This document shows positions 1 to 63,913 of a stretch of DNA of 63,913 nt, piece by piece. How positions within the stretch are numbered: position 1 is the first letter of the stretch; each line of letters begins with the position of its first letter. The stretch spans positions 1 through 63,913 of the forward strand of contig CAYZRT010000004.1 of assembly GCA_964480875.1 (NCBI GenBank). The letters are read 5' to 3'. This DNA comes from an uncultured Smithella sp. Its GTDB lineage: Bacteria; Desulfobacterota; Syntrophia; Syntrophales; Smithellaceae. The notes beneath the pieces are model-generated. The model did no database searches, was not told the DNA's origin, and worked only from the letters and a program-made list of their open reading frames with translations. Position numbers and translations under genes: made by a program.

Positions 1-534
1 GCGCGATGTAAGCGAATCTTGTTCGGCATTGAAAGCGGAGTTAATGAAGTTTTAGCCGGTGTGGGTAAAGGGTATACAACGGATGATGTGAAGCGGGGGA
101 TCGTTGCTGCAAGGTCTGCAGGACTCGAAATCTCCGCTTTTTTTATGCTCGGACTTCCGGGCGAGACAAAAGAAACGGCAAAACAGACGATAGACTTTGC
201 GCTATCGCTGGACATTGATTTTGCGAAGTTTGCGATAACGATACCGCTTCCCGGTTCGGAACTCTATGATAATCTGGTGAAGCAGGGTAAAATTTCAGAA
301 CCGGAATGGGAAAGGTTTACAACCTTCAATCCCAATCCGGACTCACTTCCCTATATTCCCGAGGGTATGACGGGAAAAGAGCTTTTGCGGCTGCATCGGA
401 TGGCAAACGTGAAGTTTTATCTGCGTCCGAAAATCATATTCCGGCATCTTTTTGTGATCCGTTCAATCGGTTTGAAAATGATGTTTAATGGGGCGATGCT
501 GATATTAAAACAATTATTTAAGGGCGGGAAGTAA
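1..534 (+). CDS. B12-binding-type radical SAM protein, C-terminal portion (5' end outside the window)
   Basis: Frame 1 is open from the window edge to TAA 532-534. ILFGIESG and FMLGLPGETKET...IPLPGSELY match the C-terminal halves of the paralogs at 6551, 9321(-) and 16460. Confidence 0.8.
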   Translation, partial: ARCKRILFGIESGVNEVLAGVGKGYTTDDVKRGIVAARSAGLEISAFFMLGLPGETKETAKQTIDFALSLDIDFAKFAITIPLPGSELYDNLVKQGKISEPEWERFTTFNPNPDSLPYIPEGMTGKELLRLHRMANVKFYLRPKIIFRHLFVIRSIGLKMMFNGAMLILKQLFKGGK

Positions 535-2081
535 TGCGATTGCTGTTTATTAGACCGCCGAAATATATATGGCCCTACATGAATGAGCAGGACAACTATC
601 TGCTTCCTCAGGCGCTTGCCTGCCTTGGAGCGGAAACCAGACGGCAAGGTCATGAGGTCATCCTTTTGGATTGTATGCCGCTCAAGATAGGTTGGAAGAG
701 TCTCGAACAAAAAATAAGAGATCTTGCACCACAGGTAGTATTAGCGGGAGATTCGGAGACGCTGTACGCTCACGAAAGCGGCAGAGTATTTCAGATTGCT
801 AAATCCGTTTCAAAGAATATTTTTACAGTCGCGGGTGGCGTGCATTTTTCGTACACTTGTGAGGATGCTTTTTCAAAGTATCCCATTGATGCAATCGTAA
901 GAGGCGAAGGCGAAAAAACGCTTTCTGAACTTTTACAGACGTTGGAAGGTGGCGGTGATCTGACCAAGGTAAAGGGGCTCGCATTACCGGCCGGTGACGG
1001 TCGTGTGATATATACAGGTTATCGGGAATTAATTACCAACCTGGACGAACTTCCGATTCCTGCTTATGATTTGTTGCCGATGGATCGCTATGGGACGGCG
1101 CGCTATCTGTTTTCTCCGGGCGGTGTGACCATTCATCACAGTCGCGGATGCGTCAGCGGTTGCAGTTTTTGTGCGTGTTGGATTCAGATGGCTAAACGCG
1201 CAGGTGATCCGCCGAACGAGCAACTTTTCCCGCGCTGGCGCACCCGTTCCGTTGAACCCGTTGTTGATGAGATGGAACTTTTGCTAAAAAAATATGGTAA
1301 AAAATGTCTGGTGTTTGTGGATGATACTTGGAATGTCGACCCCGTGTGGAGCAACGGATTCGCCGATGAGCTACTGCGAAAAAAGCTTGGCGTGAACTGG
1401 TTTGCGTTTTTCCGCTCAGATTTTATGGTGAGAGACGAGGAATCAGGTTTGTTCGAGAAACTGATTGCGTCAGGGTTAACTCACATCTGTGTAGGTTTGG
1501 AAAGGGCAAATGATGAAGAGCTTGATAAGTTGGAGAAGCACAATTCAAATCCGGAATTGATGTTGTCATTCATCCCGAAGATGCGCAAAAAATACCCGTC
1601 GCTCTTTTTACAGACGACGTTTATCGTAGGGCTTAGGCAGGATACAAAGGAAAGCATGGAGCGACTGCTCAATTATGTTGAAAAGCTAAATCCTGACTAT
1701 CCCGCATTCCATCCGGTGACGCCCGTCCCCGGCACGCCGTTGTGGAAGGAAGCAAAGGGAAATGGATGGCTTGAGATAACGGATTTTGCAAAATACGATT
1801 GGATGACTCCGGTCATGCGCACAGATGCGATGACGCGCGAAGACTTGGAGTTAACGATTTGGGAGATGAACCGTCGCTATCTGAATCCGCTTCGGATTGC
1901 GCGGGGAATCTTTTCGCCGCGCAAATATCGTCGTCGGATGTATATGTGGTGGTTTGTGGTAAGCGTACGCGCAATTTTTGATTATTTGCTGGATCATCTG
2001 TTTATCCCACGCTCATCAAGGCGTGGCGAAAGTCTATCAGAGTATGTGGGATTAGTAAGACCCAAATGGTACAATAAATAG
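534..2081 (+). CDS. Class-B (cobalamin-binding domain) radical SAM enzyme
   Basis: The ATG overlaps the upstream stop (TAATG at 532-536). An N-terminal Rossmann-like B12-type domain (VVLAGDSE...VAGGVHFS...IVRGEGE) is followed by the CxxxCxxC motif HHSRGCVSGCSFCACW. Confidence 0.85.
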   Translation: MRLLFIRPPKYIWPYMNEQDNYLLPQALACLGAETRRQGHEVILLDCMPLKIGWKSLEQKIRDLAPQVVLAGDSETLYAHESGRVFQIAKSVSKNIFTVAGGVHFSYTCEDAFSKYPIDAIVRGEGEKTLSELLQTLEGGGDLTKVKGLALPAGDGRVIYTGYRELITNLDELPIPAYDLLPMDRYGTARYLFSPGGVTIHHSRGCVSGCSFCACWIQMAKRAGDPPNEQLFPRWRTRSVEPVVDEMELLLKKYGKKCLVFVDDTWNVDPVWSNGFADELLRKKLGVNWFAFFRSDFMVRDEESGLFEKLIASGLTHICVGLERANDEELDKLEKHNSNPELMLSFIPKMRKKYPSLFLQTTFIVGLRQDTKESMERLLNYVEKLNPDYPAFHPVTPVPGTPLWKEAKGNGWLEITDFAKYDWMTPVMRTDAMTREDLELTIWEMNRRYLNPLRIARGIFSPRKYRRRMYMWWFVVSVRAIFDYLLDHLFIPRSSRRGESLSEYVGLVRPKWYNK

Positions 2082-2096
2082 TTTTGAAGGAGATAC

Positions 2097-3425
2097 ATGA
2101 TTAATTACCATAATACACCCGCCATTATTTATGTTCATCCTAAGACACCCATGTTGTTTCGATGTATGCTCCCTATGTCGGTGCCAGCTATTATTAATAG
2201 AATCTCCTATCCTGTGGTTGGCTATTATCCTGATGAATTGCGTTTAGTTGATTTAAATAAGGTGAAAATAGTTATTATGGACATTCATTGGTATCTTTCT
2301 TTGAACGGTGCGCTTGAACTTGCTGCGTACATTAAAGAAAAAAAAACAAATATTATTATTATCGCGGGTGGATTGACGGCAAGCCTTTTTGCAGACATTT
2401 TGGTGAAAAATACGCCCATTGATTATATTATTCGTGGGGATGGTGAGGTTCCAACAGCACGACAGGTTGATGCGTTGATAAATGACAAAAATATAGAAAC
2501 AATTCCAAATCTTGTAGGGAAACATGAATTTGTTACCCCGTGGTCATTTAAGTTATCTCAAGAAGAAATAAATTTTAATAAGTATTATGATATTAATTTT
2601 TTTCCGTCGTTTAAGCGCGACACATATAAAATACATCAATACAACTCCGGTTGGCCGGTATCGATTTTTCCGTATTTGGCGTCATTTAGGGGGTGTCCGG
2701 TTGACTGTAAAAATTGTCTTGGCGGATTGTCTGAGCAACAAATACAGTTTAGGCGCGGACCGGTTTTTCGCACAGCGGAGAATGTGAAAAGAGATTTAGA
2801 ATTTTTATCAGACAATAAGAGCATTACTTTTGCAAATAATCATATAGATTACGTTGCTTTTTATGAAGATAAGGATGTGCAGTCTTTATTTTCACAGTGT
2901 TATAAATTAAAAATTCAACATGATTTCATAAAGGTGCCGCAAAAGCATATTTTAGAAATTTTTTTGAACAGTTTTTCAGGCGGTACAATTTGTTTTAGTA
3001 TGGACACATACCATTCAACATCAGAGATAATTGAAGATCCGGGAAAACTTATCGAAGCAATTAATATGGTTAAAGCAAAAAAATGGTACTATCCATTACT
3101 CTATTATGCGAGAAGATATCTTAAATCAAACAAAGAATACAGGGCAGCATTGAAATATATCGTTAAAAAAACACATTGTAGCCTGTATTATTCTGACTTT
3201 TTTTGGGGAGATGCTCCTTTTCCAAATAAGGAAGGGAATGGCGATATGTCGGAGTATGCCCGCTGTATGGCTATGTCACAAGGCCAAGGAAATAAATTCA
3301 AGGCGCCTAAACTTTTAGCAAACGGTGGTTTATTGGTGGATCGTTTTCTTCCGTGTTTGTCAATCCCTATACGACAATTAATTTACAAATGTCAAAATAA
3401 TTTTCCCTTATCTTTTTTTAAGTAA
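2097..3425 (+). CDS. Divergent radical SAM protein with a B12-binding-like N-domain
   Basis: IIIAGGLTAS...YIIRGDGE is followed by FRGCPVDCKNCLG (CxxxCxxC). It is much more diverged than the other paralogs and lacks their GxPGET C-terminal block. Confidence 0.65.
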   Translation: MINYHNTPAIIYVHPKTPMLFRCMLPMSVPAIINRISYPVVGYYPDELRLVDLNKVKIVIMDIHWYLSLNGALELAAYIKEKKTNIIIIAGGLTASLFADILVKNTPIDYIIRGDGEVPTARQVDALINDKNIETIPNLVGKHEFVTPWSFKLSQEEINFNKYYDINFFPSFKRDTYKIHQYNSGWPVSIFPYLASFRGCPVDCKNCLGGLSEQQIQFRRGPVFRTAENVKRDLEFLSDNKSITFANNHIDYVAFYEDKDVQSLFSQCYKLKIQHDFIKVPQKHILEIFLNSFSGGTICFSMDTYHSTSEIIEDPGKLIEAINMVKAKKWYYPLLYYARRYLKSNKEYRAALKYIVKKTHCSLYYSDFFWGDAPFPNKEGNGDMSEYARCMAMSQGQGNKFKAPKLLANGGLLVDRFLPCLSIPIRQLIYKCQNNFPLSFFK

Positions 3426-3461
3426 AAGATATTCTTGCTAAATCATCAATGGCGTTATTGT

Positions 3462-4274
3462 CTAAGAAGGCTGCCTATGGATGATTACGCGATCTACGAA
3501 CGGAGGAATTTCGCATGGCGGATTTTCATAATAGACGGTATTACCCCGGTAAATAAATCGCGTATTGTCACCGTGCGGAGTGAGCCGAAAATAACGTTCT
3601 GCGCAATGGTGTCGGCAGCTATAAATGCCAGGTATGCGTCCTGGACTCGTCAGCCGTTCGACGGGCTGGCAGAACCTTGTACTCGTTATATATACATATG
3701 GGGTGTGGAGACTGTACTCAAAGTCTGTCACGCCCACGGTGCCAAAACCCTGTTGCGGATTTTGTATTTCAATTCTCGACACATGTCGTTCTTTTAAAAA
3801 CCTTGCGAAAATTGGATTATTAACGGATATATGTTGAAACTCCGCTCGTTTTTTTTCAAGTTCCGACCCGTCGAACGCTGTGTCAAGTATTTCCATAATC
3901 CTGGGGTCACTTCGCTGAAAAGCGAGTATTATACCGGCGACAGGTTTAAGTCCTTTGAAATCTGTTGCAATCGTCGTGAGAAATCCGAGATCGTTAGCGA
4001 TGACCTCGGAACCTGGCGCTAAAGAAGTGAGCGTTTCAGCCAATGCAATTGCGTGTCCTATATGCGACTCCGTCAAATACGGCGTAACAAGGTGAAGACT
4101 AAGACCGCGCTCCTGCGCCGTCCAAATAAATCCAGCCAGTTCTTCACGGGTCGGTAAAGCCTCCTGACAAAACCCGCTGCCAACGTACACTCCGGTGAAT
4201 TCAGCTTTTCCGCAAGGCATCTCTGCCGCTCTCTCGATAAATATTTTTTTATCCGGTTCTTTCTTTTCAGCCAT
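3462..4274 (-). CDS. U32-family protein, small UbiV-like partner
   Basis: 270 aa. GVYVGSGFCQ...LHLVTPYL...VIANDLGF...VAGIILAF follows the layout I recall for UbiV (VIYLGEAVCS...VLSTLAL...IEASDLGV...VAGHALN). It lies 30 nt downstream of the larger U32 gene. Confidence 0.55.
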   Translation of the reverse strand: MAEKKEPDKKIFIERAAEMPCGKAEFTGVYVGSGFCQEALPTREELAGFIWTAQERGLSLHLVTPYLTESHIGHAIALAETLTSLAPGSEVIANDLGFLTTIATDFKGLKPVAGIILAFQRSDPRIMEILDTAFDGSELEKKRAEFQHISVNNPIFARFLKERHVSRIEIQNPQQGFGTVGVTDFEYSLHTPYVYITSTRFCQPVERLTSPGRIPGIYSCRHHCAERYFRLTPHGDNTRFIYRGNTVYYENPPCEIPPFVDRVIIHRQPS

Positions 4275-4304
4275 CTGCTTTCAGGATTTCGCTCCGCTCA
4301 ATTT

Positions 4305-5432
4305 TTATTTGGTAATTTTATCAATCCCAAAGTTTATAACCTCTTTCTTATCCGGCTCGCAGTAGTAGCAGAATCCTTCGCCGCAGTAATTGGGATAGAG
4401 ATCCATTCTCATTTTTTTAACTGTATTCGTGTATTCGAGGCGGGACGGATTGCTTTTTAGCAAGGCTAGGGCGTCGCGCACCATGCGCGTGTCCGCACAC
4501 TTACGAGACGTTAGATTCTGGCGTCCAACAATCTTTACCGACTCTACGCCGGGCACCTGCACGATGTCATACAGTGCACAAAGACCGCATGCCTCGCGAA
4601 AATTATTCAGTGTATCAAAAAATCTGAAATTTAGTTCTGATGCGAGTACCTTGCCGTCTACCGCGTTTACCAAATCCGCTTTATATTCCCTGCAGCACAT
4701 CATTCCATTGCAGGCCGCAAACCTGTCCTGAATATGGTTAATTAGCCGATTTCGGTAAGTGCCGAAAAGGAAGGACATCTTGCGGCCAAGTAAACATTGT
4801 GCCAGCGCAGCCGCGTATGTAAACAAACCACCTTTCACCCTGTATGTTGCATGCTCGAATCGGCACAACGAATTCGGGAAATAACAGCGTTCTGACATTA
4901 TGAAAACTTCGAACCCGGTTTGGGGGCATGCCGCCGCCGTATCCGCGATCTCGCCTATGGTAAGATGCCGCGGCAGCGTAATTCGTGAAGCACCAAAATC
5001 GCGGTACAGCCGCACTGTATGAGAATTGAACGCCCCCCCGAACGTACTGATAATAACTTTTACACCAGGATATTTTTCATTCAAATAAGTAATCAACGCG
5101 ATATCGGCAACGATCAGGCCGTCAGCTCCGCAGGCGATGATCTTCTCAACCTCCGATTCAACCACCGAAAACTGTGCTTTCGTGTAGAACGCATTATAAG
5201 TAACGTATGTTCTCATTCCGTGCTGCCGCGCCGCCGCAACAATCTCAGACAGCTCATAGAAGTCTGAGAGATTTGCTTCCGGTACCTGCCGTGAATTCAA
5301 CGAAAACACGTTTGTATATTCCCGCTGCACTTCGCGGCGCATTATTCCACAGTATAGCTCTGTTGCGCCGGCCGCATGTAACGGTCCGACTTCGCTCAAA
5401 CTGTTTATAGGTGAAAGAATTTCCATATTCAT
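4305..5432 (-). CDS. U32-family protein, UbiU-like large partner
   Basis: 375 aa. The N-terminus MEILSPINSLSEVGPLHAAGATELYCG and the block GADGLIVADIALITYLNEKYP...ITLPRHLTIGEI...FEVFIMSERCYFPNSLCRFEH parallel UbiU (LEVFAFGSLCIMSEGRCYLSS). Confidence 0.75.
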   Translation of the reverse strand: MNMEILSPINSLSEVGPLHAAGATELYCGIMRREVQREYTNVFSLNSRQVPEANLSDFYELSEIVAAARQHGMRTYVTYNAFYTKAQFSVVESEVEKIIACGADGLIVADIALITYLNEKYPGVKVIISTFGGAFNSHTVRLYRDFGASRITLPRHLTIGEIADTAAACPQTGFEVFIMSERCYFPNSLCRFEHATYRVKGGLFTYAAALAQCLLGRKMSFLFGTYRNRLINHIQDRFAACNGMMCCREYKADLVNAVDGKVLASELNFRFFDTLNNFREACGLCALYDIVQVPGVESVKIVGRQNLTSRKCADTRMVRDALALLKSNPSRLEYTNTVKKMRMDLYPNYCGEGFCYYCEPDKKEVINFGIDKITK

Positions 5433-5489
5433 TCCATTTTTGAATAAGCTGTTCTGTTTATACTTTACATCTGGTTTTCCGCATTTCTG

Positions 5490-6260
5490 CTATGCCGGTC
5501 GTGCGGGCTTAGCTGTTTCATAACATATTGAAGCCCGCGATCTGGTTGTTCGGCAGTCAATTCCCAGTCCAGCCATCAAACCTGTGACCTTTTTTTCAGG
5601 GAGCGCGTTTCGTATCGAAAGCGCGAGCGCCGTTTCACCTTTGCTCGACAGCCCGATCCGATCCTTCATTTTCACATAAGCTGCATACCCTCTTGCAAGA
5701 AGCGATTCAGGATTCAAGTCGACAATAACAAGATTGCCGCCGGGTTTGAGTACGCGCCACATTTCCGAAATCATCCTGCGCGCGTCCTCGAAATGATGAA
5801 GAGACGCCTCCGAATAAACAAGATCGAAAACATCCGCAGCAAACGGCAGCGAATTGTCATCATTACGGACAAGTATCACCCGGGTGCCCATATTGGGTTT
5901 GTTCACCTTGGTTGCGAAACGGAGCATCTCCGGATCGATGTCGCAGCCCGTAACCAGAACGCTTTCTTTTGTGAGGCCGATTATTTGCTGTAACGTTAAC
6001 CCGGCACCGCATCCAACTTCCAGAACTGACATCGCATGACAGTGATTCATAAACCGGAGACATATCTTACGTGCATGACGCGAAGGGCGTTGTTTGTTCC
6101 TGTAAAGAAAAAATTCTTCTGTAGTCATCCCTTCTTTATTTATGATGCTCATTTGACCGATTTCTCCTATTTGACTTGCATTAACTTCTTTATAACATCC
6201 GCACATATGCGTTCTGTTAAAGATTATATATTCCCGCGCCGATTGAATTGTGACCCGCAA
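5490..6260 (-). CDS. Class I SAM-dependent methyltransferase (UbiE/Methyltransf_11-like)
   Basis: Motif I is VLEVGCGAGL, followed by VTGCDIDPEM and LKPGGNLVIVD. The real start may be the internal ATG at 6152 (MSIINKEG). Confidence 0.8.
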   Translation of the reverse strand: MRVTIQSAREYIIFNRTHMCGCYKEVNASQIGEIGQMSIINKEGMTTEEFFLYRNKQRPSRHARKICLRFMNHCHAMSVLEVGCGAGLTLQQIIGLTKESVLVTGCDIDPEMLRFATKVNKPNMGTRVILVRNDDNSLPFAADVFDLVYSEASLHHFEDARRMISEMWRVLKPGGNLVIVDLNPESLLARGYAAYVKMKDRIGLSSKGETALALSIRNALPEKKVTGLMAGLGIDCRTTRSRASICYETAKPARPA

Positions 6261-6550
6261 GCAGAATCTTATATAGAATTTCGCCCGCCGATATAATGGA
6301 ATAGATGACGGACTTCAAAAAGTCGGGTAGATAAAAATATTTTGCGGAGGAAAGTATAGGAAGTACGATTTTGTATGTCAACAATTTATTGCTAAAATGG
6401 AATTAATGGAATTAATAAACTTGTAATTCATTAGGTGACATGATAATTTCTCTAATAAAAAAATATAGATAAATAATTTCACGCTGTGGTCTCCGCCTCA
6501 GGGGAATAAACTGCATAAATGAATATCAGTATGAACTTATTTTTAAAAAC

Positions 6551-8005
6551 ATGAATAACACCCTCCCTAAAAAACATAGGGTATTATTGATCGTACCTGT
6601 TCCATCATCCAGATATAATCAATTTACCATCAATTATTATGCTCCAAATATCGGTTTGGCAAGCATAGCAGGGTATTTGATTGAAAAAAATATTGAAGTA
6701 GAAATTTTTGATGGAATTATTGATTCAAGCTTAAGAAATTTGTATAAAAAAATAGAAAGCTATACTCCAACACATATAGGAATTTCAGCTTTCACTTCAA
6801 ATATAAAATCGGCATGGAAGACAGCTCAAGCTATTAAAACTAAATTTAATCAAATCCCAATAACTATTGGGGGACTTCATGTATCAGCATTACCGGAAGA
6901 GTCGCTGGCAGAATGTCCTTATGTAGATTATGTCATCGTTGGCGAAGGCGAAGAGAGCTTCTATTCTTTATTGGAAAATATAAATACTCCACAAAATTTC
7001 AATAAAATAAAGGGGCTGGGCTACAGAATTAATTCAAAAATAATCATAAATCCTCCTTCCGATCATTATCATATAAATATGGATACTTTGCCTATGCCTG
7101 CTTGGCATTTATTCGATTGGGATAAATACAAGGAATACCCTTTCAGGGATAAGCATATCAATTCTAATCCTCATGAATTTCTTCTACAGACAACAAGAGG
7201 CTGTCCCTATTCATGTAAATTTTGTTCTCGTAATTTTGGGAATAAAGTCAGACAAAAATCACCTAATATAGCGGTTGATGAAATTTCAGTTTTGATAAAT
7301 TCCTTTAATGCAAAATATCTGCTTTTTGTGGATGAAACATTTACTATAAACAAAGAATATACAAAAAATCTTTGTAACCTTATTATTAAACGTGGTCTAA
7401 ACAAGAAGATCTCATGGTCCTGTGGAACTAGAATTGATAAATTGGATAAGGAAATATTAACTCTAATGAAAAATGCGGGATGCGTAAGTATTTTTGTGGG
7501 TTTGGAATCCGGATCACAAAAAATATTAAATTTAATAAATAAAGGTGTTAAAAAGAGCTGTTTTTCTAATGCGTTGAAGAATATAAAAGAACAGGGAATT
7601 AGTACAGTAACAAGTTTTATTTTGGGATTTCCTGGTGAAACCAAAGAAGATATAAAACAAACCATAGATTTATCACTTACTTTACCATTGGATTTTGTTT
7701 CATTTAATATTTTCACCCCGTTTCCAGGTTCAGAATTTTACAAAACCATATCTGTCTCAGATACTATCACTCTTAAAACACACGATTGGGATCGTTATGT
7801 AACACAAACTGGCTCATATCAGTTAAACCAGCCATCTATAAGAACAATAGATATTATTATATTGCATATACTTGCTTACTTAAGATTTTATCTTAGAAAA
7901 AATTGTTTTCATAAAATCTTTCAGATTATTAACATTAAAGTGCTATTTTATTTGCTAATAAATAAAATAACTGCAAAGATTTTTGCGGATCCCTATGAGG
8001 AATGA
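6551..8005 (+). CDS. Class-B (cobalamin-binding domain) radical SAM enzyme
   Basis: RVLLIVPVP...ITIGGLHVSALPEE...VIVGEGEE, then TTRGCPYSCKFCS, then FILGFPGETKEDIKQT...FTPFPGSEFY. Very AT-rich coding sequence. Confidence 0.85.
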   Translation: MNNTLPKKHRVLLIVPVPSSRYNQFTINYYAPNIGLASIAGYLIEKNIEVEIFDGIIDSSLRNLYKKIESYTPTHIGISAFTSNIKSAWKTAQAIKTKFNQIPITIGGLHVSALPEESLAECPYVDYVIVGEGEESFYSLLENINTPQNFNKIKGLGYRINSKIIINPPSDHYHINMDTLPMPAWHLFDWDKYKEYPFRDKHINSNPHEFLLQTTRGCPYSCKFCSRNFGNKVRQKSPNIAVDEISVLINSFNAKYLLFVDETFTINKEYTKNLCNLIIKRGLNKKISWSCGTRIDKLDKEILTLMKNAGCVSIFVGLESGSQKILNLINKGVKKSCFSNALKNIKEQGISTVTSFILGFPGETKEDIKQTIDLSLTLPLDFVSFNIFTPFPGSEFYKTISVSDTITLKTHDWDRYVTQTGSYQLNQPSIRTIDIIILHILAYLRFYLRKNCFHKIFQIINIKVLFYLLINKITAKIFADPYEE

Positions 8006-8048
8006 ATCGTAACCAACCTGGTACGACGTAACATTATATCTTGCGTAT

Positions 8049-8495
8049 TTATGGTAATATGATGTCTTGGCAATGTGTTACGTCCATATAGCGCAATTTG
8101 ATAAAAGTATAAATGAAAACACAAATGAATGTAGCAGTTACAAACATTGCGTTGGGAATTGGATTAAATAATAACCTGCAATAAACAATAAACAAATATA
8201 CTGCAAAGATGAATGTGATTTCTTTATTATACTTAACCATGCCGACCCATCCTATTATTTGCAGTATTGCCCGAACCCAAAATCCTATATGCATAGCCCA
8301 TTTTAAGTCATTTGAAAGAACAAGAATGAAAAGAAAAAAACCATACCATAGTTGCTCACGCGGCAGTTTTTTCTTAACAAAGAAATAAATGCAAAAAAAT
8401 ATGACGGTAGTATAAGACCAGCCGCCCATTAATAAAAATGGAGCAATATTGTCATTGATGTAGAATAGACTTAACGACCGCCAATTCATGTTCAT
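8049..8495 (-). CDS. Small polytopic membrane protein, unknown function
   Basis: 148 aa with about 4 hydrophobic helices by eye. It is third in a run of three small membrane ORFs on the minus strand. Confidence 0.55.
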   Translation of the reverse strand: MNMNWRSLSLFYINDNIAPFLLMGGWSYTTVIFFCIYFFVKKKLPREQLWYGFFLFILVLSNDLKWAMHIGFWVRAILQIIGWVGMVKYNKEITFIFAVYLFIVYCRLLFNPIPNAMFVTATFICVFIYTFIKLRYMDVTHCQDIILP

Positions 8496-8506
8496 TGCGG
8501 CAGTTT

Positions 8507-8929
8507 CTATTGGTATGCATATGAAGATCGAAAAAACGCTGCAAATATGACGAAATTTTTATAATCCCTTACTGTTTTTGGGTCAATCAGCTTATTTACA
8601 AACTCGTAAGCTAAATAAAATGTAAAAATCCAACCAACGGGGATAAAAATAGGCACATTCAAAAGCTTTATTGGCATATTGGGAAATTCATAAGAACGGA
8701 TAAATGAAAAATAATAAAATTCACGTACAAAACCGAACAGAAATCCTCCTACGAAAAACTCAAAAGTAAATCTACAGCCCTTGGTCAATAGGCTATGGAT
8801 GATCATTATTGAAAAGGCTATTCCTACGGATATGATAAATACTTCAAGCTTAAGCATGGGGTTGCCTCGTTTTATTGATGCGATACGTGATGGCAAAAAA
8901 CAATACAAGAGGCAGCAATGTAAGTCCAA
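8507..8929 (-). CDS. Small polytopic membrane protein, unknown function
   Basis: 140-aa ORF. The likely start is the internal ATG at 8857 (MLKLEVFIISVG), which overlaps the stop of the upstream 65-aa ORF by 8 nt. It has hydrophobic helices and a VPIFIPVGWIFTFY motif. Confidence 0.5.
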   Translation of the reverse strand: MDLHCCLLYCFLPSRIASIKRGNPMLKLEVFIISVGIAFSIMIIHSLLTKGCRFTFEFFVGGFLFGFVREFYYFSFIRSYEFPNMPIKLLNVPIFIPVGWIFTFYLAYEFVNKLIDPKTVRDYKNFVIFAAFFRSSYAYQ

Positions 8930-9047
8930 TCTCGACAGAAGACAGCAGAATGGCTACATAAATAATAACACCGCAAAAAATTAAAATAACAGAAAAAAGC
9001 AGAAGGTCTAAAATCATATTTTTTCTTTGCATTAATATTGGCCTCAA
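8850..9047 (-). CDS. Small (65 aa) two-helix membrane protein, hypothetical
   Basis: Two hydrophobic stretches (LLLFSVILIFCGVIIYVAILL, LTLLPLVLFFAI). Its position suggests translational coupling with the next ORF. Confidence 0.35.
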   Translation of the reverse strand: MRPILMQRKNMILDLLLFSVILIFCGVIIYVAILLSSVEIGLTLLPLVLFFAITYRINKTRQPHA

Positions 9048-9061
9048 ATTACTTATAATTT

Positions 9062-9288
9062 TTTATTGTGAGACTCAAATTTCAAAAGCGTAGCGCATTG
9101 AAATTTGTAAGTCGAACAATCCCGCACAGCGGAGGGTAATGAAACCCAAACTTCAGAAAGAGCGCGTAAGGAAGCTTGTAGGTCGAATGATCCTACCTAT
9201 GCATGGATATATACCCTGCCCCTTGGGGCGTAATTAGGTTCCAGTCCCGATAGCAATCGGGATTGCCCTGGGGTTCATACCCGTGATT
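9062..9288. repeat. Structured dispersed repeat, copy A (two hairpin units plus a 78-nt 3' module)
   Basis: Units A1 (9068-9117) and A2 (9138-9188), each followed by a short hairpin. The 3' module 9211-9288 differs at only 4 of 78 positions from 26960-27037. Confidence 0.75.
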
Positions 9289-9320
9289 TTCGTATCTGAT
9301 ACCCTTTTTCGCTATAAATA

Positions 9321-10781
9321 TCAAAATAATTTGTTTTGAAAGAAGTTTCTGGCCAGGAGAAATGTAATCTTAAATAACGCTTTGATATACATTATCGCCT
9401 CGGGGAAAGTGCGTATATTAAACAAATGGCGAAGAATAAAGGATGGACGAAAATAAAAATCGCGGTAACTTTTCAAATAGTATTTTTTAACAGTTTTATC
9501 AGATATCGTATCTAATTTTAAAATAGGTTGGCCCAGGTTATAAAGGTCCCAGTGATAATGCAAAAGACCATTTTTGCTGAAGAATTCTTTATACATGGCT
9601 GTTCCCGGATAAGGCGTGGTAATATTGAAGACAGCAAATTTAAGTCCGGCGTTTTTGGCAAATTTTATTGTTTTATCCATGCTGGCTTCCGTTTCTCCCG
9701 GACTGCCAAGCATGAAAGCTCCACGAATGTCTATCTTTGCTTTTTTCGTCCATTCGATTGCGTTTCGGGATTGCATTAGGTTGGTATGCTTATTAATGTT
9801 TTTTAAAATGGTTTCATTTGCCGTCTCAAAACCGTACATGATTTGGTGGCAGCCTGCTTTTTTCATAAGAGCCAGCAATTCCGGGGTTACGGTATCCACC
9901 CTCGCAAAACATGACCAACTGATTTTAATTCTCGTTTCCAATATCAACTGACACAATCCGGAGACGTTTTTTTTATTGGCCGTAAACGTGTCATCATAAA
10001 AGGATATCTCTCTAATATTGTATTTTTTTTGTAAAAGCTCAATATGTTGAACGATTCTTTCCGGAGAAGTGAATCTGATTGCAGAACCAAACATTCCCGA
10101 AAAACAGAAAGCGCACTTTCCGGGACATCCCCGGGATGTTACCATTCCAATGGATGGATTTTGTCTTGCCGCACCTAAGGCAGAATGATACAAGTGCATG
10201 GGTAGTTTTTCGTAAGCGGGGAACGGCAACGACTCTAGGTCCACATATTCTAAAGCATCAGGATTTATAATGACGTCATGTTGCTGATTTCGCCAGGTCA
10301 AATTGGGGATAAGATGCAACGGCGTTCCTTTGGCCAACTCAGTGATAAAGGCTTCGCCTTCGTTCCGCACAGCCATATCGCAAATTTTATCCCGCACAAG
10401 ATCTTCATGGAAAACCGTTGGGTGAACCCCTCCCATGATGATTTTGATATCTGGAAATATTTTACGTATGCCACGGGCGATTGAAGCGGCGCTGGAAATT
10501 TCCGGCGTCGTCGCGGTAAGTCCGATATAATCCGTGACGGGATTTATTCTTTCAATAATTTCCTGAACACTGAGTTTTAAAGCAGCCGCATCAATGATTT
10601 GCGATGTCTGTCCCTGCTTATCCCAGATTGCGGCCAGCAGCGCCAATCCCAGCGGAGGAATGTCGGAATTAATCACACTCCATATGTTATTATGGTTTAT
10701 TTTTCTTGGCGGATTAATGAAGGCAATATTCATAAATAATTGATTATAATTTATAGTATTTTTGTTATTTTTTTTGAACAA
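9321..10781 (-). CDS. Class-B (cobalamin-binding domain) radical SAM enzyme
   Basis: IFPDIKIIMGGVHPT...MAVRNEGE, then TSRGCPGKCAFCFSG, then FMLGSPGETEASMDKT...TTPYPGTAMY. The start may be ATG 10733 (MNIAFINPP). Confidence 0.85.
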   Translation of the reverse strand: MFKKNNKNTINYNQLFMNIAFINPPRKINHNNIWSVINSDIPPLGLALLAAIWDKQGQTSQIIDAAALKLSVQEIIERINPVTDYIGLTATTPEISSAASIARGIRKIFPDIKIIMGGVHPTVFHEDLVRDKICDMAVRNEGEAFITELAKGTPLHLIPNLTWRNQQHDVIINPDALEYVDLESLPFPAYEKLPMHLYHSALGAARQNPSIGMVTSRGCPGKCAFCFSGMFGSAIRFTSPERIVQHIELLQKKYNIREISFYDDTFTANKKNVSGLCQLILETRIKISWSCFARVDTVTPELLALMKKAGCHQIMYGFETANETILKNINKHTNLMQSRNAIEWTKKAKIDIRGAFMLGSPGETEASMDKTIKFAKNAGLKFAVFNITTPYPGTAMYKEFFSKNGLLHYHWDLYNLGQPILKLDTISDKTVKKYYLKSYRDFYFRPSFILRHLFNIRTFPEAIMYIKALFKITFLLARNFFQNKLF

Positions 10782-11445
10782 TAAGAATCAGAGATTGTCC
10801 CACGGGAGGTCTGATGATTTTTTCTGCAAGGCATAAAAAAGGAACAATTTTGTCGAATAATATTGTCTGTTTTACCGGTAGTTCTTTCTTTTTGAATATT
10901 CGTCCATTGACAAACCAGCCCAATAAACCGAGGAAATTCATATAAAAAAAATCAACTATTTTTAAATTTTTATCGTTGATCAGCAGCTTTAAATCTTTTT
11001 TATTATATCGATGTAAATGATTGAAAGAAACATCCATTGAACCATAAAGTGTTTTTAAAGCAGGCACAAGAATGATTAACTTTCCTTCTCTGTCCAGGAT
11101 AGAGATCATATTATCAATGGCTTTATAGTCTTTTTCTAAATGTTCAAGGATGTTAAGACAGAGTATCGTATCGAATTTTTTATCGGCAATGGAAGATAAT
11201 GTGATGTTTTGAATATCGATATTGAAAACATCAAAATTTAACTTGTCACGAAATGAATATTTGGCATTTAAATAATCTATATAATCCTGATTTATATCAA
11301 TAAGCGTTAAATTATTTTTGAATATAATGAAATCGGTAATATTGCCTATCCCGGCGCCCACTTCCAAAATATTATTGCCAATATGATTATGAATATTATC
11401 GTATATCCAATAATTATAATTAAAGCGTTCGGATAATAACAGCAA
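10765..11445 (-). CDS. Class I SAM-dependent methyltransferase
   Basis: Motif I is ILEVGAGIGNITDF, followed by FDTILCLNILEHL and GKLIILVP. The 3' end overlaps the ORF of the downstream radical SAM gene. Confidence 0.8.
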   Translation of the reverse strand: MLLLSERFNYNYWIYDNIHNHIGNNILEVGAGIGNITDFIIFKNNLTLIDINQDYIDYLNAKYSFRDKLNFDVFNIDIQNITLSSIADKKFDTILCLNILEHLEKDYKAIDNMISILDREGKLIILVPALKTLYGSMDVSFNHLHRYNKKDLKLLINDKNLKIVDFFYMNFLGLLGWFVNGRIFKKKELPVKQTILFDKIVPFLCLAEKIIRPPVGQSLILIVQKK

Positions 11446-11773
11446 AGATTGTTTTATTTTATCAGCGCCGGTGTTTATGCTTTCTATTTTATAAATCCTC
11501 CAACTGGTAACATTTGGCGTGTATTATACTCGTCGCAGGATGATTTGCAAAATATTTATGAAAAAAATGTTGCAATAGTTGTTAAAAAACTAAATAATCG
11601 CTCAAACAAATTTTAAATGCAAAATACCACCAGAGGACTTTTGTCGAGCTCAACACAGATGATCCTTAAATTATGATTTGCCAGACGCATTTTTTTAATT
11701 GTTGTTAATTTATTATTATCGAAGGAATTCTAAGATTAATACCTTAAGATTTTAAAATGATTTAAATTTATTT

Positions 11774-13408
11774 ATGGATTTGCCGGAATTGTCATCAAAA
11801 GAATCCCCCTGCGCTGGATATAGACAGCGCGCTTATTGCTTCTTCAACCGATTAAATATCTTTGATCTATTGGTAATCATTATCTGCATAGCAAGTTTTG
11901 GATTCAGTTTAATTGAGTCGATGGTTAACGCGGATAATCAGCATTGGGGCGGCGTTTATTTACAGGCCCTGGATATTAAAAGAGGAGCAATGCCGCATTC
12001 CGAAGTAATGATTTTCCATGGATATATTCACGCGTTGATTCAAAGCGCTGCGTTAATATTATTTGGCGAAAGATTAATAAGCGTGGGAATAATCACGGGG
12101 CTATTTTATTCTTTTACGTTATTTCTTTCGTATTGTATTTTTTCCAGATTTATGAAAAAGAGTCTTGCCTTTATTGCCGTATTGTTAATCTTTTTAATTC
12201 ATCCTTACATTATTTATCCTTATCCTAATTATTTTGCCTATCCTTTTCAACTGCTGGCGCTTATTTTTTTTCTGCGATATCCGGAACAACATTTAAATGG
12301 TTTGCTGGCCGGATTTTTCCTGGGCTTGTCGGTACTTGCGCGGTATTCTTCGGTTATAGCGGTTCTTCCGCCCTTTATAAGTCTTCTTCTATGGGATTTC
12401 TTTGCCATGAAAGAAGAGAGAAAAAACGCCATTAATAAAATCGTTACAGTAGCCTGCGGTTTTCTTGTTCTTTTGGCTTCTTTTTTTTTATATCTCTTCG
12501 TTAACTCCGCCCTGGATGATTTCTATAATCAGAATAAGATACTAATCACTATCCTGGGAAGAGTCAGTGACGCTGATACCTGGCTTAATTTTTTAGCCTC
12601 TGTGTTTCAAGTTGTCCCGAGTTACGCTTCCGATTTACGTGGTAAGCTCTTTACTTTCATATTAATAGTCTGCCTGTTTATACCGGTTCGGGAAATCATC
12701 AGGAAAATATCAGGGGGTGTAACAAAGTCGGTATATGCCCGTTATGATGTAATAGCTGTGTGTCTTCTGGCTATTTTCGGGTATTTGAATTCGGTGCACG
12801 TTTATGAAACATTACGACTGATTAACGGCGCGTCTTTAGGCGTTGGAATATGCGTTCTGGTTTTCTATAATATTTTCAAGAATGCAGGAAAAAAAATAAA
12901 ATATGTAATGTTATTTTTGATTATTCTTTTATTTTTACTTTTATCATCCAGCCTCTTGTTCAGCAGAACCACGTCATCCTATTACCCGTGGAGCCTGAAT
13001 GTTTTATTGCGTGATGGAGTGACGAACAAAACTATCGGAATATTTAAAGGTAAAATTCTTACCAAAGAATACAATGATTTTTATCAGGAAGTATTTAATG
13101 TCATTGCGCCGTATAAAAATTGTTGTTACATACTTAATTATACGCAGGATGTAGTAGCTTTTTTGGTCAATGATTTGCCTCGCCTCCAAATATCGGGTGT
13201 GCACTTTCCCGGTATTGACGATCTTTCTAAACAGGAGAAATTAATTCATCAAAACAAGGCAGTGATACTTTCATTTATAAAATTGGATTTGCCTGGTTAC
13301 TCTTTAATATTTGCCAGGAGATGGCCGGAGGAAATACCGTGGATGGGTGGCGGGTATTTATTCATATATGCGCCAAAACTCCAAGCATGCGGTATTCAAT
13401 CCTTGTAA
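11774..13408 (+). CDS. Large polytopic membrane protein, GT-C-like (ArnT/PMT-type) candidate
   Basis: 544 aa. The first ~400 residues contain more than 10 hydrophobic segments by eye, followed by a soluble C-terminal domain. No catalytic motif could be verified by eye. Confidence 0.5.
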   Translation: MDLPELSSKESPCAGYRQRAYCFFNRLNIFDLLVIIICIASFGFSLIESMVNADNQHWGGVYLQALDIKRGAMPHSEVMIFHGYIHALIQSAALILFGERLISVGIITGLFYSFTLFLSYCIFSRFMKKSLAFIAVLLIFLIHPYIIYPYPNYFAYPFQLLALIFFLRYPEQHLNGLLAGFFLGLSVLARYSSVIAVLPPFISLLLWDFFAMKEERKNAINKIVTVACGFLVLLASFFLYLFVNSALDDFYNQNKILITILGRVSDADTWLNFLASVFQVVPSYASDLRGKLFTFILIVCLFIPVREIIRKISGGVTKSVYARYDVIAVCLLAIFGYLNSVHVYETLRLINGASLGVGICVLVFYNIFKNAGKKIKYVMLFLIILLFLLLSSSLLFSRTTSSYYPWSLNVLLRDGVTNKTIGIFKGKILTKEYNDFYQEVFNVIAPYKNCCYILNYTQDVVAFLVNDLPRLQISGVHFPGIDDLSKQEKLIHQNKAVILSFIKLDLPGYSLIFARRWPEEIPWMGGGYLFIYAPKLQACGIQSL

Positions 13409-13582
13409 ATGAATTCAATACATTGATCCTGTGAATTTCTATGAGGCATGAAAATGGTTTACGTCTAGATGTCGGAGATGCTTCTGATAAAGCAAAGGTT
13501 TTTTGAAATTGAATTTTTGCTAATAATGCAACCAAAAGAACTGATGAACATTGCGCCATTATGAAATTTTGTTAGTGATAGT

Positions 13583-15238
13583 ATGAAAAAAATCAATGTG
13601 CTTATATTAATCATATTGCCAGCAGTTCTTGTATTGACCGTTTCACTTTTAAAATATTCTCGTGGTTCGTATTGGTTGGTTCACAATTCTGATCCTGGAT
13701 ATATTTATTTATTAAACTCTCTTGCATTGGCTGAATCAAAAAAAGCGCCAACCACTGGTCATCCTGGCACAACCCTTCAAATAGCGGGGGCAGTTATAAT
13801 GAAAACTTTTTATGCTCTTGACTATTCTAAAAAGGAAAGTCTGAAAATCGAGGTTCTTAAGAATCCTGAATTCTATTTAAATATTATACACATTATTTTA
13901 ATAACTTGTAATGCTCTGCTGCTATTTATCATTGGCGTGATAACATTTAATTTAACAAAAAATATTTGGCTGAGTATTTTGTTGCAGTTTTCACCGTTCA
14001 TTTCCACGGTCATGCTGAATCTGGGTTTCGTATGGATTTCTCCCGAACCACTTCTGATTTTTTCCAGTCTGTTGTTTGTGTTGATTCTTGTAAAAATTGT
14101 ATTGAATAAAAATTATTCCGAATCAACTCACTGGTATATGATAGCCTTTGCGTTTATTTCCGGTTTTGGGATCGCTACGAAGATGACATTCCTTCCTTTA
14201 CTGATGATTCCTCTTTTTATTTTGCCTAAATTACGACACAGGATTGGTTTTATTTTTTTGGCCGGCTTAAGTTTTGTTTTATGGACATGGCCGATTATTC
14301 CGCAATATGATATTTTATTTAAGTGGTATTGGCGTATCCTTACGCATACAGGTTATTATGGCCTCGGTGAACAAGGCATAATTGATTCTGGGATTTTTTT
14401 TCGCAATATAAGTAATTTATTTTTAGGGAATCCTTTATTTTTTTTCGTCTGGTTTTTTGCTCTGAGTTTTATTCTCATTATTTTATTGTTGAGACATAAC
14501 AAATTCATTGAGAAAAAAGTCTTGGATAATACATCTTTTAAGGTATTAATTGCCTCGCTGTTTGTGCAATTGTGTGCCGTTTTGATTTTTTCTAAGTCGG
14601 GTTACGACTACTATTATTTGCCTGTGATGAACCTTTCTGCATTAATGATTTTTTTGATGATTGTTTATTTACAGGAGATTGAAGTCAAGTTTCTAAGTAG
14701 TACAGGAACTGTTATGATTATATGTATATTCTTGTTTTTCGGCAGTGTTTGGAGAGCGGCTGAAATCAAAGATGTATTTATAAAAAATCTGCAAAATAAG
14801 CGGGAAGGACAGGGGGTCTTTCAAGCGCTGGAGAATGATTATAAAAATTATTTTAAAATTTCTTGCTATCGTTGCTCATCTCCGATTTGTGCACTATCTT
14901 TCGGTAATTTCTTTATTAATAATGGCCTGTATTCCGAATCTCTTCAAGATATTTATGGGGAAGCATATTTTTATGATAGACGTGAAGGGAAATTTCATTC
15001 ATGGACTAAAGAGTTTACTGTTGAGGATATAATTATTCAAAGCCAGGGTAATAGAATATTAATTCATGCCCCCTTTTTTATTAAAGAACATGGCTTCATG
15101 CTGCCGACGAGGACGGGTTCAATTTTGCATCTAAAGGATGTCTTTGGGGGAGAATTTGAATCTATTTATATGCTCAAAGGAATTGCAATAGGTGCTGGAA
15201 AATTTCAGCCGTTTAGTTTGTCGCCTGAACCGAAATGA
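13583..15238 (+). CDS. Large polytopic membrane protein, GT-C-like (ArnT/PMT-type) candidate
   Basis: 551 aa. An early periplasmic-loop acidic motif (HNSDPGYIYLLNS) follows the first TM helix, then many TM segments and a soluble C-terminal domain. Confidence 0.55.
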   Translation: MKKINVLILIILPAVLVLTVSLLKYSRGSYWLVHNSDPGYIYLLNSLALAESKKAPTTGHPGTTLQIAGAVIMKTFYALDYSKKESLKIEVLKNPEFYLNIIHIILITCNALLLFIIGVITFNLTKNIWLSILLQFSPFISTVMLNLGFVWISPEPLLIFSSLLFVLILVKIVLNKNYSESTHWYMIAFAFISGFGIATKMTFLPLLMIPLFILPKLRHRIGFIFLAGLSFVLWTWPIIPQYDILFKWYWRILTHTGYYGLGEQGIIDSGIFFRNISNLFLGNPLFFFVWFFALSFILIILLLRHNKFIEKKVLDNTSFKVLIASLFVQLCAVLIFSKSGYDYYYLPVMNLSALMIFLMIVYLQEIEVKFLSSTGTVMIICIFLFFGSVWRAAEIKDVFIKNLQNKREGQGVFQALENDYKNYFKISCYRCSSPICALSFGNFFINNGLYSESLQDIYGEAYFYDRREGKFHSWTKEFTVEDIIIQSQGNRILIHAPFFIKEHGFMLPTRTGSILHLKDVFGGEFESIYMLKGIAIGAGKFQPFSLSPEPK

Positions 15239-15395
15239 GAAATAGTGCAAAACACTCTTTAATTTATGTTGTTATATTGTATTTAAATCATCGTAATAAA
15301 TATGATTCAATCTTATTTAAAATACATTATTTTGTTTTTCTTTTCATTATTTCCGATTTTTTGTTGAAACAACGGAGGAGAATCTTTTATTATTT

Positions 15396-16451
15396 ATGAA
15401 AACTGCAATGGAAATGGCGCAGGGACTTATCCGCGCCAAATATTTCTCAGCTCCGTTCTATGCACACTTTTATGTTACCGAACAATGTAATCTCCAATGT
15501 AAAATGTGTAATATCTGGAAAAGAAAATCAAAAGAGATGACCATAAAGGAAATAGAGCAGTGCGCGAAAATTCTTAAAGAGCTGAAGGCACAGAATATCG
15601 TGATAACCGGCGGAGAGCCTCTTCTTCGACCGGACATAGCGGATATCGTCATGTTATTGCATGATTATGGATTCTCCATAAGGCTTCAGACGAACGGGAC
15701 TCTCATCACAGAAAGAAAAATCAGAGCCTTAACCGAAGCCGGATTGCAAAACATTACCATTTCACTCGATACGCTTGATCATGAGAAATTTGACTGGATT
15801 TGCGGCTCAAAAGATATTCTGCAAAAAGTTGAAAAATCACTGGATATTGCTGCTGACTATATGAAAGGTTTTATTGTGGTAAACATTGCCGTTTCCAGAA
15901 TAAATATTTCCGAGCTGCCGGATATTGTCCGATTTGTGCATTCTAAAGGTGCGTATGCTTCCATTGTTCCTGTGCATTTGCAACCGGATAAAAGTAATCA
16001 GGGTTTTTGTTACGGCTATCATCAGGAAATGCTTTTTTCAAATGAAGCGCTGTCCGAAATAGAAAAAGTCTATGCGGAAATTATGAAAATGAAGAAAGAG
16101 TCATACAGAATCATCAATTCCAGAAAATTTTTAAAAGCCTCTCTCGATTATTTCCGCACAGGCGATTATTCATGGAATTGCAAAGCCGGAGAAAGATTTT
16201 TTGTTGTTTATCCCGATGGCGGCGTCGCCCCTTGTGATGTATTCCCTGCTTTGTTTAATATAAAATCGAACGGCTTGAAAAAATTCCGGAGCGCCGACTA
16301 TCAGGAAAGCGTCAGGCATCTGAGAGAAGGATGCAGCGGTTGTATGATAGGTTGTTGGAGGGAAACAAACCTGTTTATTGATGATTTTGTCACGAGGATG
16401 GAGCACATGCAGCTTTACTTTAGAAAAAAAACAGGTACGCATCATCAATAA
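15396..16451 (+). CDS. Radical SAM protein with a SPASM-type C-terminal Cys-rich domain
   Basis: YVTEQCNLQCKMCNIW (CxxxCxxC) and GGEPLLRPD are followed by the C-terminal block CKAGERFFVVYPDGGVAPCD...CSGCMIGC. There is no B12 domain. Confidence 0.8.
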   Translation: MKTAMEMAQGLIRAKYFSAPFYAHFYVTEQCNLQCKMCNIWKRKSKEMTIKEIEQCAKILKELKAQNIVITGGEPLLRPDIADIVMLLHDYGFSIRLQTNGTLITERKIRALTEAGLQNITISLDTLDHEKFDWICGSKDILQKVEKSLDIAADYMKGFIVVNIAVSRINISELPDIVRFVHSKGAYASIVPVHLQPDKSNQGFCYGYHQEMLFSNEALSEIEKVYAEIMKMKKESYRIINSRKFLKASLDYFRTGDYSWNCKAGERFFVVYPDGGVAPCDVFPALFNIKSNGLKKFRSADYQESVRHLREGCSGCMIGCWRETNLFIDDFVTRMEHMQLYFRKKTGTHHQ

Positions 16452-16459
16452 GGGAATTA

Positions 16460-17920
16460 TTGTTTAAGTCTGATCCGAAAGGATTTTGCATTCAGATGTC
16501 GAAAGTACTTTTAATCAAGCCAAGATTTTTAGGATTAGAGTTTCCATTAATAACGCAGCCGCTGGGGCTTATGTATATTGGTTCTATGCTGAAAAAAGCC
16601 GGGCATGAGCCTAAGATTCACGACGGTGCCCTGGATGATAAAGACCTTCATGTCCTTCGGCGTATTCTTAAAGAATGGCCACCGGACTTTATCGGCATCA
16701 GTATCATTATTACTGAGGTGGAGCAGACAAAAAGAATTATGGAGCTTATCAGGGCAATTTGCCCTGAAGTTCCCATCACGTTTGGTGGTCCCTGGCCGTC
16801 GGCCAATCCTGAAAAATCGATCAAGGAATTTGGTGCGGACTTTGTTGTTATGGGAGAGGGCGAGTTGGTATTTCCCGAGCTGATAGATGCAATGAACCAA
16901 AAATTCCCGACGGATTCGATTGCCGGGACAGCATCATTGTGTAATGGTCATGTAAAAATCAATCCGGGGCGGTTATTGACCGAAGATGAGTTGAATAATC
17001 TTCCGTTTCCCGCGTGGGAGCTGCTGGATCATAAATTGTATGCGAAAATGCATTCCAAACCCGCCGTGGGCTGCCGTCCTTACATGGCGATGATCACGTC
17101 GCGCGGCTGTCCGTACCGATGTTCTTATTGTTACCAGATCATGGGTAAAACCTTCAGAAAAAGGCCGGCACATTCGGTTCTTACGGAGATAGAGGAACTT
17201 TATTTTCAGTACGGATTCAAAGAATTCGAGATCATTGACGACTGTTTTAATCTTGATCGAGAAAGAATGATTGCCATCCTCACAGGAATCAGGAATAAAT
17301 TTAATGATGTCAAACTGCACTTTCCTAACGGATTGAGAGCGGACCTGCTTGAGCCGCAGGATATGGCTCTTTTTAAACAGGCGGGAACCGTATCTGCCGC
17401 ATTTGCCATAGAAACAGCCAGTCCCCGGCTGCAGAAGATGATTCACAAAGATCTGAATATAGAGAAGGCTGATCTAACGATGAAAGCTTCCGCTCAGGCA
17501 GGAATTTATTCGACCGGCTTTTTCATGCTCGGATTTCCGACAGAAACCTATGAAGAAGCATCTTCCACCGTACAATGTGCCGTCCATTCGTCCCTGCATC
17601 GGGCAATCTTTCTGCGCGTCATACCGTTTCCCGGGACTGAACTGGCGGACATGGCCGCGGATATTCTTGAAAATAAGCAGGAGATCGTTGCTCCACATTA
17701 TATGAATTATTATAATAATTCATATAATGTTTCCGCAATGTCGGATAAGGAACTGCGCAATATCTTTCAACGCGCTTACAGGGCCTTCTATTTTAATCCC
17801 AAGAGAATATTGAGCATTGCGATTCATCATCCGAAATTTATGGCGCTTCCCTACTATGCTTTTTTGACGATGATCAGGGCTCTGCCGAGGATGGGCCATC
17901 ACGCCTTGGTCAGACATTGA
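16460..17920 (+). CDS. Class-B (cobalamin-binding domain) radical SAM enzyme
   Basis: VPITFGGPWPS...VVMGEGE, then TSRGCPYRCSYCYQ, then FMLGFPTETYEEA...IPFPGTELA. The likely start is ATG 16496 (MSKVLLIKP). Confidence 0.85.
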   Translation: MFKSDPKGFCIQMSKVLLIKPRFLGLEFPLITQPLGLMYIGSMLKKAGHEPKIHDGALDDKDLHVLRRILKEWPPDFIGISIIITEVEQTKRIMELIRAICPEVPITFGGPWPSANPEKSIKEFGADFVVMGEGELVFPELIDAMNQKFPTDSIAGTASLCNGHVKINPGRLLTEDELNNLPFPAWELLDHKLYAKMHSKPAVGCRPYMAMITSRGCPYRCSYCYQIMGKTFRKRPAHSVLTEIEELYFQYGFKEFEIIDDCFNLDRERMIAILTGIRNKFNDVKLHFPNGLRADLLEPQDMALFKQAGTVSAAFAIETASPRLQKMIHKDLNIEKADLTMKASAQAGIYSTGFFMLGFPTETYEEASSTVQCAVHSSLHRAIFLRVIPFPGTELADMAADILENKQEIVAPHYMNYYNNSYNVSAMSDKELRNIFQRAYRAFYFNPKRILSIAIHHPKFMALPYYAFLTMIRALPRMGHHALVRH

Positions 17921-17977
17921 CAATGAATCATAATAAAAAAGATTAATATAAGAATTTATGACCTGTATTTCATTGAC

Positions 17978-19936
17978 ATGCAGGATACTTCTTCATATAA
18001 TTTTAACGTGAAAACCAACTTCCTTGTTCAACAAAGAGAGAACGATAATCTTCAAAAAAAGCACAATGACCTTGTGTTTATTTTGGTGATTATTATTACC
18101 GCTGTCGTGTTTTCCGGTAGCCTGAAACTTGAATGGACGAACTGGGATGACAATTTATTGGTATACAATAATCCCTCGGTAAGTGAAGCAAGATTTGAGG
18201 ATATTTTCACCCGGCCTGCCGACTACAACACGTATAACCCTTTAGTAGTGTCTTTTTTTGTTCTTGAGTGGAAGTTGGTTAAAGACAAACCATTTCTTTA
18301 TCATCTGAACAACTATCTGTTGCATCTTTTCTGCACCGCGCTGGTCTTGATTTTTTTACGAAAAATCGGACTTTCAATATGGTGGAGTGGTTTTGCGGCA
18401 TTACTTTTCGGCATTCATCCTATGAGAGTAGAGTCCGTTGCGTGGATTTCCGAACGAAAAGATGTTCTTTACTCGCTTTTTTATCTGGCGGCATTACTTG
18501 CCTATGTTCGCTACATTTCTAACGAGAAAAGAGGTCAGTTGCTTTTGACTTTGCTTTTTTTTGTGTTGTCACTTCTATCTAAGATTCAGGCTGTGGCATT
18601 GCCTTTTGTTCTGGTATTGCTGGATTTGTATTTTAAAAGAAAAATAGGCGTGAAAACCATCTTAGAAAAAGGTGTTTTTTTCATCATAGCTTTTGTTGTG
18701 GGTTTTTTGGGGTCAACCGTTTTCTTTAAAAATGCTTTCGTTACAACCGACAGTAAGGCTATTGTAAATACTTTTAATTACTTTGGACAGGTTGTGCTGG
18801 GCGGTTATGCTTTCACGATCTACCTTTTAAAATCTGTTGTTCCTTTTGCGTATTCTGCCACATATCCAACTCCCTCATCACTTCAGATACAGCATTTGAT
18901 TGGCGCATTGATAACCGTTTTGATTTTAGCAGGCGCTATAGCTTTATGGCGCAAATTCAAGTTTGTCACATTCGGCTTAATGTTTTTCAGCTTTAATATA
19001 ATGTTTTTGCTCATGCCTTTTCAGGGCAACGAAACAGCCTTTCTTAATGATCGCTATGTCTATTTTGCCTATATAGGTTTATTCTTCATCATGGCTATGG
19101 GAATGCAACAATTATCAGAAAGATTATCATCGTATCGCAAGCCAATTATATCGTTTGCTGTGGCTCTGCTGGTTATCTATGGTATCATGACAATAAATTA
19201 TATTCCCGTCTGGACGAACAGCAATACGCTTTGGACATACGTTATTGATAAATATCCCGGTAAAATGGCGATCGCGCACCTAAACAGAGGAAACTACTGG
19301 TACAGCAAAAATCAAAAGGATAAGGCCTTGGATGACTTCAGTTTGGCCATCGAAATTAATCCTGAATTTTCCAGCGCCTATGCCAATAGAAGTCTTGTCT
19401 ATCTTGACAAAGGCGAGACGGAAAAAGCGCTTAAGGATTATAACCGTTATCTGGAATTGTTACATCCCTTTGATACGAAAGGGAATAGGTTAAATTTATC
19501 ATTGTCGGATTCTTTCAGTCACAGGGGTTCAATTTACAGCAGAATGGGTCAGTACGAAAAAGCGCTTGCTGATTTTCAAAAGGCCATCGAACTGGATCCT
19601 TTCAATTCGGATATTTATTTTAAAAGGGCTCTTATTTATATGCAGTTGCATGAATATGACAAGGCCGTTAGGGATTTCAACCTCTGTCATCAAGCCGATC
19701 CGGCGAATGCCGATGTCATCAATAACAGAGGAGTATGTTATCTTCGTTCCGGTAATTTTCAATCCGCGCTTGATGATTTTAACAAGGCTATTTTATTCAA
19801 CGGCGCTAATCCTTCTTATTATGTAAACAGAGCCACTGTATATTATAAATTAGGACGTCTGGTTGAAGCGAGGCAGGATGCCCAAACCGCGAAAAAATTA
19901 GGCGCTGCCATTGATCCTCCTTCGGGAAATCGCTGA
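17978..19936 (+). CDS. Multi-pass membrane protein with C-terminal TPR repeats (TMTC/DUF1736-like GT-C candidate)
   Basis: The N-terminal ~430 aa are highly hydrophobic. The C-terminus has consecutive TPR-like repeats (AHLNRGNYWYSKNQKDKALDDFSLAIEINP..., AYANRSLVYLDKGETEKALKDYNRYLEL..., YFKRALIYMQLHEYDKAVRDF...). Confidence 0.7.
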   Translation: MQDTSSYNFNVKTNFLVQQRENDNLQKKHNDLVFILVIIITAVVFSGSLKLEWTNWDDNLLVYNNPSVSEARFEDIFTRPADYNTYNPLVVSFFVLEWKLVKDKPFLYHLNNYLLHLFCTALVLIFLRKIGLSIWWSGFAALLFGIHPMRVESVAWISERKDVLYSLFYLAALLAYVRYISNEKRGQLLLTLLFFVLSLLSKIQAVALPFVLVLLDLYFKRKIGVKTILEKGVFFIIAFVVGFLGSTVFFKNAFVTTDSKAIVNTFNYFGQVVLGGYAFTIYLLKSVVPFAYSATYPTPSSLQIQHLIGALITVLILAGAIALWRKFKFVTFGLMFFSFNIMFLLMPFQGNETAFLNDRYVYFAYIGLFFIMAMGMQQLSERLSSYRKPIISFAVALLVIYGIMTINYIPVWTNSNTLWTYVIDKYPGKMAIAHLNRGNYWYSKNQKDKALDDFSLAIEINPEFSSAYANRSLVYLDKGETEKALKDYNRYLELLHPFDTKGNRLNLSLSDSFSHRGSIYSRMGQYEKALADFQKAIELDPFNSDIYFKRALIYMQLHEYDKAVRDFNLCHQADPANADVINNRGVCYLRSGNFQSALDDFNKAILFNGANPSYYVNRATVYYKLGRLVEARQDAQTAKKLGAAIDPPSGNR

Positions 19937-20174
19937 AACTGTTTTGAGGATAATTTTCACCCTCTGCTCATAACACTCCAACGCACAGGCGCCGTCTGTA
20001 TCGTATTGACACCCGATGCACATCGTTCTGCCACGAAAAACAGGTTCTTATCAGAGATGAATGTATGAAAATTGTTCTGGTTCATTGGAAAGGGAATGAT
20101 GCTCCTGTGCCCGCTTTATTTTTACTGTTATAAGAAGTTGACGGTCGTATAGAGATATGAGAAAAGGTTGATAT

Positions 20175-21497
20175 ATGAAAATTGGAATTCTGGGCGGAGG
20201 ACTTAGCGGTATTTCAACCGCTTATTTTCTGCAAAATAATAAGGGAATCAAACGCATCGAGATACTGGAGAAGGAGCACGAACCGGGCGGTTTATGCCGT
20301 TCTTTTAATATAAAGGGCTTGTATTATGACATCGGTCCGCACATCATTTTTTCGAAAGATAAAGAGACATTGGATTTCATGATCAATATGCTTGGTGAGA
20401 ATAAAAACAAACTTAGAAGATCGAATAAAATATTTTACAAAAATAAACTTATAAAATATCCTTTTGAAATCGAGCTTTCAGCATTGCCTGAAGACGATAG
20501 AAAATACTGTCTGAATACTTTCTTGAACAATCCGTACGAAAATCGTGAAGCAAAGAATCTTCTCCAGTATTTTCTGAAAACGTTTGGAGAAGGCATCACC
20601 GGTATTTATTTAAAACCTTATAATGAGAAGATATGGAAATTCGATCTTTCACGAATGGACACTCAAATGATTGACAGAATTCCCAATCCACCAAAAGAGG
20701 ATATTGTAAAAAGCGCGGCGGGAGTATCTACGGAGGGCTATCGTCATCAATTATATTTTTATTATCCCCGGGAAGGCGGTATTAACGCGTTAATCAAATC
20801 TTTTGTAAGTAAATTAAATGATAAAGTTGGTATTATCGTGGATAGCGCCGTTGTTGAATTGCAGCAAATTGATAATAAATGGAAGACAAAAACGGACAAA
20901 GGTGTATCGGCAGAATATGATTTGATTGTATCCACGATACCTATTCAATCCCTGGCGGGAATTTATCGGTCCAATTTACCGGAAGACGTTAGAGAGTCGG
21001 TTCATGATTTAAAATATAATTCCATCATTGTCGCAATCATAAATGTCAAAAAGGATAATCTGGAAGGAAATTTTGCTGTCATGGTTCCGGATAAAGATAT
21101 AATTTTTCACAGGATATCGAAAATCAATTTTCTCGGGAATTGCTACGGCAGGAACGATGATTCCAGTACGCTGATGGCGGAAGTAACCTTTTCAAAAAAC
21201 AGCCTGATTGATCAAATGAGCATATGCGAAGTGGAAGGAAAAATAATCGAAGGATTGGTGGATAGCCGGTTTATCGATAGCCGTGAACATATTCATTATA
21301 TGGAAACAAGGAAATTTGAATATGCCTATGTTGTTTGCGACTTAAATCACACAAAAAATGTTGAACGGATCAGAAAATATTTTTCGGATCAGAACATCCT
21401 GCTTTGCGGCAGATTCGGAGAGTTCAAATATTTAAATATGGATACGGTTATAAGGCATGCGAAAGATCTCAGTGAAAAAATAGTAAAAAATATTTAA
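20175..21497 (+). CDS. FAD/NAD(P)-binding oxidoreductase related to UDP-galactopyranose mutase
   Basis: The dinucleotide fold is MKIGILGGGLSGISTAYFL...EKEHEPGGLC. The C-terminal LLCGRFGEFKYLNMDTVI parallels GRLAEYKYYNMDQVI of the Glf at 29650-30768. Confidence 0.6.
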   Translation: MKIGILGGGLSGISTAYFLQNNKGIKRIEILEKEHEPGGLCRSFNIKGLYYDIGPHIIFSKDKETLDFMINMLGENKNKLRRSNKIFYKNKLIKYPFEIELSALPEDDRKYCLNTFLNNPYENREAKNLLQYFLKTFGEGITGIYLKPYNEKIWKFDLSRMDTQMIDRIPNPPKEDIVKSAAGVSTEGYRHQLYFYYPREGGINALIKSFVSKLNDKVGIIVDSAVVELQQIDNKWKTKTDKGVSAEYDLIVSTIPIQSLAGIYRSNLPEDVRESVHDLKYNSIIVAIINVKKDNLEGNFAVMVPDKDIIFHRISKINFLGNCYGRNDDSSTLMAEVTFSKNSLIDQMSICEVEGKIIEGLVDSRFIDSREHIHYMETRKFEYAYVVCDLNHTKNVERIRKYFSDQNILLCGRFGEFKYLNMDTVIRHAKDLSEKIVKNI

Positions 21498-21563
21498 GGC
21501 ATTCCCGCAGTATTGATAGAATTTTGCATGTGATTTGACACATGATTTTAAGGGAGCGTACTG

Positions 21564-22502
21564 ATGAAAGCATTAATCACCGGCGGCGCCGGCTTTATCG
21601 GTAGCCATTTAGCCGATTTATTAATCTCCAAAGATTATAGTGTGATTGCGGTTGATAATCTTTCGCTGGGAACAATAGATAATATGCATCATTTAACTCA
21701 TCACAAAAAGTTTAAATTCATCAAGGAGGATTTACTTCACCTTGACCGCTTGAAAGATATTTTTCAGAAAAATAAATTTGATACCGTTTTCCACCTGGCG
21801 GCCAATTCGGATATAGCCGAAAGCGCCGGTAATCCGGGGACTGATTTGGAGAACACCTTCATGACCACATGGAACACGCTGGAGTGCTGCCGGTTGTTTC
21901 ATGTTAAAAAGTTTGTTTTTGCATCGACATCGGCTGTTTATGGAAACGCGACGCGAACACTATCAGAGGAAGCAGGGACATTCTCCCCGGTATCTTATTA
22001 TGGCGCGGGCAAGCTTGCTTCGGAGGGTTTTATCAGCGCATATTCTTCGATGAGCGATATCCAGTCATGGATTATCAGATTTCCCAATGTCGCAGGGGAG
22101 AGGATGACGCACGGAATTATTTATGATTTTATTAAAAAATTGAAGAGCAATCCCAAACGGCTGGTTGTGTTAGGCGATGGCAACCAGAAAAAGCCTTACA
22201 TCTATGTCAAAGATTTGGTGGAAGCCATGTTCTTTATCTATCAAACCTCAAAAGAGAAGCTGAATCATTATAATGTCGGCGTAAAAGATCAGACGTCCGT
22301 CACTGAAATAGCAAAAATAGTTTGCGACGAAATGCGATTAAAAAACGTGAAATTAAAATATACCGGTGGAAGCACGGGCTGGAAGGGTGATGTTCCGCAT
22401 TATAAATACGATTTGAAAAAACTTAATGCTCTTGGCTGGAGAGCGAAATATTCATCTGCTGAAGCGGTTAGATTAGCTGTCAGGAGTGTTCTTGGACAAT
22501 GA
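21564..22502 (+). CDS. NAD-dependent sugar-nucleotide epimerase/dehydratase (SDR family)
   Basis: ALITGGAGFIGSHLADLL, ASTSAVYG and YGAGKLASE (YxxxK). Confidence 0.85.
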   Translation: MKALITGGAGFIGSHLADLLISKDYSVIAVDNLSLGTIDNMHHLTHHKKFKFIKEDLLHLDRLKDIFQKNKFDTVFHLAANSDIAESAGNPGTDLENTFMTTWNTLECCRLFHVKKFVFASTSAVYGNATRTLSEEAGTFSPVSYYGAGKLASEGFISAYSSMSDIQSWIIRFPNVAGERMTHGIIYDFIKKLKSNPKRLVVLGDGNQKKPYIYVKDLVEAMFFIYQTSKEKLNHYNVGVKDQTSVTEIAKIVCDEMRLKNVKLKYTGGSTGWKGDVPHYKYDLKKLNALGWRAKYSSAEAVRLAVRSVLGQ

Positions 22503-23848
22503 TAGCGTTTATTCTTGCAGGCGGACAAGGAACCAGACTTAAAGAAATTACCCCGGATAATATTCCCAAACCCATGGTGAACCTCGCCGGGAAACCCATT
22601 TTGCAATATCAACTGGAGTTTCTCGCAAAAAATAATGTTCATGACGTTATTATAAGCGTTGGTTATGGCGCGGAGTCAATCAAAAAATATTTCGGGGAAG
22701 GTAAAAAATTCGGTTTGTCGATAAAATATTCCGATGATCCCCGGCCGCTGGGCACGGCCGGCGCATTTAAGTATGCTGAACCGTTACGTGGTGATGCTCA
22801 GGACATCCTGATTTTATATGGGGACATCATATTCGACATTGATCTAACAAGAATGATAAAATTCCACAATTCCTATAGCGGGTTGGGCACTTTGCTGGTT
22901 CATCCCAATGATCATCCTTATGATAGCGATTTACTGGAAGCGGATACTGTTAACAAAATACGTAAATTTATCTCCAAGCCGCATCCGGCCGGTCAAGCGT
23001 GTCAAAATTTAGTCAACGCCGGCATCTATATTCTTAAGCCGGAGATTGCCCGTTTTATAAGAAGCGGGCAAAAACTGGATTTCGGTCAGGACGTTTTCCC
23101 CGCGTTAGTCGGCCAGGGTAAAGAGTTTCATGCTTACAGATCATCGGAGTATGTAAAGGATATCGGCTCGCCGGAAAGACATACAGAAGTTGAAAAAGAT
23201 ATTTTCAGTGGCAAGGTTTATCGCCGAAACCTGGCCAATAAACAGAAAGCAATATTCCTGGACAGAGACGGTGTAATTAATGAAGAGGTTAATTTCCTCA
23301 ACAGGCCGGAACAGATAAAACTGATAGACGGTTCAGCGGAGGCGGTGAAAAAAATAAATGATTCAGACTACCTGGTCATCGTGATAACCAATCAATCTGT
23401 TGTGGCACGAGGAATTTGTTCGGAAAAAGATGTTGCCGAAATCCATAAAAAATTGGATATGCTCTTGGGTGAAAAGCACGCTTTTCTGGATGGTGTCTAT
23501 TATTGCCCTCATCATCCCGATAGGGGATTTGAAGGAGAGAAAAGAGAATACAAAATAGAATGCGAGTGCAGAAAACCGAAAACGGGCATGGTAAAACAAG
23601 CTCAGCACGATTTTAATATTGATCAAGAAAAATCTTTTATCATTGGCGATGCCACCTCCGATATTATGACGGGGGTTAATGCCGGCCTCAAAACGATCCT
23701 GGTAAGAACAGGCCATGCCGGAAAAGACAAGAAATTTGATTGTCAGCCCGATTTTATTTTTGAAAATCTAAAAGATGCAGTGGATTTCATTATGGATAAA
23801 TACGGGACGCTGAACACGGATTATTGCTCGGAGAAAAAAATACGTTGA
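22499..23848 (+). CDS. Bifunctional heptose-1-phosphate nucleotidyltransferase (HddC-like) / D,D-heptose 1,7-bisphosphate phosphatase (GmhB-like)
   Basis: The N-terminus ILAGGQGTRLKE...PKPMV is a sugar-1-P nucleotidyltransferase. The C-terminal HAD domain has IFLDRDGVIN, ITNQS, CRKPKTGM and IGDATSD. The ATGA start overlaps the upstream stop. Confidence 0.8.
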   Translation: MIAFILAGGQGTRLKEITPDNIPKPMVNLAGKPILQYQLEFLAKNNVHDVIISVGYGAESIKKYFGEGKKFGLSIKYSDDPRPLGTAGAFKYAEPLRGDAQDILILYGDIIFDIDLTRMIKFHNSYSGLGTLLVHPNDHPYDSDLLEADTVNKIRKFISKPHPAGQACQNLVNAGIYILKPEIARFIRSGQKLDFGQDVFPALVGQGKEFHAYRSSEYVKDIGSPERHTEVEKDIFSGKVYRRNLANKQKAIFLDRDGVINEEVNFLNRPEQIKLIDGSAEAVKKINDSDYLVIVITNQSVVARGICSEKDVAEIHKKLDMLLGEKHAFLDGVYYCPHHPDRGFEGEKREYKIECECRKPKTGMVKQAQHDFNIDQEKSFIIGDATSDIMTGVNAGLKTILVRTGHAGKDKKFDCQPDFIFENLKDAVDFIMDKYGTLNTDYCSEKKIR

Positions 23849-23877
23849 TTATATTAGCGGTTAAAGAAGAGGCGTGA

Positions 23878-24867
23878 ATGATAGGTACAAGAACTCCATT
23901 CAGAATCAGTTTTGCCGGCGGGGGAAGTGACTTAAAAGAATTCTATTCAAGACAACCCGGTTGCGTATTGAGTACGACCATTAACAAATACATGTTTATA
24001 TTTGTTCATCCGTTTTTTGATGAAAGAATTCAGATAAAATACTCCAGAACCGAATTGGTAAACGATGCAGGTGAAATTAAGCATCCTATCGTACGGGAAG
24101 TGTTTAAAAAATTTGGAATCAAAGGCATCGATATTAATTCCATCGCCGATATTCCGGCGGGAACCGGGCTTGGTTCATCAAGTTCTTTCACCGTCGGCCT
24201 GCTGCATGCTTTGTATGTTTATTCCGGTCAATATCCCGCAAAAGAAAAACTTGCCCGGGAAGCTTGCGAAGTTGAAATTGATATTCTGGGCGAACCCATC
24301 GGCAGGCAGGATCAATACTCTGCCGCGTATGGAGGGCTTAATTTGATCACATTCAATCCGGACGATACGGTCAGGGTAGAACCGGTTGCTATGTCTTCCG
24401 CCAAATATGATGAATTTGAAAGTAATCTCCTGTTTTTTTATTTAGGCAGCCTAAGATCGGCTCGTGAAATACTGACTGAACAAAAAAGCAATACGATGTC
24501 CGATAAAAAAGCCTTCAGCAATATTGAAAGAATGACCGATCTGGCAAGAAATCTGAGAAAAAGTCTTTCCAACGGCAATTTGCAGGATGCGGGCATGATA
24601 CTGGATGAAGGCTGGCGTTTGAAAAAATCGCTTTCATCTAAAATTTCTGATGATAAGATAGATTATTATTATCATATGGCCAGAAATAACGGTGCGAGTG
24701 GCGGTAAACTGCTTGGCGCGGGCGGCGGCGGTTTTTTGATGTTCTATTGCGAACCGATGCAGCAGGAACAGCTAAGACGATCATTGAAAGACCTGAAAGA
24801 ATATAAATTTAAATTTGACGGCTCTGGGACGAAGGTTGTCTACGATATGGATGGTGAGGAGAGTTGA
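23878..24867 (+). CDS. GHMP sugar kinase, D-glycero-D-manno-heptose 7-phosphate kinase (HddA-like)
   Basis: RTPFRISFAGGGSDL, PAGTGLGSSSSF and GGKLLGAGGGGFLMF. Confidence 0.8.
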   Translation: MIGTRTPFRISFAGGGSDLKEFYSRQPGCVLSTTINKYMFIFVHPFFDERIQIKYSRTELVNDAGEIKHPIVREVFKKFGIKGIDINSIADIPAGTGLGSSSSFTVGLLHALYVYSGQYPAKEKLAREACEVEIDILGEPIGRQDQYSAAYGGLNLITFNPDDTVRVEPVAMSSAKYDEFESNLLFFYLGSLRSAREILTEQKSNTMSDKKAFSNIERMTDLARNLRKSLSNGNLQDAGMILDEGWRLKKSLSSKISDDKIDYYYHMARNNGASGGKLLGAGGGGFLMFYCEPMQQEQLRRSLKDLKEYKFKFDGSGTKVVYDMDGEES

Positions 24868-24868
24868 T

Positions 24869-25462
24869 ATGATCTATTGCACAGCGCATATAAAAAAATA
24901 TCTGAAGCTTCTGGAAAATAAAATTAGCGCATTAGATATACGGCAGATAAACAAAATCGTTAATATACTGAAAACTGCTTATGATAGCGAACATACCATA
25001 TTTGCGATGGGAAACGGTGGCAGCGGAACAACGGCGTCTCATCTCGTTTGCGATTTCAATAGGGGAGCATCCGCCGGCTCCGTTAAGAAGTTCAAAGTCA
25101 TAAGTTTAAACGATAATGTTCCTTCCCTTTCGGCAATAGCCAACGATATCGGTTATGACGCGGTTTTTGAGGAGCAGTTGAAAAATTTTCTGCGTCCGGG
25201 GGACGTGGTGCTCGGCATTTCCGTCAGCGGCAATTCAAAAAATATCATCCGGGCCATTGAATATGCCAATAAGCATGGAGCAACGACCATAGGGCTTTGC
25301 GGTTTTGACGGCGGTCAGTTGAAGAAAATCGCGCAATATCCCCTCCATGTAAAGGTTGACGACATGAAAATTGCGGAAGATATTCATTCCATTGTAAGCC
25401 ATATTTTGATGAAAATGCTGGGCGCGGCACTCATAAAAGAAAAGAATAAAAAAAGAAAGTGA
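24869..25462 (+). CDS. gmhA: SIS-domain phosphoheptose isomerase
   Basis: FAMGNGGSGTTASHLVCDF and ISVSGNSKNII. The ATG lies 1 nt after the upstream TGA. The longer ORF from 24815 overlaps the kinase gene and is less likely. Confidence 0.8.
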   Translation: MIYCTAHIKKYLKLLENKISALDIRQINKIVNILKTAYDSEHTIFAMGNGGSGTTASHLVCDFNRGASAGSVKKFKVISLNDNVPSLSAIANDIGYDAVFEEQLKNFLRPGDVVLGISVSGNSKNIIRAIEYANKHGATTIGLCGFDGGQLKKIAQYPLHVKVDDMKIAEDIHSIVSHILMKMLGAALIKEKNKKRK

Positions 25463-25495
25463 ATATGCTTTAAAGCAGATTTCATAAAATAAGTT

Positions 25496-26083
25496 ATGAT
25501 CAGCAAAAATATTATAATGAACGATAGGTCTGCAGTAACAAAATACAACAAACTCGAATTGGGTTGCGGGCAAAGACCGACGCCGGGATATCTGCATCAG
25601 GATATCACCAGTCAACCGGGTGTGACGCTGGATTTTAACTGTCCGATATGGGAGATCCCGCTCAAAGAAAATTCGCTATCCGAGGTCATTGCCCTGGCAT
25701 TGATGGAGCATCTGCGTTTTACCGATTTTACTAAAGCGCTTATTCATATTCAAAAACTGCTTGTATCCCGGGGAGAATTTCTTTTTGATCTTCCGGATAT
25801 CAAAAAATGGAGCGAGTATTTGTATAATATTACACATGGAATGCCGGAAAAAAGTCCGTTTTCCAAGGAGCATGTCTATGCGACTTTCTGGGGTTGGCAA
25901 AGGTGGCCCGGAGATGAACACAAATGCGCCTGGCTGAAGGAAGATTTGTTCCGACATCTGAAAGAAACCGGATTCAGCGAAATTCTTGAAGCGGACGCTG
26001 AAATTTTTATAACCCGCGGCATTTTTAGAGATCGTTTTAAAAGCCCGGATAACGCGCACCTTTACATAAAAGCAATCAAGTAA
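25496..26083 (+). CDS. Class I SAM-dependent methyltransferase-like protein
   Basis: LELGCGQRP (motif I), VIALALMEHL and GEFLFDLP. Confidence 0.6.
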   Translation: MISKNIIMNDRSAVTKYNKLELGCGQRPTPGYLHQDITSQPGVTLDFNCPIWEIPLKENSLSEVIALALMEHLRFTDFTKALIHIQKLLVSRGEFLFDLPDIKKWSEYLYNITHGMPEKSPFSKEHVYATFWGWQRWPGDEHKCAWLKEDLFRHLKETGFSEILEADAEIFITRGIFRDRFKSPDNAHLYIKAIK

Positions 26084-26117
26084 AATATTTTTGGTGCTAG
26101 AACATGAAGGCAGAAAA

Positions 26118-26897
26118 ATGATCCATCTTCCCAAGAATGATCCGGTTTCCGTAATTATAACCGTTTACAATGAAGTTGACACTCTCGAGAATGAAATCCT
26201 GACTATTCGCAATAAAATTTTATCTCAATTGCCCGGATCCGAACTGATCATCGCCGAGGACGGCAGCACCGACGGCACAAAAGAAATTATTTCAAAATAT
26301 GTTCGTGATTTGGGAGTCATTCATTCGACGGCCACCCAAAGAAAAGGTTATGCGAAAGCGTTGAATGATGCGATGAAATTAGCAAGAAATCCATATATTT
26401 TTTTCAGCGATACCGGGTCTAAGTTTGATTTTGATGATTTCTGGAGGTTATACAACATACGTGATGAATATTCACTGGTCATCGGTGTAAGATCCAAAAG
26501 GTCGGACAAATTATACCGCCGCTTTCTAACGCTGTCTTATAATTTTGTTTTGAAAAAATATTTTAATGTTTATTTGCAGGATTCCGATAGTGGCTTTAGA
26601 CTTTATAAAAAAGCGCTTATCGCCAAGATTTGCAACGAAGAATGGGTAAACACATCTTTAATCGGATCTGAGTTAACCTTGAGAACAATATTCAGTGGCA
26701 GCAGTGTTGGCTATGTCGCAATCGCTTATAAACAGCGTGCCGACATGTCGAGAGGTTTGCCCCCTCAAAAAATATTTGAGGTGATCATCGGGGTATTAAA
26801 AAACTTTCCCAAATTGAAAAAAGTTCTTTCATCTGTTACTTATCCCAAACTCATTTATTGTGAAACTCAAATTTCAAAAACGAAGTGTATAACCTAA
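26118..26897 (+). CDS. Family-2 glycosyltransferase (polyprenol-phosphate sugar transferase type)
   Basis: VSVIITVYNE and AEDGSTDGT. The ORF can also start at TTG 26091. The last ~15 codons and the stop are supplied by repeat copy B, so the native C-terminus may be lost. Confidence 0.75.
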   Translation: MIHLPKNDPVSVIITVYNEVDTLENEILTIRNKILSQLPGSELIIAEDGSTDGTKEIISKYVRDLGVIHSTATQRKGYAKALNDAMKLARNPYIFFSDTGSKFDFDDFWRLYNIRDEYSLVIGVRSKRSDKLYRRFLTLSYNFVLKKYFNVYLQDSDSGFRLYKKALIAKICNEEWVNTSLIGSELTLRTIFSGSSVGYVAIAYKQRADMSRGLPPQKIFEVIIGVLKNFPKLKKVLSSVTYPKLIYCETQISKTKCIT

Positions 26898-27037
26898 AGG
26901 TCACGCGTTGAAATTTGATAGTCGAATCCCGACCTTGTCGGGACACAGCGGAGGGTATAATACCCCGCCCCTTGGGGCGGAATTAGGGTCCAGTCCCAAT
27001 AGCAATCGGGATTGCCCTGGGGTTCATACCCGTGATT
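26853..27037. repeat. Structured dispersed repeat, copy B (one hairpin unit with a 20-nt loop insertion plus the 78-nt 3' module)
   Basis: Unit B1 is 26860-26927, the GC hairpin is 26928-26942 and the 3' module is 26960-27037. The loop insert 26889-26908 is the exact reverse complement of 47314-47333. Confidence 0.75.
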
Positions 27038-27063
27038 AAATTTTAGCTGGACAGTATTTTTAT

Positions 27064-27092
27064 TTGATTAAAATATTAAAAATTTATAGATT
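27064..27092 (+). promoter_or_regulatory. Conserved sigma70-like promoter module, copy 1
   Basis: TTGATT, 17 nt, TAGATT. The AT-rich spacer TTAAAAATTTA is shared with copies at 28088, 45594 and 47131. Confidence 0.45.
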
Positions 27093-27247
27093 ATTTCTAA
27101 AATATGCATTTTATATCTAAGTAGGTGCACGACGGAGTTTCCCGTAATATCTTCCCAAGGCGTTCATCATCAATTGTGCTTGTGATACGTGGCGTAGCTA
27201 AACGAGATGACAATGCGGCTGGGGGGGCAGTTTCCGGACGGCAACAC

Positions 27248-28024
27248 ATGGAGCAAATGGATAAATTAAACAGCCAGTACCGATATTTTGAGGAAGTTCA
27301 CCATGGTCTCATCAAAGAGGTGGGCACCGGGCTGAAAATACTGGACGTGGGCTGCGGTTACGGACAGAACGGGGAGGAAATGATCAAGCGGGGCAATATA
27401 GTGTTTGGTGTTGATATATTGCCCATCGCCATCGAAAAAGCTAAATCACGACTTACATACGCTGCTGTTGCCGATTTCAGCAGGCCGGAAACTATACCGG
27501 AAGCAATAAAACGCGAACAATTCGACCTGGTTGTGTTTTCCGATATACTTGAACATGTTTATGACCCGATGAGTCTTATCCGTAATGCCATTCCCATGAT
27601 GAAGGAGAATGCCATATTGCTTGTCTCCGTACCTAACATTGCGAACTGGCTTAGCCGACTTAAACTTTTTTTCGGACATTGGGAATATACCGTTTCAGGA
27701 GTAATGGATAGGACCCATATCCGCTTTTTTACGTTGAAAAGCGTGAAACAACTCATTCAAACTGCAGGTTTCGATGTCATCCATGTGTCTGCGACGCCAT
27801 ATTTTTTAAGAGCATTCGGCGTACAGGTAAGGAATGTGCTGTTTCCGGACAGCCGGGACTGCAAGCCGTCCGCGCCAGAAGCCCTGGCTTATTCCCCGTA
27901 CTACAAATTTTATCTGAAATATATCTACAACCCGGAAGCGGCCGTTGCAAACCTCTGGAAAAGCATGTTCGCCTACCAACTAGTCATCACTGCGCGGCTG
28001 GTAAATCCTACACCTCGTCAATAG
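27248..28024 (+). CDS. Class I SAM-dependent methyltransferase
   Basis: ILDVGCGYGQNG, FDLVVFSDILEHV and AILLVSVPN. The ORF is open from GTG 27125, but ATG 27248 (MEQMDKL) removes an Arg/Ser-rich N-terminal extension that looks non-native. Confidence 0.75.
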   Translation: MEQMDKLNSQYRYFEEVHHGLIKEVGTGLKILDVGCGYGQNGEEMIKRGNIVFGVDILPIAIEKAKSRLTYAAVADFSRPETIPEAIKREQFDLVVFSDILEHVYDPMSLIRNAIPMMKENAILLVSVPNIANWLSRLKLFFGHWEYTVSGVMDRTHIRFFTLKSVKQLIQTAGFDVIHVSATPYFLRAFGVQVRNVLFPDSRDCKPSAPEALAYSPYYKFYLKYIYNPEAAVANLWKSMFAYQLVITARLVNPTPRQ

Positions 28025-28087
28025 AAACTTATTATGAAAGAAAAGCATGCTCTTATTGAAAATAGCTTTCACAGACAGATTGTTTAT

Positions 28088-28116
28088 TTGTTGAAAACAT
28101 TAAAAGTTTATAGATT
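28088..28116 (+). promoter_or_regulatory. Conserved sigma70-like promoter module, copy 2
   Basis: TTGTTG, 17 nt, TAGATT, with the same spacer core TTAAAAGTTTA. It lies 55 nt upstream of the START-like gene. Confidence 0.45.
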
Positions 28117-28170
28117 ATTATTTACATTCAAAATACAGAACTTTCTAATGATGGAGAATCAGGAGTAAGT

Positions 28171-28857
28171 GTGATGAAATTTTGCAGGCTGATTACATTA
28201 GTAATTTTTATGGTCGTGATGAGTATTCCGTTGTCATGGGCGGAGGACGGGGGGTGGAAAAAAATCGGAGAATCGGATGGCATAATCGGATACACCCGTC
28301 CTACAACCAAAAGCTCTGTTGATGAAATAAAAGCCGTGGGGGTTGTGGATGCATCGGTTGCGGTCATTGAGGCCGTTATGCGAGATATTTCTGTCATGCC
28401 GGAATATGTTTATTTGTGTAAGGAAGCTTTTCTGATGAATACCCCGGATATGAAAAGCGGAGGAGACGTCATCTTTTTTTACAGCCTGACTGATCTGCCT
28501 TTCCCGGCAAGTGATCGTGACGCTGTCGTCAGATCCGTGTGGACGATTGATAGGGCGACAGGTATTGTCTATTGTCATGCGGAAGGGTTAGAAACAACAT
28601 TTGAGCAGAGTCAAGACATCGTGCGAATTCCGCTTTCAATCATGGATTGCACTCTGGTGCCCAGGGGTGAAAACAGGACGGAAGTTATTTATCAGATTCT
28701 GGGACATCCGGGGGGGGAATTACCTTCTTGGTTTGTAAAGATGTTATCAAGGGATTACGGTATTAAGACCATAGCCGGTCTCAGAAAAATAGTGAAGAAA
28801 AATAAATACAAAAATGTAAGAAAAATCGTTACAACAACACCACATGTCAAAAAATGA
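28171..28857 (+). CDS. Secreted START/SRPBCC-like lipid-binding protein
   Basis: The signal peptide is MMKFCRLITLVIFMVVMSIPLSWA/EDGG. GWKKIGESDGIIGYTRP...VGVVDASV...FPASDRDAVV follows the layout typical of START domains. An AGGAG ribosome-binding site precedes ATG 28174. Confidence 0.55.
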   Translation: MMKFCRLITLVIFMVVMSIPLSWAEDGGWKKIGESDGIIGYTRPTTKSSVDEIKAVGVVDASVAVIEAVMRDISVMPEYVYLCKEAFLMNTPDMKSGGDVIFFYSLTDLPFPASDRDAVVRSVWTIDRATGIVYCHAEGLETTFEQSQDIVRIPLSIMDCTLVPRGENRTEVIYQILGHPGGELPSWFVKMLSRDYGIKTIAGLRKIVKKNKYKNVRKIVTTTPHVKK

Positions 28858-28895
28858 TTTTTCAACTATCTTCCTAAATGGACATTTACTCACAG

Positions 28896-29633
28896 TTAGT
28901 TCGAGTCGAATGACGAAAAAATTTCTTCGATGAAGAATTTATTTTCTTTGTCTGAGCAAAAAGGAATGTTCACCATTAAACGTCGCAGCATAGATTCCTT
29001 GCGTCGCATTATTTCACGCCGGCTGGTTTTTCTCAAATCGTTGTCTATCCAGTAAATGTTTGCAGGGTCCGAAGGCATCAGCAAAATATTTTTCAAATGA
29101 AGATCCTTGTGTAAAACATTATGAGAGAACATTAAAGAAATATCCCGGGCTACCATCTTCAGATACGTTAATCTGTCGGTTTCACTTAAAGTACTCATGT
29201 GTTGTGAAATATGAACAGCTTCCGGCAGAAATCCGCAGATGAATAATGAATCAAGGCGGCTGAAGGGATTCAAATTGATGGCGTAGCCTATAGGGTCGGG
29301 ACATTTCAGCCCCATATCCATCATATTATGTGAACTTAAAAATTCACGCTTGCCCTGACAAAACACCAGACGGCGCGTATAATCCGCGGCTTTTTGAGCC
29401 TGAATACGTTTGATCAGAATATCCGGGTTGTTTGATTTTTCCCCGGCAACAAAGAAAAGTTTAGCAAAAGGACTGGTAAACAGAGGTTTCTCCTCGAACA
29501 GTGGCGGATGTAAAGCAGACGTCACAAGCGGCAGAAATTCTCTGTGCACGCGCACCAGCCATATCTGAGGGAAGGGGCGCCTGATAAACCGGAAGAATGT
29601 TTTCATTGACTGTTTATTTGTCTTTAATCTCAT
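28896..29633 (-). CDS. Lipopolysaccharide kinase (Kdo/WaaP/InaA) family protein
   Basis: The kinase catalytic-loop-like motif is HKDLHLKNILL, followed by IYWIDNDL. Confidence 0.65.
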   Translation of the reverse strand: MRLKTNKQSMKTFFRFIRRPFPQIWLVRVHREFLPLVTSALHPPLFEEKPLFTSPFAKLFFVAGEKSNNPDILIKRIQAQKAADYTRRLVFCQGKREFLSSHNMMDMGLKCPDPIGYAINLNPFSRLDSLFICGFLPEAVHISQHMSTLSETDRLTYLKMVARDISLMFSHNVLHKDLHLKNILLMPSDPANIYWIDNDLRKTSRREIMRRKESMLRRLMVNIPFCSDKENKFFIEEIFSSFDSN

Positions 29634-29649
29634 AGAAATTTTATAATGT

Positions 29650-30768
29650 TTATTTCGAATTTGTTCCTGTCTGGTGTTTTTTTACCTGCTGCAGGGCTCT
29701 GGAAATCACCTGATCCATGTTGTAATATTTATATTCGGCCAGACGACCGCCAAAGATAACGTCTTTTTCCCTGTTCTGTGCCTTTTGATAATTGGCCAGT
29801 ATCTTCAAATCCGTCTTTAATCGCACCGGATAATACGGCTCGTGCGGATTATCACACGGATATTCCCTTATTACAACAGTGCCTCTAGACATTCCGGATT
29901 TCTCAGGGTGAAAATGCTTGGGTTCAATGATCCGTGTATAAGGAATCTCCCGATCAGCATAGTTCATGATACTGATTCCCTGAAAATCATCCAGTGTCAT
30001 TTTTTCTTTTTCAAACCGGCAGGATCTCCAGTTTAATTTTCCAAAACGATAATCAAAGTAACGGTCTATCGGACCGGTGTAAACGATTATTTTGGCAAAT
30101 GACTGCCAGTAATCCCGCTTGTCAAAAAAGTCCGTTTTCAGCTTCACGGAGATGCCGGAGAGAAGCTTTTCAAAAATCGGCGTGTAACCACCCACGGGCA
30201 TACCCTGAAAATCATCGTCATAATAGCTGTAGTTGTCGGACGTTCTTACCGGCAGCCTCGTAATAACCTCGGCGGGGAGTTCCCGCGGATCACAACCCCA
30301 TTGTTTTGTTGTATAACCTTTGATAAAGGCCTCGTAAAGATCCCGGCCGATAAGACTTATCGCTTTTTCTTCGAGGTTTGCGGGTTGGGGAATCACTGTT
30401 ATCCTGGATTTTAAAAATTCAGCGGCCTCATCCGGCGTTAAATTCAGGTGATAAAATTTATTGATGGTGGTTAAATGGATAGGAAAGGGGTAAATCTTTC
30501 CCCGGGCGGTTGTCAAAACACGATGCCGGTAATTATTAAAATCGGTGAAGGTATTGACATAGTCCCAGATATTTTTGTCCGGTGTGTGAAAAATATGGGG
30601 TCCGTATTTGTGGATGTTGATGTTGGTTTCAGAATCATCGAAGGAGAAGCAGTTACCGCCGATGTGATCGCGTTTTTCAATGACCAGAACTTTTTTGCCG
30701 GCTTTTTTTACTTCGTAAGCGAAGACAGCTCCAAAAAAACCAGCGCCTACTACCAAGAAATCATACAT
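29650..30768 (-). CDS. glf: UDP-galactopyranose mutase
   Basis: MYDFLVVGAGFFGAVFAYEVKKAGKKVLVIEKRDHIGGNCF closely parallels E. coli Glf as I recall it. C-terminal GGRLAEYKYYNMDQVI. Confidence 0.9.
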   Translation of the reverse strand: MYDFLVVGAGFFGAVFAYEVKKAGKKVLVIEKRDHIGGNCFSFDDSETNINIHKYGPHIFHTPDKNIWDYVNTFTDFNNYRHRVLTTARGKIYPFPIHLTTINKFYHLNLTPDEAAEFLKSRITVIPQPANLEEKAISLIGRDLYEAFIKGYTTKQWGCDPRELPAEVITRLPVRTSDNYSYYDDDFQGMPVGGYTPIFEKLLSGISVKLKTDFFDKRDYWQSFAKIIVYTGPIDRYFDYRFGKLNWRSCRFEKEKMTLDDFQGISIMNYADREIPYTRIIEPKHFHPEKSGMSRGTVVIREYPCDNPHEPYYPVRLKTDLKILANYQKAQNREKDVIFGGRLAEYKYYNMDQVISRALQQVKKHQTGTNSK

Positions 30769-31069
30769 TTTCCGGAGTGTATCCTTTCGTATGTGAAGAA
30801 GTAAACGGTCTCAATACCGGTCAGGCATCAAAGTGGCCAGAATTATATGAAGAATGGTATTCTGTGTCAAAGAAATATTTACCGATGTGTTCCTGACGGA
30901 AAGCTCTTTTGTTGATGTATCATAAGTGGATTTTTGATTTGAATTTTATTAGAAAACAAGCGGATTACTTTTCTGTTAAGAAAACGGCTTTAAAAATCTG
31001 TTTGATTAGTCAGGTCTGATCGTTTTATATATTACTATTCAATGATATTTAAAACTATTAAAGCAGGAA

Positions 31070-31822
31070 ATGAATAAAGACAACTTAATTATATCGGCTG
31101 TCGGAGATAAATCTCTGCATAAAGAATGGATTAAATCCCACTCTGCTTTTGATGTCGTATTAATATATTACGGCAATAACGACGAAATATATTCTGATTA
31201 TAAAAAAGATGCCTTAATCTGTATTGCACAAACCGGCCAGAAATATCATTTAATTAAGATGTTCATTAAGGAAAACTTTGATTTTGTGTTGAAATATAAA
31301 TATGTCTGGTTACCCGACGACGATATTTCCATATCTGCGGATAATCTGAATGACATGTTTAATATAGCGAAAGAGTACAACTTATATATTTGTCAGCCCT
31401 CCGTAATATCTTCGGACGGTAAAGTCGGGCATGAAATAACCAGACCCAGGAAGGGTTTCAAACTAAGATTTACAAATTTTGTAGAGGTTATGATGCCGTT
31501 GTTCAAGGTTGAAACTCTTCTGTCGCTCTACGACGATTTTGATCTTTCCGAATCCAGTTGGGGATTAGATGCATTATGGCCACATCGATTAAATTATCCG
31601 ACAAACAGATTGGCTATCATTGACGAAATATCAGCCCTGCATACCAGATCCGCAGGCTCTGATTATTCGAGATTTAAAATAAGACCGAAAACTGAATTAA
31701 AAAATATCCTGCGAAAATATGATATTTCCTTCAAAACAAAAAATTATTTATTTGTATCGAAAGACAATTCAATAAAGGTTCCATGGTTCAATAGATTTTT
31801 CCGTCTTTACCGTAAAAAATAG
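31070..31822 (+). CDS. Hypothetical protein, DUF707-like
   Basis: 250 aa and AT-rich. The WLPDDDI acidic motif and overall layout resemble DUF707. The family call is from memory only. Confidence 0.45.
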   Translation: MNKDNLIISAVGDKSLHKEWIKSHSAFDVVLIYYGNNDEIYSDYKKDALICIAQTGQKYHLIKMFIKENFDFVLKYKYVWLPDDDISISADNLNDMFNIAKEYNLYICQPSVISSDGKVGHEITRPRKGFKLRFTNFVEVMMPLFKVETLLSLYDDFDLSESSWGLDALWPHRLNYPTNRLAIIDEISALHTRSAGSDYSRFKIRPKTELKNILRKYDISFKTKNYLFVSKDNSIKVPWFNRFFRLYRKK

Positions 31823-31969
31823 AAAAGTATCATTGCGTACATATTCGGGAATGCCTTGCTTTTGATATTCTTTTTACGAGGTTTTGGAGAAGGCAGGCAA
31901 TCTAAAAATAATGTATGTTTTCTTGATCAGTTTATTAAATTTCACTAAAAAAAATTTTCAAAATTTTTC

Positions 31970-32016
31970 TTGACAGAAAGTCATTTTTATTATTTAAACT
32001 GACCAGTCAGTTTAAA
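31970..32016 (+). promoter_or_regulatory. Promoter (TTGACA) plus inverted-repeat operator upstream of the first TetR gene
   Basis: TTGACA lies at 31970-31975. The hyphenated inverted repeat TTTAAACTGAC-ca-GTCAGTTTAAA (perfect 11-nt arms) lies at 31993-32016. Confidence 0.5.
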
Positions 32017-32253
32017 TCGTCGTACATGAATTGCTGGCCGAATCGCATCATGTATGGGGTTGATGACGATGCAGAGAGAAGAGGTTCGATTCGATGAATT
32101 CTTCAAGTCCAGATTGCTACAACGCGTACTTCTTCGGTTATTTTCATAAGTCAACTTGTTGCCATGTCCCCTATGAACTTTTCTTTTTCTACCATTGCTT
32201 CTGCGAGGGTTATTTAGAAAATATTAATGATGATTTTTCCGGAGGTATTGCCT

Positions 32254-33012
32254 ATGCCTAAGATTGTCAATCATGACGAGTACCGTCGGGAACTTCTGAC
32301 AAAATCCTTCAATTTGTTTACCCGTAAAGGGTATACCAATATAACCATGGATGAGATCGCGGCGGAAATCGGCGTATCCAAAGGGATTCTCTATCACTAT
32401 TTCCCCTCCAAGGAAAAAATGCTCGCCCAGATGATTTCGTGGACCGGCTATCAAAACACGGAAGAGTATATCAGGCGGACAAGTTCTGTGGAAAAAGTCC
32501 GTGATCGTTTTGACATGATTGTGGATTACTGGAGAGAAAAGGGCAAACTTTATGAAAGCATCCTGCTGCTGGCGTTTGACATGTACCGCAACGCGGACAT
32601 CGAGCACTGGAAGCCGCTCTATGATCTTTTTGCCGAACGCTATACGGCTGGAATGTCGGAACGACTAAACATTTCGCGGCAGTTTGCTCACTCCATATTC
32701 ATTTATTTTCTTGGCCTTTCTTTCCATTCAGTGGCAACCGGCAGCGACACCAAAGAATACAACAAACAAATAGATTTCCTTGACGTCATATTCAGGCCTC
32801 TCATTGTGGACGCGCCCGAAGATCTGGATAAAGCCGCGCAAAAATTCAAGGACGTGTACAAAACCTTTCTGGCCGATTTGCCGGTTGTCAAAAAAGGCTC
32901 CGTTCAAAAGAAAATAAAAAATACAAAGACAGTAAAAGCTGAAAAAAAGATTAAAAGAGTTGAACCAAAACAAAAAAAATTAATCTCGAATAAATCGAAT
33001 AAAAAACAATAA
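32254..33012 (+). CDS. TetR/AcrR-family transcriptional regulator with a Lys-rich C-terminal tail
   Basis: The HTH region is FTRKGYTNITMDEIAAEIGVSKGILYHYFPSKE. GGAGG lies 8 nt before the ATG. The tail is KKGSVQKKIKNTKTVKAEKKIKRVEPKQKKLISNKSNKKQ. Confidence 0.85.
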   Translation: MPKIVNHDEYRRELLTKSFNLFTRKGYTNITMDEIAAEIGVSKGILYHYFPSKEKMLAQMISWTGYQNTEEYIRRTSSVEKVRDRFDMIVDYWREKGKLYESILLLAFDMYRNADIEHWKPLYDLFAERYTAGMSERLNISRQFAHSIFIYFLGLSFHSVATGSDTKEYNKQIDFLDVIFRPLIVDAPEDLDKAAQKFKDVYKTFLADLPVVKKGSVQKKIKNTKTVKAEKKIKRVEPKQKKLISNKSNKKQ

Positions 33013-33029
33013 CCGGTAAAGGAGGCACC

Positions 33030-34271
33030 ATGAATAAAACACTCGATGAGTTGTTTGTTTACCCGAAAGAGTTGGTGGATGAAGAGTCGAAACGTGTAAT
33101 TCACCTCGTAAGACAATGGGCCGATAAGGAAATCATATCTAAACGTCAGGAGTATCGTGAAAATTACGAAAAGCTCTTTATCGAAACCAGAAAATCGCTC
33201 AATCTTACCATTGGTTTGCAAAGGCTCACTTTGCCGGAAGAACATGGCGGTTTTGGGTGGCATAATCCCGCCAGCACACCGGGTATCGTTTCCGTTCTTA
33301 CCGAAATCGGGCGTGCCGATGCCGCTATCGGCGTCACCTCCGCGATAAAATGCGTAATCTTTGCCGCAACCACTTTATTGCCTCATTTGGACAAAGCCGT
33401 TTGCGATGTACTGGCGCCGATTTACTGCGCCGATGAACTGAAAACCCCGTCCCTCATTCTTCCCGGCATGGGCACGGCCGGCGAGGACACTCCGCTGTTT
33501 TTAGGCAGATCAATTCTGGCCACAGTGGAACCAGATGGGGACGGATACGCGGTCAACGGAAAAAATATGAGGCCTTTAAACAGCGGCGCCGTGGCCGATC
33601 TTTTCTGTGTGGTCTGCGCCGACAAGTTGGGACGCCCCTGTGTCGCTCTGGTTCCCGGCGACGACAGAAATGTCTTGCGCGGCAAAACGCTACTGGAGAC
33701 CGGTCTCAACGCCAGCGCCAACTGCGATGTCAGTTTTAATCATGTCAGAATTCCCAAGTCCTATCTGATTGACCGCGACGGCGTGGTTGAGCAAATTTAC
33801 ACCTGGCTCAACCTGCTGCTCGGCGGCGTGAGCGTCGGCGTGGGAATGAATTTCTTCGAAATCGTCACGGACTGGTCCGAAACCAGAACCATCAAGGGTG
33901 GAACCATGATGAAAGAAAATCCCCTTTGTGCTTCCGTTCTCGCTGACGTGGCCGATGAAGTCTTCACCGCCAGGCTTCTTCTTTACAATCTGGCGCACAT
34001 TATGTCCAAGCCGGATGACTGGGGATACAGCGGGTCCCAGCGGGTTTACACGTTTTCGCAGATCATCGGTTCGCAGGTACAGCAGAAAATTATGCGGGCG
34101 ATTAACAGAGGGTTGGAACTGATGGGTTCCGCCGGTTATTCCAAAGAGTGGCATGTGGAAAAACAATGGCGTGATATCAAAACCATCCAGTCGTACCTTT
34201 GCGGAGTCGGTGCGGAAGCGCCGGTAAAAATGGATACGGCGCGGTTTTTCTTCGACTGCAAGCAGATTTAA
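33030..34271 (+). CDS. Acyl-CoA dehydrogenase family protein (non-canonical)
   Basis: ACAD-like throughout (EEHGGFGW..., WRDIKTIQSYLCG). The position of the MCAD-type YEGT glutamate reads SYLCG. Confidence 0.8.
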   Translation: MNKTLDELFVYPKELVDEESKRVIHLVRQWADKEIISKRQEYRENYEKLFIETRKSLNLTIGLQRLTLPEEHGGFGWHNPASTPGIVSVLTEIGRADAAIGVTSAIKCVIFAATTLLPHLDKAVCDVLAPIYCADELKTPSLILPGMGTAGEDTPLFLGRSILATVEPDGDGYAVNGKNMRPLNSGAVADLFCVVCADKLGRPCVALVPGDDRNVLRGKTLLETGLNASANCDVSFNHVRIPKSYLIDRDGVVEQIYTWLNLLLGGVSVGVGMNFFEIVTDWSETRTIKGGTMMKENPLCASVLADVADEVFTARLLLYNLAHIMSKPDDWGYSGSQRVYTFSQIIGSQVQQKIMRAINRGLELMGSAGYSKEWHVEKQWRDIKTIQSYLCGVGAEAPVKMDTARFFFDCKQI

Positions 34272-34285
34272 TAAGGAGGCCAATA

Positions 34286-35566
34286 ATGAAAAACTTCGAT
34301 GAATTCTCAAAACCGGAAGAATATATATCCCCGATGGATAAACACCTCCGCAGCGCGCTTCGTAACTGGGCAGACAAAGAGGTCATACCCTACCGGCGCA
34401 AATACGATGAAGACTGGAAAAACCATCACTTAATTGAACCGGCCTTCGACAAGCTCATGGGCAACAAGGGGCTGGGCATTCAGAAAGCGCTTTTCCCGCC
34501 GGAACTCGGCGGCTGGGGCATCGGACAGTCGGATTACGCCTTTACCGTGGCCTGCGCGCTGGCGGAAGAGGTCGGCAGGGCGGACACGGCTATGGCGGTC
34601 GCGTTTATGGTCACCTATTGGCCGCTTACGACAATACTTGTAACTCCTCATGTCAATTGGCGGCTGGCCCGGGAATTTGCCCCGATGTTCTGTGAAACCG
34701 AGAAAGCGGTTTTCGCGGCCAACGCCATGACGGAACCGCAGGGTGGAGCGGATATTGAAAATCTGGAAATTACCGGAGGCAAAACCATCCACACGACCGC
34801 CCGCCTCGATGGTGACGAATGGGTAATCAATGGGCACAAACTCTGGCCGACCAACACCGGCGGAGTGGCCAAACTTTTTGTCGTTCCCTGCACAACGAAG
34901 CTGGGCTCTACAGATCCCAACGACTTTGCCATGATATTTGTACCCGCCGATGCCAAAGGCGTAACCCAGGGGGGCCCTTACGAAAAAGCCGGTATGGCCG
35001 CCGACAAAAACGGCGACATCTGGTTTGAAGATGTAAGGGTTCCCAGCTGGTACCGGGCCCACGGACCGGGCATGGACGCGCAGGTCTTCCGCGAAATCAT
35101 TCCCTGGGGGCTGGTGGGAAGCATGGGATTTTTGTGCGGCGCAATGTTGAATCTCTACGAAATTCTCTACGATTTCGTTTCCACCAAAACCTATAAAAAC
35201 AGGCCATTGAAAGAAGACGACTGCGTCGCCGGAATCATCGGCCGCATCGCTGGCGATATCGACGTCTGCCGTATTCTGGCCTATGAAGCCGCCCGCATGG
35301 GCGACCGGCGTAACAAGCCCTATGGCTATCCGATTTATTCCGATGAAGTGGCCTGCAAAATGCGCAACCTCAAGGACTTTGTCTCCGACAGAGCGGTGGA
35401 TATTTTCGGCAAGGCCATGGATGTTCTGGGAACGTACGGCGCCGACCGCGAATACGATATCGAAAAACACTGGCGTGACATCAAAATTATTCAGTTATGG
35501 ATGGGCGGCAAGCAGCTCTGCCAGATGGAAGCAGCCCGGTATTTCTTCAATTGCAAGACATTATAG
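34286..35566 (+). CDS. Acyl-CoA dehydrogenase family protein (non-canonical)
   Basis: ATG 34286 follows AAGGAGG. AMTEPQGGADI is present, and WRDIKIIQLWMGG stands in place of the IYEGT block. Confidence 0.8.
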   Translation: MKNFDEFSKPEEYISPMDKHLRSALRNWADKEVIPYRRKYDEDWKNHHLIEPAFDKLMGNKGLGIQKALFPPELGGWGIGQSDYAFTVACALAEEVGRADTAMAVAFMVTYWPLTTILVTPHVNWRLAREFAPMFCETEKAVFAANAMTEPQGGADIENLEITGGKTIHTTARLDGDEWVINGHKLWPTNTGGVAKLFVVPCTTKLGSTDPNDFAMIFVPADAKGVTQGGPYEKAGMAADKNGDIWFEDVRVPSWYRAHGPGMDAQVFREIIPWGLVGSMGFLCGAMLNLYEILYDFVSTKTYKNRPLKEDDCVAGIIGRIAGDIDVCRILAYEAARMGDRRNKPYGYPIYSDEVACKMRNLKDFVSDRAVDIFGKAMDVLGTYGADREYDIEKHWRDIKIIQLWMGGKQLCQMEAARYFFNCKTL

Positions 35567-35577
35567 GAGACCGAACC

Positions 35578-36015
35578 ATGCAAGAAGGCAATAAGGGAGT
35601 GATTGATTTAACCGACCGCGTGCTGAAGGAGCTGCTCAAAAAGCCGGGCTTCAAGGAGAATGTCCGCACTGTGCTCCAGAATATCGATCCGGAATCGAGC
35701 CGCAGGCTGGTCAGGACGATGATGTGGCATGATCCGGAGTTTTTTCTGGGCGTACTGGGCGCTGTTCCCTCCATTGCCAATTCCTTGGTTCAATGCGTGG
35801 ACGAACTGCTCATTCAGCTCAACGAAAAATTTTCGCCGCAGCTGCTTCACGACTTTATGAAGTCGATTGTTTTGTCGCTGGACAAGGAAACTCTGGAAAG
35901 TATTGTCCGCAACGGGAAAGTGCTGGGAACGCAATTGTGGGTCATTGCGGAAGAAACATACAATGAACAGCAGGCTTCCAATACTGATACGGAGGGAGAT
36001 GAACATGGAAAATAA
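35578..36015 (+). CDS. Hypothetical helical protein, paralog 1 of 3
   Basis: 146 aa. It shares a ~75-aa module (NIDPESS...WHDPEFFLGVLGAVPSIANS...LNEKFSPQLLHDF...LDKETLESIV) with the next gene. Confidence 0.6.
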   Translation: MQEGNKGVIDLTDRVLKELLKKPGFKENVRTVLQNIDPESSRRLVRTMMWHDPEFFLGVLGAVPSIANSLVQCVDELLIQLNEKFSPQLLHDFMKSIVLSLDKETLESIVRNGKVLGTQLWVIAEETYNEQQASNTDTEGDEHGK

Positions 36016-36664
36016 CACCGTGATGCCCGCCGAAGGTGGCGTAATGAAAGAGGTGTTAAGCACACCCTTCGTGAAAGATTTGATTCGCAGTAATTTGCAG
36101 AACATCAAACCGGACAAAACGCATCCGGTGGTTAACGCTCTGATCTGGCAGGATCCGGAATTCATTCTGTCCGTTCTGGGATCGATTCCTACGGTCGTCA
36201 ATTCTTGCACCGGCGCTCTGGCGGAAGCGGGAAAACAAATCAATGAGAAATTTTCACCGGTACTGCTCAGGGATTATGTCGGGAGCATTCTGAAAGATAT
36301 TGACACGGAAGAATTGAAAGCCCTCGTTGAAGCTTACGTCGACCTTGGGAAAAATCTCTGGGAGGTTTCGCCGGAATTCAGGGAAATGGCGGGTCAAGCT
36401 TTAAAAGAAGATGCGCCGCCGCTGATCGGCAGAGGAATCAGTTCGGCCTGCCGCTTCGTTAATGAGGTCAGTAAAGAAGACCCGCGCGTGGTGAGCAAAT
36501 TTGTTTCCGATGTCGTTGCCAATATTGACGGCGATGAGTTTAAGGACGCGACTCATACGATTGTCAACGCGGTCCTTGATCAGAAGCTTCATTTGTTTTC
36601 CTGGACGTGGCAGTTGTTGTGCAAAAGGATGAAGAAGAAAAGTAAGAGAAAGGGTCATTATTGA
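36005..36664 (+). CDS. Hypothetical helical protein, paralog 2 of 3
   Basis: The start (36005, or 35999) overlaps the upstream stop, and GGAGGG lies upstream. The shared module is NIKPDKT...WQDPEFILSVLGSIPTVVNS...INEKFSPVLLRDY...IDTEELKALV. Confidence 0.6.
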   Translation: MENNTVMPAEGGVMKEVLSTPFVKDLIRSNLQNIKPDKTHPVVNALIWQDPEFILSVLGSIPTVVNSCTGALAEAGKQINEKFSPVLLRDYVGSILKDIDTEELKALVEAYVDLGKNLWEVSPEFREMAGQALKEDAPPLIGRGISSACRFVNEVSKEDPRVVSKFVSDVVANIDGDEFKDATHTIVNAVLDQKLHLFSWTWQLLCKRMKKKSKRKGHY

Positions 36665-36688
36665 AGATATTGAATGGAGGGATATTCC

Positions 36689-37972
36689 ATGAGTAATGTT
36701 GAAAAACCGGTTCAACCGGATAATGCCGCCGACCTTACCGGCAGTGTCGTGTGGAAAACAGTTAAAACTCCCATGATCAGAAAATTGATTACTGCCGCAG
36801 TTCATGAGGCACTAAAGGACTGGTCGGGCGACAGCAAGCTCAAGGCACGGATGTCCTCAAGCGTGGAAAATGTCGTGGAAAGTGTTTTGTCCACGGCAGA
36901 CAAAGCCGACGGCAAGATGGGCGTCGAACTGGGGAAGCTTTTAACCGCTTTTGCCCGGGAGACGAACGAGGAATTGAAGAAAGGATTAAAGGTCATTGAA
37001 GATCCCCGTCAGACCGCCATTAATGATTTTATCGTCAACACCGATTTTGGTGAGGTTAAGGAGATGATGGACCGCTCCGAAGGGCCTGTCATTCAAAACC
37101 TTGACATTGCCGTCGAATGCATCTGGAGATATCCGGCCAAAGTCGCATCGATACTGGCCTCACTCGTTTCCGCAGGCAATATCTCCGTCAAGAGCATTTC
37201 CATTATTATTAAGTCGCTTCTTGATAATCTCGGTCCGGATCTAACGGCCGATATTCTTCTTTCCATCGTGAGGGAGCTCAATGGCAAGGAAATAGGCAAG
37301 CTAACCAACAATGTTTCCGAACTGCTCCGTCGTATGCACACGGGGAGCCTCCTGCTGTCCAGGGGCGGCAAGTCACTTTTTGAAATTTACCTGACCAACC
37401 TTCTCAAGGATGCCGTCAGAGAGATAGATCCCGTCATTTTTACTAAAGCGCGCATCGCTCTGGCCGAAGACGGCGAAACCGTCGCCAAGTCCCTGGCGGA
37501 AGTGATGAGTGAAAATGAAAAAATGCTTTTTGCATCCGTGGCCGCCTATGCCGCTCTGGAGAATCCGAAGATCAGGGCCCGGGCCATTAAAATGAACCTT
37601 TATGAAAATGCCGATCAGGAAAAATTTATCGAAGCGGCAGCCAGCGGTATTTCCGATCTGGACACACAGGTCATGGCGGAGAATTTCAATGCAGCGCTCA
37701 GAATTATAAACAATATTCATGAAGCCAAGCCGGAGCTCTTTACGACTCTTCTGCGCGGATTTGCCGATTCCGTGGATGAAGATGAGCTGCAAAAAACGGC
37801 CCAATGGCTTGTTCCGGAGATTGTCGGCACTTTTAAAACGCTGGCTCCTGCGGCAATGCCTTCATTAATCAACGGATTCTGCGACATGGTTAAGGCAGAT
37901 CAAAGCGAGGAAGCCAGAAAGGCTATGGAAAACCTTAGATCTGTAATTTTAGCAGACGGAGGTGCGAAATGA
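36689..37972 (+). CDS. Hypothetical helical protein, distant paralog 3 of 3
   Basis: 427 aa from ATG 36689 (GGAGGG upstream). It is all-helical by composition with no Cys motifs, and shows weaker resemblance to the shared module (NLDIAVECIWRYPAKVASILASLVSAGN...). Confidence 0.55.
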   Translation: MSNVEKPVQPDNAADLTGSVVWKTVKTPMIRKLITAAVHEALKDWSGDSKLKARMSSSVENVVESVLSTADKADGKMGVELGKLLTAFARETNEELKKGLKVIEDPRQTAINDFIVNTDFGEVKEMMDRSEGPVIQNLDIAVECIWRYPAKVASILASLVSAGNISVKSISIIIKSLLDNLGPDLTADILLSIVRELNGKEIGKLTNNVSELLRRMHTGSLLLSRGGKSLFEIYLTNLLKDAVREIDPVIFTKARIALAEDGETVAKSLAEVMSENEKMLFASVAAYAALENPKIRARAIKMNLYENADQEKFIEAAASGISDLDTQVMAENFNAALRIINNIHEAKPELFTTLLRGFADSVDEDELQKTAQWLVPEIVGTFKTLAPAAMPSLINGFCDMVKADQSEEARKAMENLRSVILADGGAK

Positions 37973-39102
37973 TGAACGACTGGAAAGAAATTGTCAACAC
38001 AACAGAAAATTCCTACGTAAAAAAATGGAAAGAAAAAGGCAAGGCCGTCATTGGTTATCCATGTACCTTCGTTCCCGATGAAATTATTTATGCCGCCGAT
38101 ATTCTGCCTTATCGTTTAAGAGGAACGGGAACAACTTCTTCTTCCATCGGAGACACTTATTTCGGACCGGTGATCTGCAGTTTTCCCAAATGCGTTCTGC
38201 AACTTGCCGGAGAAGGAAAGTTTAATTTCCTTGACGGCACAATCATCGTGCCGGGATGCGATTCCATGAGAAGGCTGGATGAATGCTGGCGCAAGGCGGG
38301 CGAAGATTATCCGGGCATTGTCCCGGGATTCTTTCACTACTTCGGCGTACCCCATAAAGTGACTGACTATTCTCTGAAATGGTTTCATGAAGAAACGATA
38401 AAACTGCAGGGAAAAATCGAGGAACATTTCCACGTCAAGATAACCGATGAAGCCCTGAAAGGCGCCATACGAGTTTATAACGAAAGCAGAAAACTGCTCA
38501 TCCAGTTGGACAAGCTGCGCATCAAAGATGACGTTGTCATGACCGGAGAAGACGCGTTGATTATTATCCTGGCCAGCGCCGCCATGCCACGCGACGAATT
38601 CAACAAAATGCTTCGCAAAACCTTGTCGCAACTGGAAACGAAGAAAGAAACGATCAAGGGTAAAAAAAGGCTGATGCTGGTGGGATCCGCAAGTGACGAT
38701 CCGGAGTTCATGAAGGTTATCGAGGATTGCGGAGCCGTCATCGTCGCCGACACCATGTGTTTCGGTTCCCGCTCTTACAGTGATCTTACCGAGGAAGATG
38801 GTGATCCGCTGTTTGCTTTGGCTAAACGTTATCTCAATCATGCCTATTGTCCGCGAATGTTCGGATACTACAAGGAAAGATTAAAGTACATCATGGTCCG
38901 GGCGAAAGAAGCCAAAGTGGACGGGATTATTCTGCAGAATATCCGTTTCTGCGATCTGCACGGTTCGGAAAACGGCATTTTCGAAAGAGATCTGGAAAAA
39001 GAAGGCATCCCCTGCATGAGAATGGAGCGCGAGTACGGTCCGCTGACCGAGTCGGGACGTGTAAAAATGCGGGTTGACGCATTTCTGGAAAGAATTTCTT
39101 AA
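37969..39102 (+). CDS. BCR/HAD-family subunit, small type (BcrC/BadD/HgdB-like)
   Basis: 377 aa, with an ATGA overlap with the upstream gene. Conserved Cys contexts: GPVICSFPKC, VPGCDSMRRL, ADTMCFGSRSY and IRFCDLHG. Confidence 0.85.
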   Translation: MMNDWKEIVNTTENSYVKKWKEKGKAVIGYPCTFVPDEIIYAADILPYRLRGTGTTSSSIGDTYFGPVICSFPKCVLQLAGEGKFNFLDGTIIVPGCDSMRRLDECWRKAGEDYPGIVPGFFHYFGVPHKVTDYSLKWFHEETIKLQGKIEEHFHVKITDEALKGAIRVYNESRKLLIQLDKLRIKDDVVMTGEDALIIILASAAMPRDEFNKMLRKTLSQLETKKETIKGKKRLMLVGSASDDPEFMKVIEDCGAVIVADTMCFGSRSYSDLTEEDGDPLFALAKRYLNHAYCPRMFGYYKERLKYIMVRAKEAKVDGIILQNIRFCDLHGSENGIFERDLEKEGIPCMRMEREYGPLTESGRVKMRVDAFLERIS

Positions 39103-39118
39103 ACAAGGAGGATTTGCC

Positions 39119-39352
39119 ATGGAACAGCAGGATAAAATCGCCGTTGACGTTATTAAGAATATTGCCATTGATTCATCTCGGGTTCTGGCTGAAAGGCAGC
39201 GCGCCATCGATGCCCTGACCCTTTTTCATGAAGAAGCCCTTCCGGCGCTGAAAGAAATTGAAAAAATAGTTGACGTAAACATTCTTAAGGAAAGAGCCAG
39301 ACTCTATATTCAGAGAATCAAAGAAGGCGCTGTTTTGAGCATGAATGCTTAG
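39119..39352 (+). CDS. Small (77 aa) helical protein with a HEAT-like repeat
   Basis: AAGGAGG precedes ATG 39119. ERQRAIDALTLFHEEALPALKEI resembles a PBS-lyase/HEAT-type repeat. Confidence 0.4.
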   Translation: MEQQDKIAVDVIKNIAIDSSRVLAERQRAIDALTLFHEEALPALKEIEKIVDVNILKERARLYIQRIKEGAVLSMNA

Positions 39353-39455
39353 TAAGTTTGAATTTGTTTTATGCGATGAAACAAATTCATTAACGCACTT
39401 ACCCCGCACAGGCGGGACTTGTCCCGTTTATCGGGGTTAAAGGAAGGATAATAGG

Positions 39456-40859
39456 ATGAAGAAGGAGACTAGAGAATACAATTTTGACTGGAATATGTGG
39501 ACGATTCTGGAAAATGCCTCCAAGACGGCGGATGGTTCCCGCAAGGAATACGAAACGCTTCTCCCGTATATTCCTCACTATCGCAACGTACTGGATGCTT
39601 TTGCCAAGCACGGAGAACCGGGCATCCTTTTTTTGAAGATTATCGCCAAATACGCCAATGATTGCGTGCGCGCTCATATCGAGGGCAGAAAAACAGCGGG
39701 GGTAACATTCTGTTTTGCCACGCCCATTTTGTACGCTTTCAACATTCAGCCCATTGCGCTGGAACCGTGGAGCGTTCTGGCTACGGTTGTTTTGAAAAGG
39801 GGAACCGCCGAATTTCTGGATTATTGCAGCGAACTCGGTTTTACCGAAACATCCTGTTCATCGCAAAGAGGATCGCTGGGTGCTTATCTGTGCGGCTTGG
39901 CGACAAGCCTCGATTTTGTTGTTTATGACTCGCCGGGCATATGCGATACCAATGCCAACTCATTTTCGTTTGCCGCCTCCTATCTGGATATTCCCTTCTA
40001 TCAGTTAAACTACCCTTACACCCTGACTGATGAACGGGCGACGGAATATCACCGGGCGGATTTCAGGGGGCTGATAAAGTTTCTGGAAGAACAGACGGGC
40101 AGAAAGATGGATATGGATAGGCTGCGCGACGTCATGAATGAATCCAGAAAACAGGATGACCTGACCTGTGAATTGCTGGATTTACAGAGGCTCAGGCCCT
40201 GTCCCATGCCGCCGATATACGAGTTGATGCTTTACGGCGGGCGTTTCATGATGAACGGCACCCGGGAATACACGCTACTGCTGGAGTCCATGCTGAAGCA
40301 CACCCGAAAGAAAGCCGGGGAAGGCAAGGCCGGAACGACATCCGGCGAAGAAAAAGCCCGGGGTCTTTTCTGTTATATCGACCATTACACAACCGACGGA
40401 CGGCTTTGGGATTTCCTCGATCAACGCAATATTTCGCATATGGGGTCCATCCTGTTCAACTTCTGGCAGAAAGACAGTTTATACGCCGGGGGCAAGGAGG
40501 ACGAAGGCTATCGTTTTGATGACGAACACCTTGACGCCATCATTGATTCCCTTGCCGCCCAGATGTCCAGAATGCCGATGGTCAAACAAATCAGAGGGCC
40601 TTATGACGCGCCGGGCATGTGGCTGGACGACACCCTGGGCGCGATAAACATTATGAAGCCGGATTTCGTTGTTTATATGGGAACGATGGGTTGCCGCAAT
40701 ACCTGGGGAATGGTGAAACCTTTTGTTCGCGATCTGGAAAAGCACGGCATTCCGACGCTTTATATTTACGCGGACAGTTTTGATGACCGGGTGCAATCAT
40801 GGCAAGCCGTGGCGGATAAGCTTGAAGAGTTTCTGAATGTTCGTAAAATAGTGACATGA
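39456..40859 (+). CDS. BCR/HAD-family subunit, large type (BcrB/BadE/HgdA-like), copy 1
   Basis: 467 aa. TETSCSSQRGSLGAYL, YDSPGICDTNANSF and YMGTMGCRNTWG. Confidence 0.85.
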   Translation: MKKETREYNFDWNMWTILENASKTADGSRKEYETLLPYIPHYRNVLDAFAKHGEPGILFLKIIAKYANDCVRAHIEGRKTAGVTFCFATPILYAFNIQPIALEPWSVLATVVLKRGTAEFLDYCSELGFTETSCSSQRGSLGAYLCGLATSLDFVVYDSPGICDTNANSFSFAASYLDIPFYQLNYPYTLTDERATEYHRADFRGLIKFLEEQTGRKMDMDRLRDVMNESRKQDDLTCELLDLQRLRPCPMPPIYELMLYGGRFMMNGTREYTLLLESMLKHTRKKAGEGKAGTTSGEEKARGLFCYIDHYTTDGRLWDFLDQRNISHMGSILFNFWQKDSLYAGGKEDEGYRFDDEHLDAIIDSLAAQMSRMPMVKQIRGPYDAPGMWLDDTLGAINIMKPDFVVYMGTMGCRNTWGMVKPFVRDLEKHGIPTLYIYADSFDDRVQSWQAVADKLEEFLNVRKIVT

Positions 40860-40942
40860 ACGATGGTTGTTTGAGCCGGTTCACCATCTGAATTTTCTGC
40901 AGTAGAAAAACCGGCGTTTCCTTGTAAAGAAGGAGAATAAAC

Positions 40943-42346
40943 ATGAAAAGAGAAACTAGAGAATATAATTTTGACTGGAGCCTCTGGAATATTCTGGAAA
41001 ACGCGGCAAAAACATGTGACGGATCCCAAAAAGAATATGAAACTCTTCTTCCTTTCATACACCACTACAGGGATGTCTTGGATGCTTTTGTGAAACAGGG
41101 GGAACCTGGTGTTCTCTTTTTGAAGTTACTGGCCCGTTACATGAAAGACTGTGTCACGGCAAAGGAAAAGGGCAAGAAAGTTTCCATGACGACATTTTGT
41201 CTGGCTATTCCTATTCTTTATGCTTTTAATATCCAACCTCTGGCGCTGGAAGTGTGGTCTGTTCTGGGCACCATTGTACTCAAGCGAGGCACTGCGGAAT
41301 TTCTGGATTTCTGCTGTGAATTGGGATTTACGGAAACATCCTGCTCCGCCCAGCGTGGGGCTTTGGGTGCTTACCTGTCAGGTCTGGGCGTAAAACCGGA
41401 TCTCATCGTTTGTGACTCTCCAGGTGTCTGCGACACGAATGCCAATTCTTTCGCTTTTGCGGCAGCGTATCTTGATTTGCCGTTTTATCAATTAAATTAC
41501 CCGTCCACGTTAACAGAAGGTCGTTCGGAAAGATACCACCGTGAAGACTACAGAGGATTGATAAAATTTCTGGAAGAACAGACCGGCCAGAAACTCGACA
41601 TCGACAAACTAGGGGCAATTATAAGAGAAACTAAAAAGCAGGATGAACTTGCCTGTGAAATATTCGAAATGCTCAGGCTAAAACCTTCCCCTGTTCCCGC
41701 CATTTATGATCTTCTGCTCTATGGCGGAAAATTCATGATGGGTGGATTACCTCAATACACGGAACTACTGGAAGCGATGGTCCGAAAAGCAAAAGATAAT
41801 ATGCAAAAAGGAATCGCCGGAACATCATCAGGCAGGGAAAAGCTACGGGGGATGTTTTGCTATATTGATCATTATACAACAGATGCCCGGATGTGGAGTT
41901 TTCTGGATAGTAAAGATATCAGTCATCTTGGTTCCCTGCTCTTCGGCTTCTGGCAGACGGAAATGCCTTATGCGAAAGGCCGGGAAGCAGAAGGCTATGC
42001 CATTGATGACCGTTCTCTGGATTCGATGATTGATTCCATGGCCGCCATGAATTCCCGTATGCCCATGGTCAAACAAATCAGAGGGCCTTATGATATGCCG
42101 GAGATGTGGCGCGAAGATGTTATGGGTATGGTAAAGTTAACAAAGCCGGATTTCGTGGCCTATATGGGAACCATCGGCTGCCGCAACACCTGGGGCATGA
42201 TTAAATTGCTGGTCAGGGATCTGGAGAATGCCGGTGTCCCGACCATTGTTCTTTATGGAGACGGCTTTGACGACCGGGTACAGTCGTGGGAATCCATAAG
42301 CGATAAAATATCTGAATTCATACATGTCAGGGGGATATTAAAATGA
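40943..42346 (+). CDS. BCR/HAD-family subunit, large type, copy 2 (tandem paralog)
   Basis: 467 aa, collinear with copy 1 with no indels and roughly two thirds identical by eye. TETSCSAQRGALGAYL, CDSPGVCDTNANSF and YMGTIGCRNTWG. Confidence 0.85.
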   Translation: MKRETREYNFDWSLWNILENAAKTCDGSQKEYETLLPFIHHYRDVLDAFVKQGEPGVLFLKLLARYMKDCVTAKEKGKKVSMTTFCLAIPILYAFNIQPLALEVWSVLGTIVLKRGTAEFLDFCCELGFTETSCSAQRGALGAYLSGLGVKPDLIVCDSPGVCDTNANSFAFAAAYLDLPFYQLNYPSTLTEGRSERYHREDYRGLIKFLEEQTGQKLDIDKLGAIIRETKKQDELACEIFEMLRLKPSPVPAIYDLLLYGGKFMMGGLPQYTELLEAMVRKAKDNMQKGIAGTSSGREKLRGMFCYIDHYTTDARMWSFLDSKDISHLGSLLFGFWQTEMPYAKGREAEGYAIDDRSLDSMIDSMAAMNSRMPMVKQIRGPYDMPEMWREDVMGMVKLTKPDFVAYMGTIGCRNTWGMIKLLVRDLENAGVPTIVLYGDGFDDRVQSWESISDKISEFIHVRGILK

Positions 42347-43131
42347 TTGTAGCGGGATGTGATGTGGGCTCTCTGACCGCCAAGGCGGTCATCATGAACG
42401 GCTCTATTCTGGGGTCTGCGGTTATCAAGGCGAAAGCCAAACCGGAAGAATCAGCCTCCAAAGTTATGAATCAGGCTCTGGCCAAAGCCGGTTTGAAAAT
42501 GGAGGATATTTCTTTCTGCGTCGGCACCGGATACGGCAGAAATAAAATTCCCTTTGTCAATGTAACGATGTCGGAAATTGCCTGTCACGGCAGGGGAGCG
42601 CAATGGATCATGCCATCCGTTAGGACGGTTATTGACATCGGAGGGCAGGATTGCAAAGCTATGCGTCTGGACAAGGATGGAAATGTTCTTAAGTTTTCTA
42701 CCAATGACAAGTGTGCTGCCGGAACAGGAAGGTTTCTGGAGGTCATGGCCAAACTGCTGGGAGTGAGTCTTGATGAACTGGGAACCATATCGGAAAACGC
42801 CAAGGACCCTCTGTCGCTTTCGTCCACCTGTACGGTCTGGGTACAGGCCGAAGTGATTCACCACCTCAATTCCCAAAAACCCATAGAAGATATTGCCGCG
42901 GCGATCAACCGGGCAATGGCCATTCGTGTCGCCATTTTGGCCAATCAAGTCAGCGCCGAAAGGGACATCTGCATGTCGGGTGGAGTGGCGAAAAACAAAG
43001 GCGTCGTTGCCGATTTGGAAAAGGTGCTGGGAATGAAGATTAAAAAGCTGAAATATGATCCTCAAATCGTCGGAGCGATAGGCGCAGCAGTCATCGCCGG
43101 GGAGAAAGCAAAAGGAGGGAAGGCATCATGA
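42343..43131 (+). CDS. BcrAD/BadFG/HgdC-type activase ATPase, copy 1
   Basis: MIVAGCDVGSLTAKAVIM, GTGYGR, EIACHGRGA, IDIGGQDCKA, NDKCAAGTGRFLE and GGVAKN. ATGA overlap with the upstream gene. Confidence 0.9.
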   Translation: MIVAGCDVGSLTAKAVIMNGSILGSAVIKAKAKPEESASKVMNQALAKAGLKMEDISFCVGTGYGRNKIPFVNVTMSEIACHGRGAQWIMPSVRTVIDIGGQDCKAMRLDKDGNVLKFSTNDKCAAGTGRFLEVMAKLLGVSLDELGTISENAKDPLSLSSTCTVWVQAEVIHHLNSQKPIEDIAAAINRAMAIRVAILANQVSAERDICMSGGVAKNKGVVADLEKVLGMKIKKLKYDPQIVGAIGAAVIAGEKAKGGKAS

Positions 43132-43907
43132 TCGTAGCCGGATGCGACGTCGGTTCTTTGACGGCCAAAGCCGTTATTATGAAAAATAATGAAATACTGG
43201 CAGCAAAAGTTATACGGGCGAAATCCCATCCGGAGGAGTCGGCGCGGAAAATCATGGCGCAGGCCCTGGAACAGGCTGGTCTTGTAATAGATGAAATATC
43301 CTATTGCGTGGGAACGGGCTACGGCCGGGCCAGCATTCCTTTCGCCACTTCGGTGGAATCGGAAATTGCCTGCCATGGCAGAGGCGCCCAGTGGCAGATG
43401 CCGTCGGTGAGAATGGTCATTGACATCGGCGGGCAGGATGCCAAGGCGATTCGTCTCGATGAAAAAGGAAACGTTATCAGATATGTTTATAATGATAAAT
43501 GCGCTTCCGGAACGGGCAGGTTTCTGGAGGTGATGGCCGACGCGTTAAGCATTGACATTACTGAAATGGGAGCTGTTTCCCTTTCTTCACAAAATCCGAT
43601 CAGCATTTCCAATCAATGCGTCATCTTCGCGGAAACGGAAATTGTTTCTTTAATCAATGAGGGCAAAAACATGGCCGATATTGTCAGCGGCTTGCACAAT
43701 GCATTAGCGCACAGGGTTGCCGCATTGGCCAAGGGAATTGAACTGCAGGAAGACATCGTCATGACGGGCGGCGTTGCCAAGAACGAAGGCATGTTTATGG
43801 CCCTGGAAAAAGCCCTGAGCAAAAAAATTAAAAATGTCGGAAGAGATCCTCAGGTCAATGGCGCCTTGGGAGCGGCTATTTTTGCCGCCGAACGTTTGAA
43901 AAATTAA
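43128..43907 (+). CDS. BcrAD/BadFG/HgdC-type activase ATPase, copy 2
   Basis: It has the same motif set (NDKCASGTGRFLE, GGVAKN). The first 18 aa are identical to copy 1, but the DNA differs at many synonymous sites. Confidence 0.9.
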   Translation: MIVAGCDVGSLTAKAVIMKNNEILAAKVIRAKSHPEESARKIMAQALEQAGLVIDEISYCVGTGYGRASIPFATSVESEIACHGRGAQWQMPSVRMVIDIGGQDAKAIRLDEKGNVIRYVYNDKCASGTGRFLEVMADALSIDITEMGAVSLSSQNPISISNQCVIFAETEIVSLINEGKNMADIVSGLHNALAHRVAALAKGIELQEDIVMTGGVAKNEGMFMALEKALSKKIKNVGRDPQVNGALGAAIFAAERLKN

Positions 43908-43920
43908 GGATGTAATTTTT

Positions 43921-44655
43921 ATGGAGCTTTTCGAACACACCTTCGATGAAATCCGAAATTTTTCAAGCAAAAGAAAAGGTAAATCCTGGATTCCGGAACC
44001 GTATGCCAAGCACTGGCCGGAAGGGGGCGGCAGAGACGTTGTTTTGTCTGATGACATGGGCGTGGAGCTGGGCAGTCCGCAGATGGAATCCTCTTCCTGC
44101 TTAATCTGGACGGAAAATTCCGATCTGGTTTGTGATCGCAAAATTACACTGATCGGTCCCGATGTTCCGTCGAGCTTAAACACGAGCTTGTCTTTCGGAA
44201 AGGTCGTTCTTGTTGCAGTCAGTGGATTTAATGAGGACAATACTTACGACCGTTACAAGGAAATGGAATCTGTCAGATATGCCATCGATCTGAAAGGATA
44301 CATGATCAGGGCCGTATCCCAGTATCAGCGGGAATGGAGCCGTATCAGCCGAGAGGCCGTGCAAAACGGTTTTTCTTTTGAGGTGCTGGGTCAGGCTCTG
44401 CGGAATGAATATATGAAGAAAGATTTTATTCATTCCGTCGAATTTCTTTTTGTTACGTCAAATTCGGAAGATGTGCGCGAACTCCAGGAAATAACAAAAA
44501 ATGTGGGAAGGACAATCAATGCCCTGGATAAAATGCTCAACGAAATAAATTCAGATTGTGACGAGTGCGAGTATAACGATGTTTGCGATGAGGTGGCGGA
44601 ACTTAAAAGCATGAGAAAATTACGTAATGGAAAAAGGATGAACCAACATGACTAA
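43921..44655 (+). CDS. Truncated acetyl-CoA synthase (AcsB/CdhC) middle-domain-like protein
   Basis: MGVELGSPQ..., KITLIGPDV, WSRISREAVQNGFSFEVLGQAL, VEFLFVTSNSEDVRELQEI and a terminal CDECEYNDVC align by eye with Moorella AcsB (VEMGGNRTP..., IEVIGPDI, WLRVSKDAVAKGFRFKNYGEIL, VQVTIFTDEAKVKEYMEV, CVLCQSFAPNHVC) as I recall that sequence. Confidence 0.6.
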   Translation: MELFEHTFDEIRNFSSKRKGKSWIPEPYAKHWPEGGGRDVVLSDDMGVELGSPQMESSSCLIWTENSDLVCDRKITLIGPDVPSSLNTSLSFGKVVLVAVSGFNEDNTYDRYKEMESVRYAIDLKGYMIRAVSQYQREWSRISREAVQNGFSFEVLGQALRNEYMKKDFIHSVEFLFVTSNSEDVRELQEITKNVGRTINALDKMLNEINSDCDECEYNDVCDEVAELKSMRKLRNGKRMNQHD

Positions 44656-45415
44656 AAAAACAAAGACGATTGCTTTGTGCGGAAAAGGCGGGGTGGGAAA
44701 GACGTCGGTATCCGCGCTGATGGTAAAGAATCTTACTCAAAGAAAAGACATCAAGGTGCTGGCCATCGATGCCGATCCTGCCATAGGCCTTTGCACGGCA
44801 TTGGGAATACAAATCAAAAAAACCGTGGATGATATCAGAAATGATTTAATCAATTCTATTAGGAAAGGAGCAAGCCAGGATAAAGCCGCAACGCTGAACA
44901 GGCTGGATTATGAGCTTTTTGATGCCCTGACGCAATTCAAAAATATCGCTTTTCTGGCCATAGGACGGCCGGAATCGGAAGGTTGCTTCTGCAAGGTCAA
45001 CTCTCTTTTGAAAGATATCATTCAGGATCTGGCGAAAAATTTTGACGTGGTGCTCATCGACGGAGAAGCCGGCGTCGAACAAATCAACCGCAGAGTGATG
45101 AAAACGGTCGATCATCTGATTATGATATCCGACACTTCTGCCAAGGGGATTCATGTTGCCCATACCATCAAGCATCTGGCCGAGGACAACAAAGCCGTAA
45201 ATTATAAAAGCATGGGAATGATTTTGAACCGCGTCAGAAATGAGAGCGAAGTACACGATATCCGAAAGAACATCCCCATCAATATTCTGGGATGGCTGCC
45301 GGAGGACGATCTGATCAGGGAATTCGATTTTTACGGCAGGTCTTTCCTTGATTTTCCGGATACGGCCGAAGCGGGCAAAAAAGTAAACGTCATGATAGAC
45401 GCCATGAATTTATAA
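44648..45415 (+). CDS. cooC: CooC/AcsF-type P-loop maturation ATPase
   Basis: The P-loop is IALCGKGGVGKTS, followed by LAIDADP, the CxC metal motif in PESEGCFCKV, and VLIDGEAGVEQ. The start overlaps the upstream gene by 8 nt. Confidence 0.85.
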   Translation: MTKKTKTIALCGKGGVGKTSVSALMVKNLTQRKDIKVLAIDADPAIGLCTALGIQIKKTVDDIRNDLINSIRKGASQDKAATLNRLDYELFDALTQFKNIAFLAIGRPESEGCFCKVNSLLKDIIQDLAKNFDVVLIDGEAGVEQINRRVMKTVDHLIMISDTSAKGIHVAHTIKHLAEDNKAVNYKSMGMILNRVRNESEVHDIRKNIPINILGWLPEDDLIREFDFYGRSFLDFPDTAEAGKKVNVMIDAMNL

Positions 45416-45593
45416 ATATGTCAAAATGAATGCACTGTTTCAGGAGTATTTCCTTCCGCAGGTGAAAATGAAGCGGCTCTATTTGTTCGGAGTTCCATTG
45501 AGAAGGTGAACAATGTTTTCTTTCAAGAAACATTTGCCTTTCTTTCTTTTGCGCCGAATTTTCATCAAGACGGTCTTTAAATAAACTTTTCAT

Positions 45594-45622
45594 TTGATAA
45601 AAAGATTAAAAATTTGTAGATA
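45594..45622 (+). promoter_or_regulatory. Conserved sigma70-like promoter module, copy 3 (upstream of the MFS gene)
   Basis: TTGATA, 17 nt, TAGATA. A further ~45 nt downstream (AAAATTAGCATC...TGATAAAG..ACAGA) is shared with copy 4. Confidence 0.45.
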
Positions 45623-45737
45623 ACCAAAATTAGCATCGCTCGTCATTCTGATAAAGACAGATACAGGATACAAAATTCTCCAATAAATAAGATATTTACT
45701 GATAGTTGACAAAAATTGAAGAAACGGGAGTGAATAA

Positions 45738-47096
45738 ATGTCTCAAATGCAAACTACTTTTCCACGCTCTTTGCCTCTGCTCGGTGGTCTCTTAGGAAGC
45801 ACCACTTGCGGCATGCTGCTTTATGCTTTCAGCGTTTTCATCAAACCCCTTCAGGCTCAATTTGGTTGGACTGTTCCCGAAGTTGCTCTGGCCTACGCCA
45901 TCATCTGTCTTGTTTTCGGTCTGATGACTTTTCCTGCCGGAAGACTTAGCGATAAATTCGGTCCGCGCAAAGTTGTTCTTTTGGGCGGTTTAATTATGGC
46001 CTTTGGATTTTTCATGGTTTCCACCATCGCCCCACCCGATCCTGCCGTTATCGCCGCCGGTGGTGATGCCGCAAAAGCCGCCGGTAAAACCCAACTCTAT
46101 CTTCTCTATCTCTATTATGGAATTATTGCCGGATTCGGCGGCGGCTGTGTTTATCTGCCACCGATTGCGACGGCTCCCAAATGGTGGCCGGACCGCCGTG
46201 CATTAGCCACCGGCTTCGCTGTTGTCGGACTGGGCCTTGGTTCGTTTATCATGGCGCCGCTTGCTACCGTTATGATCAATCATTTTGGCAGCGCGCTTCC
46301 CGTTTTTAAATACGTGGGTGTTGCCATGGGCATCATGGTTGTCTGCGCCGCTATCTGCCTGAAAGTGCCACCGGCAGGCTACAAGCCTGCAGGCTGGAAT
46401 CCACCCGCCCCGATTGGCGTCGACGCTCACAAATCCTTCCGTGACTACACCCATGATGAGACCAAACACTCTGCCCAGTTCTGGTTTCTCTGGATTGCTT
46501 ATTTCTGTGGCTCCTTTGCCGGCCTGATGGTTATCGGCCTGATTGCCAAACATGGAATCGATGCCATGACCATTGCCTACAAGGTTAAGGAAGGACTGGA
46601 CGCGGCTGCCACTGTCCCGCCGGATGTTGCCAAAAGTATTGCCATGGCGGCGGCAGGTGCGCCCAGCGCTTTGGCGATTTTCAACGCTTTGGCGCGTATT
46701 CTGATTGGACCCCTGGCGGACAAGATAGGCACCAAAAAGATTTTCGTTACCCTGTTCACCCTTCAGGCGATTGCCATGCTTCTTCTGTTTCCGGCGGGAA
46801 AGACTACCGCGCTGCTGGCCGTTTGCGCCGGCCTGATTGGCTGGAACTACGGCGCCATGTTCACCCTGTTCCCTTCGACCCTGCTTACCTATTACGGCCC
46901 GACAGCGCAGGGTTCCAACTATGGATTGCTTTTCACCGCCTGGGGCGTTGCCGGTTTCTTCGGACCTTATCTGGGCGGAAAAATACAAGCCATGACCGGC
47001 TCCTTTTTTGTTCCGTTCGTGATTTCCGCGATAGTGCTGATGATTGCGGTTGTCATTCTTGCCGCGATTAAAGCGCCGGAGAAGAAGCATGCTTGA
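45738..47096 (+). CDS. MFS transporter (oxalate/formate antiporter-like subfamily)
   Basis: 452 aa with about 12 TM segments. The [12 protein letters not shown] loop motif follows TM2. Confidence 0.85.
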
Positions 47097-47130
47097 GAGC
47101 TTAATGAAAGAATAACCGGCAGAATTCTGT

Positions 47131-47159
47131 TTGCTAATAAGTGTAAAAGTTTATAGATT
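47131..47159 (+). promoter_or_regulatory. Conserved promoter-like module, copy 4 (orphan: no intact downstream gene)
   Basis: TTGCTA, 17 nt, TAGATT, plus the shared downstream segment to ~47205. Only a gene remnant follows on the plus strand. Confidence 0.35.
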
Positions 47160-47237
47160 GTTGAAAAATTAGCATCCTAATGCTTTTTGATAAAAGTAGA
47201 CAGAAAATAAAAGCCTCGCCGAATACGGCAGAGTGAT

Positions 47238-47296
47238 AAACTGGTTTACGAACTCTACGAACTGACAAAGGACGAAGTGAAGATCGTCGAGGGATC
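47238..47296 (+). pseudogene. Remnant of the C-terminus of a DNA methyltransferase/type IIG restriction-modification gene
   Basis: It translates to KLVYELYELTKDEVKIVEG, the characteristic ...VYELYGLTEEEIKIVE tail of Eco57I/PglX-type methyltransferases. A stop lies 10 codons upstream, so only the tail survives. Confidence 0.3.
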
Positions 47297-47366
47297 ATTA
47301 AATGTAGGGATTGACGCGTGACCTTTAGGTTATCCCCCGATCAATCCGCAAGATAACTGACAGGCT

Positions 47367-48020
47367 TTAGCGTTCAGAAAGAAGATATCTCAGGATGATA
47401 TCTTCCGTTTCGTTGATGAGTCTCTTTTTTTCAATACCGGTATTGTCAAATTTGATTTGATGCATCATCTCTTCGGCAAGTTTAAGCAGGATAAACGCGG
47501 CCGCTTCAAAATCGGATACGCGAATGTATTTTTTATAATTTTGCATATACGAAACCAGCAAATCGATCACTTTCTTTTCTTCGGTGCGGCGTATTTTTTC
47601 TATTTCATTATCGAGTAAGGCTATTGCGAGAATTTGCTTGAGAAGCCTGTAGTTGACTTTGTATTCGGAGAGAACTTCTTTGATGATGAGATGCGCCAGA
47701 TTTCTTGCTTCCTTATACGTATCAGCAGGATTTTGATAAAATTTGAATTCAAAATTAAGCAATACTTTTTCAGAAATATTGCGAAAAATACGTTCAATGA
47801 TTTCGGCAAAAACCTCCTTTTTGTTGTTAAAATAACTATAAAACGTTCCCGTGGCAACTTTTGCTACAGCGGCAATTTCTAAAGCGTTTGTCTGATAATA
47901 TCCCTTTTCGGTGAATAATTTTGTTGCGGATTTGACGATTTTTTCCTTTGTTTCAATGCCCCTCGATTGCTTGGGAATACGGGCTTTATTGGTAGTTGAG
48001 ATAATTTTTGTTTTCTTCAC
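47367..48020 (-). CDS. TetR/AcrR-family transcriptional regulator
   Basis: The HTH region is FTEKGYYQTNALEIAAVAKVATGTFYSYFNNKKE. It is divergent from the ACAD operon. Confidence 0.9.
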   Translation of the reverse strand: MKKTKIISTTNKARIPKQSRGIETKEKIVKSATKLFTEKGYYQTNALEIAAVAKVATGTFYSYFNNKKEVFAEIIERIFRNISEKVLLNFEFKFYQNPADTYKEARNLAHLIIKEVLSEYKVNYRLLKQILAIALLDNEIEKIRRTEEKKVIDLLVSYMQNYKKYIRVSDFEAAAFILLKLAEEMMHQIKFDNTGIEKKRLINETEDIILRYLLSER

Positions 48021-48108
48021 TTTACAAAACCTCTTACAGGTAATGCGCGTTTATAAATACTTTTATATATGATTAACCAGTTTATTTTCAATGCTTTTTT
48101 TACCGGAA

Positions 48109-48166
48109 AATAATATGAAACATGTTTCATATTATTGTTGACATTATGAAGCATAAAGTATATATG
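48109..48166 (+). promoter_or_regulatory. Perfect 28-bp palindromic operator abutting a sigma70 promoter
   Basis: AATAATATGAAACA/TGTTTCATATTATT lies at 48109-48136. It is followed by TTGACA (48138-48143), 17 nt, then TATATG (48161-48166). Confidence 0.6.
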
Positions 48167-48324
48167 GTTTAAAGTGCCATCGTAATTTTAGTATTACAGC
48201 GGTTCTTTGTTAGGGCGAAGGCGATAAGAAATCTCACGGGATTTGGCCGGCATGCGCCAGGCGTAAACTTTTTATAATTCTTTTTATATTGAAAGAACAC
48301 TGACTATAGAAAGGGGAGGGTAGA

Positions 48325-49506
48325 ATGGAGAAGGAGCCTATTGGGGGAATATGTGCCGAAGATGTAGCTCACTATCAGGATCTGGCCCGTCAGTACGCCA
48401 AAAAGTCGCTGCTGCCGGTTTTTGAGGGTGAAAATTCCGACGGGAATTTGGCGCTGCTGCAGGAAAAACTGAACACCGCTTTCGATATAGGCATGGCCGC
48501 CTCTCCGGATGAGTCGTTTTCCGGCTGCCAGTATGGAATCTGGGGTAGCGCAACCGCCGAGACGGGGATCATGCCTTCGCTGCTTCTTTTATCCATTTTG
48601 GCCGAAACATGCGGCGGCGCCGCCATGTGCCTTCATGCACAGGGCGTAGCTTCCAACCTGCTTCTTCAGACCAAAAAAAAACTGCCGTTTATCCCGATGA
48701 GGGTCGGGCTTTGCCTTCAGGAAGGACTTTATCCGCCTTTTCTGGGAACTTTGATTGCGCCCGATCAAGACGCTCCCGCGCAAATCACGACTACTGCCGT
48801 TCAGAAAAATAATAAATACATCATCAACGGTTCCAAGTCGTTTGTTTATTCGTTGTACTATGTCAATGCTTACGTGGTGATGGCCCGCATTAATGAAAAA
48901 TGGGGATGTTTTCTTGTGAACGTGGATGAAAAAAATATCGAAAGAATAGATATAGGCTTACGAACCGGTCTTCGTGCTTGTCTGGTTGAAAACGTCCGGT
49001 TCAACGATGTGGAAATTCCGGCGGAAGCGCGCCTAGATGATGGAGATGCCCGTGAGCTGGTTATTCGGGCTTTAAATCTTAACTGGGCGGGCATGTCGGC
49101 CATTGCGGTGGGCATAGCAAAAGGTGCGGCGGCGGCGGCGCGCAAATTTACCGCCGAACGTTATCAGGGTGGTAAGCTGATTAAAGAACATCCGACAATA
49201 AAAATGCTCATTGCCGGCGCGGAAGCTTCGGTCGCCGCAGCGGAAGCAAGTGTATATTCGTTGCAGACCGTCGATTTATCCGCGTTTACCGGGTTGAAAA
49301 AGTGCGCTGCCGCTAAATTGGCGGTTACTGAACTTTGTTCGCGTGCCGTGACAGACTGTCTCCAGACGTTCGGTGGCTACGGTTATATGGAAGATTTCGG
49401 CATGGAGAAACGGCTCAGAGATGTTACCGTGCTGAAATCGGCGTCAGGTTCCCCGACGTACCTCAAGCAATTGATTTTCGATATTGAGAAGGAGGAAACG
49501 CTATGA
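48325..49506 (+). CDS. Acyl-CoA dehydrogenase-like protein lacking the YEGT glutamate
   Basis: ACAD fold (KYIINGSKSFV..., ERYQGGKLI). The C-terminal block reads LRDVTVLKSASGS instead of ...IYEGT. Confidence 0.75.
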   Translation: MEKEPIGGICAEDVAHYQDLARQYAKKSLLPVFEGENSDGNLALLQEKLNTAFDIGMAASPDESFSGCQYGIWGSATAETGIMPSLLLLSILAETCGGAAMCLHAQGVASNLLLQTKKKLPFIPMRVGLCLQEGLYPPFLGTLIAPDQDAPAQITTTAVQKNNKYIINGSKSFVYSLYYVNAYVVMARINEKWGCFLVNVDEKNIERIDIGLRTGLRACLVENVRFNDVEIPAEARLDDGDARELVIRALNLNWAGMSAIAVGIAKGAAAAARKFTAERYQGGKLIKEHPTIKMLIAGAEASVAAAEASVYSLQTVDLSAFTGLKKCAAAKLAVTELCSRAVTDCLQTFGGYGYMEDFGMEKRLRDVTVLKSASGSPTYLKQLIFDIEKEETL

Positions 49507-50828
49507 ACGAATCTCTGGAAGAACGCATTGAGCAGCTCAAACTGAGTAACGCGACTCAGAAGATGAATTTTTTCGGGCGTCTTCTGGTGGACAATCGTGA
49601 GATGAGTCTCTGGGATCATGATACAAAAACCCTCCCGTGGGGCGCGCGCCGCTGGCGGCGCAAAGCGCTGAAGTTCTCCCGTGAATATATTCGTCCTCTC
49701 GCAAAAACGGCAGATCTGCTCCCTCATGATTACAATCCCAAACCGCTATTGTCCCAGGCGGCTAAACAGGGATTTCAAACCCTGCTTTTGGTTCCCCCTC
49801 TGGGCACTGCAAGTACTATGACTTATCTGAGGAATGCTTCGCTGCTGGTGGCGGTCGTGGGAGAAGAATTTGCTACGGAATGCGGAGGACTGGCGTTGCT
49901 TTTGCTTGCGCATAATCTGGGCATTGCTCCTCTGGTATTATCGGGCAGCCTGAGAAATTACTTCAATCATTTAATTCCTTTTTATTACAAATCTTATTTT
50001 CAGAACAGTTCGGAAGGCATGTCCTTTGCCATCACCGAACCCGGCGCCGGTTCCGATGTCGAAGAAACAGAGGGAGGCGCGCTGGCTAAACTTGTTACCA
50101 CGGCGAAATATGTGCCTGAAAAGAAAGGCTATATTCTCAACGGGCAGAAATGCTTTATAACCAACGGGGCTATTGCCAGTAAGGTAACTGTGTACGCAAA
50201 ACTGGAAGGCGAAGGCATCGAATCATGGACATGCTTTTTGTTGGAAAAAGGGATGCCGGGCTTTTCCGTAGGCCGTAGTGAACGCAAGATGGGACAGCGT
50301 GCGTCGGACGCATCCGAGCTTATTTTTGACAATGTTTTTGTCCCCGAAAAAAATCTTGTCGGCAAGGTTTGTTCCGGTTGGGCCAACAATCGCAATGTTC
50401 TAAATTATTCGCGTCCGGTTGTCGGCGCGATGGCTCTGGGACACGGACGCGGAGCTTTCGAACGCTGTCTCGAATTTTGCCGGAATACCAATCTGGGACC
50501 GAAGCGTCTCATTGAATATCAGGATGTTCAACTGGAGATGGCGGATATGGCCATCAGCCTTTGGGCGGCGCGCTCCATGATTTGGCAAAGCTGCCGGCAA
50601 TTCAGATGTTATCAGTCGGCTTCGGCTTCTGCGAAAGTTTTTGCTTCCGACACGGCATTCAAAGTATGCAATCAGGCCATGGAATTGATGGGAGATCACG
50701 GTTATCTGCACGCACATGGCGTTGAGCGGGCATGGCGCGATTCGCGTTTGACGCAGATATACGAAGGCACAAACCAGATCAACCGGCTGGCGCTTTTTGA
50801 ACATCATCTGAGCACGGATTTTAGATAG
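49503..50828 (+). CDS. Acyl-CoA dehydrogenase (canonical catalytic Glu present)
   Basis: FAITEPGAGSDV, GQKCFITNG and WRDSRLTQIYEGTNQINRL. ATGA overlap with the upstream ACAD-like gene. Confidence 0.9.
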   Translation: MNESLEERIEQLKLSNATQKMNFFGRLLVDNREMSLWDHDTKTLPWGARRWRRKALKFSREYIRPLAKTADLLPHDYNPKPLLSQAAKQGFQTLLLVPPLGTASTMTYLRNASLLVAVVGEEFATECGGLALLLLAHNLGIAPLVLSGSLRNYFNHLIPFYYKSYFQNSSEGMSFAITEPGAGSDVEETEGGALAKLVTTAKYVPEKKGYILNGQKCFITNGAIASKVTVYAKLEGEGIESWTCFLLEKGMPGFSVGRSERKMGQRASDASELIFDNVFVPEKNLVGKVCSGWANNRNVLNYSRPVVGAMALGHGRGAFERCLEFCRNTNLGPKRLIEYQDVQLEMADMAISLWAARSMIWQSCRQFRCYQSASASAKVFASDTAFKVCNQAMELMGDHGYLHAHGVERAWRDSRLTQIYEGTNQINRLALFEHHLSTDFR

Positions 50829-50928
50829 GCGATAGATGAGAAACACCTCTTATCCGGACGACTGTCTTTTTAAATGAGAAAGTTTTCCGCATATCCTAAA
50901 TTAATTTTATATGCTCAGGAATAATCGC

Positions 50929-51696
50929 ATGATGAAAAGCATTTTTATTACAGGGGCATCAGCCGGCATCGGAAAAGCAACAGCCCTTCTTTTCGCTAGT
51001 AAAGGATGGTTTGTCGGCATTACCGATGTTAATGCCGCCGGTCTCGAAGAGCTTAGAAAATGTTCAGGAGAAAAAATAGGCTACTTAGCGCCGCTTGATG
51101 TCATGGATGCGGAAAAAGTTTCATCAGTATTGAAGGAGTTCAACAAGGCCGCGGGAGGAAGAATGGACGTGTTGTTCAATAATGCGGGCATTCTGCGGGT
51201 AGCTCCTTTTGAAAATATCGCTCTTAAAGATCATCAGGCGATTCTTAATATAAACGTGGGAGGTGTTATTAATTGCACCTATCATGCTTTTCCGTATCTT
51301 AAAAACACCAAAGGATCGCGGGTCATTAATATGGCTTCTGTCGCGTCAATCATAGGAACACCGACTCAGGCGACATACGCCACATCAAAATTCGGGGTGA
51401 GAGGATTTACGGAGGCATTAAACGTCGAATGGAAGCGACATGGCATACATGTTTGTGACATCATGCCGTGCTATGTTAACACGCCAATGGTTAAACAAAA
51501 TCCCGGCAAAATTGTTGATAGTGTCGGTGTCCATATAACAGCAGAGGATGTAGCCGCTACTGTCTGGAAGGCCGCCCGGCGCAATCGTCTCCACTGGATG
51601 ATTGACAGACTTCCAAACAGACTTTTTTACAAGTTTAGATGCTTTGTTCCCGATTCACTAGAAAAGTTTGTCCTAAGAAAAATGGCCGGGTTATAA
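50929..51696 (+). CDS. Short-chain dehydrogenase/reductase
   Basis: IFITGASAGIGKA, NNAG and YATSKFGVRG (YxxxK). Confidence 0.85.
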   Translation: MMKSIFITGASAGIGKATALLFASKGWFVGITDVNAAGLEELRKCSGEKIGYLAPLDVMDAEKVSSVLKEFNKAAGGRMDVLFNNAGILRVAPFENIALKDHQAILNINVGGVINCTYHAFPYLKNTKGSRVINMASVASIIGTPTQATYATSKFGVRGFTEALNVEWKRHGIHVCDIMPCYVNTPMVKQNPGKIVDSVGVHITAEDVAATVWKAARRNRLHWMIDRLPNRLFYKFRCFVPDSLEKFVLRKMAGL

Positions 51697-51731
51697 AAAT
51701 CCTAATCGTTGACCGGCAGGTAATTGCTGAT

Positions 51732-52415
51732 ATGCCTAGCATAAAGAGAGAAGAAATGACTTTGATGCGTAAAGATCAATCTATTGAATGTTTTCAGGGC
51801 AAAGATTTGAAAGACTTCAGTTATGAGGATCTGATGAAGCTTAACCGGAAGCAACTGATGGAGTTGTTCTTTGAGCTTAACGCACCGTCCATGTCGGAGA
51901 TGAAAGGAGAATATCGTGCCGCATTATTGGATAGCGGGTATATCATCAATATGTTCCTGGCCAAGTTGTATCTTCATTTCACATGGGGAAATTGGCAACA
52001 CAAAGCCTTTGAAGCATTGGATCAACAGCACGGTCACGGTTACAATACTTTCATTACGACTCAATCAAAACTATATGAAAATTACTTTTTAGCAGTCTTC
52101 ATGAGAATGATGAGCATTATATGTTCTTTATTCCGTCTGTATAACCCTCAGCGAATGGCGAGAATCATGCTCAATAAAACAGCCATTGTTTCTTCGGTTT
52201 TCGATGCGAGACCTTCATTTCAACTGAGCTATCGGGATTTCAATACCTTTTATACCAACACCATGACAGACGAAGTTCGTAAAGTGAACGATAACCTTTT
52301 TCTGGGTATAGGAAGATTGACCATTACTTTCGGCAAATTCAATCCGATGCCTTTTGTGCTGATCGGTCCGCCTGATCCGTGGGTCGGTCCCGATATTCAA
52401 TACCCGGACAAATGA
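51732..52415 (+). CDS. Hypothetical protein, possibly GXWXG/DUF4334-like
   Basis: The start at ATG 51732 avoids overlap with the SDR gene. MKGEYRAALLDSG...WGNWQHKAF and TDEVRKVNDNLFLGIG resemble that family from memory. No function is known. Confidence 0.4.
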   Translation: MPSIKREEMTLMRKDQSIECFQGKDLKDFSYEDLMKLNRKQLMELFFELNAPSMSEMKGEYRAALLDSGYIINMFLAKLYLHFTWGNWQHKAFEALDQQHGHGYNTFITTQSKLYENYFLAVFMRMMSIICSLFRLYNPQRMARIMLNKTAIVSSVFDARPSFQLSYRDFNTFYTNTMTDEVRKVNDNLFLGIGRLTITFGKFNPMPFVLIGPPDPWVGPDIQYPDK

Positions 52416-52482
52416 CTGAAAGGAAAAAAACTGGAAAACAAATTCACATGACCATGAACGTGGATTTATTAGGAGGCAATAA

Positions 52483-53742
52483 ATGAGAGATGTTTATATT
52501 ATCGGCGTCGGGATGACGCCCTTCGGAAAACACATGGATAAAAATATGAAGACCTTGGCTGCTGAGGCGGTCAACGCTTCATTGCAGCATGCGGGTTTAA
52601 CCAAAGAAGCTATACAAACAGCTGTTGTCGGTAATGCCTATCAGGGTATTGTGACCGGTCAGGAATCGATTCGCGGACAGGTTGTGCTGCGGGCTATGGG
52701 CATCGGCGATATTCCCGTTACCAACGTTGAAAACGCCTGCTGTTCATCAGCGACGGCATTACAGGTTGCCTGGATGGATGTTGCCCTCGGACTTCATGAC
52801 ATTGGCCTCGTGCTCGGTATGGAAAAGATGTACATGGACGACCGGGAAAAGAGATTGAAACTCTACTCATCATCGGCTGACGTCGAGGTTGTGGAGTTGT
52901 TTGTTAAGGCAATGAAGGAAGATGCCGAGCGCAGGCGAAAGGAAGCCGAGAAGAACGCAGCGCCTGGCGGTGAGAAAAAAAAGGAGAAGGTCGAAGGAAG
53001 CGCTTTCATGGAAATTTATGCGGCGGGGGCTCGATTACATATGGAACATTATGGCGTTACCCAGCGTCAGTTGGCGGTGATCAGTGCCAAAAACCACGCC
53101 CATAGTGTACACAATCCTTACGCGCAGTATAGAACAAGCTTTACCGTTGATGAAGTTCTCGCGGCGCCGACTGTCGCATTTCCACTGACACGTCCCATGT
53201 GCTCGCCGGTGGGTGATGGCGCGGCTGCTTTGGTTATTTGTTCCGGTGATTATGTGAAAAAGATTGGCGCAAAAAAGCCGGTAAAAATTCTGGCGACAGT
53301 GCTGGGCGGAGGTGTGGACAGAGATTTCTTCGCTCCGGATATCGGCGAGCGCCTCTCGAAAGTGGCTTATGAAAAGGCAGGTGTCGGTCCGGAAGATATC
53401 GACGTGGCAGAAGTCCATGACGCGACGGCATTCGGCGAATTGCGGGCTGCCGAGGACATGGGATTTTGTAAGATGGGAGAGGGGGGAATCTTTGCTGAGC
53501 AGGGTCATTCAACAATAGGCGGAAAGCTTCCCATCAATCCCTCCGGCGGCTTGGAATCCAAGGGACATCCGGTCGGGGCGACCGGCGCGGGTCAGATTGC
53601 CGAACTGGTCTGGCAACTGCGTGGTGAAGCGGGAAAACGCCAGGTGGAAGGAGCACGTATTGCGCTTGCTGAAAACGGCGGCGGAAATATCGGCGTGGAA
53701 GAAGCAGCCATGGTGATTACAATTCTACAGGCCGATTTTTAA
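52483..53742 (+). CDS. SCPx/nonspecific-lipid-transfer-type thiolase
   Basis: VYIIGVGMTPFGK, NVENACCSSATA, NPSGGLESKGHPVGATG and ENGGG. It contains a charged insert (ERRRKEAEKNAAPGGEKKKEKVEG). Confidence 0.85.
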   Translation: MRDVYIIGVGMTPFGKHMDKNMKTLAAEAVNASLQHAGLTKEAIQTAVVGNAYQGIVTGQESIRGQVVLRAMGIGDIPVTNVENACCSSATALQVAWMDVALGLHDIGLVLGMEKMYMDDREKRLKLYSSSADVEVVELFVKAMKEDAERRRKEAEKNAAPGGEKKKEKVEGSAFMEIYAAGARLHMEHYGVTQRQLAVISAKNHAHSVHNPYAQYRTSFTVDEVLAAPTVAFPLTRPMCSPVGDGAAALVICSGDYVKKIGAKKPVKILATVLGGGVDRDFFAPDIGERLSKVAYEKAGVGPEDIDVAEVHDATAFGELRAAEDMGFCKMGEGGIFAEQGHSTIGGKLPINPSGGLESKGHPVGATGAGQIAELVWQLRGEAGKRQVEGARIALAENGGGNIGVEEAAMVITILQADF

Positions 53743-53823
53743 AGCTTGTGAATAAAGAAAGTAATGAGACCATAAAAAACTAGTATGGATTTCGGATTTC
53801 GCAACGTTGTCATTCTCTCTGTT

Positions 53824-53997
53824 CAGCCAAGTCTTTTTGACTTGGCTGTTAATAAAATAATCGGTCGAGTCCAAAAGACTCGACCGATCTTGAAAAATGA
53901 ATTGTCATTCCCGCGCAGGCGGGAATCCAGGCAAGGAAGTTCGGAGACAGTATACGTAATTGAGAAAAAACTGGATTGCCGAATCAAGTCCGGCAAT
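53824..53997. repeat. Cluster of four intergenic hairpins (GC-rich extragenic palindrome type)
   Basis: CAGCCAAGTC-TTTTT-GACTTGGCTG (53824-53848); ATCGGTCGAGTC-CAAAA-GACTCGACCGAT (53860-53888); ATTCCCGC-GCAG-GCGGGAAT (53907-53926); ATTGCCG-N9-CGGCAAT (53975-53997). Confidence 0.6.
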
Positions 53998-54065
53998 GAC
54001 AAACGTGAAGAAAGAAGAGGCTGTACTGCTTAATTTTAAAATGCAACAAATAAAAGGATTATATT

Positions 54066-55688
54066 ATGACTGATGAATTGAAAAATTTTCCTTTGTTTAA
54101 ATCCTTGTGGCTGAAGGTCAAAGATCCGGACAAGGTTGCTTTGATTTTTGTCAATGATGATGGAAGCGACGAAAAGATCACCTATGCCGGAATTTTTGAA
54201 AATACCAACAGAATTTCCCGTGCCTTGGTCAAAGCGGGTGTGGGTGAAGGGGATACCTTTGCCGTGTTGATGAGAAATCATCCGGAATTTCTCTACAGCC
54301 TTTCCGCCGCACTTTCTTTGGGCGCGATCGTTGTACCCATCGATCCCCGCTCCAGGGGCGCGAAGCTCTTTTTTCAAATCAATAATACAAAATCCAAAGG
54401 GATTATTGTTTCCGATGAATTCATCGGCAGTATCAAAGAAATTGAAAAAGACATTAAAGGTGTTCCGGTTATCGGTGTAACGTACAAAAGGCATCATAAC
54501 ATTCCTGCTGATTCTTCATATCCGTCGCTCAATGAAATACTGAAAAGTGAAAGAGGCTCTCTTCCCGATCAGGCCCGGCCCATGAAATTGAGCCGTCCGG
54601 TGCAGATCATTCATACATCGGGAACGACCGGAGATCCCAAGGGCGTAATTTTGCGGGGAGGGCGACTGCGCGATTCCGCGATCCTGGGGAAACTGATTTA
54701 CAAATACAAAAACGACGATATTTTATACAATGGTCTTTCCATGACCCACGGCAACTGCCAGTCCGTGACACTGTTTCCGGCGCTATCCAAGGGCATTCCC
54801 GCGGTCATCGGGGAAAAATTTACCAAAAGCAGGATCTGGGATATCTGCCGCAAATACGGCTGTACTTCCTTCTCGTCGCTGGGCGGCATGATGGCCGGAA
54901 TCTATAACGAACCACCCAAACCCAATGATGCGGATAATCCGGTGCGGGTGGTGATCAGCGCGGGAACACCGGCATCCATCTGGAAGGATTTTGAAAAACG
55001 CTTCAACGTGAAAATTCACGAGTGGTACGCGGCTGTCGAAGGAGGGCTGGCGCATAATCCTCCCGGAAAGGGGCCCATCGGCTCTTTCGGCAAACCGAAT
55101 TTCTTCATGTACCGGATGAAAATCGTTGATGAGAACGATCAGGAAGTGGGGCCGTTTGTCAAGGGGGAACTGATCAGCAAAATGACGTTTCGTCCGACAA
55201 AGGTTGATTATTTCGGCAAGAAAAAAGAATCCGACGCCAAGACAAAAGGCGGATGGCTGCGCAGCGGCGACATCTGTCACAAGGACGATAAGGGATTCCT
55301 TTTCTTCGATTTCCGCAAGGGAGGCGGCTTGCGCCGGCAGGGTGATTTTATTCAGCCCGACTATGTCGAAAAAATAATCGGCGAACATGACAGCGTTTCC
55401 GAAGTCTGTGTTTACGGAATTCCGGCATCATCCGGCGCGCCGGGGGAGAGCGATCTGGTTGCCGCGATTGCCCCGCTGTCCGGTAAAAAAATAGACGTGG
55501 CGTCATTAATCGACCTTTGTGTGAAGAAACTGGAACGCAATTCCGTTCCGTCATATTTTCAGATTGTCGATGAAATTCCCAAGACGATTACAGAAAAGGC
55601 GCTGGATAGAGTTCTCAAAGAACAATTCCGTCCGGACGCGCCCAATGTGGTGAATATTCAAAAACAGATGTCCTCAAAATCATCATAA
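54066..55688 (+). CDS. AMP-dependent acyl-CoA synthetase/ligase
   Basis: IIHTSGTTGDPKGV, WYAAVEG and GWLRSGDI are AMP-binding motifs. Confidence 0.9.
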   Translation: MTDELKNFPLFKSLWLKVKDPDKVALIFVNDDGSDEKITYAGIFENTNRISRALVKAGVGEGDTFAVLMRNHPEFLYSLSAALSLGAIVVPIDPRSRGAKLFFQINNTKSKGIIVSDEFIGSIKEIEKDIKGVPVIGVTYKRHHNIPADSSYPSLNEILKSERGSLPDQARPMKLSRPVQIIHTSGTTGDPKGVILRGGRLRDSAILGKLIYKYKNDDILYNGLSMTHGNCQSVTLFPALSKGIPAVIGEKFTKSRIWDICRKYGCTSFSSLGGMMAGIYNEPPKPNDADNPVRVVISAGTPASIWKDFEKRFNVKIHEWYAAVEGGLAHNPPGKGPIGSFGKPNFFMYRMKIVDENDQEVGPFVKGELISKMTFRPTKVDYFGKKKESDAKTKGGWLRSGDICHKDDKGFLFFDFRKGGGLRRQGDFIQPDYVEKIIGEHDSVSEVCVYGIPASSGAPGESDLVAAIAPLSGKKIDVASLIDLCVKKLERNSVPSYFQIVDEIPKTITEKALDRVLKEQFRPDAPNVVNIQKQMSSKSS

Positions 55689-55899
55689 TTCGTGAGAATG
55701 GATATTTATGAATCTTTCAGCATCTGCTGAAAGCAATATAAAGCCGGAGACGAAATATAGACATGCACAGTAAAACTCTTTTTTCGCTCGACGAGTTGAT
55801 AACGATGGAGAGGAGATGATGTAATTTACCAGACATCTCTTCGGGACATCATTTCTGGATTTTTAAACCGGGATTTTTTAAAAAAAAGGGGGAGAAAAA

Positions 55900-58386
55900 A
55901 TGTCTTCAACATTGGGTAACAGTTCAAAGGTAAAAACCGGAACGCGGCAAGGAAATTATCGTCCGAGCAAGTTTAAATATTTAAACGACCCTCCGGTTGT
56001 GACCAGCCCTTTCAATATTATTGTTGATCGGGACAAGTGCATCGGCTGCGGTGTCTGCATCAAGCAATGTCCCTGCCAGACCATTGAAATGGTTCCCCGG
56101 GAAGAGGCGTCGAGTCAGCAGTTGCCGGCATGTCAATATCGATGTCCGGCTGGCACGGATATCAGAAAATACGCAACCGTTCTATCCCAAAACGGCTCTC
56201 TGGAAGAAGCCTGGAAGATCATAACGGAAACCAATCCCTTCCCGGCGGTCACCGGCAGGGTATGTCCTCACCCCTGTGAAAGTAACTGTAACCGGGAGGG
56301 TGTGGATAATGCTTTGAACATTCACGGCATGGAACGAGCCATAGGAGATTACGGAATTGAAAAAGATCTTTCCTTTGCCAAGCCGTCCAAAATCCTCGAC
56401 AAAAAAATAGCCATAATCGGCGCAGGCCCCTCAGGACTTTCTTGCGCTTATCAGCTTGCCCGTTTAGGATATCAGGTAACGGTTTTTGAGTCAGCAAAGA
56501 AACCCGGCGGTATGCTTTCCTCCATACCGGCATACCGTCTGCCGGATTCGGTTGTGAATGCCGAAATCAATAGAATCCTGGATCTCGGTATTGTCTTGAA
56601 ACCAGGTGTCTCTGCAGGGAAAGAAGTTTCTTTTGAAGACATAAAGAAAGATTTTGCAGCCGTTTACGTATCCATTGGCGCGCAAGGCAGTGCTGCGCTT
56701 GGCATAAAGGCAGAAGAGAAAAATCTTTATTCCGGACTCGCTTTTTTGAGATCGGTTAAACAGGGTCATTCTTTGGTTTTAGGCAAAAAAGTGATTGTCA
56801 TCGGGGGGGGCAACACGGCCATTGATTCGGCCCGTACAGCACGCCGAATGGGAGCTGATGTAACCATCCTCTACCGGAGGACAATCTCCGAGATGCCGGC
56901 TCATAGAGAAGAAATCGATGCCGCTCTGCAGGAAGGGGTAAAAATAAATTTCCTCTGTGCTCCTGTCGCAAAAAACGATGACGGAACCCTTACCTGTGAG
57001 AAAATGCAACTTGGGTCTGCCGATGAAAGCGGCAGACCCAAACCCGTTCCCGTCAAGGGCAGTGAACACAATGTCTCCTTCGATACACTTATCGCGGCTG
57101 TCGGTCAGGAGCTTAAAGCGGAAGGATTTGAGTCTTTGCTGGGGGCTTCCTGGATTGGAGCTGATGCGCTAGGAGTTACAAAAGAAAAAGCTATCTTTGC
57201 CGGCGGCGATGCCGTCACGGGTCCGGGTTTGGTCAGCGAAGCGATTGGAGCAGGCAGAAAGGCGGCTCTGGCCATTGAGGCTTTCATCCACGGGAAGAAA
57301 GCCGGATGGCCGGCTAAGCAAGAAATAAATTATTCAGATGTGCCGTTGAATGACAGAAAAAAGATTTCCCGAAACAATGCGGCGGAACTCGGCGTGGCCG
57401 AAAGACTGCAAAAGATCGATGCGGAAGTTCATCTGGCCTTGGATTTCACGCAGGTCATTGACGAAAGCAAGAGATGTCTTGGCTGCGGCTTGCAGGAACC
57501 GAAATTCACGGGGTTGGAATACTTCGGCAACATCTGTATTGCCTGCCATGACTGTGAAGCGGTTTGTCCCCAGCAAGCCCTGCAATTTCCCAATTTCTAT
57601 CGGGTGGACGAAGGAAGATGGGCATACAATTTTGATTTCCCGGAACCCGGTCAGGGTATTCCAAACCCGCTGATGCTCGACAAGCCTTTGCCCTTGAACG
57701 AAATAGAATCCAAACTTACGGATGTCGAAAAAGTCATTTATCGCCGCCGTTCCGTGCGGGTCTATAAAAAGGAGCCGGTGCCCAAAGAACTTATCAAACG
57801 CGTTTTGGAAGCGGGCCGGTTTGCGCCTTCGGCGGGTAACTGCCAGGGATGGAAATTTGTAGTGGTCACGGATAGAAATCTTATGGATGCGCTTTCCGCT
57901 TCTACGATCAGGTTCCTCAATATATTCACAAAACTCTACCAGGGGAAGGATCCGGGCCGAACAGCTCTCAAAAAGATGCTGGCTTTCATCAAACCCAACT
58001 CCTTCGATCAACGGCCCATGGTGGCTATTCAAGCCTTGTCCACACCAAAATTCGGCGAGGGGAAACTTGACTGTTTCTTCGGGGCGCCTGTTGCCATCCT
58101 GCTGCTGACCCATCGCCTGCATGTCTCGGAACCTGAACTCGGCATGGGTATCTGCGGACAGAATATGGTTCTTGCCGCTCATTCACTGGGTTTGGGTACT
58201 TGCTATGTGGGCTTTGTTTCGAATGCACTGAATCTCGATCCCTTCACCAAATCAAAATTCAGAAAGAAGCTCGGAATTGAATGGCCCTACGATTCCGTGG
58301 CCACGGTGTTGACGCTCGGTTATCCTGCCGTTGATTTAAACAAACCGGTGGATCGGGAATTCCCCCGGGTTGAATGGGTGGAATGA
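55900..58386 (+). CDS. Fusion protein: ferredoxin + GltD/NfnB-like FAD/NAD(P)H oxidoreductase + 2x[4Fe-4S] ferredoxin + nitroreductase-fold domain
   Basis: CIGCGVCIKQCPC; CQYRCPAGTDI...GRVCPHPCESNCNR; KIAIIGAGPSGLSCAY; VIVIGGGNTAIDSART; CLGCGL...CIACHDCEAVCP; C-terminal RRSVRVYKKEPVP...GRFAPSAGNCQGWKFVVV. Confidence 0.8.
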   Translation: MSSTLGNSSKVKTGTRQGNYRPSKFKYLNDPPVVTSPFNIIVDRDKCIGCGVCIKQCPCQTIEMVPREEASSQQLPACQYRCPAGTDIRKYATVLSQNGSLEEAWKIITETNPFPAVTGRVCPHPCESNCNREGVDNALNIHGMERAIGDYGIEKDLSFAKPSKILDKKIAIIGAGPSGLSCAYQLARLGYQVTVFESAKKPGGMLSSIPAYRLPDSVVNAEINRILDLGIVLKPGVSAGKEVSFEDIKKDFAAVYVSIGAQGSAALGIKAEEKNLYSGLAFLRSVKQGHSLVLGKKVIVIGGGNTAIDSARTARRMGADVTILYRRTISEMPAHREEIDAALQEGVKINFLCAPVAKNDDGTLTCEKMQLGSADESGRPKPVPVKGSEHNVSFDTLIAAVGQELKAEGFESLLGASWIGADALGVTKEKAIFAGGDAVTGPGLVSEAIGAGRKAALAIEAFIHGKKAGWPAKQEINYSDVPLNDRKKISRNNAAELGVAERLQKIDAEVHLALDFTQVIDESKRCLGCGLQEPKFTGLEYFGNICIACHDCEAVCPQQALQFPNFYRVDEGRWAYNFDFPEPGQGIPNPLMLDKPLPLNEIESKLTDVEKVIYRRRSVRVYKKEPVPKELIKRVLEAGRFAPSAGNCQGWKFVVVTDRNLMDALSASTIRFLNIFTKLYQGKDPGRTALKKMLAFIKPNSFDQRPMVAIQALSTPKFGEGKLDCFFGAPVAILLLTHRLHVSEPELGMGICGQNMVLAAHSLGLGTCYVGFVSNALNLDPFTKSKFRKKLGIEWPYDSVATVLTLGYPAVDLNKPVDREFPRVEWVE

Positions 58387-58525
58387 GATAAAAATCTGCA
58401 CGAACAGGGATGATGTCGTGATGCATTAAAGGGAGTCTTTGTTCATGTTTAAAAGTATCCGTTGACATTAAAAATTTTATTCATTACGGTTTTATCAAAC
58501 GCAATTATTAATTGCATGGAAGCTG

Positions 58526-58912
58526 ATGGATAAAAATTCTAAAGAAAAATCATACACAATCAGGTTTGAACATCGGGCCGGATATCTTTACGCCTATGGG
58601 CATGCGTTAAAGGATAGTTTTGATACATCAGTGGGATTCTGGACGGATATCGCAGCTTATTGCAAAGATAATAAGTTTACCAAAGTGCTTGTTGAAGAAG
58701 ATTTTGCAACGGACAATTCCATGATTGACATGTATGAAATCGTTTCACAAGCACATAAACTTGGTTTTACGGGTATAAAAATAGCATTTGTGGATCGTCA
58801 TCCTGATCAAATGAAAACAAATTTGTTTGGTGAAACGGTTGCCCTGAACCGTGGCCTCATAGCCAAGGTTTTCTCCGGCGCTAAAGAAGCTGAAGAATGG
58901 CTTCTTTCCTGA
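58526..58912 (+). CDS. Hypothetical protein (128 aa)
   Basis: Clean ORF with a coding-like composition. No recognisable motif. Confidence 0.45.
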   Translation: MDKNSKEKSYTIRFEHRAGYLYAYGHALKDSFDTSVGFWTDIAAYCKDNKFTKVLVEEDFATDNSMIDMYEIVSQAHKLGFTGIKIAFVDRHPDQMKTNLFGETVALNRGLIAKVFSGAKEAEEWLLS

Positions 58913-58928
58913 GGTACGCCTATTGTCA

Positions 58929-59714
58929 TTACAGAATGGGTTTTTCAGGCATCAAAGAGGTTGACTGTGCTTTGCCGGAAGACATACTCTGAATAAATTT
59001 ATTCCGGGTTATCTGACGCTGTTCCATGAGTATCAGGCGATACTGTTCCACGTAATAATCCAATTTCTCTCCCGTCTTCGTAAGAAACGACATCAGAAGA
59101 GATTTCTTGGCATTGATAAACTGCTCGATTTGCTCAAGCGGAATGCTGTTCATAAATATTCTCAGCATATTGATGCGCAGCGGTCTCGTTGAATTAAATA
59201 TCAGCATCATGACCATATTGTTGACCACTGCCGCGATACGGTCCTGTTCATGTATCCAGAGTTCAATCAATTTTTCTCTGTCATTCTTATGATCGAGTTC
59301 CTGGTCCATGGCATCGGATAACTCCTTCAAATCGCGTGAAGATGCACGTTGTCCGGCAAGTTTTATCATTTCTGGAAACTGAATAATCCACCACTCCCAG
59401 ACTTCATCCAGCATAAACATGTCCGCCGCCAGTTCATCTTCGGAGGGATTGTTGTCGGAGAAAAGCACTCTTAAAAAATCAATGCCGGCATGCTTGACAA
59501 AGTCCTTCACATAAATCCCATCTCCTCTCCGAATTTCAAGCAATTGCATTGCTTCCAGTTGTTTTAAAGCCACTCGCAGGGTTGTTCTGTCCACGTTCAT
59601 AGTTTCGGAAAGTTCTCTTTCCGGTGGCAGTTTTTCGCCAGGTTTTAGTTTATGAAAGAAAATATCGCGCATGATAACTGTGGAAACCTTCTGGTGAGAT
59701 TGTTTGTTAACCAT
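58929..59714 (-). CDS. GntR-family (FadR/FCD-type) transcriptional regulator
   Basis: The N-terminal wHTH is KLKPGEKLPPERELSETMNVDRTTLRVALKQLEAMQLLEIRRGDGIYV, followed by a helical C-terminal domain. Confidence 0.85.
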   Translation of the reverse strand: MVNKQSHQKVSTVIMRDIFFHKLKPGEKLPPERELSETMNVDRTTLRVALKQLEAMQLLEIRRGDGIYVKDFVKHAGIDFLRVLFSDNNPSEDELAADMFMLDEVWEWWIIQFPEMIKLAGQRASSRDLKELSDAMDQELDHKNDREKLIELWIHEQDRIAAVVNNMVMMLIFNSTRPLRINMLRIFMNSIPLEQIEQFINAKKSLLMSFLTKTGEKLDYYVEQYRLILMEQRQITRNKFIQSMSSGKAQSTSLMPEKPIL

Positions 59715-59772
59715 TTATATTTGATCCTCCAACAGTTTGTTAAGTAGGTTAAATGTACTATGCTTTTTTTTC

Positions 59773-59839
59773 TTGACAAAATCAAGACAAATATATAGTT
59801 TTGGTTAAACCAATTAATAATATGTATGAAACCAAAACT
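59773..59839 (+). promoter_or_regulatory. Promoter plus GntR-type operator between the regulator and the thiolase gene
   Basis: TTGACA lies at 59773-59778. The palindrome TTGGTT-A-AACCAA lies at 59801-13. The outer inverted repeat is AGTTTTGGTT (59797-59806) and AACCAAAACT (59830-59839). Confidence 0.5.
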
Positions 59840-59857
59840 TAATAAGAGATTAGAATT

Positions 59858-61261
59858 ATGAAAGATGTTTATGTTATCGGCGCACACACCATTAAATTCG
59901 GGAAATATCTTGACAAGAGCATTAAAGACCTTGCCGCAAGCACCGTGATTCCCTGTCTAAAAGAAGCCGGTTTGGATAAAAAAGACATCCAAGCGTTGTG
60001 GTTTTCCAATTCGGGTTGGGGATACTCCAAGGGACAGGATTGTATTAGAGCACAGGTAGCTCTTAGGCCTATCGGAATAGAAGCCATTCCCATGACGAAT
60101 GTGGAAAATGCCTGCGCCGGCGGGTCAACCGCTTTTCATCACGCCTGGCTTGGAGTTGCCAGCGGCCTTTACGATATTACCATGGCTGTCGGCGCGGAAA
60201 AACTTCATGAGTCCAATAAAATGAAAGTCTTCGCCGGTTTTTTAGGCGGTCTCGATATTGAAAACATCTCCAACATTATCGCTAATATTTCTTTTTACGG
60301 TATGACAGAGCAGGATAAAAAGGACATGCAGGCGCATGTGGCAAAATATGCGGCACTGGTCAAAAAAGACACCAAAACAAAAAAGAAAAAAGCAACCCTC
60401 AAAAATCGTTTCAATGAATACTGGGACATGTTCAAAGTCTTCCTTCGTTTAACCGATGCCGTGGGGCCGGAGACGGTCAAAGAGATGAGAAAATTATTTA
60501 AGGGTGATCATTCGCCATTCATGGATGTATACGGATTTGCCGCCCGTCAGCATATGAAGAAATACGGCTCTACCATAGAGCAACTGGCCCTCATTGCGTC
60601 GAAGAATCACTTCCACTCTTCATTAAACCCCAACGCTCAATATAACTTCACCATAACCCCCGAGCAGGTGCTGGCAGATCGTATGGTCACCTGGCCGCTG
60701 ACCCGGGCAATGTGCGCGCCTATCGGTGACGGCGCCGCTTCAGCTATTCTTTGCGATGGAGAGACAGTAAAAAAACTGGGTCTCTCATCTCAGGCCGTCA
60801 AGGTAAGAGCATCGGTGCTCGGTTCCGGCCGTGAGCGCTCATTTGATGATATTGATATCGGCGAGCGCTTAAGCAAAATAGCGTATGAGAAGACAGGGCT
60901 TGGTCCTCAGGACATGCATTTTGCAGAAGTTCATGACGCGAGCGCCTACGGAGAGCTTCATCAGGCGGAGGCCCTGGGTTTCTGCAAGGAAGGTGAAGGC
61001 GGCATTTTTGCTGAAAGCGGCGCGACCAAGCTTGGCGGTAAAGTGCCCATTAACATCAGCGGCGGTTTGGAATCGCGCGGTCATCCCATCGGCGCATCCG
61101 GACTTGCGCAGATTCACGAACTGGTTACACAGCTTCGCGGCAATGCAGGTCCGCGACAGATCAAGGGCGCTAAACTTGCCATTGCCGAAAACGGCGGCGG
61201 AGCCTTAGGACAGGAAGAAGCCGCCATGTGTATTCACATCCTGGAGGCGCCTTCAAAGTAA
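59858..61261 (+). CDS. SCPx/nonspecific-lipid-transfer-type thiolase (paralog with a longer insert)
   Basis: VYVIGAHTIKFGK, NVENACAGGSTA, NISGGLESRGHPIGASG and ENGGG. A ~90-aa insert includes KKDTKTKKKKATLKNRF. Confidence 0.85.
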   Translation: MKDVYVIGAHTIKFGKYLDKSIKDLAASTVIPCLKEAGLDKKDIQALWFSNSGWGYSKGQDCIRAQVALRPIGIEAIPMTNVENACAGGSTAFHHAWLGVASGLYDITMAVGAEKLHESNKMKVFAGFLGGLDIENISNIIANISFYGMTEQDKKDMQAHVAKYAALVKKDTKTKKKKATLKNRFNEYWDMFKVFLRLTDAVGPETVKEMRKLFKGDHSPFMDVYGFAARQHMKKYGSTIEQLALIASKNHFHSSLNPNAQYNFTITPEQVLADRMVTWPLTRAMCAPIGDGAASAILCDGETVKKLGLSSQAVKVRASVLGSGRERSFDDIDIGERLSKIAYEKTGLGPQDMHFAEVHDASAYGELHQAEALGFCKEGEGGIFAESGATKLGGKVPINISGGLESRGHPIGASGLAQIHELVTQLRGNAGPRQIKGAKLAIAENGGGALGQEEAAMCIHILEAPSK

Positions 61262-61306
61262 CAAAAATGAACCTACGCCCAGCAAACTGGGCGGTATCGG
61301 ACATTT

Positions 61307-61444
61307 CCCCTCTTTTGCAAAGAGGGGTTAGGGGAGATTTGAATTACCGGCAAATCCCCCTCTTTCAAAGGGGGACGTTAAGGGAACCGCACACCCATGC
61401 GGCAGGTACCCGAAGGAATCTCCGATAGGGGGTTTTTCTATCGG
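61307..61444. repeat. Cluster of intergenic hairpins
   Basis: CCCCTCTTT-TGC-AAAGAGGGG (61307-61327), CCCCCTCTTTCAAAGGGGG (61356-61374, arms CCCCCTTTG with one bulged C), CCGCA-N6-TGCGG (61387-61402) and CCGATAG-N9-CTATCGG (61422-61444). Confidence 0.55.
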
Positions 61445-61476
61445 AAGATTCCTGCCACTAAAAAAGAGAGGACAAT

Positions 61477-62343
61477 ATGGATCTGAACAAAAAATTTTCC
61501 GGGAAAAGAGTCGTCATTACCGGTGCCGGAAGCGGTCTGGGCAGGGCTTTGGCGCTGGAATTTGCAAAGAGGGGTTGGAAGATAGCCATCGCCGAGATCA
61601 ATGATGAGCGGGCTAAAGAGTCGGCGGAAATGGTGAAGAAGGAAGGCGGAACCCCTATCACGATACATTGTGACGTAACAAATCCGGAAGATCTGGAAAA
61701 TGTTTTGAAAAGAGTCGTGAAAGAATGGAAAGGCGTGGACATTCTGATCAACAACGCCGGAGTGGCTGCAGCAGGATGGTTTGAAAAAATTCCGCTGGAA
61801 AAATGGGACTGGATTATCGGGCTCAATACCAAGAGCATCATTCACGGATGCCGCACGTTCATTAAATACTTTAAAGAGACTAATTCGGGAGGCTATATTG
61901 TCAATGTCGCCTCCAATGCCGGCATTGCGTCATTGCCCGAGATGGTCAGCTATAACGCCACCAAGGCCGCGACAATATCCATTTCCGAAACGCTGAAGAT
62001 TGAACTTTCTAAAATCAATGTCGGCGTTTCGGTTGTTTGTCCGACTTTTTTTAAAACGAATCTGATGGATCAGTTTACGTCTCCGGACGAACGACAACGC
62101 GAACTGGCCAATACCTTCTTCGGCAACGCGAAGACAACATCTGAAAAAGTCGCGTGTCACACCATCCGGTCTATCGAGAAAAACCGCTTTTATGTGATTA
62201 CTCAGAAAGACGGCCGGAACATGTGGCGCATGAAACGATGGTCTCCGGAGCTTTATTTCAAAGTGATGTCCGCGTTTTACAAAACCGGATTTTACGACAG
62301 GCACCTGGTGAAGCTGTTAAAGTTAATGAATATCGTCGGATAG
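61477..62343 (+). CDS. Short-chain dehydrogenase/reductase
   Basis: VVITGAGSGLGRA, NNAG and YNATKAA (YxxxK). Confidence 0.9.
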   Translation: MDLNKKFSGKRVVITGAGSGLGRALALEFAKRGWKIAIAEINDERAKESAEMVKKEGGTPITIHCDVTNPEDLENVLKRVVKEWKGVDILINNAGVAAAGWFEKIPLEKWDWIIGLNTKSIIHGCRTFIKYFKETNSGGYIVNVASNAGIASLPEMVSYNATKAATISISETLKIELSKINVGVSVVCPTFFKTNLMDQFTSPDERQRELANTFFGNAKTTSEKVACHTIRSIEKNRFYVITQKDGRNMWRMKRWSPELYFKVMSAFYKTGFYDRHLVKLLKLMNIVG

Positions 62344-62440
62344 CGTACGGCAGAGATATAAAATCATGTAAATTATCTTTACACAATGCCCGATTCATTA
62401 TAAATTATTCTCGCGTGTCGTTAGCAAGAGAGGGTATTTT

Positions 62441-63250
62441 ATGAAAAAAGACATCATCGATAAAATTCAAGTTTATACGGAAAGAGAAAATATTCTGATG
62501 GGCGCAGCGCCGGCGGACGAACTCAATAAAGCCGCCCCGGAGGGATTTCGTCCGAAAGATTTATTGCCGAATGCTAAAACCGTGCTGGTGTTTGCCCAAC
62601 CTCTGCCGCTGGCTGTTTTTCTGGTGCCTGGAGAAAATAATAATTTTTATCAAAGGTCGTCCTATACGCACTACCTGATCATGGACAAACTGGCCAACGA
62701 TTTAAGCCTGATGATTCAGCAGGGCGGTTATCCATCGCTTCCGATTCCATCATACAGTCCCCTGCGATTTTATAAAGGTGAGCCGCGCGGTATGATCAGT
62801 CTAAAACATGCCGCAGTTTATGCCGGCCTGGGAAAAATGGGACGCAACACCATCCTGATTAATCCTGAACATGGAAACATCATGCGTCTGGGTGCATTGA
62901 TGACGGAAATGGAGTGGCCGGAATATCCCGCCGTCAACGAAAAGAGTCTCTGTCCGGACAAATGCCGGATTTGCGAAGAGGCCTGTCCGGTTGGCGCGCT
63001 GAAGGACGGCAATATTGATATCATGAAATGCATGGGCAACTGCATCAAACATATTCTACTGCCTCCGAAGTTTATGCTGCCCATGATGAAACGTACCGTT
63101 GCAGCAAGTAAACTAATGACCAGATTCATGGAACTCACCTCGCTTAATTTCTTTGAAACCTACGCCATCGATTGCGCGGCCTGCCTCAAAGCCTGCATCC
63201 ATTTTCCCGGAAACAAGATAAAAAATAAAAGCGATAAAACCGCACGGTGA
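62441..63250 (+). CDS. Fe-S protein, epoxyqueuosine-reductase/reductive-dehalogenase-like ferredoxin domain
   Basis: CPDKCRICEEACPVGAL plus later Cys groups (CMGNC, CAACLKAC). The N-terminal half resembles the QueG N-domain only loosely. Confidence 0.5.
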   Translation: MKKDIIDKIQVYTERENILMGAAPADELNKAAPEGFRPKDLLPNAKTVLVFAQPLPLAVFLVPGENNNFYQRSSYTHYLIMDKLANDLSLMIQQGGYPSLPIPSYSPLRFYKGEPRGMISLKHAAVYAGLGKMGRNTILINPEHGNIMRLGALMTEMEWPEYPAVNEKSLCPDKCRICEEACPVGALKDGNIDIMKCMGNCIKHILLPPKFMLPMMKRTVAASKLMTRFMELTSLNFFETYAIDCAACLKACIHFPGNKIKNKSDKTAR

Positions 63251-63656
63251 GGAAAAATAGGCACTGTCACCTTTATTAAATATTGACATGTTGTAAATAG
63301 ATATGATTGTATAACCGCGAGCAGTCAGCAGGGATTTTTGAATTTATACCTGTGACTGCGAAGTCTCATCTTAAAGTTTCAAGTTGCATCAAGAATAAAA
63401 GTTGTTGAAGGAGTTGGGTGTGATAACATCTAAATCAAGTCAATCAACATCTTTGCAAAATAAAACTATTTTTTACACGCATGTTTTGAATAAAGGGCCA
63501 TCCGCGGTGAGAAGCCCGGCTGATAATCTCTAGTGAACCACTTGGGGTATTATACGGATCTGCATAACATCCCATGCAAGAAAATGTGAAATAGGTTGAT
63601 ACATGTTTAATATTAAGGTATTGGCGTTAAAATAGTAGATTTCAGCGCGGGGGTTT

Positions 63657-63913
63657 AATGAAACTCAAGTTTCAGGAACGTAGTGAACTGAAACTTGTAA
63701 GTTGAATTATCCCGCCTGAGGCGGAGGCTATCGAAGATAGCCGTGATATGCCGAAGGAGTTGTCGGCGTTTGCTATATTAATGAGACCCAAGATTCAGAA
63801 ACAACGTATACTAAATCTTGCAGGTCGTAGTGACACTCGTTGAGCGTGAGAGAACCGCGAGGTATAATCAAAAAGAGTGTAAATAAATAGAAGGCGGTGT
63901 AACCTTTCAAGTT
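63657..63913. repeat. Structured dispersed repeat, copy C (two hairpin units, runs to the window edge)
   Basis: Units C1 (63657-63707) and C2 (63780-63830), with small hairpins CCGCC-TGA-GGCGG, GGCTATC-GAA-GATAGCC and GCCGA-N8-TCGGC between them. Confidence 0.7.

Follow-up and report, generated by a model that had tools for sequence, protein, structure and literature searches.

Seven radical SAM (rSAM) genes lie within 18 kb of a 63,913-nucleotide stretch of DNA from an uncultured Smithella sp. (the whole of which we call the window), raising the question of whether they form one system with the genes that surround them, and of what such a system would modify. A preliminary description had read positions 1-19936 as a single candidate system for tailoring an envelope lipid or glycan. 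Of the rSAM genes, five are full-length and B12-type, a sixth is a C-terminal fragment of a B12-type gene and the seventh is SPASM-type. They are found alongside three membrane proteins with a GT-C fold, two U32 proteins and a gene set for GDP-heptose and a mutase (Table 1). We give roughly even chances to the reading that, in a Smithella-like (Syntrophales) anaerobe, positions 1 to ~31.8 kb form a cell-surface glycan locus of mosaic composition. Beyond domain identity, all functional assignment here is guilt by association.

Table 1. Features of the locus and their positions in the window.
Feature	Position	Strand	Remarks
B12 rSAM fragment, C-terminal 177 aa of 477 aa	1..534	+	Accessory cassette; Pfam Radical_SAM, C-terminal part
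B12a, B12-binding rSAM protein, 515 aa	534..2081	+	Accessory
B12b, divergent B12-type rSAM-like protein, 442 aa	2097..3425	+	Accessory
U32V, UbiV-like partner of U32 protein, 270 aa	3462..4274	-	
U32U, Peptidase_U32/UbiU-like protein, 375 aa	4305..5432	-	Pfam PF01136, 91 bits
MT1, UbiE-like class I SAM methyltransferase	5490..6260	-	First gene of trio; Pfam Methyltransf_11/25, Ubie_methyltran
B12c, B12-binding rSAM protein, 484 aa	6551..8005	+	Accessory
Polytopic membrane gene, ~269 aa	8049..8929	-	Frameshift near 8500 in window
Hydrophobic ORF, 60-65 aa	8850..9047	-	Conserved in L091
B12d, HpnJ-like B12-binding rSAM protein	9321..10781	-	Core; Pfam
MT2, class I SAM methyltransferase	10765..11445	-	Upstream of B12d; Pfam
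GTC1, PMT_2-type GT-C membrane glycosyltransferase, 544 aa	11774..13408	+	Core
mem2, predicted GT-C-fold membrane protein, 551 aa	13583..15238	+	Accessory; insertion relative to L006
SPASM-type rSAM protein, 351 aa	15396..16451	+	Core; anchor of conserved module
B12e, B12-binding rSAM protein	16460..17920	+	Core; Pfam
GTC_TPR, PMT/TMTC-like GT-C domain (~residues 1-430) and C-terminal TPR domain	17978..19936	+	Core
UGM-like flavoenzyme	20175..21497	+	Amino_oxidase/GLF Pfam matches; co-conserved with rSAM module
NDP-sugar epimerase/dehydratase, HddC-GmhB fusion, HddA-like kinase, GmhA isomerase	21564..25462	+	
GT2 glycosyltransferase	26091..26897	+	Pfam Glycos_transf_2
Third class I methyltransferase	27125..28024		Outside 1-19936

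Both B12-binding and Radical_SAM exceed the Pfam gathering thresholds in B12a, B12c, B12d and B12e, and a CxxxCxxC motif is present in all five full-length B12-type ORFs and in the SPASM-type ORF. The earlier count of six B12-type ORFs with this motif holds for the five; the sixth is the C-terminal fragment, whose full-length orthologue in L091/L092 has CPFRCKFC at residue 209 (169 of 177 residues identical, the relative being described as 93% identical). The gene of this fragment continues beyond the left end of the window, and B12a is translationally coupled to it. B12b (CPVDCKNC at residue 200; low GC, GC3 0.31) is a divergent member, with a sub-threshold B12-binding match (23 bits), no Radical_SAM match in Pfam, no relative in the PDB and a best match to TIGR04190 at 63 bits. 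B12-binding and Radical_SAM score 51.7 and 50.2 bits in B12a (CVSGCSFC at residue 206) and 70.9 and 94.9 bits in B12c (CPYSCKFC); the NCBIfam BchE model, the best match of B12a, gives 198 and 218 bits, respectively, against a cutoff of 481. B12d reaches 224 bits with the HpnJ model (cutoff 578) and B12e 137 bits with TIGR04072 (cutoff 360), and AprD4 is the PDB entry nearest to both. Relatives of B12d are called at 466-475 aa, so its start is probably 10733; that of B12e is probably 16499. The C-terminal block common to the B12-type paralogues is generic to BchE/HpnJ-type enzymes and does not mark this cluster. In the SPASM-type protein (Radical_SAM, 99 bits), the C-terminus is SPASM-like, as described previously (C262-x12-G-x4-C280 and C313xxC316xxxC320 are conserved in the family alignment), with a Pfam SPASM score of 21.2 bits just under the cutoff of 21.5. 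No rSAM of the block reached a curated NCBIfam cutoff and our literature searches found no paper describing such an rSAM-glycan module, in agreement with the first impression that the block fits no known pathway.

The genes do not all share one history. A conserved core comprises MT2 and B12d, divergent from GTC1, the SPASM rSAM, B12e, GTC_TPR, the UGM-like mutase, the SDR epimerase and the heptose genes, in that order, and is kept at 57-96% identity in the Smithella relatives L003-L006. In these relatives, the SPASM rSAM, B12d and B12e are syntenic with the GT-C proteins, mutase, epimerase and heptose genes. Orthologues in L003/L006 are 74-78% identical for B12d and 57-91% for GTC1; those of B12e are 77-88% identical, with a tandem duplicate in L006, and MT2 has a 96% identical orthologue in L006 and is missing from L003.

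The association of the SPASM rSAM and two to four B12 rSAMs with glycosyltransferase and sugar-nucleotide genes is found again in three distant lineages, Nitrospina among them, where the genes are arranged differently. There the SPASM rSAM is 30-42% identical and occurs with three to four B12 rSAMs, sugar-nucleotide enzymes, a flavoprotein that is UGM-like or related, and GT-C (PMT, AftD) and/or GT2/GT4 glycosyltransferases. Lineages with a B12-linked orthologue carry three to five B12 rSAMs in every long locus, and in L009/L096 rSAM and sugar genes are interleaved and separated by short gaps. UGM-like counterparts were seen in L003-L006, L008, L009 and L096; three of the four lineages with the SPASM rSAM-B12 rSAM-glycan association have such a flavoprotein. 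Around unrelated SPASM/MoaA-like rSAM genes taken as controls, a B12 rSAM lay within 10 kb at 4 of 80 loci. The SPASM family has no B12 rSAM link in L095, nor in L011 as far as the contig extends, yet these homologues still adjoin envelope-sugar genes (an NTP_transferase-CofD-GT2 fusion in L011; a Mur ligase and GT9 in L095).

Outside the core, positions 1-3425, 6551-8005 and 13583-15238 are strain-variable accessories of patchy GC. The nearest relatives of the core, L003/L006, lack B12a, B12b, B12c, mem2 and a frameshifted membrane gene (B12c is found in L091/L092), and GC3 per gene spans 0.24, in the very low-GC B12c, to 0.52. Given this spread and the turnover of genes between strains, some neighbours may have been juxtaposed by recombination and not by function. 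The MT1-U32U-U32V trio is an independent operon that merely lies inside the island: it is conserved by itself in three other lineages, where its surroundings are housekeeping genes and include no rSAM or glycan genes, and positions 1-19936 are therefore not one system. It is unlikely, however, that the whole locus is a fortuitous mosaic, in which a recombination hotspot has collected unrelated rSAM operons, the trio and glycan genes, with most rSAMs having nothing to do with glycans. The patchy GC3, missing accessories, independent trio and frameshift would all fit such a hotspot, as would an IS-like DUF4372 gene just left of the window-equivalent region in L091/L092, but the SPASM rSAM, B12d and B12e have retained their GT-C, mutase and sugar neighbours across the relatives, the association has been rebuilt in distant lineages, and B12 rSAMs are rare at the control loci.

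Two other counts for positions 1-19936 needed revision. Only two of the three class I methyltransferases lie there, and, of the three small membrane proteins, those at 8049-8495 and 8507-8929 represent the two halves of a single gene, the third being the hydrophobic ORF beside it: the C-terminal part of one half (sm2) and the whole of the other (sm1) form one continuous called ORF of 209 aa in L091 (92.8% nucleotide identity). The fused sequence has no Pfam match, and the gene is a possible flippase candidate.

All three polytopic proteins (544, 551 and 652 aa, one with TPR repeats) stood up to analysis. GTC1 matches PMT_2 at 29.6 bits (cutoff 26.1) and has ~11-13 hydrophobic segments. The mem2 protein has no Pfam match; in its family of 1848 representatives D37-P38 after TM1 is invariant, and its AF2 model (pLDDT 90.7) predicts a GT-C fold, the top 21 fold matches in the PDB all being GT-C enzymes (ArnT TM 0.47-0.50). 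GTC_TPR has Pfam TPR matches and an AF2 model of pLDDT 88.6, whose fold matches are dominated by the TPR domain, masking the membrane domain. Five of seven N-domains of distant family members match PMT_2, N55-W-D-D58, H147-P, E152 and E159-R-K161 are invariant in the family, and JGI names members 'protein O-mannosyl-transferase'.

Sugar-nucleotide genes adjoin the block, as noted at the outset. The UGM-like flavoenzyme aligns over its full length with UDP-galactopyranose mutase (PDB 4dsg, E 3e-29) and is a probable nucleotide-sugar pyranose-furanose mutase, and by homology the genes that follow together make up a GDP-D-glycero-D-manno-heptose-type pathway. The GT2 is a candidate polyprenyl-phosphate sugar synthase; its matches to Dol-P-hexose transferase, AglJ and ArnC are weak, and small GT2s beside GT-Cs in L008/L009 better match the polyprenyl-phosphate sugar synthases AglJ, PpgS and ArnC. 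Among the scanned genes of 1-32 kb, we recognized neither an initiating phosphoglycosyl transferase nor Wzx/Wzy nor an ABC exporter.

The explanation we prefer, with a probability of about one half, is that the rSAMs tailor a nucleotide- or polyprenyl-phosphate-linked sugar and that a glycan or protein in the periplasm receives the product through the GT-Cs. By homology, an NDP-heptose is supplied by GmhA, the HddA-like kinase and the HddC-GmhB fusion. The SDR and UGM-like enzymes could remodel the sugar, perhaps through epimerisation or dehydration and pyranose-to-furanose conversion, and a GT2 would charge polyprenyl phosphate with a sugar. On the cytoplasmic side, the SPASM and B12 rSAMs would then act on unactivated carbons of the sugar while it is nucleotide- or lipid-linked, possibly by class-B C-methylation or by AprD4/HpnJ-like dehydration or ring rearrangement, and class I methyltransferases could add O- or N-methyl groups. 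AprD4 is a precedent for rSAM action on sugars, and ring contraction of lipid-linked sugars has been proposed for HpnJ and Cds (PMC13459092). The GT-C fold suggests that the product, once flipped, would be transferred to a periplasmic glycan, or by the TPR-bearing GT-C perhaps to a protein. The extra B12 rSAMs (1-3425, 6551-8005) and mem2 would diversify the product. This linkage of rSAM, glycosyltransferase and heptose/furanose genes is without a characterised counterpart and hints at radical-tailored sugars on bacterial surfaces.

Of the lipid or glycan originally proposed as substrate, the glycan is favoured by the synteny of the core with GT-C and sugar genes and by its distant recurrence. 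Somewhat less probable even than a fortuitous mosaic is tailoring of a lipid, in which the rSAMs would act on a membrane lipid or polyprenyl carrier, methylating, cyclising or cross-linking it in the manner of HpnP/HpnR, GrsA/B, Tes and ladderane enzymes, with the glycan genes adding only a head group. The best NCBIfam matches, though sub-threshold, are indeed lipid or tetrapyrrole enzymes (HpnJ, BchE, ladderane-associated TIGR04072), positions 28171-28857 encode a protein with a START (lipid-binding) domain, L008 has a CDP-alcohol phosphatidyltransferase, and the sequences of the five full-length B12 paralogues, like that of the partial one, all end in a hydrophobic or amphipathic tail. Every lipid-family model (HpnJ, BchE, HpnR, ladderane) nevertheless scores far below its cutoff, at less than half, and neither the island nor any related locus holds genes for squalene/hopene, fatty-acid, ether-lipid or isoprenoid synthesis; the recurring partners are sugar-nucleotide and glycosyltransferase genes, joined in three of the four lineages by a furanose-mutase-like gene.

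Slightly weaker again is the case for a small molecule derived from sugar (aminoglycoside, cyclitol or nucleoside type), which the rSAM, methyltransferase and NDP-sugar enzymes would make in place of an envelope polymer. AprD4 is an apramycin enzyme, the class-B sugar C-methylases GenK and GenD1 belong to aminoglycoside pathways (PMC4340712, PMC4039129), and the window has no recognized polymerase or flippase. Against this, the three GT-C-fold proteins are integral to the core, and their known relatives work at the periplasmic face with polyprenyl-phosphate donors; Wzx flippases occur in L008 and L010, and 1-32 kb contains no 2-deoxy-scyllo-inosose synthase, aminotransferase, resistance or exporter genes.

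Least probable is a ribosomal peptide or surface protein as substrate, modified by the SPASM and B12 rSAMs and subsequently glycosylated by the TPR-GT-C. Such rSAM pairs are typical of RiPP clusters, ApyD and TIGR03975 give sub-threshold matches, eukaryotic TPR-bearing PMT/TMTC-like GT-Cs are protein O-glycosyltransferases, and a conserved 60-65-aa ORF is present at 8850-9047. That ORF, however, is a hydrophobic membrane peptide and not a leader-core precursor; a protease, a leader-binding (RRE) domain and an exporter are all absent, the scores of RiPP models fall far short of the cutoffs (160 vs 750 and 125 vs 282), and the distant loci have no called precursor-like gene.

The U32 trio itself probably encodes an O2-independent hydroxylase together with a methyltransferase. 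The description of its U32 genes as a UbiU/UbiV-like pair is upheld by the Peptidase_U32 match of U32U, a member of a rare family (31 proteins) that reaches 90 bits with the UbiU model (cutoff 440) and in which C183, C190, C282 and C285 are invariant. U32V has no Pfam match, but HHalign relates it to the U32U family (probability 91%, E 1e-6); it has four conserved cysteines (C36, C201, C219 and C223) and follows the U32 gene in every case in L091-L094. In those loci and a JGI contig, MT1 is likewise conserved upstream of the U32 gene; its relatives are called at ~216 aa, so that its start probably lies near 6140.

We reconstructed the gene order of positions 1-19936 from ORF calling together with Pfam and NCBIfam scans. 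Seven radical SAM (rSAM) genes are found in this block, as the preliminary description had correctly stated: six of the cobalamin (B12) type and one SPASM rSAM. Class B rSAM enzymes were recognised by two features: a B12-binding Rossmann domain (PF02310) at the N-terminus and, after it, a PF04055 core with a CxxxCxxC motif. Four ORFs (B12a, B12c, B12d and B12e) passed both Pfam thresholds, and CxxxCxxC is present in the SPASM ORF and in all five full-length B12-type ORFs. B12b is divergent and fits class B in part, with a B12-binding score of 23 bits (below threshold), 63 bits against TIGR04190, and no Radical_SAM Pfam match. The partial gene at the left end was assigned to class B through its intact orthologue (CPFRCKFC) in L091/L092, contigs of a close relative that share 93% DNA identity with window positions 1-9067. 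In that relative, the cluster continues to the left of the window (L091, 11866-12465; L092, 11037-11636). A 298-aa methyltransferase is accompanied there by an IS-like DUF4372 gene, an epimerase and a GT-C of 530 aa that matches PMT_2 strongly (73 bits); the window therefore truncates the locus.

Genes of the radical SAM block, with coordinates in the window
Feature	Coordinates	Strand	Description
Partial rSAM	1-534	+	C-terminus of a 477-aa B12 rSAM
B12a	534-2081	+	B12-binding and Radical_SAM Pfam
B12b	2097-3425	+	Divergent, CxxxCxxC present
U32V	3462-4274	-	UbiV-like partner, four conserved Cys
U32U	4305-5432	-	Peptidase_U32 fold
MT1	5490-6260	-	UbiE-like methyltransferase
B12c	6551-8005	+	B12-binding and Radical_SAM Pfam
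Membrane ORFs	8049-8929	-	One gene of ~269 aa
B12d	9321-10781	-	B12-binding and Radical_SAM Pfam
MT2	10765-11445	-	Class I methyltransferase
GTC1	11774-13408	+	PMT_2 Pfam
mem2	13583-15238	+	GT-C fold in AF2 model
SPASM rSAM	15396-16451	+	CxxxCxxC
B12e	16460-17920	+	B12-binding and Radical_SAM Pfam
GTC_TPR	17978-19936	+	TPR membrane protein, PMT_2-related family

The six B12 paralogues share mutual identities of only ~23-33% and separate deeply in a neighbour-joining tree, so they are not recent duplicates. The FxLGxPGET...PxPGxE block reported earlier is present as described, but occurs generally in enzymes of this class. The SPASM ORF scored 21.2 bits against Pfam SPASM (cutoff 21.5), and its family keeps C262-x12-G275-x4-C280 and C313xxC316xxxC320, which amounts to five of the seven cysteines in the canonical SPASM/twitch pattern (Cx9-15Gx4C ... 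CxxCx5Cx3C at the C-terminus). Every B12-type protein other than B12b has at its C-terminus the shared motif (F/Y)Y(L/F)xP...I, followed by ~25 mostly hydrophobic residues. As read from the sequence, these ends may serve as membrane-association tails, as might be expected if the substrate is lipid-linked.

None of the window rSAM enzymes reached a curated NCBIfam family cutoff. HpnJ was the best-scoring model for B12d (224 bits, cutoff 578) and for the partial 477-aa protein; B12c and B12a scored 218 and 198 bits against BchE (cutoff 481), B12e scored 137 bits against the ladderane-associated TIGR04072 (cutoff 360), and the window rSAMs gave at most 106 bits against HpnR (cutoff 650). Hopanoid, BchE and ladderane identities were rejected because these cutoffs are unreached and the pathway context is missing; neither a squalene-hopene cyclase nor hpn genes were found in the window island or related loci. 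TIGR04295 ("B12_rSAM_oligo"), which we presume may denote a similar context, scored 45-96 bits for window proteins (cutoff 400). The nearest solved structure to both B12d and B12e is AprD4, whose relatives possess a B12-binding domain and do not use B12 for methylation. A PDB sequence search with B12b returned nothing useful. A RiPP cluster was also rejected, since no precursor peptide, leader-recognition or protease/export domains were found and the sole small conserved ORF encodes a membrane peptide.

We surveyed seven independent contexts for conservation of gene order; the SPASM rSAM has 147 relatives at E values up to 1e-20. The Smithella-type contigs (75-89% identity) have in common B12d, GTC1, the SPASM rSAM, B12e, the TPR-bearing GT-C, a gene resembling UDP-galactopyranose mutase (UGM-like), an epimerase and heptose genes, with MT2 shared by L006 only. 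In these contigs B12e is followed by another B12 rSAM, identified in L006 as a tandem B12e paralogue, and L003-L005 have two further rSAM genes. Three further lineages (30-42% identity) show the same association in differing arrangements. The JGI contig L008 reads PMT, GT2, SPASM, B12, B12, unknown ORF, UGM-like, Wzx, CDP-alcohol phosphatidyltransferase, B12, B12. The order in L009/L096 is AftD-type GT-C, GT2, NTP-transferase, epimerase, B12, GT2, B12, UGM-like, B12, SPASM and two large membrane proteins, and the Nitrospina locus L010 carries a flavoprotein, three B12 rSAMs, SPASM, UDP-glucose dehydrogenase, GT4/GT2 and Wzx. The best matches of the small GT2s in L008 and L009 are the polyprenyl-phosphate sugar synthases AglJ, PpgS and ArnC. 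Two SPASM homologues (41-43% identity; L095 and L011) occur without B12 partners, yet stand beside envelope-sugar genes. L011, a contig labelled as a Methanosarcinales MAG, also encodes a 1148-aa HAD phosphatase - NTP_transferase - CofD-like - GT2 fusion (4405-7851) downstream of its 43%-identical SPASM homologue.

As a background control, contigs were searched for the generic motif TGGEP[LF][LI]RxD from the SPASM alignment, which recovered mostly non-orthologous rSAM loci (23-30% identity). A B12 rSAM lay within 10 kb in 4 of the 80 loci around non-orthologous rSAM genes. The genes shared among Smithella-type contigs, the recurrence in three lineages and this control together argue that synteny is conserved for the core. 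The proposed linkage of rSAM genes with GT-C and sugar genes holds for the core kept in relatives; B12a, B12b, B12c, the membrane gene, mem2 and the U32 trio are missing from the Smithella-type contigs.

The three polytopic proteins of the block conform to the GT-C (PMT_2/ArnT-like) definition, which combines a polytopic fold and an acidic residue conserved in periplasmic loop 1, as judged from sequences and predicted structures. GTC1 matches PMT_2 just above threshold. mem2 has no Pfam match and belongs to a family of 1848 representatives in which D37-P38 after TM1 is invariant; the best 21 matches of its AF2 model (pLDDT 90.7) to PDB folds are all GT-C enzymes (AglB, ArnT, DPY19, STT3, PglB, Pmt4, Emb), at the modest level of E 7e-4 to 9e-2 and TM scores up to 0.5. 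The mem2 region (13389-15348) is an insertion relative to L006, with flanks that are 89% identical in nucleotide sequence; L006 instead carries the tandem B12e paralogue (84% nucleotide identity). GTC_TPR itself has no PMT_2 match, and its N-domain family has invariant NWDD (D57-D58) and HP..E...ERK motifs. A PDB fold search with the full GTC_TPR model was dominated by TPR matches and uninformative for the membrane domain, which was assessed instead by Pfam scans of family N-domains; PMT_2 was matched by five of seven distant ones. Family members are labelled "protein O-mannosyl-transferase" by JGI, and we take GTC_TPR to resemble the eukaryotic TMTC enzymes. It shares with PMT/TMTC protein O-mannosyltransferases a polytopic N-domain, the DD motif in the first loop, HP...E...ERK and C-terminal TPRs, but its family is bacterial and no characterised member was found. 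Profile-profile comparisons among GTC1, mem2 and GTC_TPR were not significant, and PDB sequence searches with GTC1, mem2 and the GTC_TPR N-domain gave nothing useful. A perfect sigma-70 consensus (TTGACA-17-TATAAT, 12/12) at 17973-18001 (+) overlaps the annotated GTC_TPR ATG at 17978, and pLDDT stays below 50 over the first 18 residues of the model. The actual start, or an internal promoter, may differ from the annotation.

Downstream of the block and on the same strand are a flavoprotein, an SDR epimerase/dehydratase, an HddC-GmhB fusion, an HddA-like kinase, GmhA, a GT2, a methyltransferase and a START-domain protein; a Kdo/WaaP-like kinase and a canonical Glf lie on the opposite strand. The flavoprotein (20175-21497) is UGM-like by sequence, aligning full-length to the eukaryote-type UDP-galactopyranose mutase 4dsg (E 3e-29) and scoring 59.9 bits against the UGM equivalog (cutoff 303.75). 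The canonical bacterial Glf (29650-30768) passes the same cutoff with 376.5 bits. The island thus holds two pyranose-furanose mutase-type genes; the one resembling eukaryote-type UGM is co-conserved with the rSAM module. GmhA, HddA, GmhB and HddC domains are encoded together, which constitutes the GDP-D-glycero-D-manno-heptose gene set, with each model below its curated cutoff: 113 bits against 209.45 for GmhA, 167 against 600 for the HddA-like GHMP kinase, and, in the fusion protein, 175 against 178 for GmhB and 110 against 300 for HddC. The window GT2 matches polyprenyl-phosphate synthases weakly, and no flippase was recognised among the scanned genes; the frameshifted 269-aa membrane gene matches no Pfam family. 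The START (lipid-binding) protein and Kdo/WaaP-like kinase (28171-29633) lie where the glycan island ends on the right, and suggest a possible link to the LPS core or to a glycolipid. GC3 per gene ranges from 0.24 to 0.52 in the block and from 0.52 to 0.64 in core-metabolism genes. A mosaic GC pattern is typical of surface-glycan loci. The names given to homologues indirectly suggest a Smithella/Syntrophaceae origin.

By homology, the locus encodes an NDP-heptose pathway, an SDR, a UGM-like mutase, a GT2, GT-C-fold proteins and rSAM enzymes. The association of the rSAM module with glycan genes is real and conserved, and the pathway is a candidate. As rSAM enzymes require cytoplasmic SAM and reductant, they would act before export, presumably on a nucleotide- or polyprenyl-phosphate-linked sugar, and the GT-C enzymes would transfer the tailored product outside the membrane, the TPR-bearing one possibly to proteins. 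AprD4, GenK and GenD1, and the sugar ring contractions proposed for HpnJ and Cds, are precedents for such a mechanism. A polyprenyl-phosphate-linked donor for the GT-Cs is suggested by their fold and by the GT2s of L008 and L009 that resemble polyprenyl-phosphate sugar synthases. We tentatively propose, as a possibility that is still rather doubtful, that in anaerobes of several phyla a dedicated set of one SPASM rSAM, a UGM-like mutase and several rSAMs of the cobalamin type builds radical-tailored sugars of a new class, carried on nucleotides or polyprenyl phosphate, with GT-C enzymes installing them on surface glycans or glycoproteins and strain-specific rSAM cassettes providing a new way of diversifying surface antigens. 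Possible modifications of these sugars are C-methylation, chain extension, deoxygenation and carbocycle formation.

The closest architectural parallel is with three-component periplasmic glycosylation systems (Gtr, ArnC/ArnT, GT136 pentofuranose, mycobacterial DPA/AftD-Emb), which combine a polyprenyl-phosphate-sugar synthase, a flippase and a GT-C (PMC11127046). Like these, the window has GT-C-fold proteins in a strain-variable locus, along with auxiliary epimerases and an enzyme resembling a furanose-forming mutase, and related loci pair small polyprenyl-phosphate-synthase-like GT2s with GT-Cs; unlike them, three to seven rSAM genes are interleaved here, whereas rSAM enzymes are not known from any such system. 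GenK and GenD1 (class-B rSAM C-methylation) and the diol dehydratase AprD4, which has a B12-like domain, all from aminoglycoside pathways, share the order of B12-binding then rSAM domains and the NDP-sugar and class I methyltransferase neighbours. They differ in their low sequence similarity, with family models below cutoff, and the context here is that of envelope glycan and GT-C genes rather than of an antibiotic cluster. HpnJ, which acts in hopanoid cyclitol ether formation, and the calditol synthase Cds are rSAM enzymes with a proposed ring contraction of a lipid-linked sugar (PMC13459092). A lipid-anchored sugar is likewise the proposed substrate here, but the locus has no hopanoid or GDGT genes, and the mechanisms of HpnJ and Cds are likewise still proposals.

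The substrates of characterised cobalamin-dependent rSAM enzymes are antibiotics, peptides, tetrapyrroles, MCR and lipids. We found no description in the literature of B12 rSAM modules in surface-glycan loci, and the words "glycan", "polysaccharide" and "sugar" never occur in a 2026 review of the class. What is new here is an rSAM module within an architecture that resembles three-component periplasmic glycosylation. If the conserved module serves GT-C/furanose/heptose glycan loci, radical chemistry would extend to bacterial surface glycans, and new sugar structures would be predicted in poorly studied syntrophs, Nitrospina and relatives. The SPASM rSAM, B12d and B12e would provide enzymologists with defined orthologue groups for study.

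The methyltransferase-U32-U32 trio (MT1, U32U and U32V) is an independent module by synteny. It is intact in three other lineages (58-63% identity; e.g., L093 9283-11868 and L094 7468-9933), where it adjoins a small FGE-sulfatase-like gene and PPDK in housekeeping surroundings with no rSAM or glycan genes around it, and it lies between rSAM operons only in the window and its 93% relative. A place for the trio within the rSAM system was rejected on this synteny. The U32U family is rare (31 proteins), and U32V, with its four conserved cysteines, has remote homology to the U32 barrel. U32U scored 90 bits against the UbiU equivalog (cutoff 440), a PDB sequence search with it returned nothing useful, and no ubi genes occur near the trio. 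UbiU-UbiV is an O2-independent, prephenate-dependent hydroxylase that works with UbiE/UbiG, and TrhP and RlhA are also U32 hydroxylases (PMC10990095, PMC6747719); prephenate is the oxygen donor in each case (PMC10990095). The trio resembles UbiU-UbiV in combining a U32 protein with a shorter Cys-rich partner, in its operonic UbiE-like methyltransferase and in its anaerobic host, but differs in cysteine spacing and in the rarity of the family. By analogy, it probably hydroxylates and then methylates a substrate, and this rare operon is a candidate for a new O2-independent hydroxylation/methylation pathway.

Two counts in the preliminary description needed revision. Only two class I methyltransferases, not three, are inside 1-19936, with the third at 27125-28024 and a fourth just left of the window position in L091. 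Two of the three small membrane proteins (8049-8495 and 8507-8929) are halves of one gene; the third stands as a hydrophobic ORF of 60-65 aa (8850-9047). The gene is frameshifted near 8500, through either pseudogenization or an assembly indel, and a Pfam scan of the fused 269-aa protein found no family. Its L091 equivalent is unbroken: a single called ORF of 209 aa there covers the C-terminal portion of the upstream ORF and the whole downstream ORF.

Scans of the window for Rfam families, such as riboswitches for cobalamin or SAM, and for tRNA genes found none, and the promoter/terminator scan was uninformative, with terminator-like sites at background level. From ~32 kb, acyl-CoA metabolism genes of higher GC follow. 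Acyl-CoA dehydrogenases and three HGD-D (2-hydroxyacyl-CoA dehydratase/benzoyl-CoA reductase-like) subunits occupy 33030-52415, with an MFS transporter within and an AMP-ligase just beyond (54066-55688), and the acyl-CoA dehydrogenase/HGD-D block fits syntrophic acyl-CoA metabolism.

What the first reader, a model, noticed from the sequence alone, without database searches (positions are those of the whole stretch)
3462..6260. UbiU/UbiV-like U32 pair co-transcribed with a UbiE-like methyltransferase: O2-independent hydroxylation plus methylation module in a non-ubiquinone context
Seen: on the minus strand the order is methyltransferase (6260-5490), large U32 (5432-4305) and small U32 (4274-3462), with 57-nt and 30-nt gaps. 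The large protein carries FEVFIMSERCYFPNSLC, matching the UbiU Fe-S region. The small one follows the UbiV layout.

Established: UbiU-UbiV form a [4Fe-4S] heterodimer that hydroxylates the ubiquinone ring without O2. The related U32 proteins TrhP and RlhA hydroxylate RNA.

Inference: an anaerobe of this type is not expected to make ubiquinone. The operon also sits among radical SAM and envelope genes. The substrate may therefore be a different quinone, lipid or glycan that is hydroxylated and then methylated.
Basis: partly seen in the sequence, partly recalled or inferred. Interest (0 to 1): 0.65.

Follow-up and report, generated by a model that had tools for sequence, protein, structure and literature searches.

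The report
Mobile U32 iron-sulfur pair plus methyltransferase
A Smithella-type syntrophic bacterium carries a horizontally acquired three-gene cassette for a two-subunit iron-sulfur enzyme, related to the oxygen-free hydroxylases UbiU/UbiV, plus a methyltransferase; it belongs to a large unnamed enzyme family of anaerobes and is not part of ubiquinone synthesis.

Summary
Two corrections apply. The methyltransferase starts at 6152 (220 aa), not 6260. The "small U32" matches no Pfam or NCBIfam model; only fold and profile-profile comparisons show its U32 nature.

Neither protein is a UbiU or UbiV orthologue. The pair belongs to a distinct large-plus-small U32 family found across Bacteria and Archaea:
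- The large subunit has seven conserved Cys.
- The small subunit has a UbiV-like CXnCX17CX3C layout.
- Small-large, methyltransferase-small and small-methyltransferase gene fusions exist elsewhere. They support one enzyme functionally coupled to methylation.

The genome has no ubiquinone, classical menaquinone or futalosine pathway. It does have chorismate mutase and a separate TrhP-like U32 gene.

The trio looks horizontally acquired as a unit:
- It is 60-75% identical to relatives in a distant high-GC lineage whose housekeeping proteins are only about 50% identical.
- It was absent from 150 other sampled genomes of the order.
- Its GC is 0.48 against 0.29-0.35 in the flanks.

The link to the neighbouring radical SAM and envelope genes is therefore doubtful.

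Most likely function: O2-independent hydroxylation followed by methylation. The substrate is unknown.

The parts
6353..6381 (-). Promoter-like site (TTGACA, 17 nt, TATACT; 11 of 12 matches) upstream of the methyltransferase gene
   Evidence: This is a consensus match only; no transcript data were found.
5490..6152 (-). Class I SAM-dependent methyltransferase, 220 aa. The mechanical ORF extends to a TTG at 6260.
   Evidence: Pfam Methyltransf_11 E 6e-22, Methyltransf_25, and Ubie_methyltran E 5e-16 as a partial match. All NCBIfam hits are below cut-off; the best is the DVU_1556 family at 73 bits against 155. Start from the alignment with the L102 orthologue and the RBS. Identity is 27% to E. 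coli UbiE and UbiG, with no CmoA similarity.
4305..5426 (-). Large U32 subunit, 373 aa (an alternative ATG lies at 5432). TIM-barrel U32 domain with seven family-conserved Cys: C183-X6-C190, C246, C282-X2-C285 and C350-X4-C355, numbered on the 375-aa ORF.
   Evidence: PF01136 E 7e-26. UbiU and TrhP NCBIfam models hit far below cut-off. Cys conservation. AlphaFold2 pLDDT 81.5, with top PDB hit 5D88 at E 2.5e-8.
3462..4274 (-). Small partner subunit, 270 aa. U32-fold protein invisible to domain libraries; invariant C36, C202, C220 and C224.
   Evidence: No Pfam or NCBIfam hit. 1387 representatives at E<=1e-3 in the 50%-identity library. Cys. Fold. hhalign 93.5% and 95%.

Best explanation
The three genes form a self-contained, horizontally acquired operon.

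The 373-aa and 270-aa proteins are the two subunits of one iron-sulfur enzyme. It belongs to a large, unnamed large+small branch of the U32 superfamily, a sister group to UbiU, TrhP and RlhA.

By analogy with UbiU-UbiV, each subunit would hold a [4Fe-4S] cluster. In the small subunit the ligands would be C36, C202, C220 and C224. In the large subunit they would be C183, C190, C246 and one further ligand. The large subunit would also carry an extra four-Cys metal site (C282, C285, C350, C355).

The enzyme would oxidise a carbon of its substrate without O2 and add a hydroxyl group. Prephenate is the likely oxygen donor, since the genome encodes chorismate mutase. The 220-aa SAM methyltransferase would then methylate the product, most simply turning the new hydroxyl into a methoxy group.

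The substrate is not ubiquinone. I think it is most likely a small aromatic metabolite, cofactor or lipid head group that core metabolism supplies, rather than the product of the neighbouring radical SAM and glycosyltransferase genes.

Shown here: gene structure, family membership, Cys conservation, U32 fold, pairing and fusion of the parts, horizontal origin, and absence of quinone pathways. Inferred: Fe-S binding, hydroxylase chemistry, prephenate use, O-methylation and substrate class.
For: One enzyme of two subunits:
- Large and small genes are adjacent in 63 of 83 loci from many phyla.
- A natural small+large fusion exists, P0141.

Coupling to methylation:
- The order methyltransferase-large-small recurs in the window, UBA6255 and at least seven contigs of a distant lineage.
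- Independent large-small-methyltransferase arrangements occur in Clostridium MAGs L049 and L054.
- Fusions Methyltransf_11::small (P0059) and small::Methyltransf_11 (P0185) each lie next to a large-subunit gene.

Fe-S and U32 nature:
- Conserved Cys sets.
- Both models hit 5D88 best.
- hhalign gives 95% probability.
- The literature on UbiU/UbiV clusters and prephenate: PMC6747719 and PMC10990095.

Not ubiquinone:
- No UbiD.
- No tblastn hit for E. coli UbiB, UbiJ, UbiT, UbiV, MenD, MenF or MenC.
- No MqnA/D.

Prephenate supply: a CM_2 chorismate mutase is present.

Mobile unit:
- Against L102, the large subunit is 75% identical, the small 68% and the methyltransferase 60%. DnaJ and PhoH are only 53% and 51%.
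- GC is 0.47-0.49 in the trio and 0.29-0.35 in the flanks.
- The small subunit is found in 1 of 151 sampled genomes of the order.

Functional genes: dN/dS 0.16-0.21.
Against: - No U32 enzyme has yet been shown to hydroxylate in vitro (PMC10990095, PMC11574389), so the chemistry is by analogy only.
- The large subunit does not conserve the position of UbiU C193 and has four extra Cys, so the cofactor content may differ.
- The methyltransferase could be a C-, N- or S-methyltransferase, and it could act before the U32 step.
- In the wider family the pair often sits in operons with B12-radical SAM, GT-C or RiPP-type genes. The window's arrangement among such genes is kept in UBA6255. A link with the island is therefore not excluded.
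- No expression data were found.
Confidence: 0.45

Rival explanations
1. The trio tailors the product of the surrounding accessory island, which holds six B12-type radical SAM genes, a SPASM enzyme, GT-C-like membrane proteins and a second methyltransferase. It would add a hydroxyl or methoxy group to an envelope lipid, glycan or peptide made there.
For: - Other clades of the same large/small family are embedded co-directionally in operons with B12-radical SAM, radical SAM, PMT_2/GT-C and multi-pass membrane proteins. This is seen in Omnitrophota, Planctomycetota and Paceibacterota.
- The nearest clade member without a methyltransferase (L095) sits next to a B12-radical SAM gene.
- The whole arrangement is syntenic with UBA6255 over 8.9 kb.
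- The flanking radical SAM gene is as lineage-restricted as the trio.
Against: - The trio's GC (0.47-0.49) differs sharply from most island genes (0.29-0.40).
- It is transcribed opposite to its immediate neighbours.
- All close relatives (55-75% identity) carry the trio with no radical SAM or GT-C genes. They sit next to FGE-sulfatase-like, PEP-synthase-like and housekeeping genes.
- In the tree the window's clade is separate from the B12/GT-C-associated clades.
Confidence: 0.2
2. The trio modifies RNA. It would be a non-orthologous analogue of the Bacillus subtilis yrrM-yrrN-yrrO (trmR-trhP2-trhP1) operon, in which two U32 paralogues make 5-hydroxyuridine in tRNA and a methyltransferase converts it to 5-methoxyuridine.
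For: - The gene logic is the same: a methyltransferase plus two unequal U32 genes in one operon (PMC6599085).
- The wider family occurs in CPR bacteria and DPANN archaea and in housekeeping neighbourhoods. Neighbours include LipB-LipA, HrcA, ProRS, Orc1/Cdc6-like and PolD-like genes. That fits a universal substrate such as RNA.
- The genome has no CmoA or CmoB.
Against: - Neither subunit has the Peptidase_U32_C domain, and neither reaches the TrhP or RlhA models (74 bits against a cut-off of 534).
- The methyltransferase is Methyltransf_11/25 type, not the catechol-O-methyltransferase type of TrmR (PMC6599085).
- The genome already has a separate TrhP-like gene (378 bits, CX6CX15CX3C).
- The trio is a sporadic accessory trait, absent from 150 sampled relatives. 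That is unusual for a translation-related modification.
- Some genomes carry two to four paralogous pairs.
Confidence: 0.15
3. The pair is an Fe-S redox enzyme with other chemistry (dehydrogenation, reductive dehydroxylation or plain electron transfer), or a peptidase as the family's old name says. The methyltransferase would then act on something else.
For: - No U32 protein has a demonstrated in vitro hydroxylase activity, and the role of the clusters is unknown (PMC10990095; PMC11574389).
- The extra four-Cys site and the different third ligand suggest a cofactor set unlike UbiU.
- Some family clades sit beside FAD_binding_4 and CCG redox proteins.
Against: - All three genetically characterised U32 systems (UbiUV, TrhP, RlhA) are needed for O2-independent hydroxylations.
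- Repeated coupling and fusion with a methyltransferase is most simply explained if the pair creates a methyl-accepting group.
- Strictly conserved Cys sets argue against a simple peptidase.
Confidence: 0.12
4. It is simply ubiU-ubiV plus ubiE/ubiG of an O2-independent ubiquinone pathway, as found in Desulfobacterota class GWC2-55-46.
For: - Such a pathway exists in one Desulfobacterota class (PMC13386864).
- The genome has three MenA-like UbiA-family prenyltransferases, a UbiE/MenG-like gene on C20 and three SCP2-domain ORFs.
Against: - UbiU and UbiV model scores are far below cut-off or absent.
- The family is a separate clade from UbiU.
- There is no UbiD, UbiB, UbiJ or UbiT in a genome that is 90% complete.
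- The prenyltransferases resemble MenA, not UbiA.
- None of these genes is linked to the trio.
Confidence: 0.02

Closest known systems
UbiU-UbiV (E. coli YhbU/YhbV), the O2-independent, prephenate-dependent hydroxylase of ubiquinone biosynthesis
   Same: - Two unequal U32-fold subunits of similar size (331/292 aa against 373/270 aa), encoded by adjacent genes.
- The large subunit keeps the CX6C.
- In the small subunit the first Cys lies far upstream, after strand 2, and the remaining three form a C...CX3C group.
- Neither has an RNA-binding extension.
- A methylation step follows the hydroxylation.
   Different: - Not orthologous. The large protein scores 90 bits against a cut-off of 440, is 29% identical over the N-terminal half only, and falls in a separate clade.
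- The small subunit is not detected by any U32 or UbiV model.
- Spacing is X17 instead of X12.
- The large subunit lacks a conserved C193 equivalent and has four extra conserved Cys.
- There is no UbiT partner and no ubi pathway.
- The methyltransferase is in the same operon, and in some relatives it is fused to the small subunit.
TrmR-TrhP2-TrhP1 (B. subtilis yrrM-yrrN-yrrO), the 5-methoxyuridine pathway of tRNA
   Same: The operon holds a SAM methyltransferase plus two unequal U32 genes, both needed. The logic is hydroxylation followed by O-methylation.
   Different: - TrhP1 carries the Peptidase_U32_C domain, and both TrhP proteins match PF01136. Here the small subunit matches nothing.
- TrmR is a catechol-O-methyltransferase-type enzyme. 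Here the methyltransferase is Methyltransf_11/25 type.
- The genome has its own TrhP-like gene elsewhere.
TrhP (YegQ) and RlhA (YdcP), single-chain U32 RNA hydroxylation factors
   Same: U32 TIM-barrel with a conserved Cys motif, and O2-independent hydroxylation.
   Different: Those are single polypeptides with CX6CX15CX3/4C and C-terminal extensions. In the tree they group with UbiU as the outgroup to the whole large-subunit family.
Mk0906 of Methanopyrus kandleri (PDB 5D88), the only U32 protein matched in the solved-structure library
   Same: Best structural match of both predicted models (E 2.4e-5 and 2.5e-8).
   Different: Sequence identity is 14-15%. Its function is unknown and the crystal shows no cluster.

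Membership tests
Peptidase_U32 superfamily (PF01136; 'U32 oxidases') | Match to the PF01136 profile above the gathering score | tested here: met
   Large subunit: 91.4 bits against 22.4. Small subunit: no match. By this criterion only the large one is a member.
Peptidase_U32 superfamily (PF01136; 'U32 oxidases') | U32-type TIM-barrel fold | tested here: met
   5D88 is the top PDB hit for both models. For the small subunit (E 2.4e-5) it is the only hit at E<=0.001; for the large subunit (E 2.5e-8) many other TIM-barrel proteins also reach that threshold. The small family against canonical U32 profiles gives 95% probability, E 3.8e-8, over 181 columns. Against the large family it gives 93.5%.
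Peptidase_U32 superfamily (PF01136; 'U32 oxidases') | Four conserved Cys that bind a [4Fe-4S] cluster (typical motif CX6CX15CX3/4C) | tested here: inconclusive
   Conserved Cys are present, but the motif is atypical in both subunits. Metal binding itself cannot be tested with these tools.
UbiU (NCBIfam NF047963) | Score above the equivalog cut-off | tested here: not met
   90.3 bits against 440, matching only profile positions 1-174 of 331.
UbiU (NCBIfam NF047963) | Cluster ligands C169, C176, C193 and C232 (CX6CX16CX38C) | tested here: inconclusive
   C183 and C190 align with C169 and C176, and C246 aligns with C232, in the MAFFT alignment. No conserved Cys aligns with C193. Four further conserved Cys are absent from UbiU.
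UbiU/UbiV system | Occurs with ubiT and the ubiA/B/D/E/G/X pathway | tested here: not met
   No UbiD. No tblastn hit for UbiB, UbiJ, UbiT or UbiV. The prenyltransferases are MenA-like. SCP2-domain ORFs exist but are unlinked.
UbiV (NCBIfam NF047965) | Match to the UbiV profile | tested here: not met
   No hit for the window protein or for any of 48 family members, even at E<=1. Direct hhalign against E. coli-type UbiV is not significant.
UbiV (NCBIfam NF047965) | Cys layout CXnCX12CX3C, with the first Cys far upstream | tested here: met
   The window's close clade has invariant C36, C202, C220 and C224, giving CXnCX17CX3C. In the wider 48-sequence family alignment, C36, C202 and C224 are invariant and C220 is nearly so. 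C220 and C224 align with UbiV C193 and C197. C36 aligns with C39. The spacing differs, and C202 aligns nearer the UbiU C169 position than UbiV C180.
TrhP / TrhP1-TrhP2-TrmR | TrhP profile above cut-off, a Peptidase_U32_C domain, and a COMT-type methyltransferase | tested here: not met
   TrhP model 74 bits against 534. No PF16325 domain. The methyltransferase is Methyltransf_11/25 type. A separate TrhP-like gene exists on C48/C114.
UbiE/MenG methyltransferases (TIGR01934) | Score above the family cut-off | tested here: not met
   57 bits against 158.35. Identity to E. coli UbiE is 27% over 138 residues. A better UbiE/MenG candidate lies on contig C20.
Prephenate-dependent hydroxylases | Oxygen atom derived from prephenate | not testable with these tools
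   Only the prerequisite was checked: a CM_2 chorismate mutase gene is present on C59.

The most novel reading that the evidence does not exclude
The trio is a portable 'anaerobic methoxylation cassette'. It would consist of a two-subunit U32 enzyme with three metal sites that installs a hydroxyl group without O2, and a dedicated methyltransferase that caps it. The substrate class would be one not so far linked to U32 enzymes, neither quinone nor RNA. The cassette would represent a family of more than a thousand sequence clusters in anaerobic Bacteria and Archaea, including CPR and DPANN lineages. Domain libraries do not see the family's small subunit, and I found it described in no paper.
Probability: 0.35. 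Interest if true: 0.8.

Novelty: new variant of a known kind. Interest (0 to 1): 0.6.

Why it matters
O2-independent hydroxylation by U32 iron-sulfur proteins is a recent and still mechanistically open discovery. Only three systems are known genetically: ubiquinone, tRNA U34 and rRNA C2501.

This locus shows a fourth, much larger branch. It has its own subunit architecture, and its small subunit escapes all domain models, so genome annotation misses it.

The compact, horizontally mobile trio offers a small, transferable test object for two tasks. One is finding a new substrate class for anaerobic oxygen insertion. The other is in vitro reconstitution, which has so far failed for UbiUV. The same three functions also occur in only two genes where the methyltransferase is fused to the small subunit.

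For this genome, the result also corrects a tempting mis-annotation as ubiUV/ubiE.

Tried and rejected
- Sequence searches of both U32 proteins, and of E. coli UbiU and UbiV, against PDB chains found nothing.
- Direct BLASTP of small against large was uninformative.
- hhalign of the small family against a single E. coli UbiV, or against about 120 near-identical enterobacterial UbiV sequences, was not significant. A homologue search with E. coli UbiV returned only sequences at or above 85% identity, so it gave no useful profile. A mixed profile of 11 canonical U32 proteins did work.
- NCBIfam scans of 48 small-family members at E<=1 gave only noise.
- A paper search for the DVU_1556 methyltransferase family, the best NCBIfam hit of the methyltransferase, found nothing.
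- I tested whether the methyltransferase might be a CmoA-like prephenate-using enzyme. It shows no similarity to E. coli CmoA.
- Isoelectric points do not separate RNA-acting from quinone-acting U32 proteins.
- The run search (kind 'any') returned no RNA run holding the locus, so co-transcription is inferred only.
- Coordinates of the predicted models are not returned, so I could not check which Cys cluster together in space.
- The donor lineage could not be named. None of its genomes is among the named species representatives.
Full report
**Observation**

One search lists three co-directional minus-strand ORFs at 5490-6260, 4305-5432 and 3462-4274. They are separated by 57 and 30 nt. The 375-aa protein contains FEVFIMSERCYFPNSLC.

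Two refinements apply:
- Relatives of the methyltransferase are 216-232 aa. The 219-aa orthologue of locus L102 aligns from its first to its last residue with 6152-5493. An AGGAGA precedes the ATG at 6152. The gene most likely starts there (220 aa).
- Database versions of the large protein start at MEILSP, position 5426.

A near-consensus promoter-like site (TTGACA-17-TATACT) lies at 6381-6353 on the same strand. No convincing terminator separates the genes. Against the orthologues in Syntrophaceae bacterium UBA6255, dN/dS is 0.16, 0.18 and 0.21. All three genes are therefore under purifying selection.

**What the proteins are**

The methyltransferase is a plain class I SAM enzyme:
- Pfam gives Methyltransf_11 and Methyltransf_25, and a partial Ubie_methyltran match.
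- It reaches no NCBIfam cut-off. The best hit is the DVU_1556 family at 73 bits against 155; TIGR01934 (UbiE/MenG) gives 57 against 158.
- It is 27% identical to E. coli UbiE, UbiG and CmoB, and shows no similarity to CmoA.

The large protein is a true Peptidase_U32 (E 7e-26):
- It scores 90 bits against a UbiU cut-off of 440, and 74 against 534 for TrhP.
- It resembles E. coli UbiU only over the N-terminal 190 residues, at 29% identity.

The small protein matches nothing in Pfam or NCBIfam, and neither do 48 diverse relatives. Its U32 nature rests on three results:
- Its AlphaFold2 model (pLDDT 92.9) has one significant PDB match, the U32 protein Mk0906, 5D88 (E 2.4e-5).
- Its family profile matches the large-subunit family at 93.5% probability.
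- It matches a profile of 11 canonical U32 proteins, including E. coli UbiV, UbiU, TrhP and RlhA, at 95% probability, E 3.8e-8, over 181 columns.

The large model (pLDDT 81.5) also hits 5D88 best (E 2.5e-8).

**Cysteine ligands**

- Small subunit. Among the window's close relatives, C36, C202, C220 and C224 are invariant. Across 48 diverse family members, C36, C202 and C224 are invariant and C220 is nearly so. The layout is CXnCX17CX3C. UbiV has CXnCX12CX3C with C39, C180, C193 and C197 (PMC6747719). In the profile alignments C36 pairs with C39, and C220 and C224 pair with C193 and C197.
- Large subunit. C183-X6-C190 aligns with UbiU C169-X6-C176, and C246 aligns with C232. No conserved Cys matches UbiU C193. 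Four further Cys (C282-X2-C285 and C350-X4-C355) are invariant or nearly so across the family and absent from UbiU.

The refutation 'ligands absent' therefore fails. The cofactor set is probably not identical to that of UbiU.

**A separate, large, two-subunit family**

- A profile of the small subunit finds 1387 representatives at E<=1e-3 among 1.8 billion 50%-identity clusters.
- A pattern scan of species-representative genomes with the large subunit returned 277 relatives. They include Omnitrophota, Chloroflexota, Thermodesulfobacteriota, Planctomycetota, Bacillota, Rhodocyclaceae, Bathyarchaeia, CPR bacteria (Paceibacterota, Falkowbacteria) and DPANN archaea (Iainarchaeum, Undinarchaeota, Altiarchaeota).
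- In 63 of the 83 loci examined, a small-subunit gene lies next to the large one.
- In a tree, all 107 large-subunit sequences form one clade. E. coli UbiU, TrhP and RlhA and this genome's own TrhP-like protein fall outside it.
- Gene fusions tie the parts together. P0141 is small+large. P0059 is Methyltransf_11+small. P0185 is small+Methyltransf_11. The last two each lie directly after a large-subunit gene, one of them in an archaeal contig.

I take this as good evidence that large and small form one enzyme. I also take methylation to be a recurrent partner reaction.

**Context tracks clade**

Within the family, subclades have their own neighbourhoods:
- B12-radical SAM, radical SAM, GT-C and multi-pass membrane proteins, in Omnitrophota, Planctomycetota and Paceibacterota.
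- FAD_binding_4 plus CCG proteins, in Chloroflexota, Bathyarchaeia and Thermodesulfobacteriota.
- HemN-like radical SAM genes, in DPANN and CPR lineages.
- PqqD, radical SAM and ABC-exporter cassettes of RiPP type, in Omnitrophota.
- LipB-LipA, in Thermodesulfobacteriota.

The family therefore looks like a versatile tailoring enzyme with clade-specific substrates.

**The window's own clade and its origin**

The window groups with 14 sequences (support 100). All those with known context carry the methyltransferase directly upstream. Apart from UBA6255, these relatives lie on contigs with 52-59% GC. The conserved block there is PQQ-propeller, PEP-synthase-like protein, 317-aa unknown, divergent FGE-sulfatase-like gene, methyltransferase, large, small. 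It lies beside housekeeping genes such as hrcA-dnaJ-rsmE-phoH. They have no radical SAM neighbours.

Several results point to horizontal acquisition as a unit:
- Against L102, the large subunit is 75% identical, the small 68% and the methyltransferase 60%. DnaJ and PhoH are only 53% and 51%, and HrcA gives no hit.
- In the window the trio has 47-49% GC. Its immediate flanks have 29-35% and the genome mean is 43.9%.
- The small subunit was found in only 1 of 151 sampled genomes of the same order, including four of the same genus.

The trio was therefore most likely acquired horizontally as a unit, without the FGE-like and PEP-synthase-like genes. None of those has a homologue in this genome.

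The flanking radical SAM gene 534-2081 also lacks orthologues in 30 genomes of the family. The whole 8.9-kb stretch is syntenic with UBA6255 at 92.7% nucleotide identity. The region is thus a mosaic accessory island. A cassette that works in such different neighbourhoods probably acts on something core metabolism supplies.

The genome is 3.13 Mb and 90% complete.
- It has no UbiD and no MqnA/MqnD.
- It gives no tblastn hit for E. coli UbiB, UbiJ, UbiT, UbiV, MenD, MenF or MenC.
- It does have three MenA-like prenyltransferases, all below equivalog cut-offs.
- It has a UbiE/MenG-like gene on contig C20 and three unlinked SCP2-domain ORFs.
- It has a chorismate mutase, so prephenate is available.
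- A second, canonical U32 gene is split over the ends of contigs C48 and C114. It is TrhP-like, with 378 bits and a CX6CX15CX3C motif.

A genuine O2-independent ubiquinone pathway with ubiTUV has recently been shown in Desulfobacterota class GWC2-55-46 (PMC13386864). 'Deltaproteobacteria do not make ubiquinone' is therefore no longer a safe premise. This genome nevertheless lacks that pathway.

**Mechanism proposed**

By analogy with UbiU-UbiV (PMC6747719), the prephenate work (PMC10990095) and the reviews (PMC11574389), I propose the following:
- The large and small proteins form a heterodimer with one [4Fe-4S] cluster each.
- The large subunit has an additional four-Cys site.
- The enzyme oxidises its substrate by two electrons and quenches it with a hydroxyl derived from prephenate.
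- The methyltransferase methylates the product.

Everything after 'heterodimer' is inference.

The closest analogue in operon logic is B. subtilis yrrM-yrrN-yrrO, which makes 5-methoxyuridine in tRNA (PMC6599085). An RNA substrate is therefore a serious rival. Several points count against it: the separate TrhP-like gene, the absence of RNA-type extensions, the different methyltransferase class, and the sporadic, accessory distribution.

**Comparison with earlier notes of this scan**

Other agents met the same broad family in Omnitrophota, Elusimicrobiota and other genomes. They too described a domain-invisible UbiV-like partner and a seven-Cys large subunit. I reached these points independently here, so they agree, but they are not independent evidence of function.

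New in this report:
- The methyltransferase-linked clade.
- Its transfer as a unit into a Smithella-type genome.
- The methyltransferase::small and small::large fusions.

**Verdict**

This is a UbiUV-like enzyme type in a non-ubiquinone setting, probably hydroxylation plus methylation. It is not UbiU/UbiV or UbiE, and the link to the neighbouring envelope genes is doubtful.
- It is a new variant of a known kind.

Noticed in passing
genome contigs C48:3-701 (minus strand) and C114:3-570 (plus strand): A canonical TrhP-like U32 gene is cut in two by contig ends. The two halves overlap by 17 identical residues (YSYLLSSKDLCLIEYLP), so C48 and C114 join here. The joined 410-aa protein has CX6CX15CX3C and scores 378 bits on the TrhP model. 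The genome has no CmoA or CmoB homologue.
   Followed up: partly
genome contigs C26:13814-15007, C8:28069-29013, C132:3103-4008 and C20:8019-8726: There are three MenA-like UbiA-family prenyltransferases and one UbiE/MenG-like methyltransferase. The genome nevertheless has no MenD/F/C, no MqnA/D and no UbiD. This could be salvage of an external naphthoate head group, or prenylation of something else.
   Followed up: partly
window 1-20000: Strong GC mosaic. Genes 1-2081 and the trio have 46-49% GC. Genes 2097-3425 and 6551-15238 have 29-40% (a second methyltransferase at 10765-11445 has 29%). The genome mean is 43.9%. The island looks assembled from pieces of different origin.
   Followed up: partly
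window 8049-8495 and 8507-8929 (minus strand): Two short membrane ORFs (148 and 140 aa) lie 11 nt apart. The second clusters with roughly 340-aa, roughly nine-helix membrane proteins without Pfam match. Those stand in arrays of up to four copies beside U32 pairs in Omnitrophota, Planctomycetia and Paceibacterota (L011, L017, L067). UBA6255 has the same two-ORF arrangement. This may be a split gene.
   Followed up: no
L020:1151-2899, L026:82-681 and L083 (Omnitrophota loci): Genes for a 2-oxoacid:ferredoxin oxidoreductase of the indolepyruvate-oxidoreductase layout lie at the head of the operon radical SAM-radical SAM-large U32. The domains are POR_N + TPP_enzyme_C + Fer4, plus a POR gamma-type subunit. 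Such an enzyme could consume phenylpyruvate, the by-product expected if prephenate donates the oxygen.
   Followed up: partly
L013, L014, L016, L019, L033, L036 (Chloroflexota, Bathyarchaeia); L015, L025, L029, L032, L037, L039, L059 (Thermodesulfobacteriota): FAD_binding_4 and/or CCG (HdrD-like) genes stand directly before the large U32 gene. They are candidates for the unknown electron acceptor of U32 oxidations. In the Thermodesulfobacteriota clade no small-subunit gene is adjacent.
   Followed up: no
L042, L045, L069, L073, L081 (Omnitrophota): One or two large+small pairs sit in cassettes with PqqD-like proteins and radical SAM enzymes, plus roughly 94-aa ORFs (L073) and ABC exporters (L069, L073). 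This is a RiPP-type context.
   Followed up: partly
L001, L002, L093, L094, L102, L103, L104: The high-GC lineage holding the closest relatives of the trio shows the gene orders nadK-recN-steA-mctB and hrcA-dnaJ-rsmE-phoH-ybeY. From memory these resemble actinobacterial synteny. The lineage could not be named with the tools. A 208-230-aa FGE-sulfatase-domain gene is always divergent from the methyltransferase there.
   Followed up: no
window 9321-10781 and 10765-11445 (minus strand): A second class I methyltransferase overlaps the start of a B12-radical SAM gene by 17 nt. It forms a separate methyltransferase/radical SAM unit on the same strand as the trio.
   Followed up: no

Follow-up and report, generated by a model that had tools for sequence, protein, structure and literature searches.

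A dispersed family of covarying hairpin units in an uncultured Smithella sp. and its likeness to small mobile elements

Five hairpin units of about 50 nt lie at three loci of a 63,913-nt stretch of DNA from an uncultured Smithella sp. (contig CAYZRT010000004.1, the whole stretch being called the window here), and their stems differ between copies yet remain complementary. What such a fold is kept for is the question which this locus raises, and the first-pass annotation offered two answers, a small structured RNA or a hairpin of single-stranded DNA. No discrete RNA is shown by the analysis described here, and the evidence (empty sites, the range of copy number, nesting, random orientation and similarity to IS200 ends) favours a mobile mosaic repeat of DNA.

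Composition of the elements and fold of the unit

Each of the five units (A1, A2, B1, C1 and C2) and the common 3' module were found where the first-pass annotation had put them, and the modules of A and B are 95% identical across 78 nt, which agrees with the 4 differences that it gave. The family members identified in the window by nhmmer are exactly those at 9063-9137, 9137-9197, 26855-26956, 63654-63727 and 63777-63828, with modules at 9211-9287 and 26959-27036. Unit and module together are a single element with sharp ends (elements A and B, Table 1), which were set by the alignment of 24 copies and by empty sites at two other loci. Element A, preceded by the 5' flank AATTTTTT, opens with the letters ATTGTGAGAC, runs through a type-1 unit, a small hairpin, a type-2 unit, a second small hairpin and the 3' module, and closes with CCCGTGATT. 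The lower part of A1 comprises a closing helix ATTGT/ACAAT, a tandem G·A (GA opposite GA), the helix GACT/AGTC and a 2-nt bulge TA; above these stands a 10-bp stem CAAATTTCAA/TTGAAATTTG with the apical mini-hairpin GCGTAGC, and both DNA and RNA minimum-free-energy folds recover this structure. The corresponding parts of A2 are TAAT/ATGA (one mismatch), the tandem G·A, AACC/GGT(A) and a stem CAAACTTC/GAAGCTTG, also with one mismatch, and the module of element A consists of the hairpin CTGCCCC-TT-GGGGCG, the hairpin CAGTCCCGAT-AGCA-ATCGGGATTG and the tail GGGGTTCATACCCGTGATT.

Element B has the 5' flank CTCATTT and consists of an insert-bearing type-1 unit with the 3' module behind it; an ORF for a family 2 glycosyltransferase (26091-26897) extends 41 nt into it. 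Its unit, B1, is of the A1 type apart from ATAACCTAAAGGTCACGCG, inserted in the loop, and TCCCGACCTTGTCGGGA, a second small insert 3' of the hairpin. The loop insert is a separate small repeat, the core word of which occurs 39 times in the genome (17 in or adjoining units or modules), and a solo copy lies on the minus strand of the window at 47314-47333. The pattern of the TCCCGACCTTGTCGGGA type, mostly palindromic, has 132 matches over both strands, or about 66 sites, with 54 of the matches in or adjoining units or modules. Module B is closed by a stem of GGGTAT (26953-26958) with ATACCC (27026-27031), has the inner hairpins CCGCCCC-TT-GGGGCGG and CAGTCCCAAT-AGCA-ATCGGGATTG, and brings the element to its terminus GTGATT. 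Element C1 is shorter, with a type-2 unit (63656-63709), the hairpin CCGCC-TGA-GGCGG, a short 3' module (GGCTATC-GAA-GATAGCC) and a terminal GTGAT. The GTCGTA formerly read as the end of C2 is actually a junction with a nested partial third unit, which starts TAGTGACAC at 63828.

Table 1. Positions of the elements and their parts in the window
Feature	Positions	Strand	Basis or remark
Element A, complete composite	9065-9288	+	Sequence, nhmmer hits, alignment of 24 copies
Unit A1, type 1	9065-9120	+	Sequence, covariation alignment, DNA and RNA folds
Short GC hairpin CCGC-ACA-GCGG, then AGGG	9121-9136	+	Sequence; resembles IS200-like end hairpins
Unit A2, type 2	9137-9190	+	Sequence, nhmmer E = 2.9e-7
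3' module M, element A	9211-9288	+	nhmmer; similarity to IS200 ends of a genus member
Element B, complete composite	26857-27037	+	Sequence, nhmmer
Mini-insert TATAACCTAAAGGTCACGCG, apical loop of B1	26888-26907	+	Sequence, genome word matches
Mini-hairpin TCCCGACCTTGTCGGGA in B1	26927-26943	+	Replaces CAATCCCGC of A1
3' module M, element B	26953-27037	+	Sequence
Element C1	63656-63747	+	Sequence, nhmmer
Unit C2, type 2	63779-63827	+	Interrupted after GGTCG by the next unit
Partial nested unit TAGTGACACTCGTTGAGCGTGAGAGAACCGCGAGG	63828-63862	+	Absent from the first-pass annotation; matches 5' half of units, e.g. C27:17297

The stems drawn in the first-pass annotation are real, but the hairpin is longer than it was made out to be, as a tandem G·A (TGA opposite GAA) and a closing helix continue it below ACT/AGT. 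The tandem mismatch is near-universal among the units, and the closing helix reads ATTGT/ACAAT for A1 and B1, whereas A2 and C1 have TAAT/ATTA (or ATGA). What had been taken for a conserved loop is really a mini-hairpin (A/G-C-GNA-G-T/C), in which a stem of 2 bp, itself covarying, bears a GNA triloop. The 130 distinct 57-nt units form a gap-free alignment with compensatory changes at all 20 base pairs; standard pairs occupy 92% of the pair cells, compared to 27-37% with the partners slid, changes on both sides occur in 674 cells, and the observed values were reached by none of 500 shuffles. Pairing rises to 96.9% of cells in the cross-phylum set, and near-identical copies alone contribute 59 compensated double changes. 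Units are diverse in sequence (70 clusters, with a median of 22 differences per 57 nt), this variation concentrates at loop and bulge positions, and about a quarter of them start with GTAG. As the substitution spectrum is ordinary (59% transitions), an adenine-specific or otherwise unusual mutation spectrum is ruled out. The earlier proposal of selection on a folded single strand is strongly supported by the covariation and by the near-universal non-Watson-Crick features. The accompanying argument, that the plus strand is marked by G-T pairs, is valid for the module but not for the units, in which both kinds of mismatch are rare to the same degree (40 G·T, 47 A·C); the cross-phylum set has 21 G·T and 5 A·C.

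Abundance, arrangement and empty sites

Further copies, which the first-pass annotation had proposed to look for, are present throughout the genome, where nhmmer recognised 188 loci in 3.1 Mb, with about 239 units and 32 modules in all. The spacing is roughly even, at about one locus per 17 kb, and 88% of the copies fall outside long ORFs in a genome that is 86% coding. The loci include 110 single units, 44 unit-only arrays of the same orientation (UU, UUU, UUUU), 24 module-ended arrangements and 8 of mixed orientation. Units stand head to tail in arrays and also inside one another, nesting of the kind seen at C2 being found at 12 other loci, and there are deletion derivatives in which both ends are kept. 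No orientation with respect to the neighbouring genes is preferred: 46 cases are co-directional, 43 opposite, 30 divergent and 19 convergent. Along the 2.09-Mb contig of a near-complete relative, copies of both orientations are interspersed in approximately equal numbers and no bias with chromosome position is seen, both as judged by eye among the matches listed rather than from a skew profile. In contigs of DNA metagenomes the depth is about 14 for unique flanks, about 2600-2900 for the unit and about 410 for the module. No empty alleles were found in the source metagenomes, in which contigs break at the repeat. Many contigs of this Smithella genome terminate in a unit.

Across 24 species of the same genus the number of units ranges from 1 to more than 140, and one clade has only 1-10 copies. 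Loci that could be compared were all species-specific and empty in the relatives. The spacer between pdxS and hisF holds an element in this genome only, and in 12 species it is empty, with the site lying between TAATTTT and ATTATAAT; the C24 copy is missing from 3 species, in which the empty site lies between TTTTATT and CATATTG. Both empty sites read TTTTATT and the 5' flanks of type-1 copies TTTATT; the 5' preference for T is only mild in type-2 units. At both sites the letters ATT are ambiguous, being either a 3-nt duplication or the element's own end, and the alignment of 24 copies contains no inverted termini. The elements insert at T-rich sites (TTTTATT), without terminal inverted repeats and with a duplication of at most 3 nt.

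The family is also multicopy in genomes of Omnitrophota, Bacteroidales and Planctomycetia. The core TAATGAGAC...GTCGAATTATCC is common to four phyla, and the stems are specific to each lineage. Across 28 loci from the four phyla there was no recurrent neighbouring protein or gene. A small four-helix-bundle gene is flanked by units at one locus, but it has only 3 copies and an inconsistent link to the units, and was rejected as a partner. Phage and plasmid carriers were set aside, with one chance match lacking the fold among viral contigs and none among plasmids; so was insertion behind intrinsic terminators, an idea drawn from the Bacteroidales copies, which fits only 5 of the 160 arrays in this Smithella genome.

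What may move or maintain the hairpins

With moderate confidence, we regard the hairpins as modules of a non-autonomous mosaic mobile repeat, akin to IS200/IS605 miniatures or to REP/BIME, which is probably moved as folded single-stranded DNA. The minimal element combines a 57-nt hairpin with a GC-rich hairpin of the IS200-end type. From base to tip, the former has a closing helix, the tandem G·A, a helix of 4 bp, a bulge of 2 nt, a variable stem of about 10 bp and a GNA cap. The element starts TA(A/G)TGA or ATTGTGA and ends GGGAT or GTGAT, and longer versions end in the stem-closed 3' module. It is reasonable to postulate that the given strand is peeled out as single-stranded DNA, that a trans-acting HUH/Y1-type transposase belonging to the IS200-like elements which circulate in the genus would read the hairpins and the G·A platform, and that the excised strand may then be pasted beside T-rich sequence. 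Propagation would be limited to copies that still fold, which would explain the covariation. The empty sites, the more than 100-fold spread of copy number between congeners, the nesting and the head-to-tail stacking all argue for this explanation, as do the match of the module to IS200-like ends and the TTTAT target common to both. IS200-like elements in the same genus have end hairpins to which the GC-rich hairpins and the 3' module bear a resemblance, and one member of the genus has a multicopy IS200-like element with terminal hairpins, inserted after TTTAT. In an IS200-like element of another member, the left end, GGGTATAATTCCCCACCGCTTGCGGCG, matches the module start at 24 of 28 positions, and the right end, ATACCCCGCTGCTTGCGGCGGGGTTGTTCAT, matches at 19 of 21, with the tail GGGGTTCAT in addition.

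These BLAST matches to IS200 ends are weak, however, with E-values of only 0.014-0.047 per query over 32 queries, and an autonomous or full-length element with matching outer ends was not found. A further difficulty concerns the enzyme. Genes for Y1 transposases occur in 20 of 26 genomes of the genus and in 7 of 8 carrier genomes of other phyla, in keeping with a partner of this type, but the search for a RAYT or TnpA(REP) gene, suggested in the first-pass annotation, gave no PF01797 match in this genome (90% complete), and likewise no Y1 transposase was found in a relative that is 98% complete and has more than 126 units. Furthermore, the surroundings of 14 Y1 genes of the genus are free of units to a distance of about 2 kb; in other phyla a unit is near 3 of 30 Y1 loci, all in one genome, with a gene in between at the two checked. 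TnpB (PF07282) is absent from this genome and near-absent from the genus, where 26 genomes gave two matches, one fragmentary and one below threshold. The 3' module was accordingly rejected as a guide-RNA scaffold of TnpB or IscB, there being no PF07282 here and no match to HEARO or any other Rfam family. A multicopy insertion sequence in this genome was also excluded, the only find being one two-copy transposase-like protein, which from reading by eye is presumably of the DDE type, of the IS1182 or IS5 kind. Insertions of IS200/IS605 normally follow the direction of replication, and their two ends normally bear similar hairpins; here, by contrast, plus and minus copies are intermixed on the 2-Mb contig, among the matches listed, and the 57-nt and GC hairpins are unlike each other. 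The high diversity of the units, moreover, does not look like the product of a recent burst, and selection on the fold at its present sites could lie behind it.

Some of these observations would be accommodated if the hairpin module were moved by an enzyme that is neither Y1 nor TnpB, such as a reverse transcriptase, an integron-integrase-like recombinase or a host replication/repair activity, which we consider rather unlikely; the IS200-like hairpins would in that event be modules acquired secondarily. The broader form of this proposal, to which we give similarly little credence, is that the 57-nt hairpin is the working part of an undescribed class of self-propagating modules that crosses phyla, with a non-Y1, non-TnpB enzyme reading the G·A platform, the bulge and the GNA tip. 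Members of such a class would enter T-rich DNA and one another regardless of the direction of replication or transcription, with the IS200-like hairpins as passengers. High-copy genomes that lack a Y1 gene, Y1 genes that are not flanked by units, and the lack of a visible position bias on the 2.09-Mb contig, among the matches listed, point in this direction, as do a core shared by four phyla with lineage-specific stems and compensated changes that are frequent even between close copies. Integron attC sites, too, pass from a helix through an unpaired spacer to a second helix, with bulged bases, and a variable tip, but the attC signature (AAC...GTT boxes and cassette arrays) is absent from the units. 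Also contrary to such an enzyme are the ordinary spectrum with its 59% transitions, the lack of a recurrent neighbour protein in 28 loci from four phyla and of true viral-contig or plasmid copies (the sole viral match being without the fold), and a search that found no candidate enzyme.

It is unlikely that the units are instead a multicopy structured RNA, acting either as small RNAs or in cis within mRNAs (for instance to stabilise or process them, or as platforms for proteins), whose tandem G·A and purine-rich internal loop an RNA-binding protein would recognise, with the spread of the DNA copies as a secondary event. The very strong covariation is in keeping with this, as is a fold retained despite high sequence diversity, and the tandem G·A, bulge and GNA triloop form on one strand only. 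The module stem CAGTCCCGAT/ATCGGGATTG has a conserved G·T pair, and the cross-phylum set contains 21 G·T against 5 A·C, but in this genome the two are about equal (40 G·T, 47 A·C). Since orientation relative to flanking genes is random, read-through would yield the non-folding strand half the time. Upstream of the units no conserved promoter was found, the 5' flank being only mildly T-rich, and no T-run follows them 3'. Unit-like sequence does occur in more than 100 contigs of wetland and peat metatranscriptomes, although neither strand nor ends can be read from these contigs, which may include DNA, and none of the RNA runs searched for the neighbouring gene contains it. The comparison with Rfam that the first-pass annotation had proposed was negative: there was no match at gathering score in the window, only chance-level hits for the locus at E up to 10, and nothing at E up to 0.1 for 8 loci from other phyla. 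Loci that are species-specific and empty in relatives, and a copy number of 1 to more than 140 within the genus, further argue against an RNA. A tRNA-like origin was discounted, ARAGORN finding nothing, and on inspection the TGA...GAA core is not that of a hammerhead or a kink-turn, as the helix below the G·A covaries, there is no adjoining 3-nt bulge and the hammerhead CUGA is missing.

Least probable of all, and in our estimation very unlikely, is that most of the units no longer move and have been retained by the host, as relics, for a role at the level of DNA (nucleoid-protein or topoisomerase sites, or domain boundaries, as have been proposed for BIMEs), which would suit their roughly even, intergenic placement at about one locus per 17 kb, a fold kept at high sequence diversity and the failure to find in this genome a transposase able to move them, but not sites that differ between species, a clade of the genus with just 1-10 copies, or nested and truncated copies that resemble insertion debris.

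Significance and comparison with known systems

The family looks like a new member of the small mobile elements, of a kind already known, and searches of the literature by word and by sequence found no description of it. Small hairpin repeats make up a sizeable share of the intergenic space of many uncultured bacteria, and to our knowledge few families have been studied (REP/RAYT, BOX, Correia and ERIC). The present family, with its unusually clear fold (covariation at all pairs and a G·A platform in nearly every unit), its modular grammar and clean insertion sites, and its occurrence in four phyla of anoxic habitats, is a good model for the spread of structure-defined DNA modules without a resident transposase. 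Such units also break metagenome assemblies, change where genes end and interrupt operons, and the annotation of Smithella-type syntrophs, Omnitrophota and Bacteroidales would therefore gain from a model of the family.

Integron attC sites are known by their fold rather than their sequence, and the units share with them the layout of a helix, an unpaired spacer, a helix with bulged bases and a variable tip. They differ in lacking the AAC/GTT core boxes, the closing helix being TAAT/ATTA or ATTGT/ACAAT, and in being scattered among housekeeping genes with no gene-cassette arrays. The BOX elements of Streptococcus pneumoniae consist of boxA, a variable number of boxB and boxC; here too there is a start module, a variable count of internal hairpin modules and an end module, in hundreds of intergenic copies with strong predicted folding. 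The sequences are nevertheless unrelated, the phylum is another, and terminal inverted repeats are absent here.

REP sequences are imperfect palindromes of 20-40 nt with a conserved 5' tetranucleotide, GTAG or similar, and their families are usually specific to a species or genus; Bertels and Rainey reportedly described REP/REPIN elements with RAYT transposases in 2011. Like REP, REPIN and BIME elements, the units have hundreds of extragenic copies and a compensated hairpin fold, form a mosaic of unit types and linker motifs, are very unevenly abundant between related genomes and, in about a quarter of cases, start with GTAG. Unlike REP, the units are 57 nt long with a second hairpin and a 5' end TA(A/G)TGA, they stand singly or in direct tandem rather than in inverted pairs (8 of 188 loci are mixed), none of 14 Y1 genes of the genus is flanked by them, and their core extends over four phyla.

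Derivatives of IS200/IS605 are palindrome-associated or miniature elements that are moved in trans, as single-stranded DNA, by the Y1 HUH transposase TnpA, and we know of no described counterpart among them of the large 57-nt G·A hairpin. The present elements depart from these derivatives in having end hairpins that are mutually unlike, no full-length element found with these ends, some high-copy genomes without Y1, no position bias seen, and a modular, tandem and nested architecture. They agree with them in having no terminal inverted repeats and a duplication that is absent or, depending on how the ambiguous ATT is read, of no more than 3 nt, in a T-rich target (TTTAT/TTTTATT) like that of the IS200-like element of the genus, in hairpins near both ends and deletion derivatives that retain the ends only, and in GC hairpins and a 3' module that bear some similarity to the left and right ends found in a member of the same genus.

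Fold and extent of the repeat

The repeat is real, strongly structured and very abundant, and the reading with the best support is a mosaic, non-autonomous mobile element akin to the hairpin elements of the IS200/IS605 and REP/BIME types. The Rfam search proposed in the first-pass annotation returned no description of the family, and none was found in the searchable literature. Within the window, which is one contig of a 3.13-Mb genome (235 contigs, 43.8% G+C), a genome-wide profile search recovers exactly the five units and the common 3' module at the positions first assigned to them, although the GTCGTA that had been read as the close of unit C2 is actually the start of a nested third unit. 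Alignment of 24 genomic copies shows unit and module to be one element with sharp ends, opening with (TTT)ATTGTGAGACTC... and closing with ...GGGGTTCATACCCGTGATT. A glycosyltransferase-family-2 reading frame ends 41 nt within element B, such that its last 13 codons and stop codon are repeat-derived; its original C-terminus appears to have been replaced by the insertion.

Repeat-family features and associated sequences in the window
Feature	Position (nt)	Basis or remark
Unit match	9063-9137	whole-genome profile search
Unit match	9137-9197	whole-genome profile search
Module match	9211-9287	whole-genome profile search
Complete element A	9065-9288	ends from 24-copy alignment
Unit match	26855-26956	whole-genome profile search
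Module match	26959-27036	whole-genome profile search
Complete element B	26857-27037	ends from 24-copy alignment
Glycosyltransferase-family-2 ORF	26091-26897 (+)	
Solo ~20-nt module	47314-47333 (-)	
Unit match	63654-63727	whole-genome profile search
Unit match	63777-63828	whole-genome profile search
Third locus, piece 1	63656-63747	type-2 unit (as A2, C1, C2) with short form of 3' module
Third locus, piece 2	63779-63827	another type-2 unit
Third locus, piece 3	63828 onward	beginning of nested third unit

For the analysis of the fold, 130 distinct units of exactly 57 nt, picked by the presence of a tandem G·A mismatch, were aligned without gaps. A 4-5-bp helix (TAAT/ATTA, TAGT/ACTA or ATTGT/ACAAT) closes the base and is surmounted by the tandem mismatch (GA opposite GA, in 132 of 153 near-full-length units), a 4-bp helix (GAC, CAC, GTC, GCC or AAC, each paired with its complement), a bulge of 2 nt in the 3' arm, a stem of ~10 bp whose sequence is wholly different from subfamily to subfamily and, at the top, a purine-rich internal loop and a 2-bp mini-stem capped by a GNA triloop. 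Standard pairs occupy 92.0% of the 2600 pair cells, as opposed to 27-37% after shifting the 3' partners by 1-3 columns; changes on both sides occur at all 20 pairs (674 cells), none of 500 shuffles reached the observed pairing or covariation score, and RNAalifold independently recovers 17 of the 20 pairs. Differences between close copies are concentrated in the flank, triloop, loop and bulge, and copies at most 6 positions apart display 59 double changes that preserve a pair, compared with 97 changes that break one from a single side. Judged from such comparisons, compensation in the unit far exceeds what neutral decay would be expected to give. The units form 70 clusters at ≤6 differences with a median of 22 differences per 57 nt, and as such the family is either old or fast-evolving.

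The 3' module is a folded domain too. Its covarying closing stem (GGGTAT/ATACCC, with variants GGATATC/GATATCC, GGCTATC/GATAGCC and GGGTAC/GTACCC) surrounds one to three hairpins, one of which varies between CCGCCCC-TT-GGGGCGG and CCGCAGC-TT-GCTGCGG, and GTGAT (in a few cases GTGAC) lies directly 3' of nearly all copies.

Abundance, insertion and nesting

Iterated nhmmer searches identify 239 units and 32 modules in the genome, distributed over 188 loci: a single unit at 110, two units at 35, three at 3, four at 1, a unit with module at 19, two units with module at 5, a module alone at 7 (most of those examined being shortened derivatives or running off the end of a contig) and mixed orientation at 8. 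The true copy number must lie above this count, as many contigs start or stop within a unit. Word depths in DNA metagenomes holding the strain (~14 for unique flanks, 2600-2900 for the unit and ~410 for the module) are consistent with roughly 200 unit and 30 module copies. By one crude gene call, which makes 86% of the genome coding, 88% of loci lie outside ORFs of ≥100 codons. Units occur within apparent housekeeping operons both in the window (1-19936) and in the genome generally, such as in the pdxS-hisF spacer and in front of atpC. There are also runs of minus-strand genes (contigs C24 and C157) in which each spacer contains a plus-strand unit. A composite element (C22:29156-29301) lies ~2 nt from the CAT of the reverse-strand ATG of hisH, and the original 5' leader of that gene must therefore be displaced.

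Searches with a covariance model of the unit covered 24 other species of the genus and 16 further families of the order. Every one of the 24 species carries the unit (1, 2, 5, 6, 9, 10 and up to at least ~140 copies each), as does one of the 16 families. In an alignment of the pdxS-hisF spacer the low-copy genomes seem to group as a single clade. That spacer carries a unit-plus-module element in the present genome only; the empty site in 12 other species reads ...CTTAATAATTTT directly followed by ATTATAATAC..., and the filled site ...TAATTTTATT, then the element (GTGAAAC...ACTAGTAATT), then ATAATAC.... Likewise, the element at C24:11598 is missing from three species, where ...TTTTATT adjoins CATATTG..., while the filled site has GTGAGA...CCCGTGATT between these same words. 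The target is TTTTATT in both cases, and the ATT at both empty sites is either duplicated or the element's own. Two more loci look empty in a relative, with spacers too diverged for exact ends.

Nested units lie between GTCG and AATTATCC of the outer unit (12 loci examined), downstream of CAAATTT in a type-1 unit (as A1 and B1) or, in one Omnitrophota genome, at the bulge, and short derivatives of the element retain just its two ends. Two smaller modules, ATAACCTAAAGGTCAC and the mini-hairpin TCCCGAT-loop-ATCGGGA, are found in loops and also solo. A ~20-nt module, ATAACCTAAAGGTCACGCG, stands solo in the window and recurs in the loop of B1; genome-wide, the core word of this module matches 39 times and a sister word (ACCCTAAAGGGCA) 22 times, and as fewer than half are in or beside units or modules, the sequence has the look of a very small mobile module in its own right. 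Other dispersed repeats accompany units at C157:4790-4860 and C157:4935-5100 and at locus L131 of genome G017. One such unit-flanking repeat is of the type GTCATTCCCGAC...CGGGAATCC (ATTCCC-N-GGGAAT), and two conserved flanking blocks, one spanning GAGCCAAGAGTAGACTTGACCCC, have many matches in genus genomes at 86-96% identity.

Distribution beyond the genus and strandedness of the fold

Scanning one genome per species for an exact pattern (TAATGAGAC, 38-40 nt, GTCGAATTATCC) returned 28 loci where about one chance match is expected, in MAGs labelled Candidatus Omnitrophota, Bacteroidales, Bacteroidia, Flavobacteriales, Planctomycetia, Syntrophaceae and Deltaproteobacteria. All 28 match the model over its full length, with variable stems that are complementary and lineage-specific; 96.9% of cells in their alignment are paired, with double changes at 19 of 20 pairs. 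Carrier genomes hold at least 64 and 37 matches (two Omnitrophota), 33 and 6 (two Bacteroidales), 7 and 1 (two Planctomycetia) and 15 (another deltaproteobacterium), these being lower bounds since the model is Smithella-trained and stems are lineage-specific. While the taxonomy is that of the MAG labels, the lineage-specific stems and long host contigs argue against mis-binning.

The tandem G·A, purine-rich loop and C-GNA-G tip are formable on the given strand only. As to a structured RNA, one of the two readings offered by the first-pass annotation, more than 100 contigs of wetland and peat metatranscriptome assemblies contain unit-like sequence, which shows its presence in RNA libraries, albeit in data that give neither strand nor ends and may contain DNA; the neighbouring gene of this organism was found in none of the RNA runs. 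GCGAAGC is an unusually stable DNA mini-hairpin, and element A folds as DNA far better than its shuffles on both strands (z = -5.4 plus, -4.6 minus). Among units of the genome G·T mismatches are as rare as A·C mismatches (40 versus 47 of 2600 cells), and there is thus no RNA wobble signature; the cross-phylum set has 21 versus 5, but in a model-fitted alignment. Units are oriented at random with respect to their neighbouring genes (46 point the same way, 43 the opposite way, 30 lie between divergent genes and 19 between convergent ones), and no conserved promoter was found in the 5' flank of units, which is just mildly T-rich.

Candidate mobilising enzymes and sequence similarity to IS200-like elements

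In a mobile element of this kind only copies that fold would propagate, and this would preserve the fold, with a Y1 (IS200/RAYT-type) transposase perhaps acting in trans to excise and paste the single strand. Three tests speak against this mechanism: some high-copy genomes lack a resident enzyme, no Y1 gene is flanked by units, and there is no strand bias. An RNA role or another mobilising activity could therefore be at work instead. The genome contains no Y1 transposase, no TnpB (absent from the genus) and almost no multicopy transposases of any kind. Y1 genes are present in 20 of 26 genus genomes, with none in a 98%-complete one having >126 units, and no units lie within ~2 kb of 14 genus Y1 genes. 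Seven of eight carrier genomes of other phyla have Y1 genes; units are near 3 of 5 Y1 loci of one Omnitrophota genome (with an intervening gene in both that have ORFs listed) and near none of the remaining 25 in such carriers. No protein recurs beside units across 28 loci. A gene for a 124-aa four-helix-bundle protein, by eye resembling proteins encoded in 23S rRNA intervening sequences, sits between inverted units (C162:112-946); with three paralogs only in the genome and an inconsistent association, it was rejected as a partner.

Unlike classical IS200/IS605 elements, the matches listed along a 2.09-Mb contig of a near-complete relative have both orientations intermixed, which argues against the classical mechanism. 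In the genus member G016 (e.g. L136-L141), 7 of 9 strong IS200-like tnpA matches, from a multicopy element, share an in-frame TAG in otherwise nearly identical copies; this may reflect a pseudogene that is spreading, or a stop codon that is recoded or read through.

Comparison of the ends nevertheless points to a sequence link between the family and IS200-like elements of the genus. A multicopy element of one member, which inserts after TTTAT, has as its left end a composite hairpin, ATAGCCAC...GTGGCTATCC, resembling the unit base (TAG-TGA-CAC...GTG-GAA-CTATCC) without the G·A insert, and as its right end a GC-rich hairpin followed by AGGTTCAC; the hairpins 3' of each unit (ATCCC...GGGAT) are of the type seen in IS200-like ends. 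For a second member, 24 of 28 positions agree between the left end, GGGTATAATTCCCCACCGCTTGCGGCG, and the beginning of the 3' module (GGGTATAATACCCCGCCCCTTGGGGCGG); the right end, ATACCCCGCTGCTTGCGGCGGGGTTGTTCAT, agrees with the module at 19 of 21, the two differences being complementary, and shares with it the tail GGGGTTCAT. These matches are short (E = 0.014-0.047 per query), yet they coincide exactly with both functional ends of the insertion sequence.
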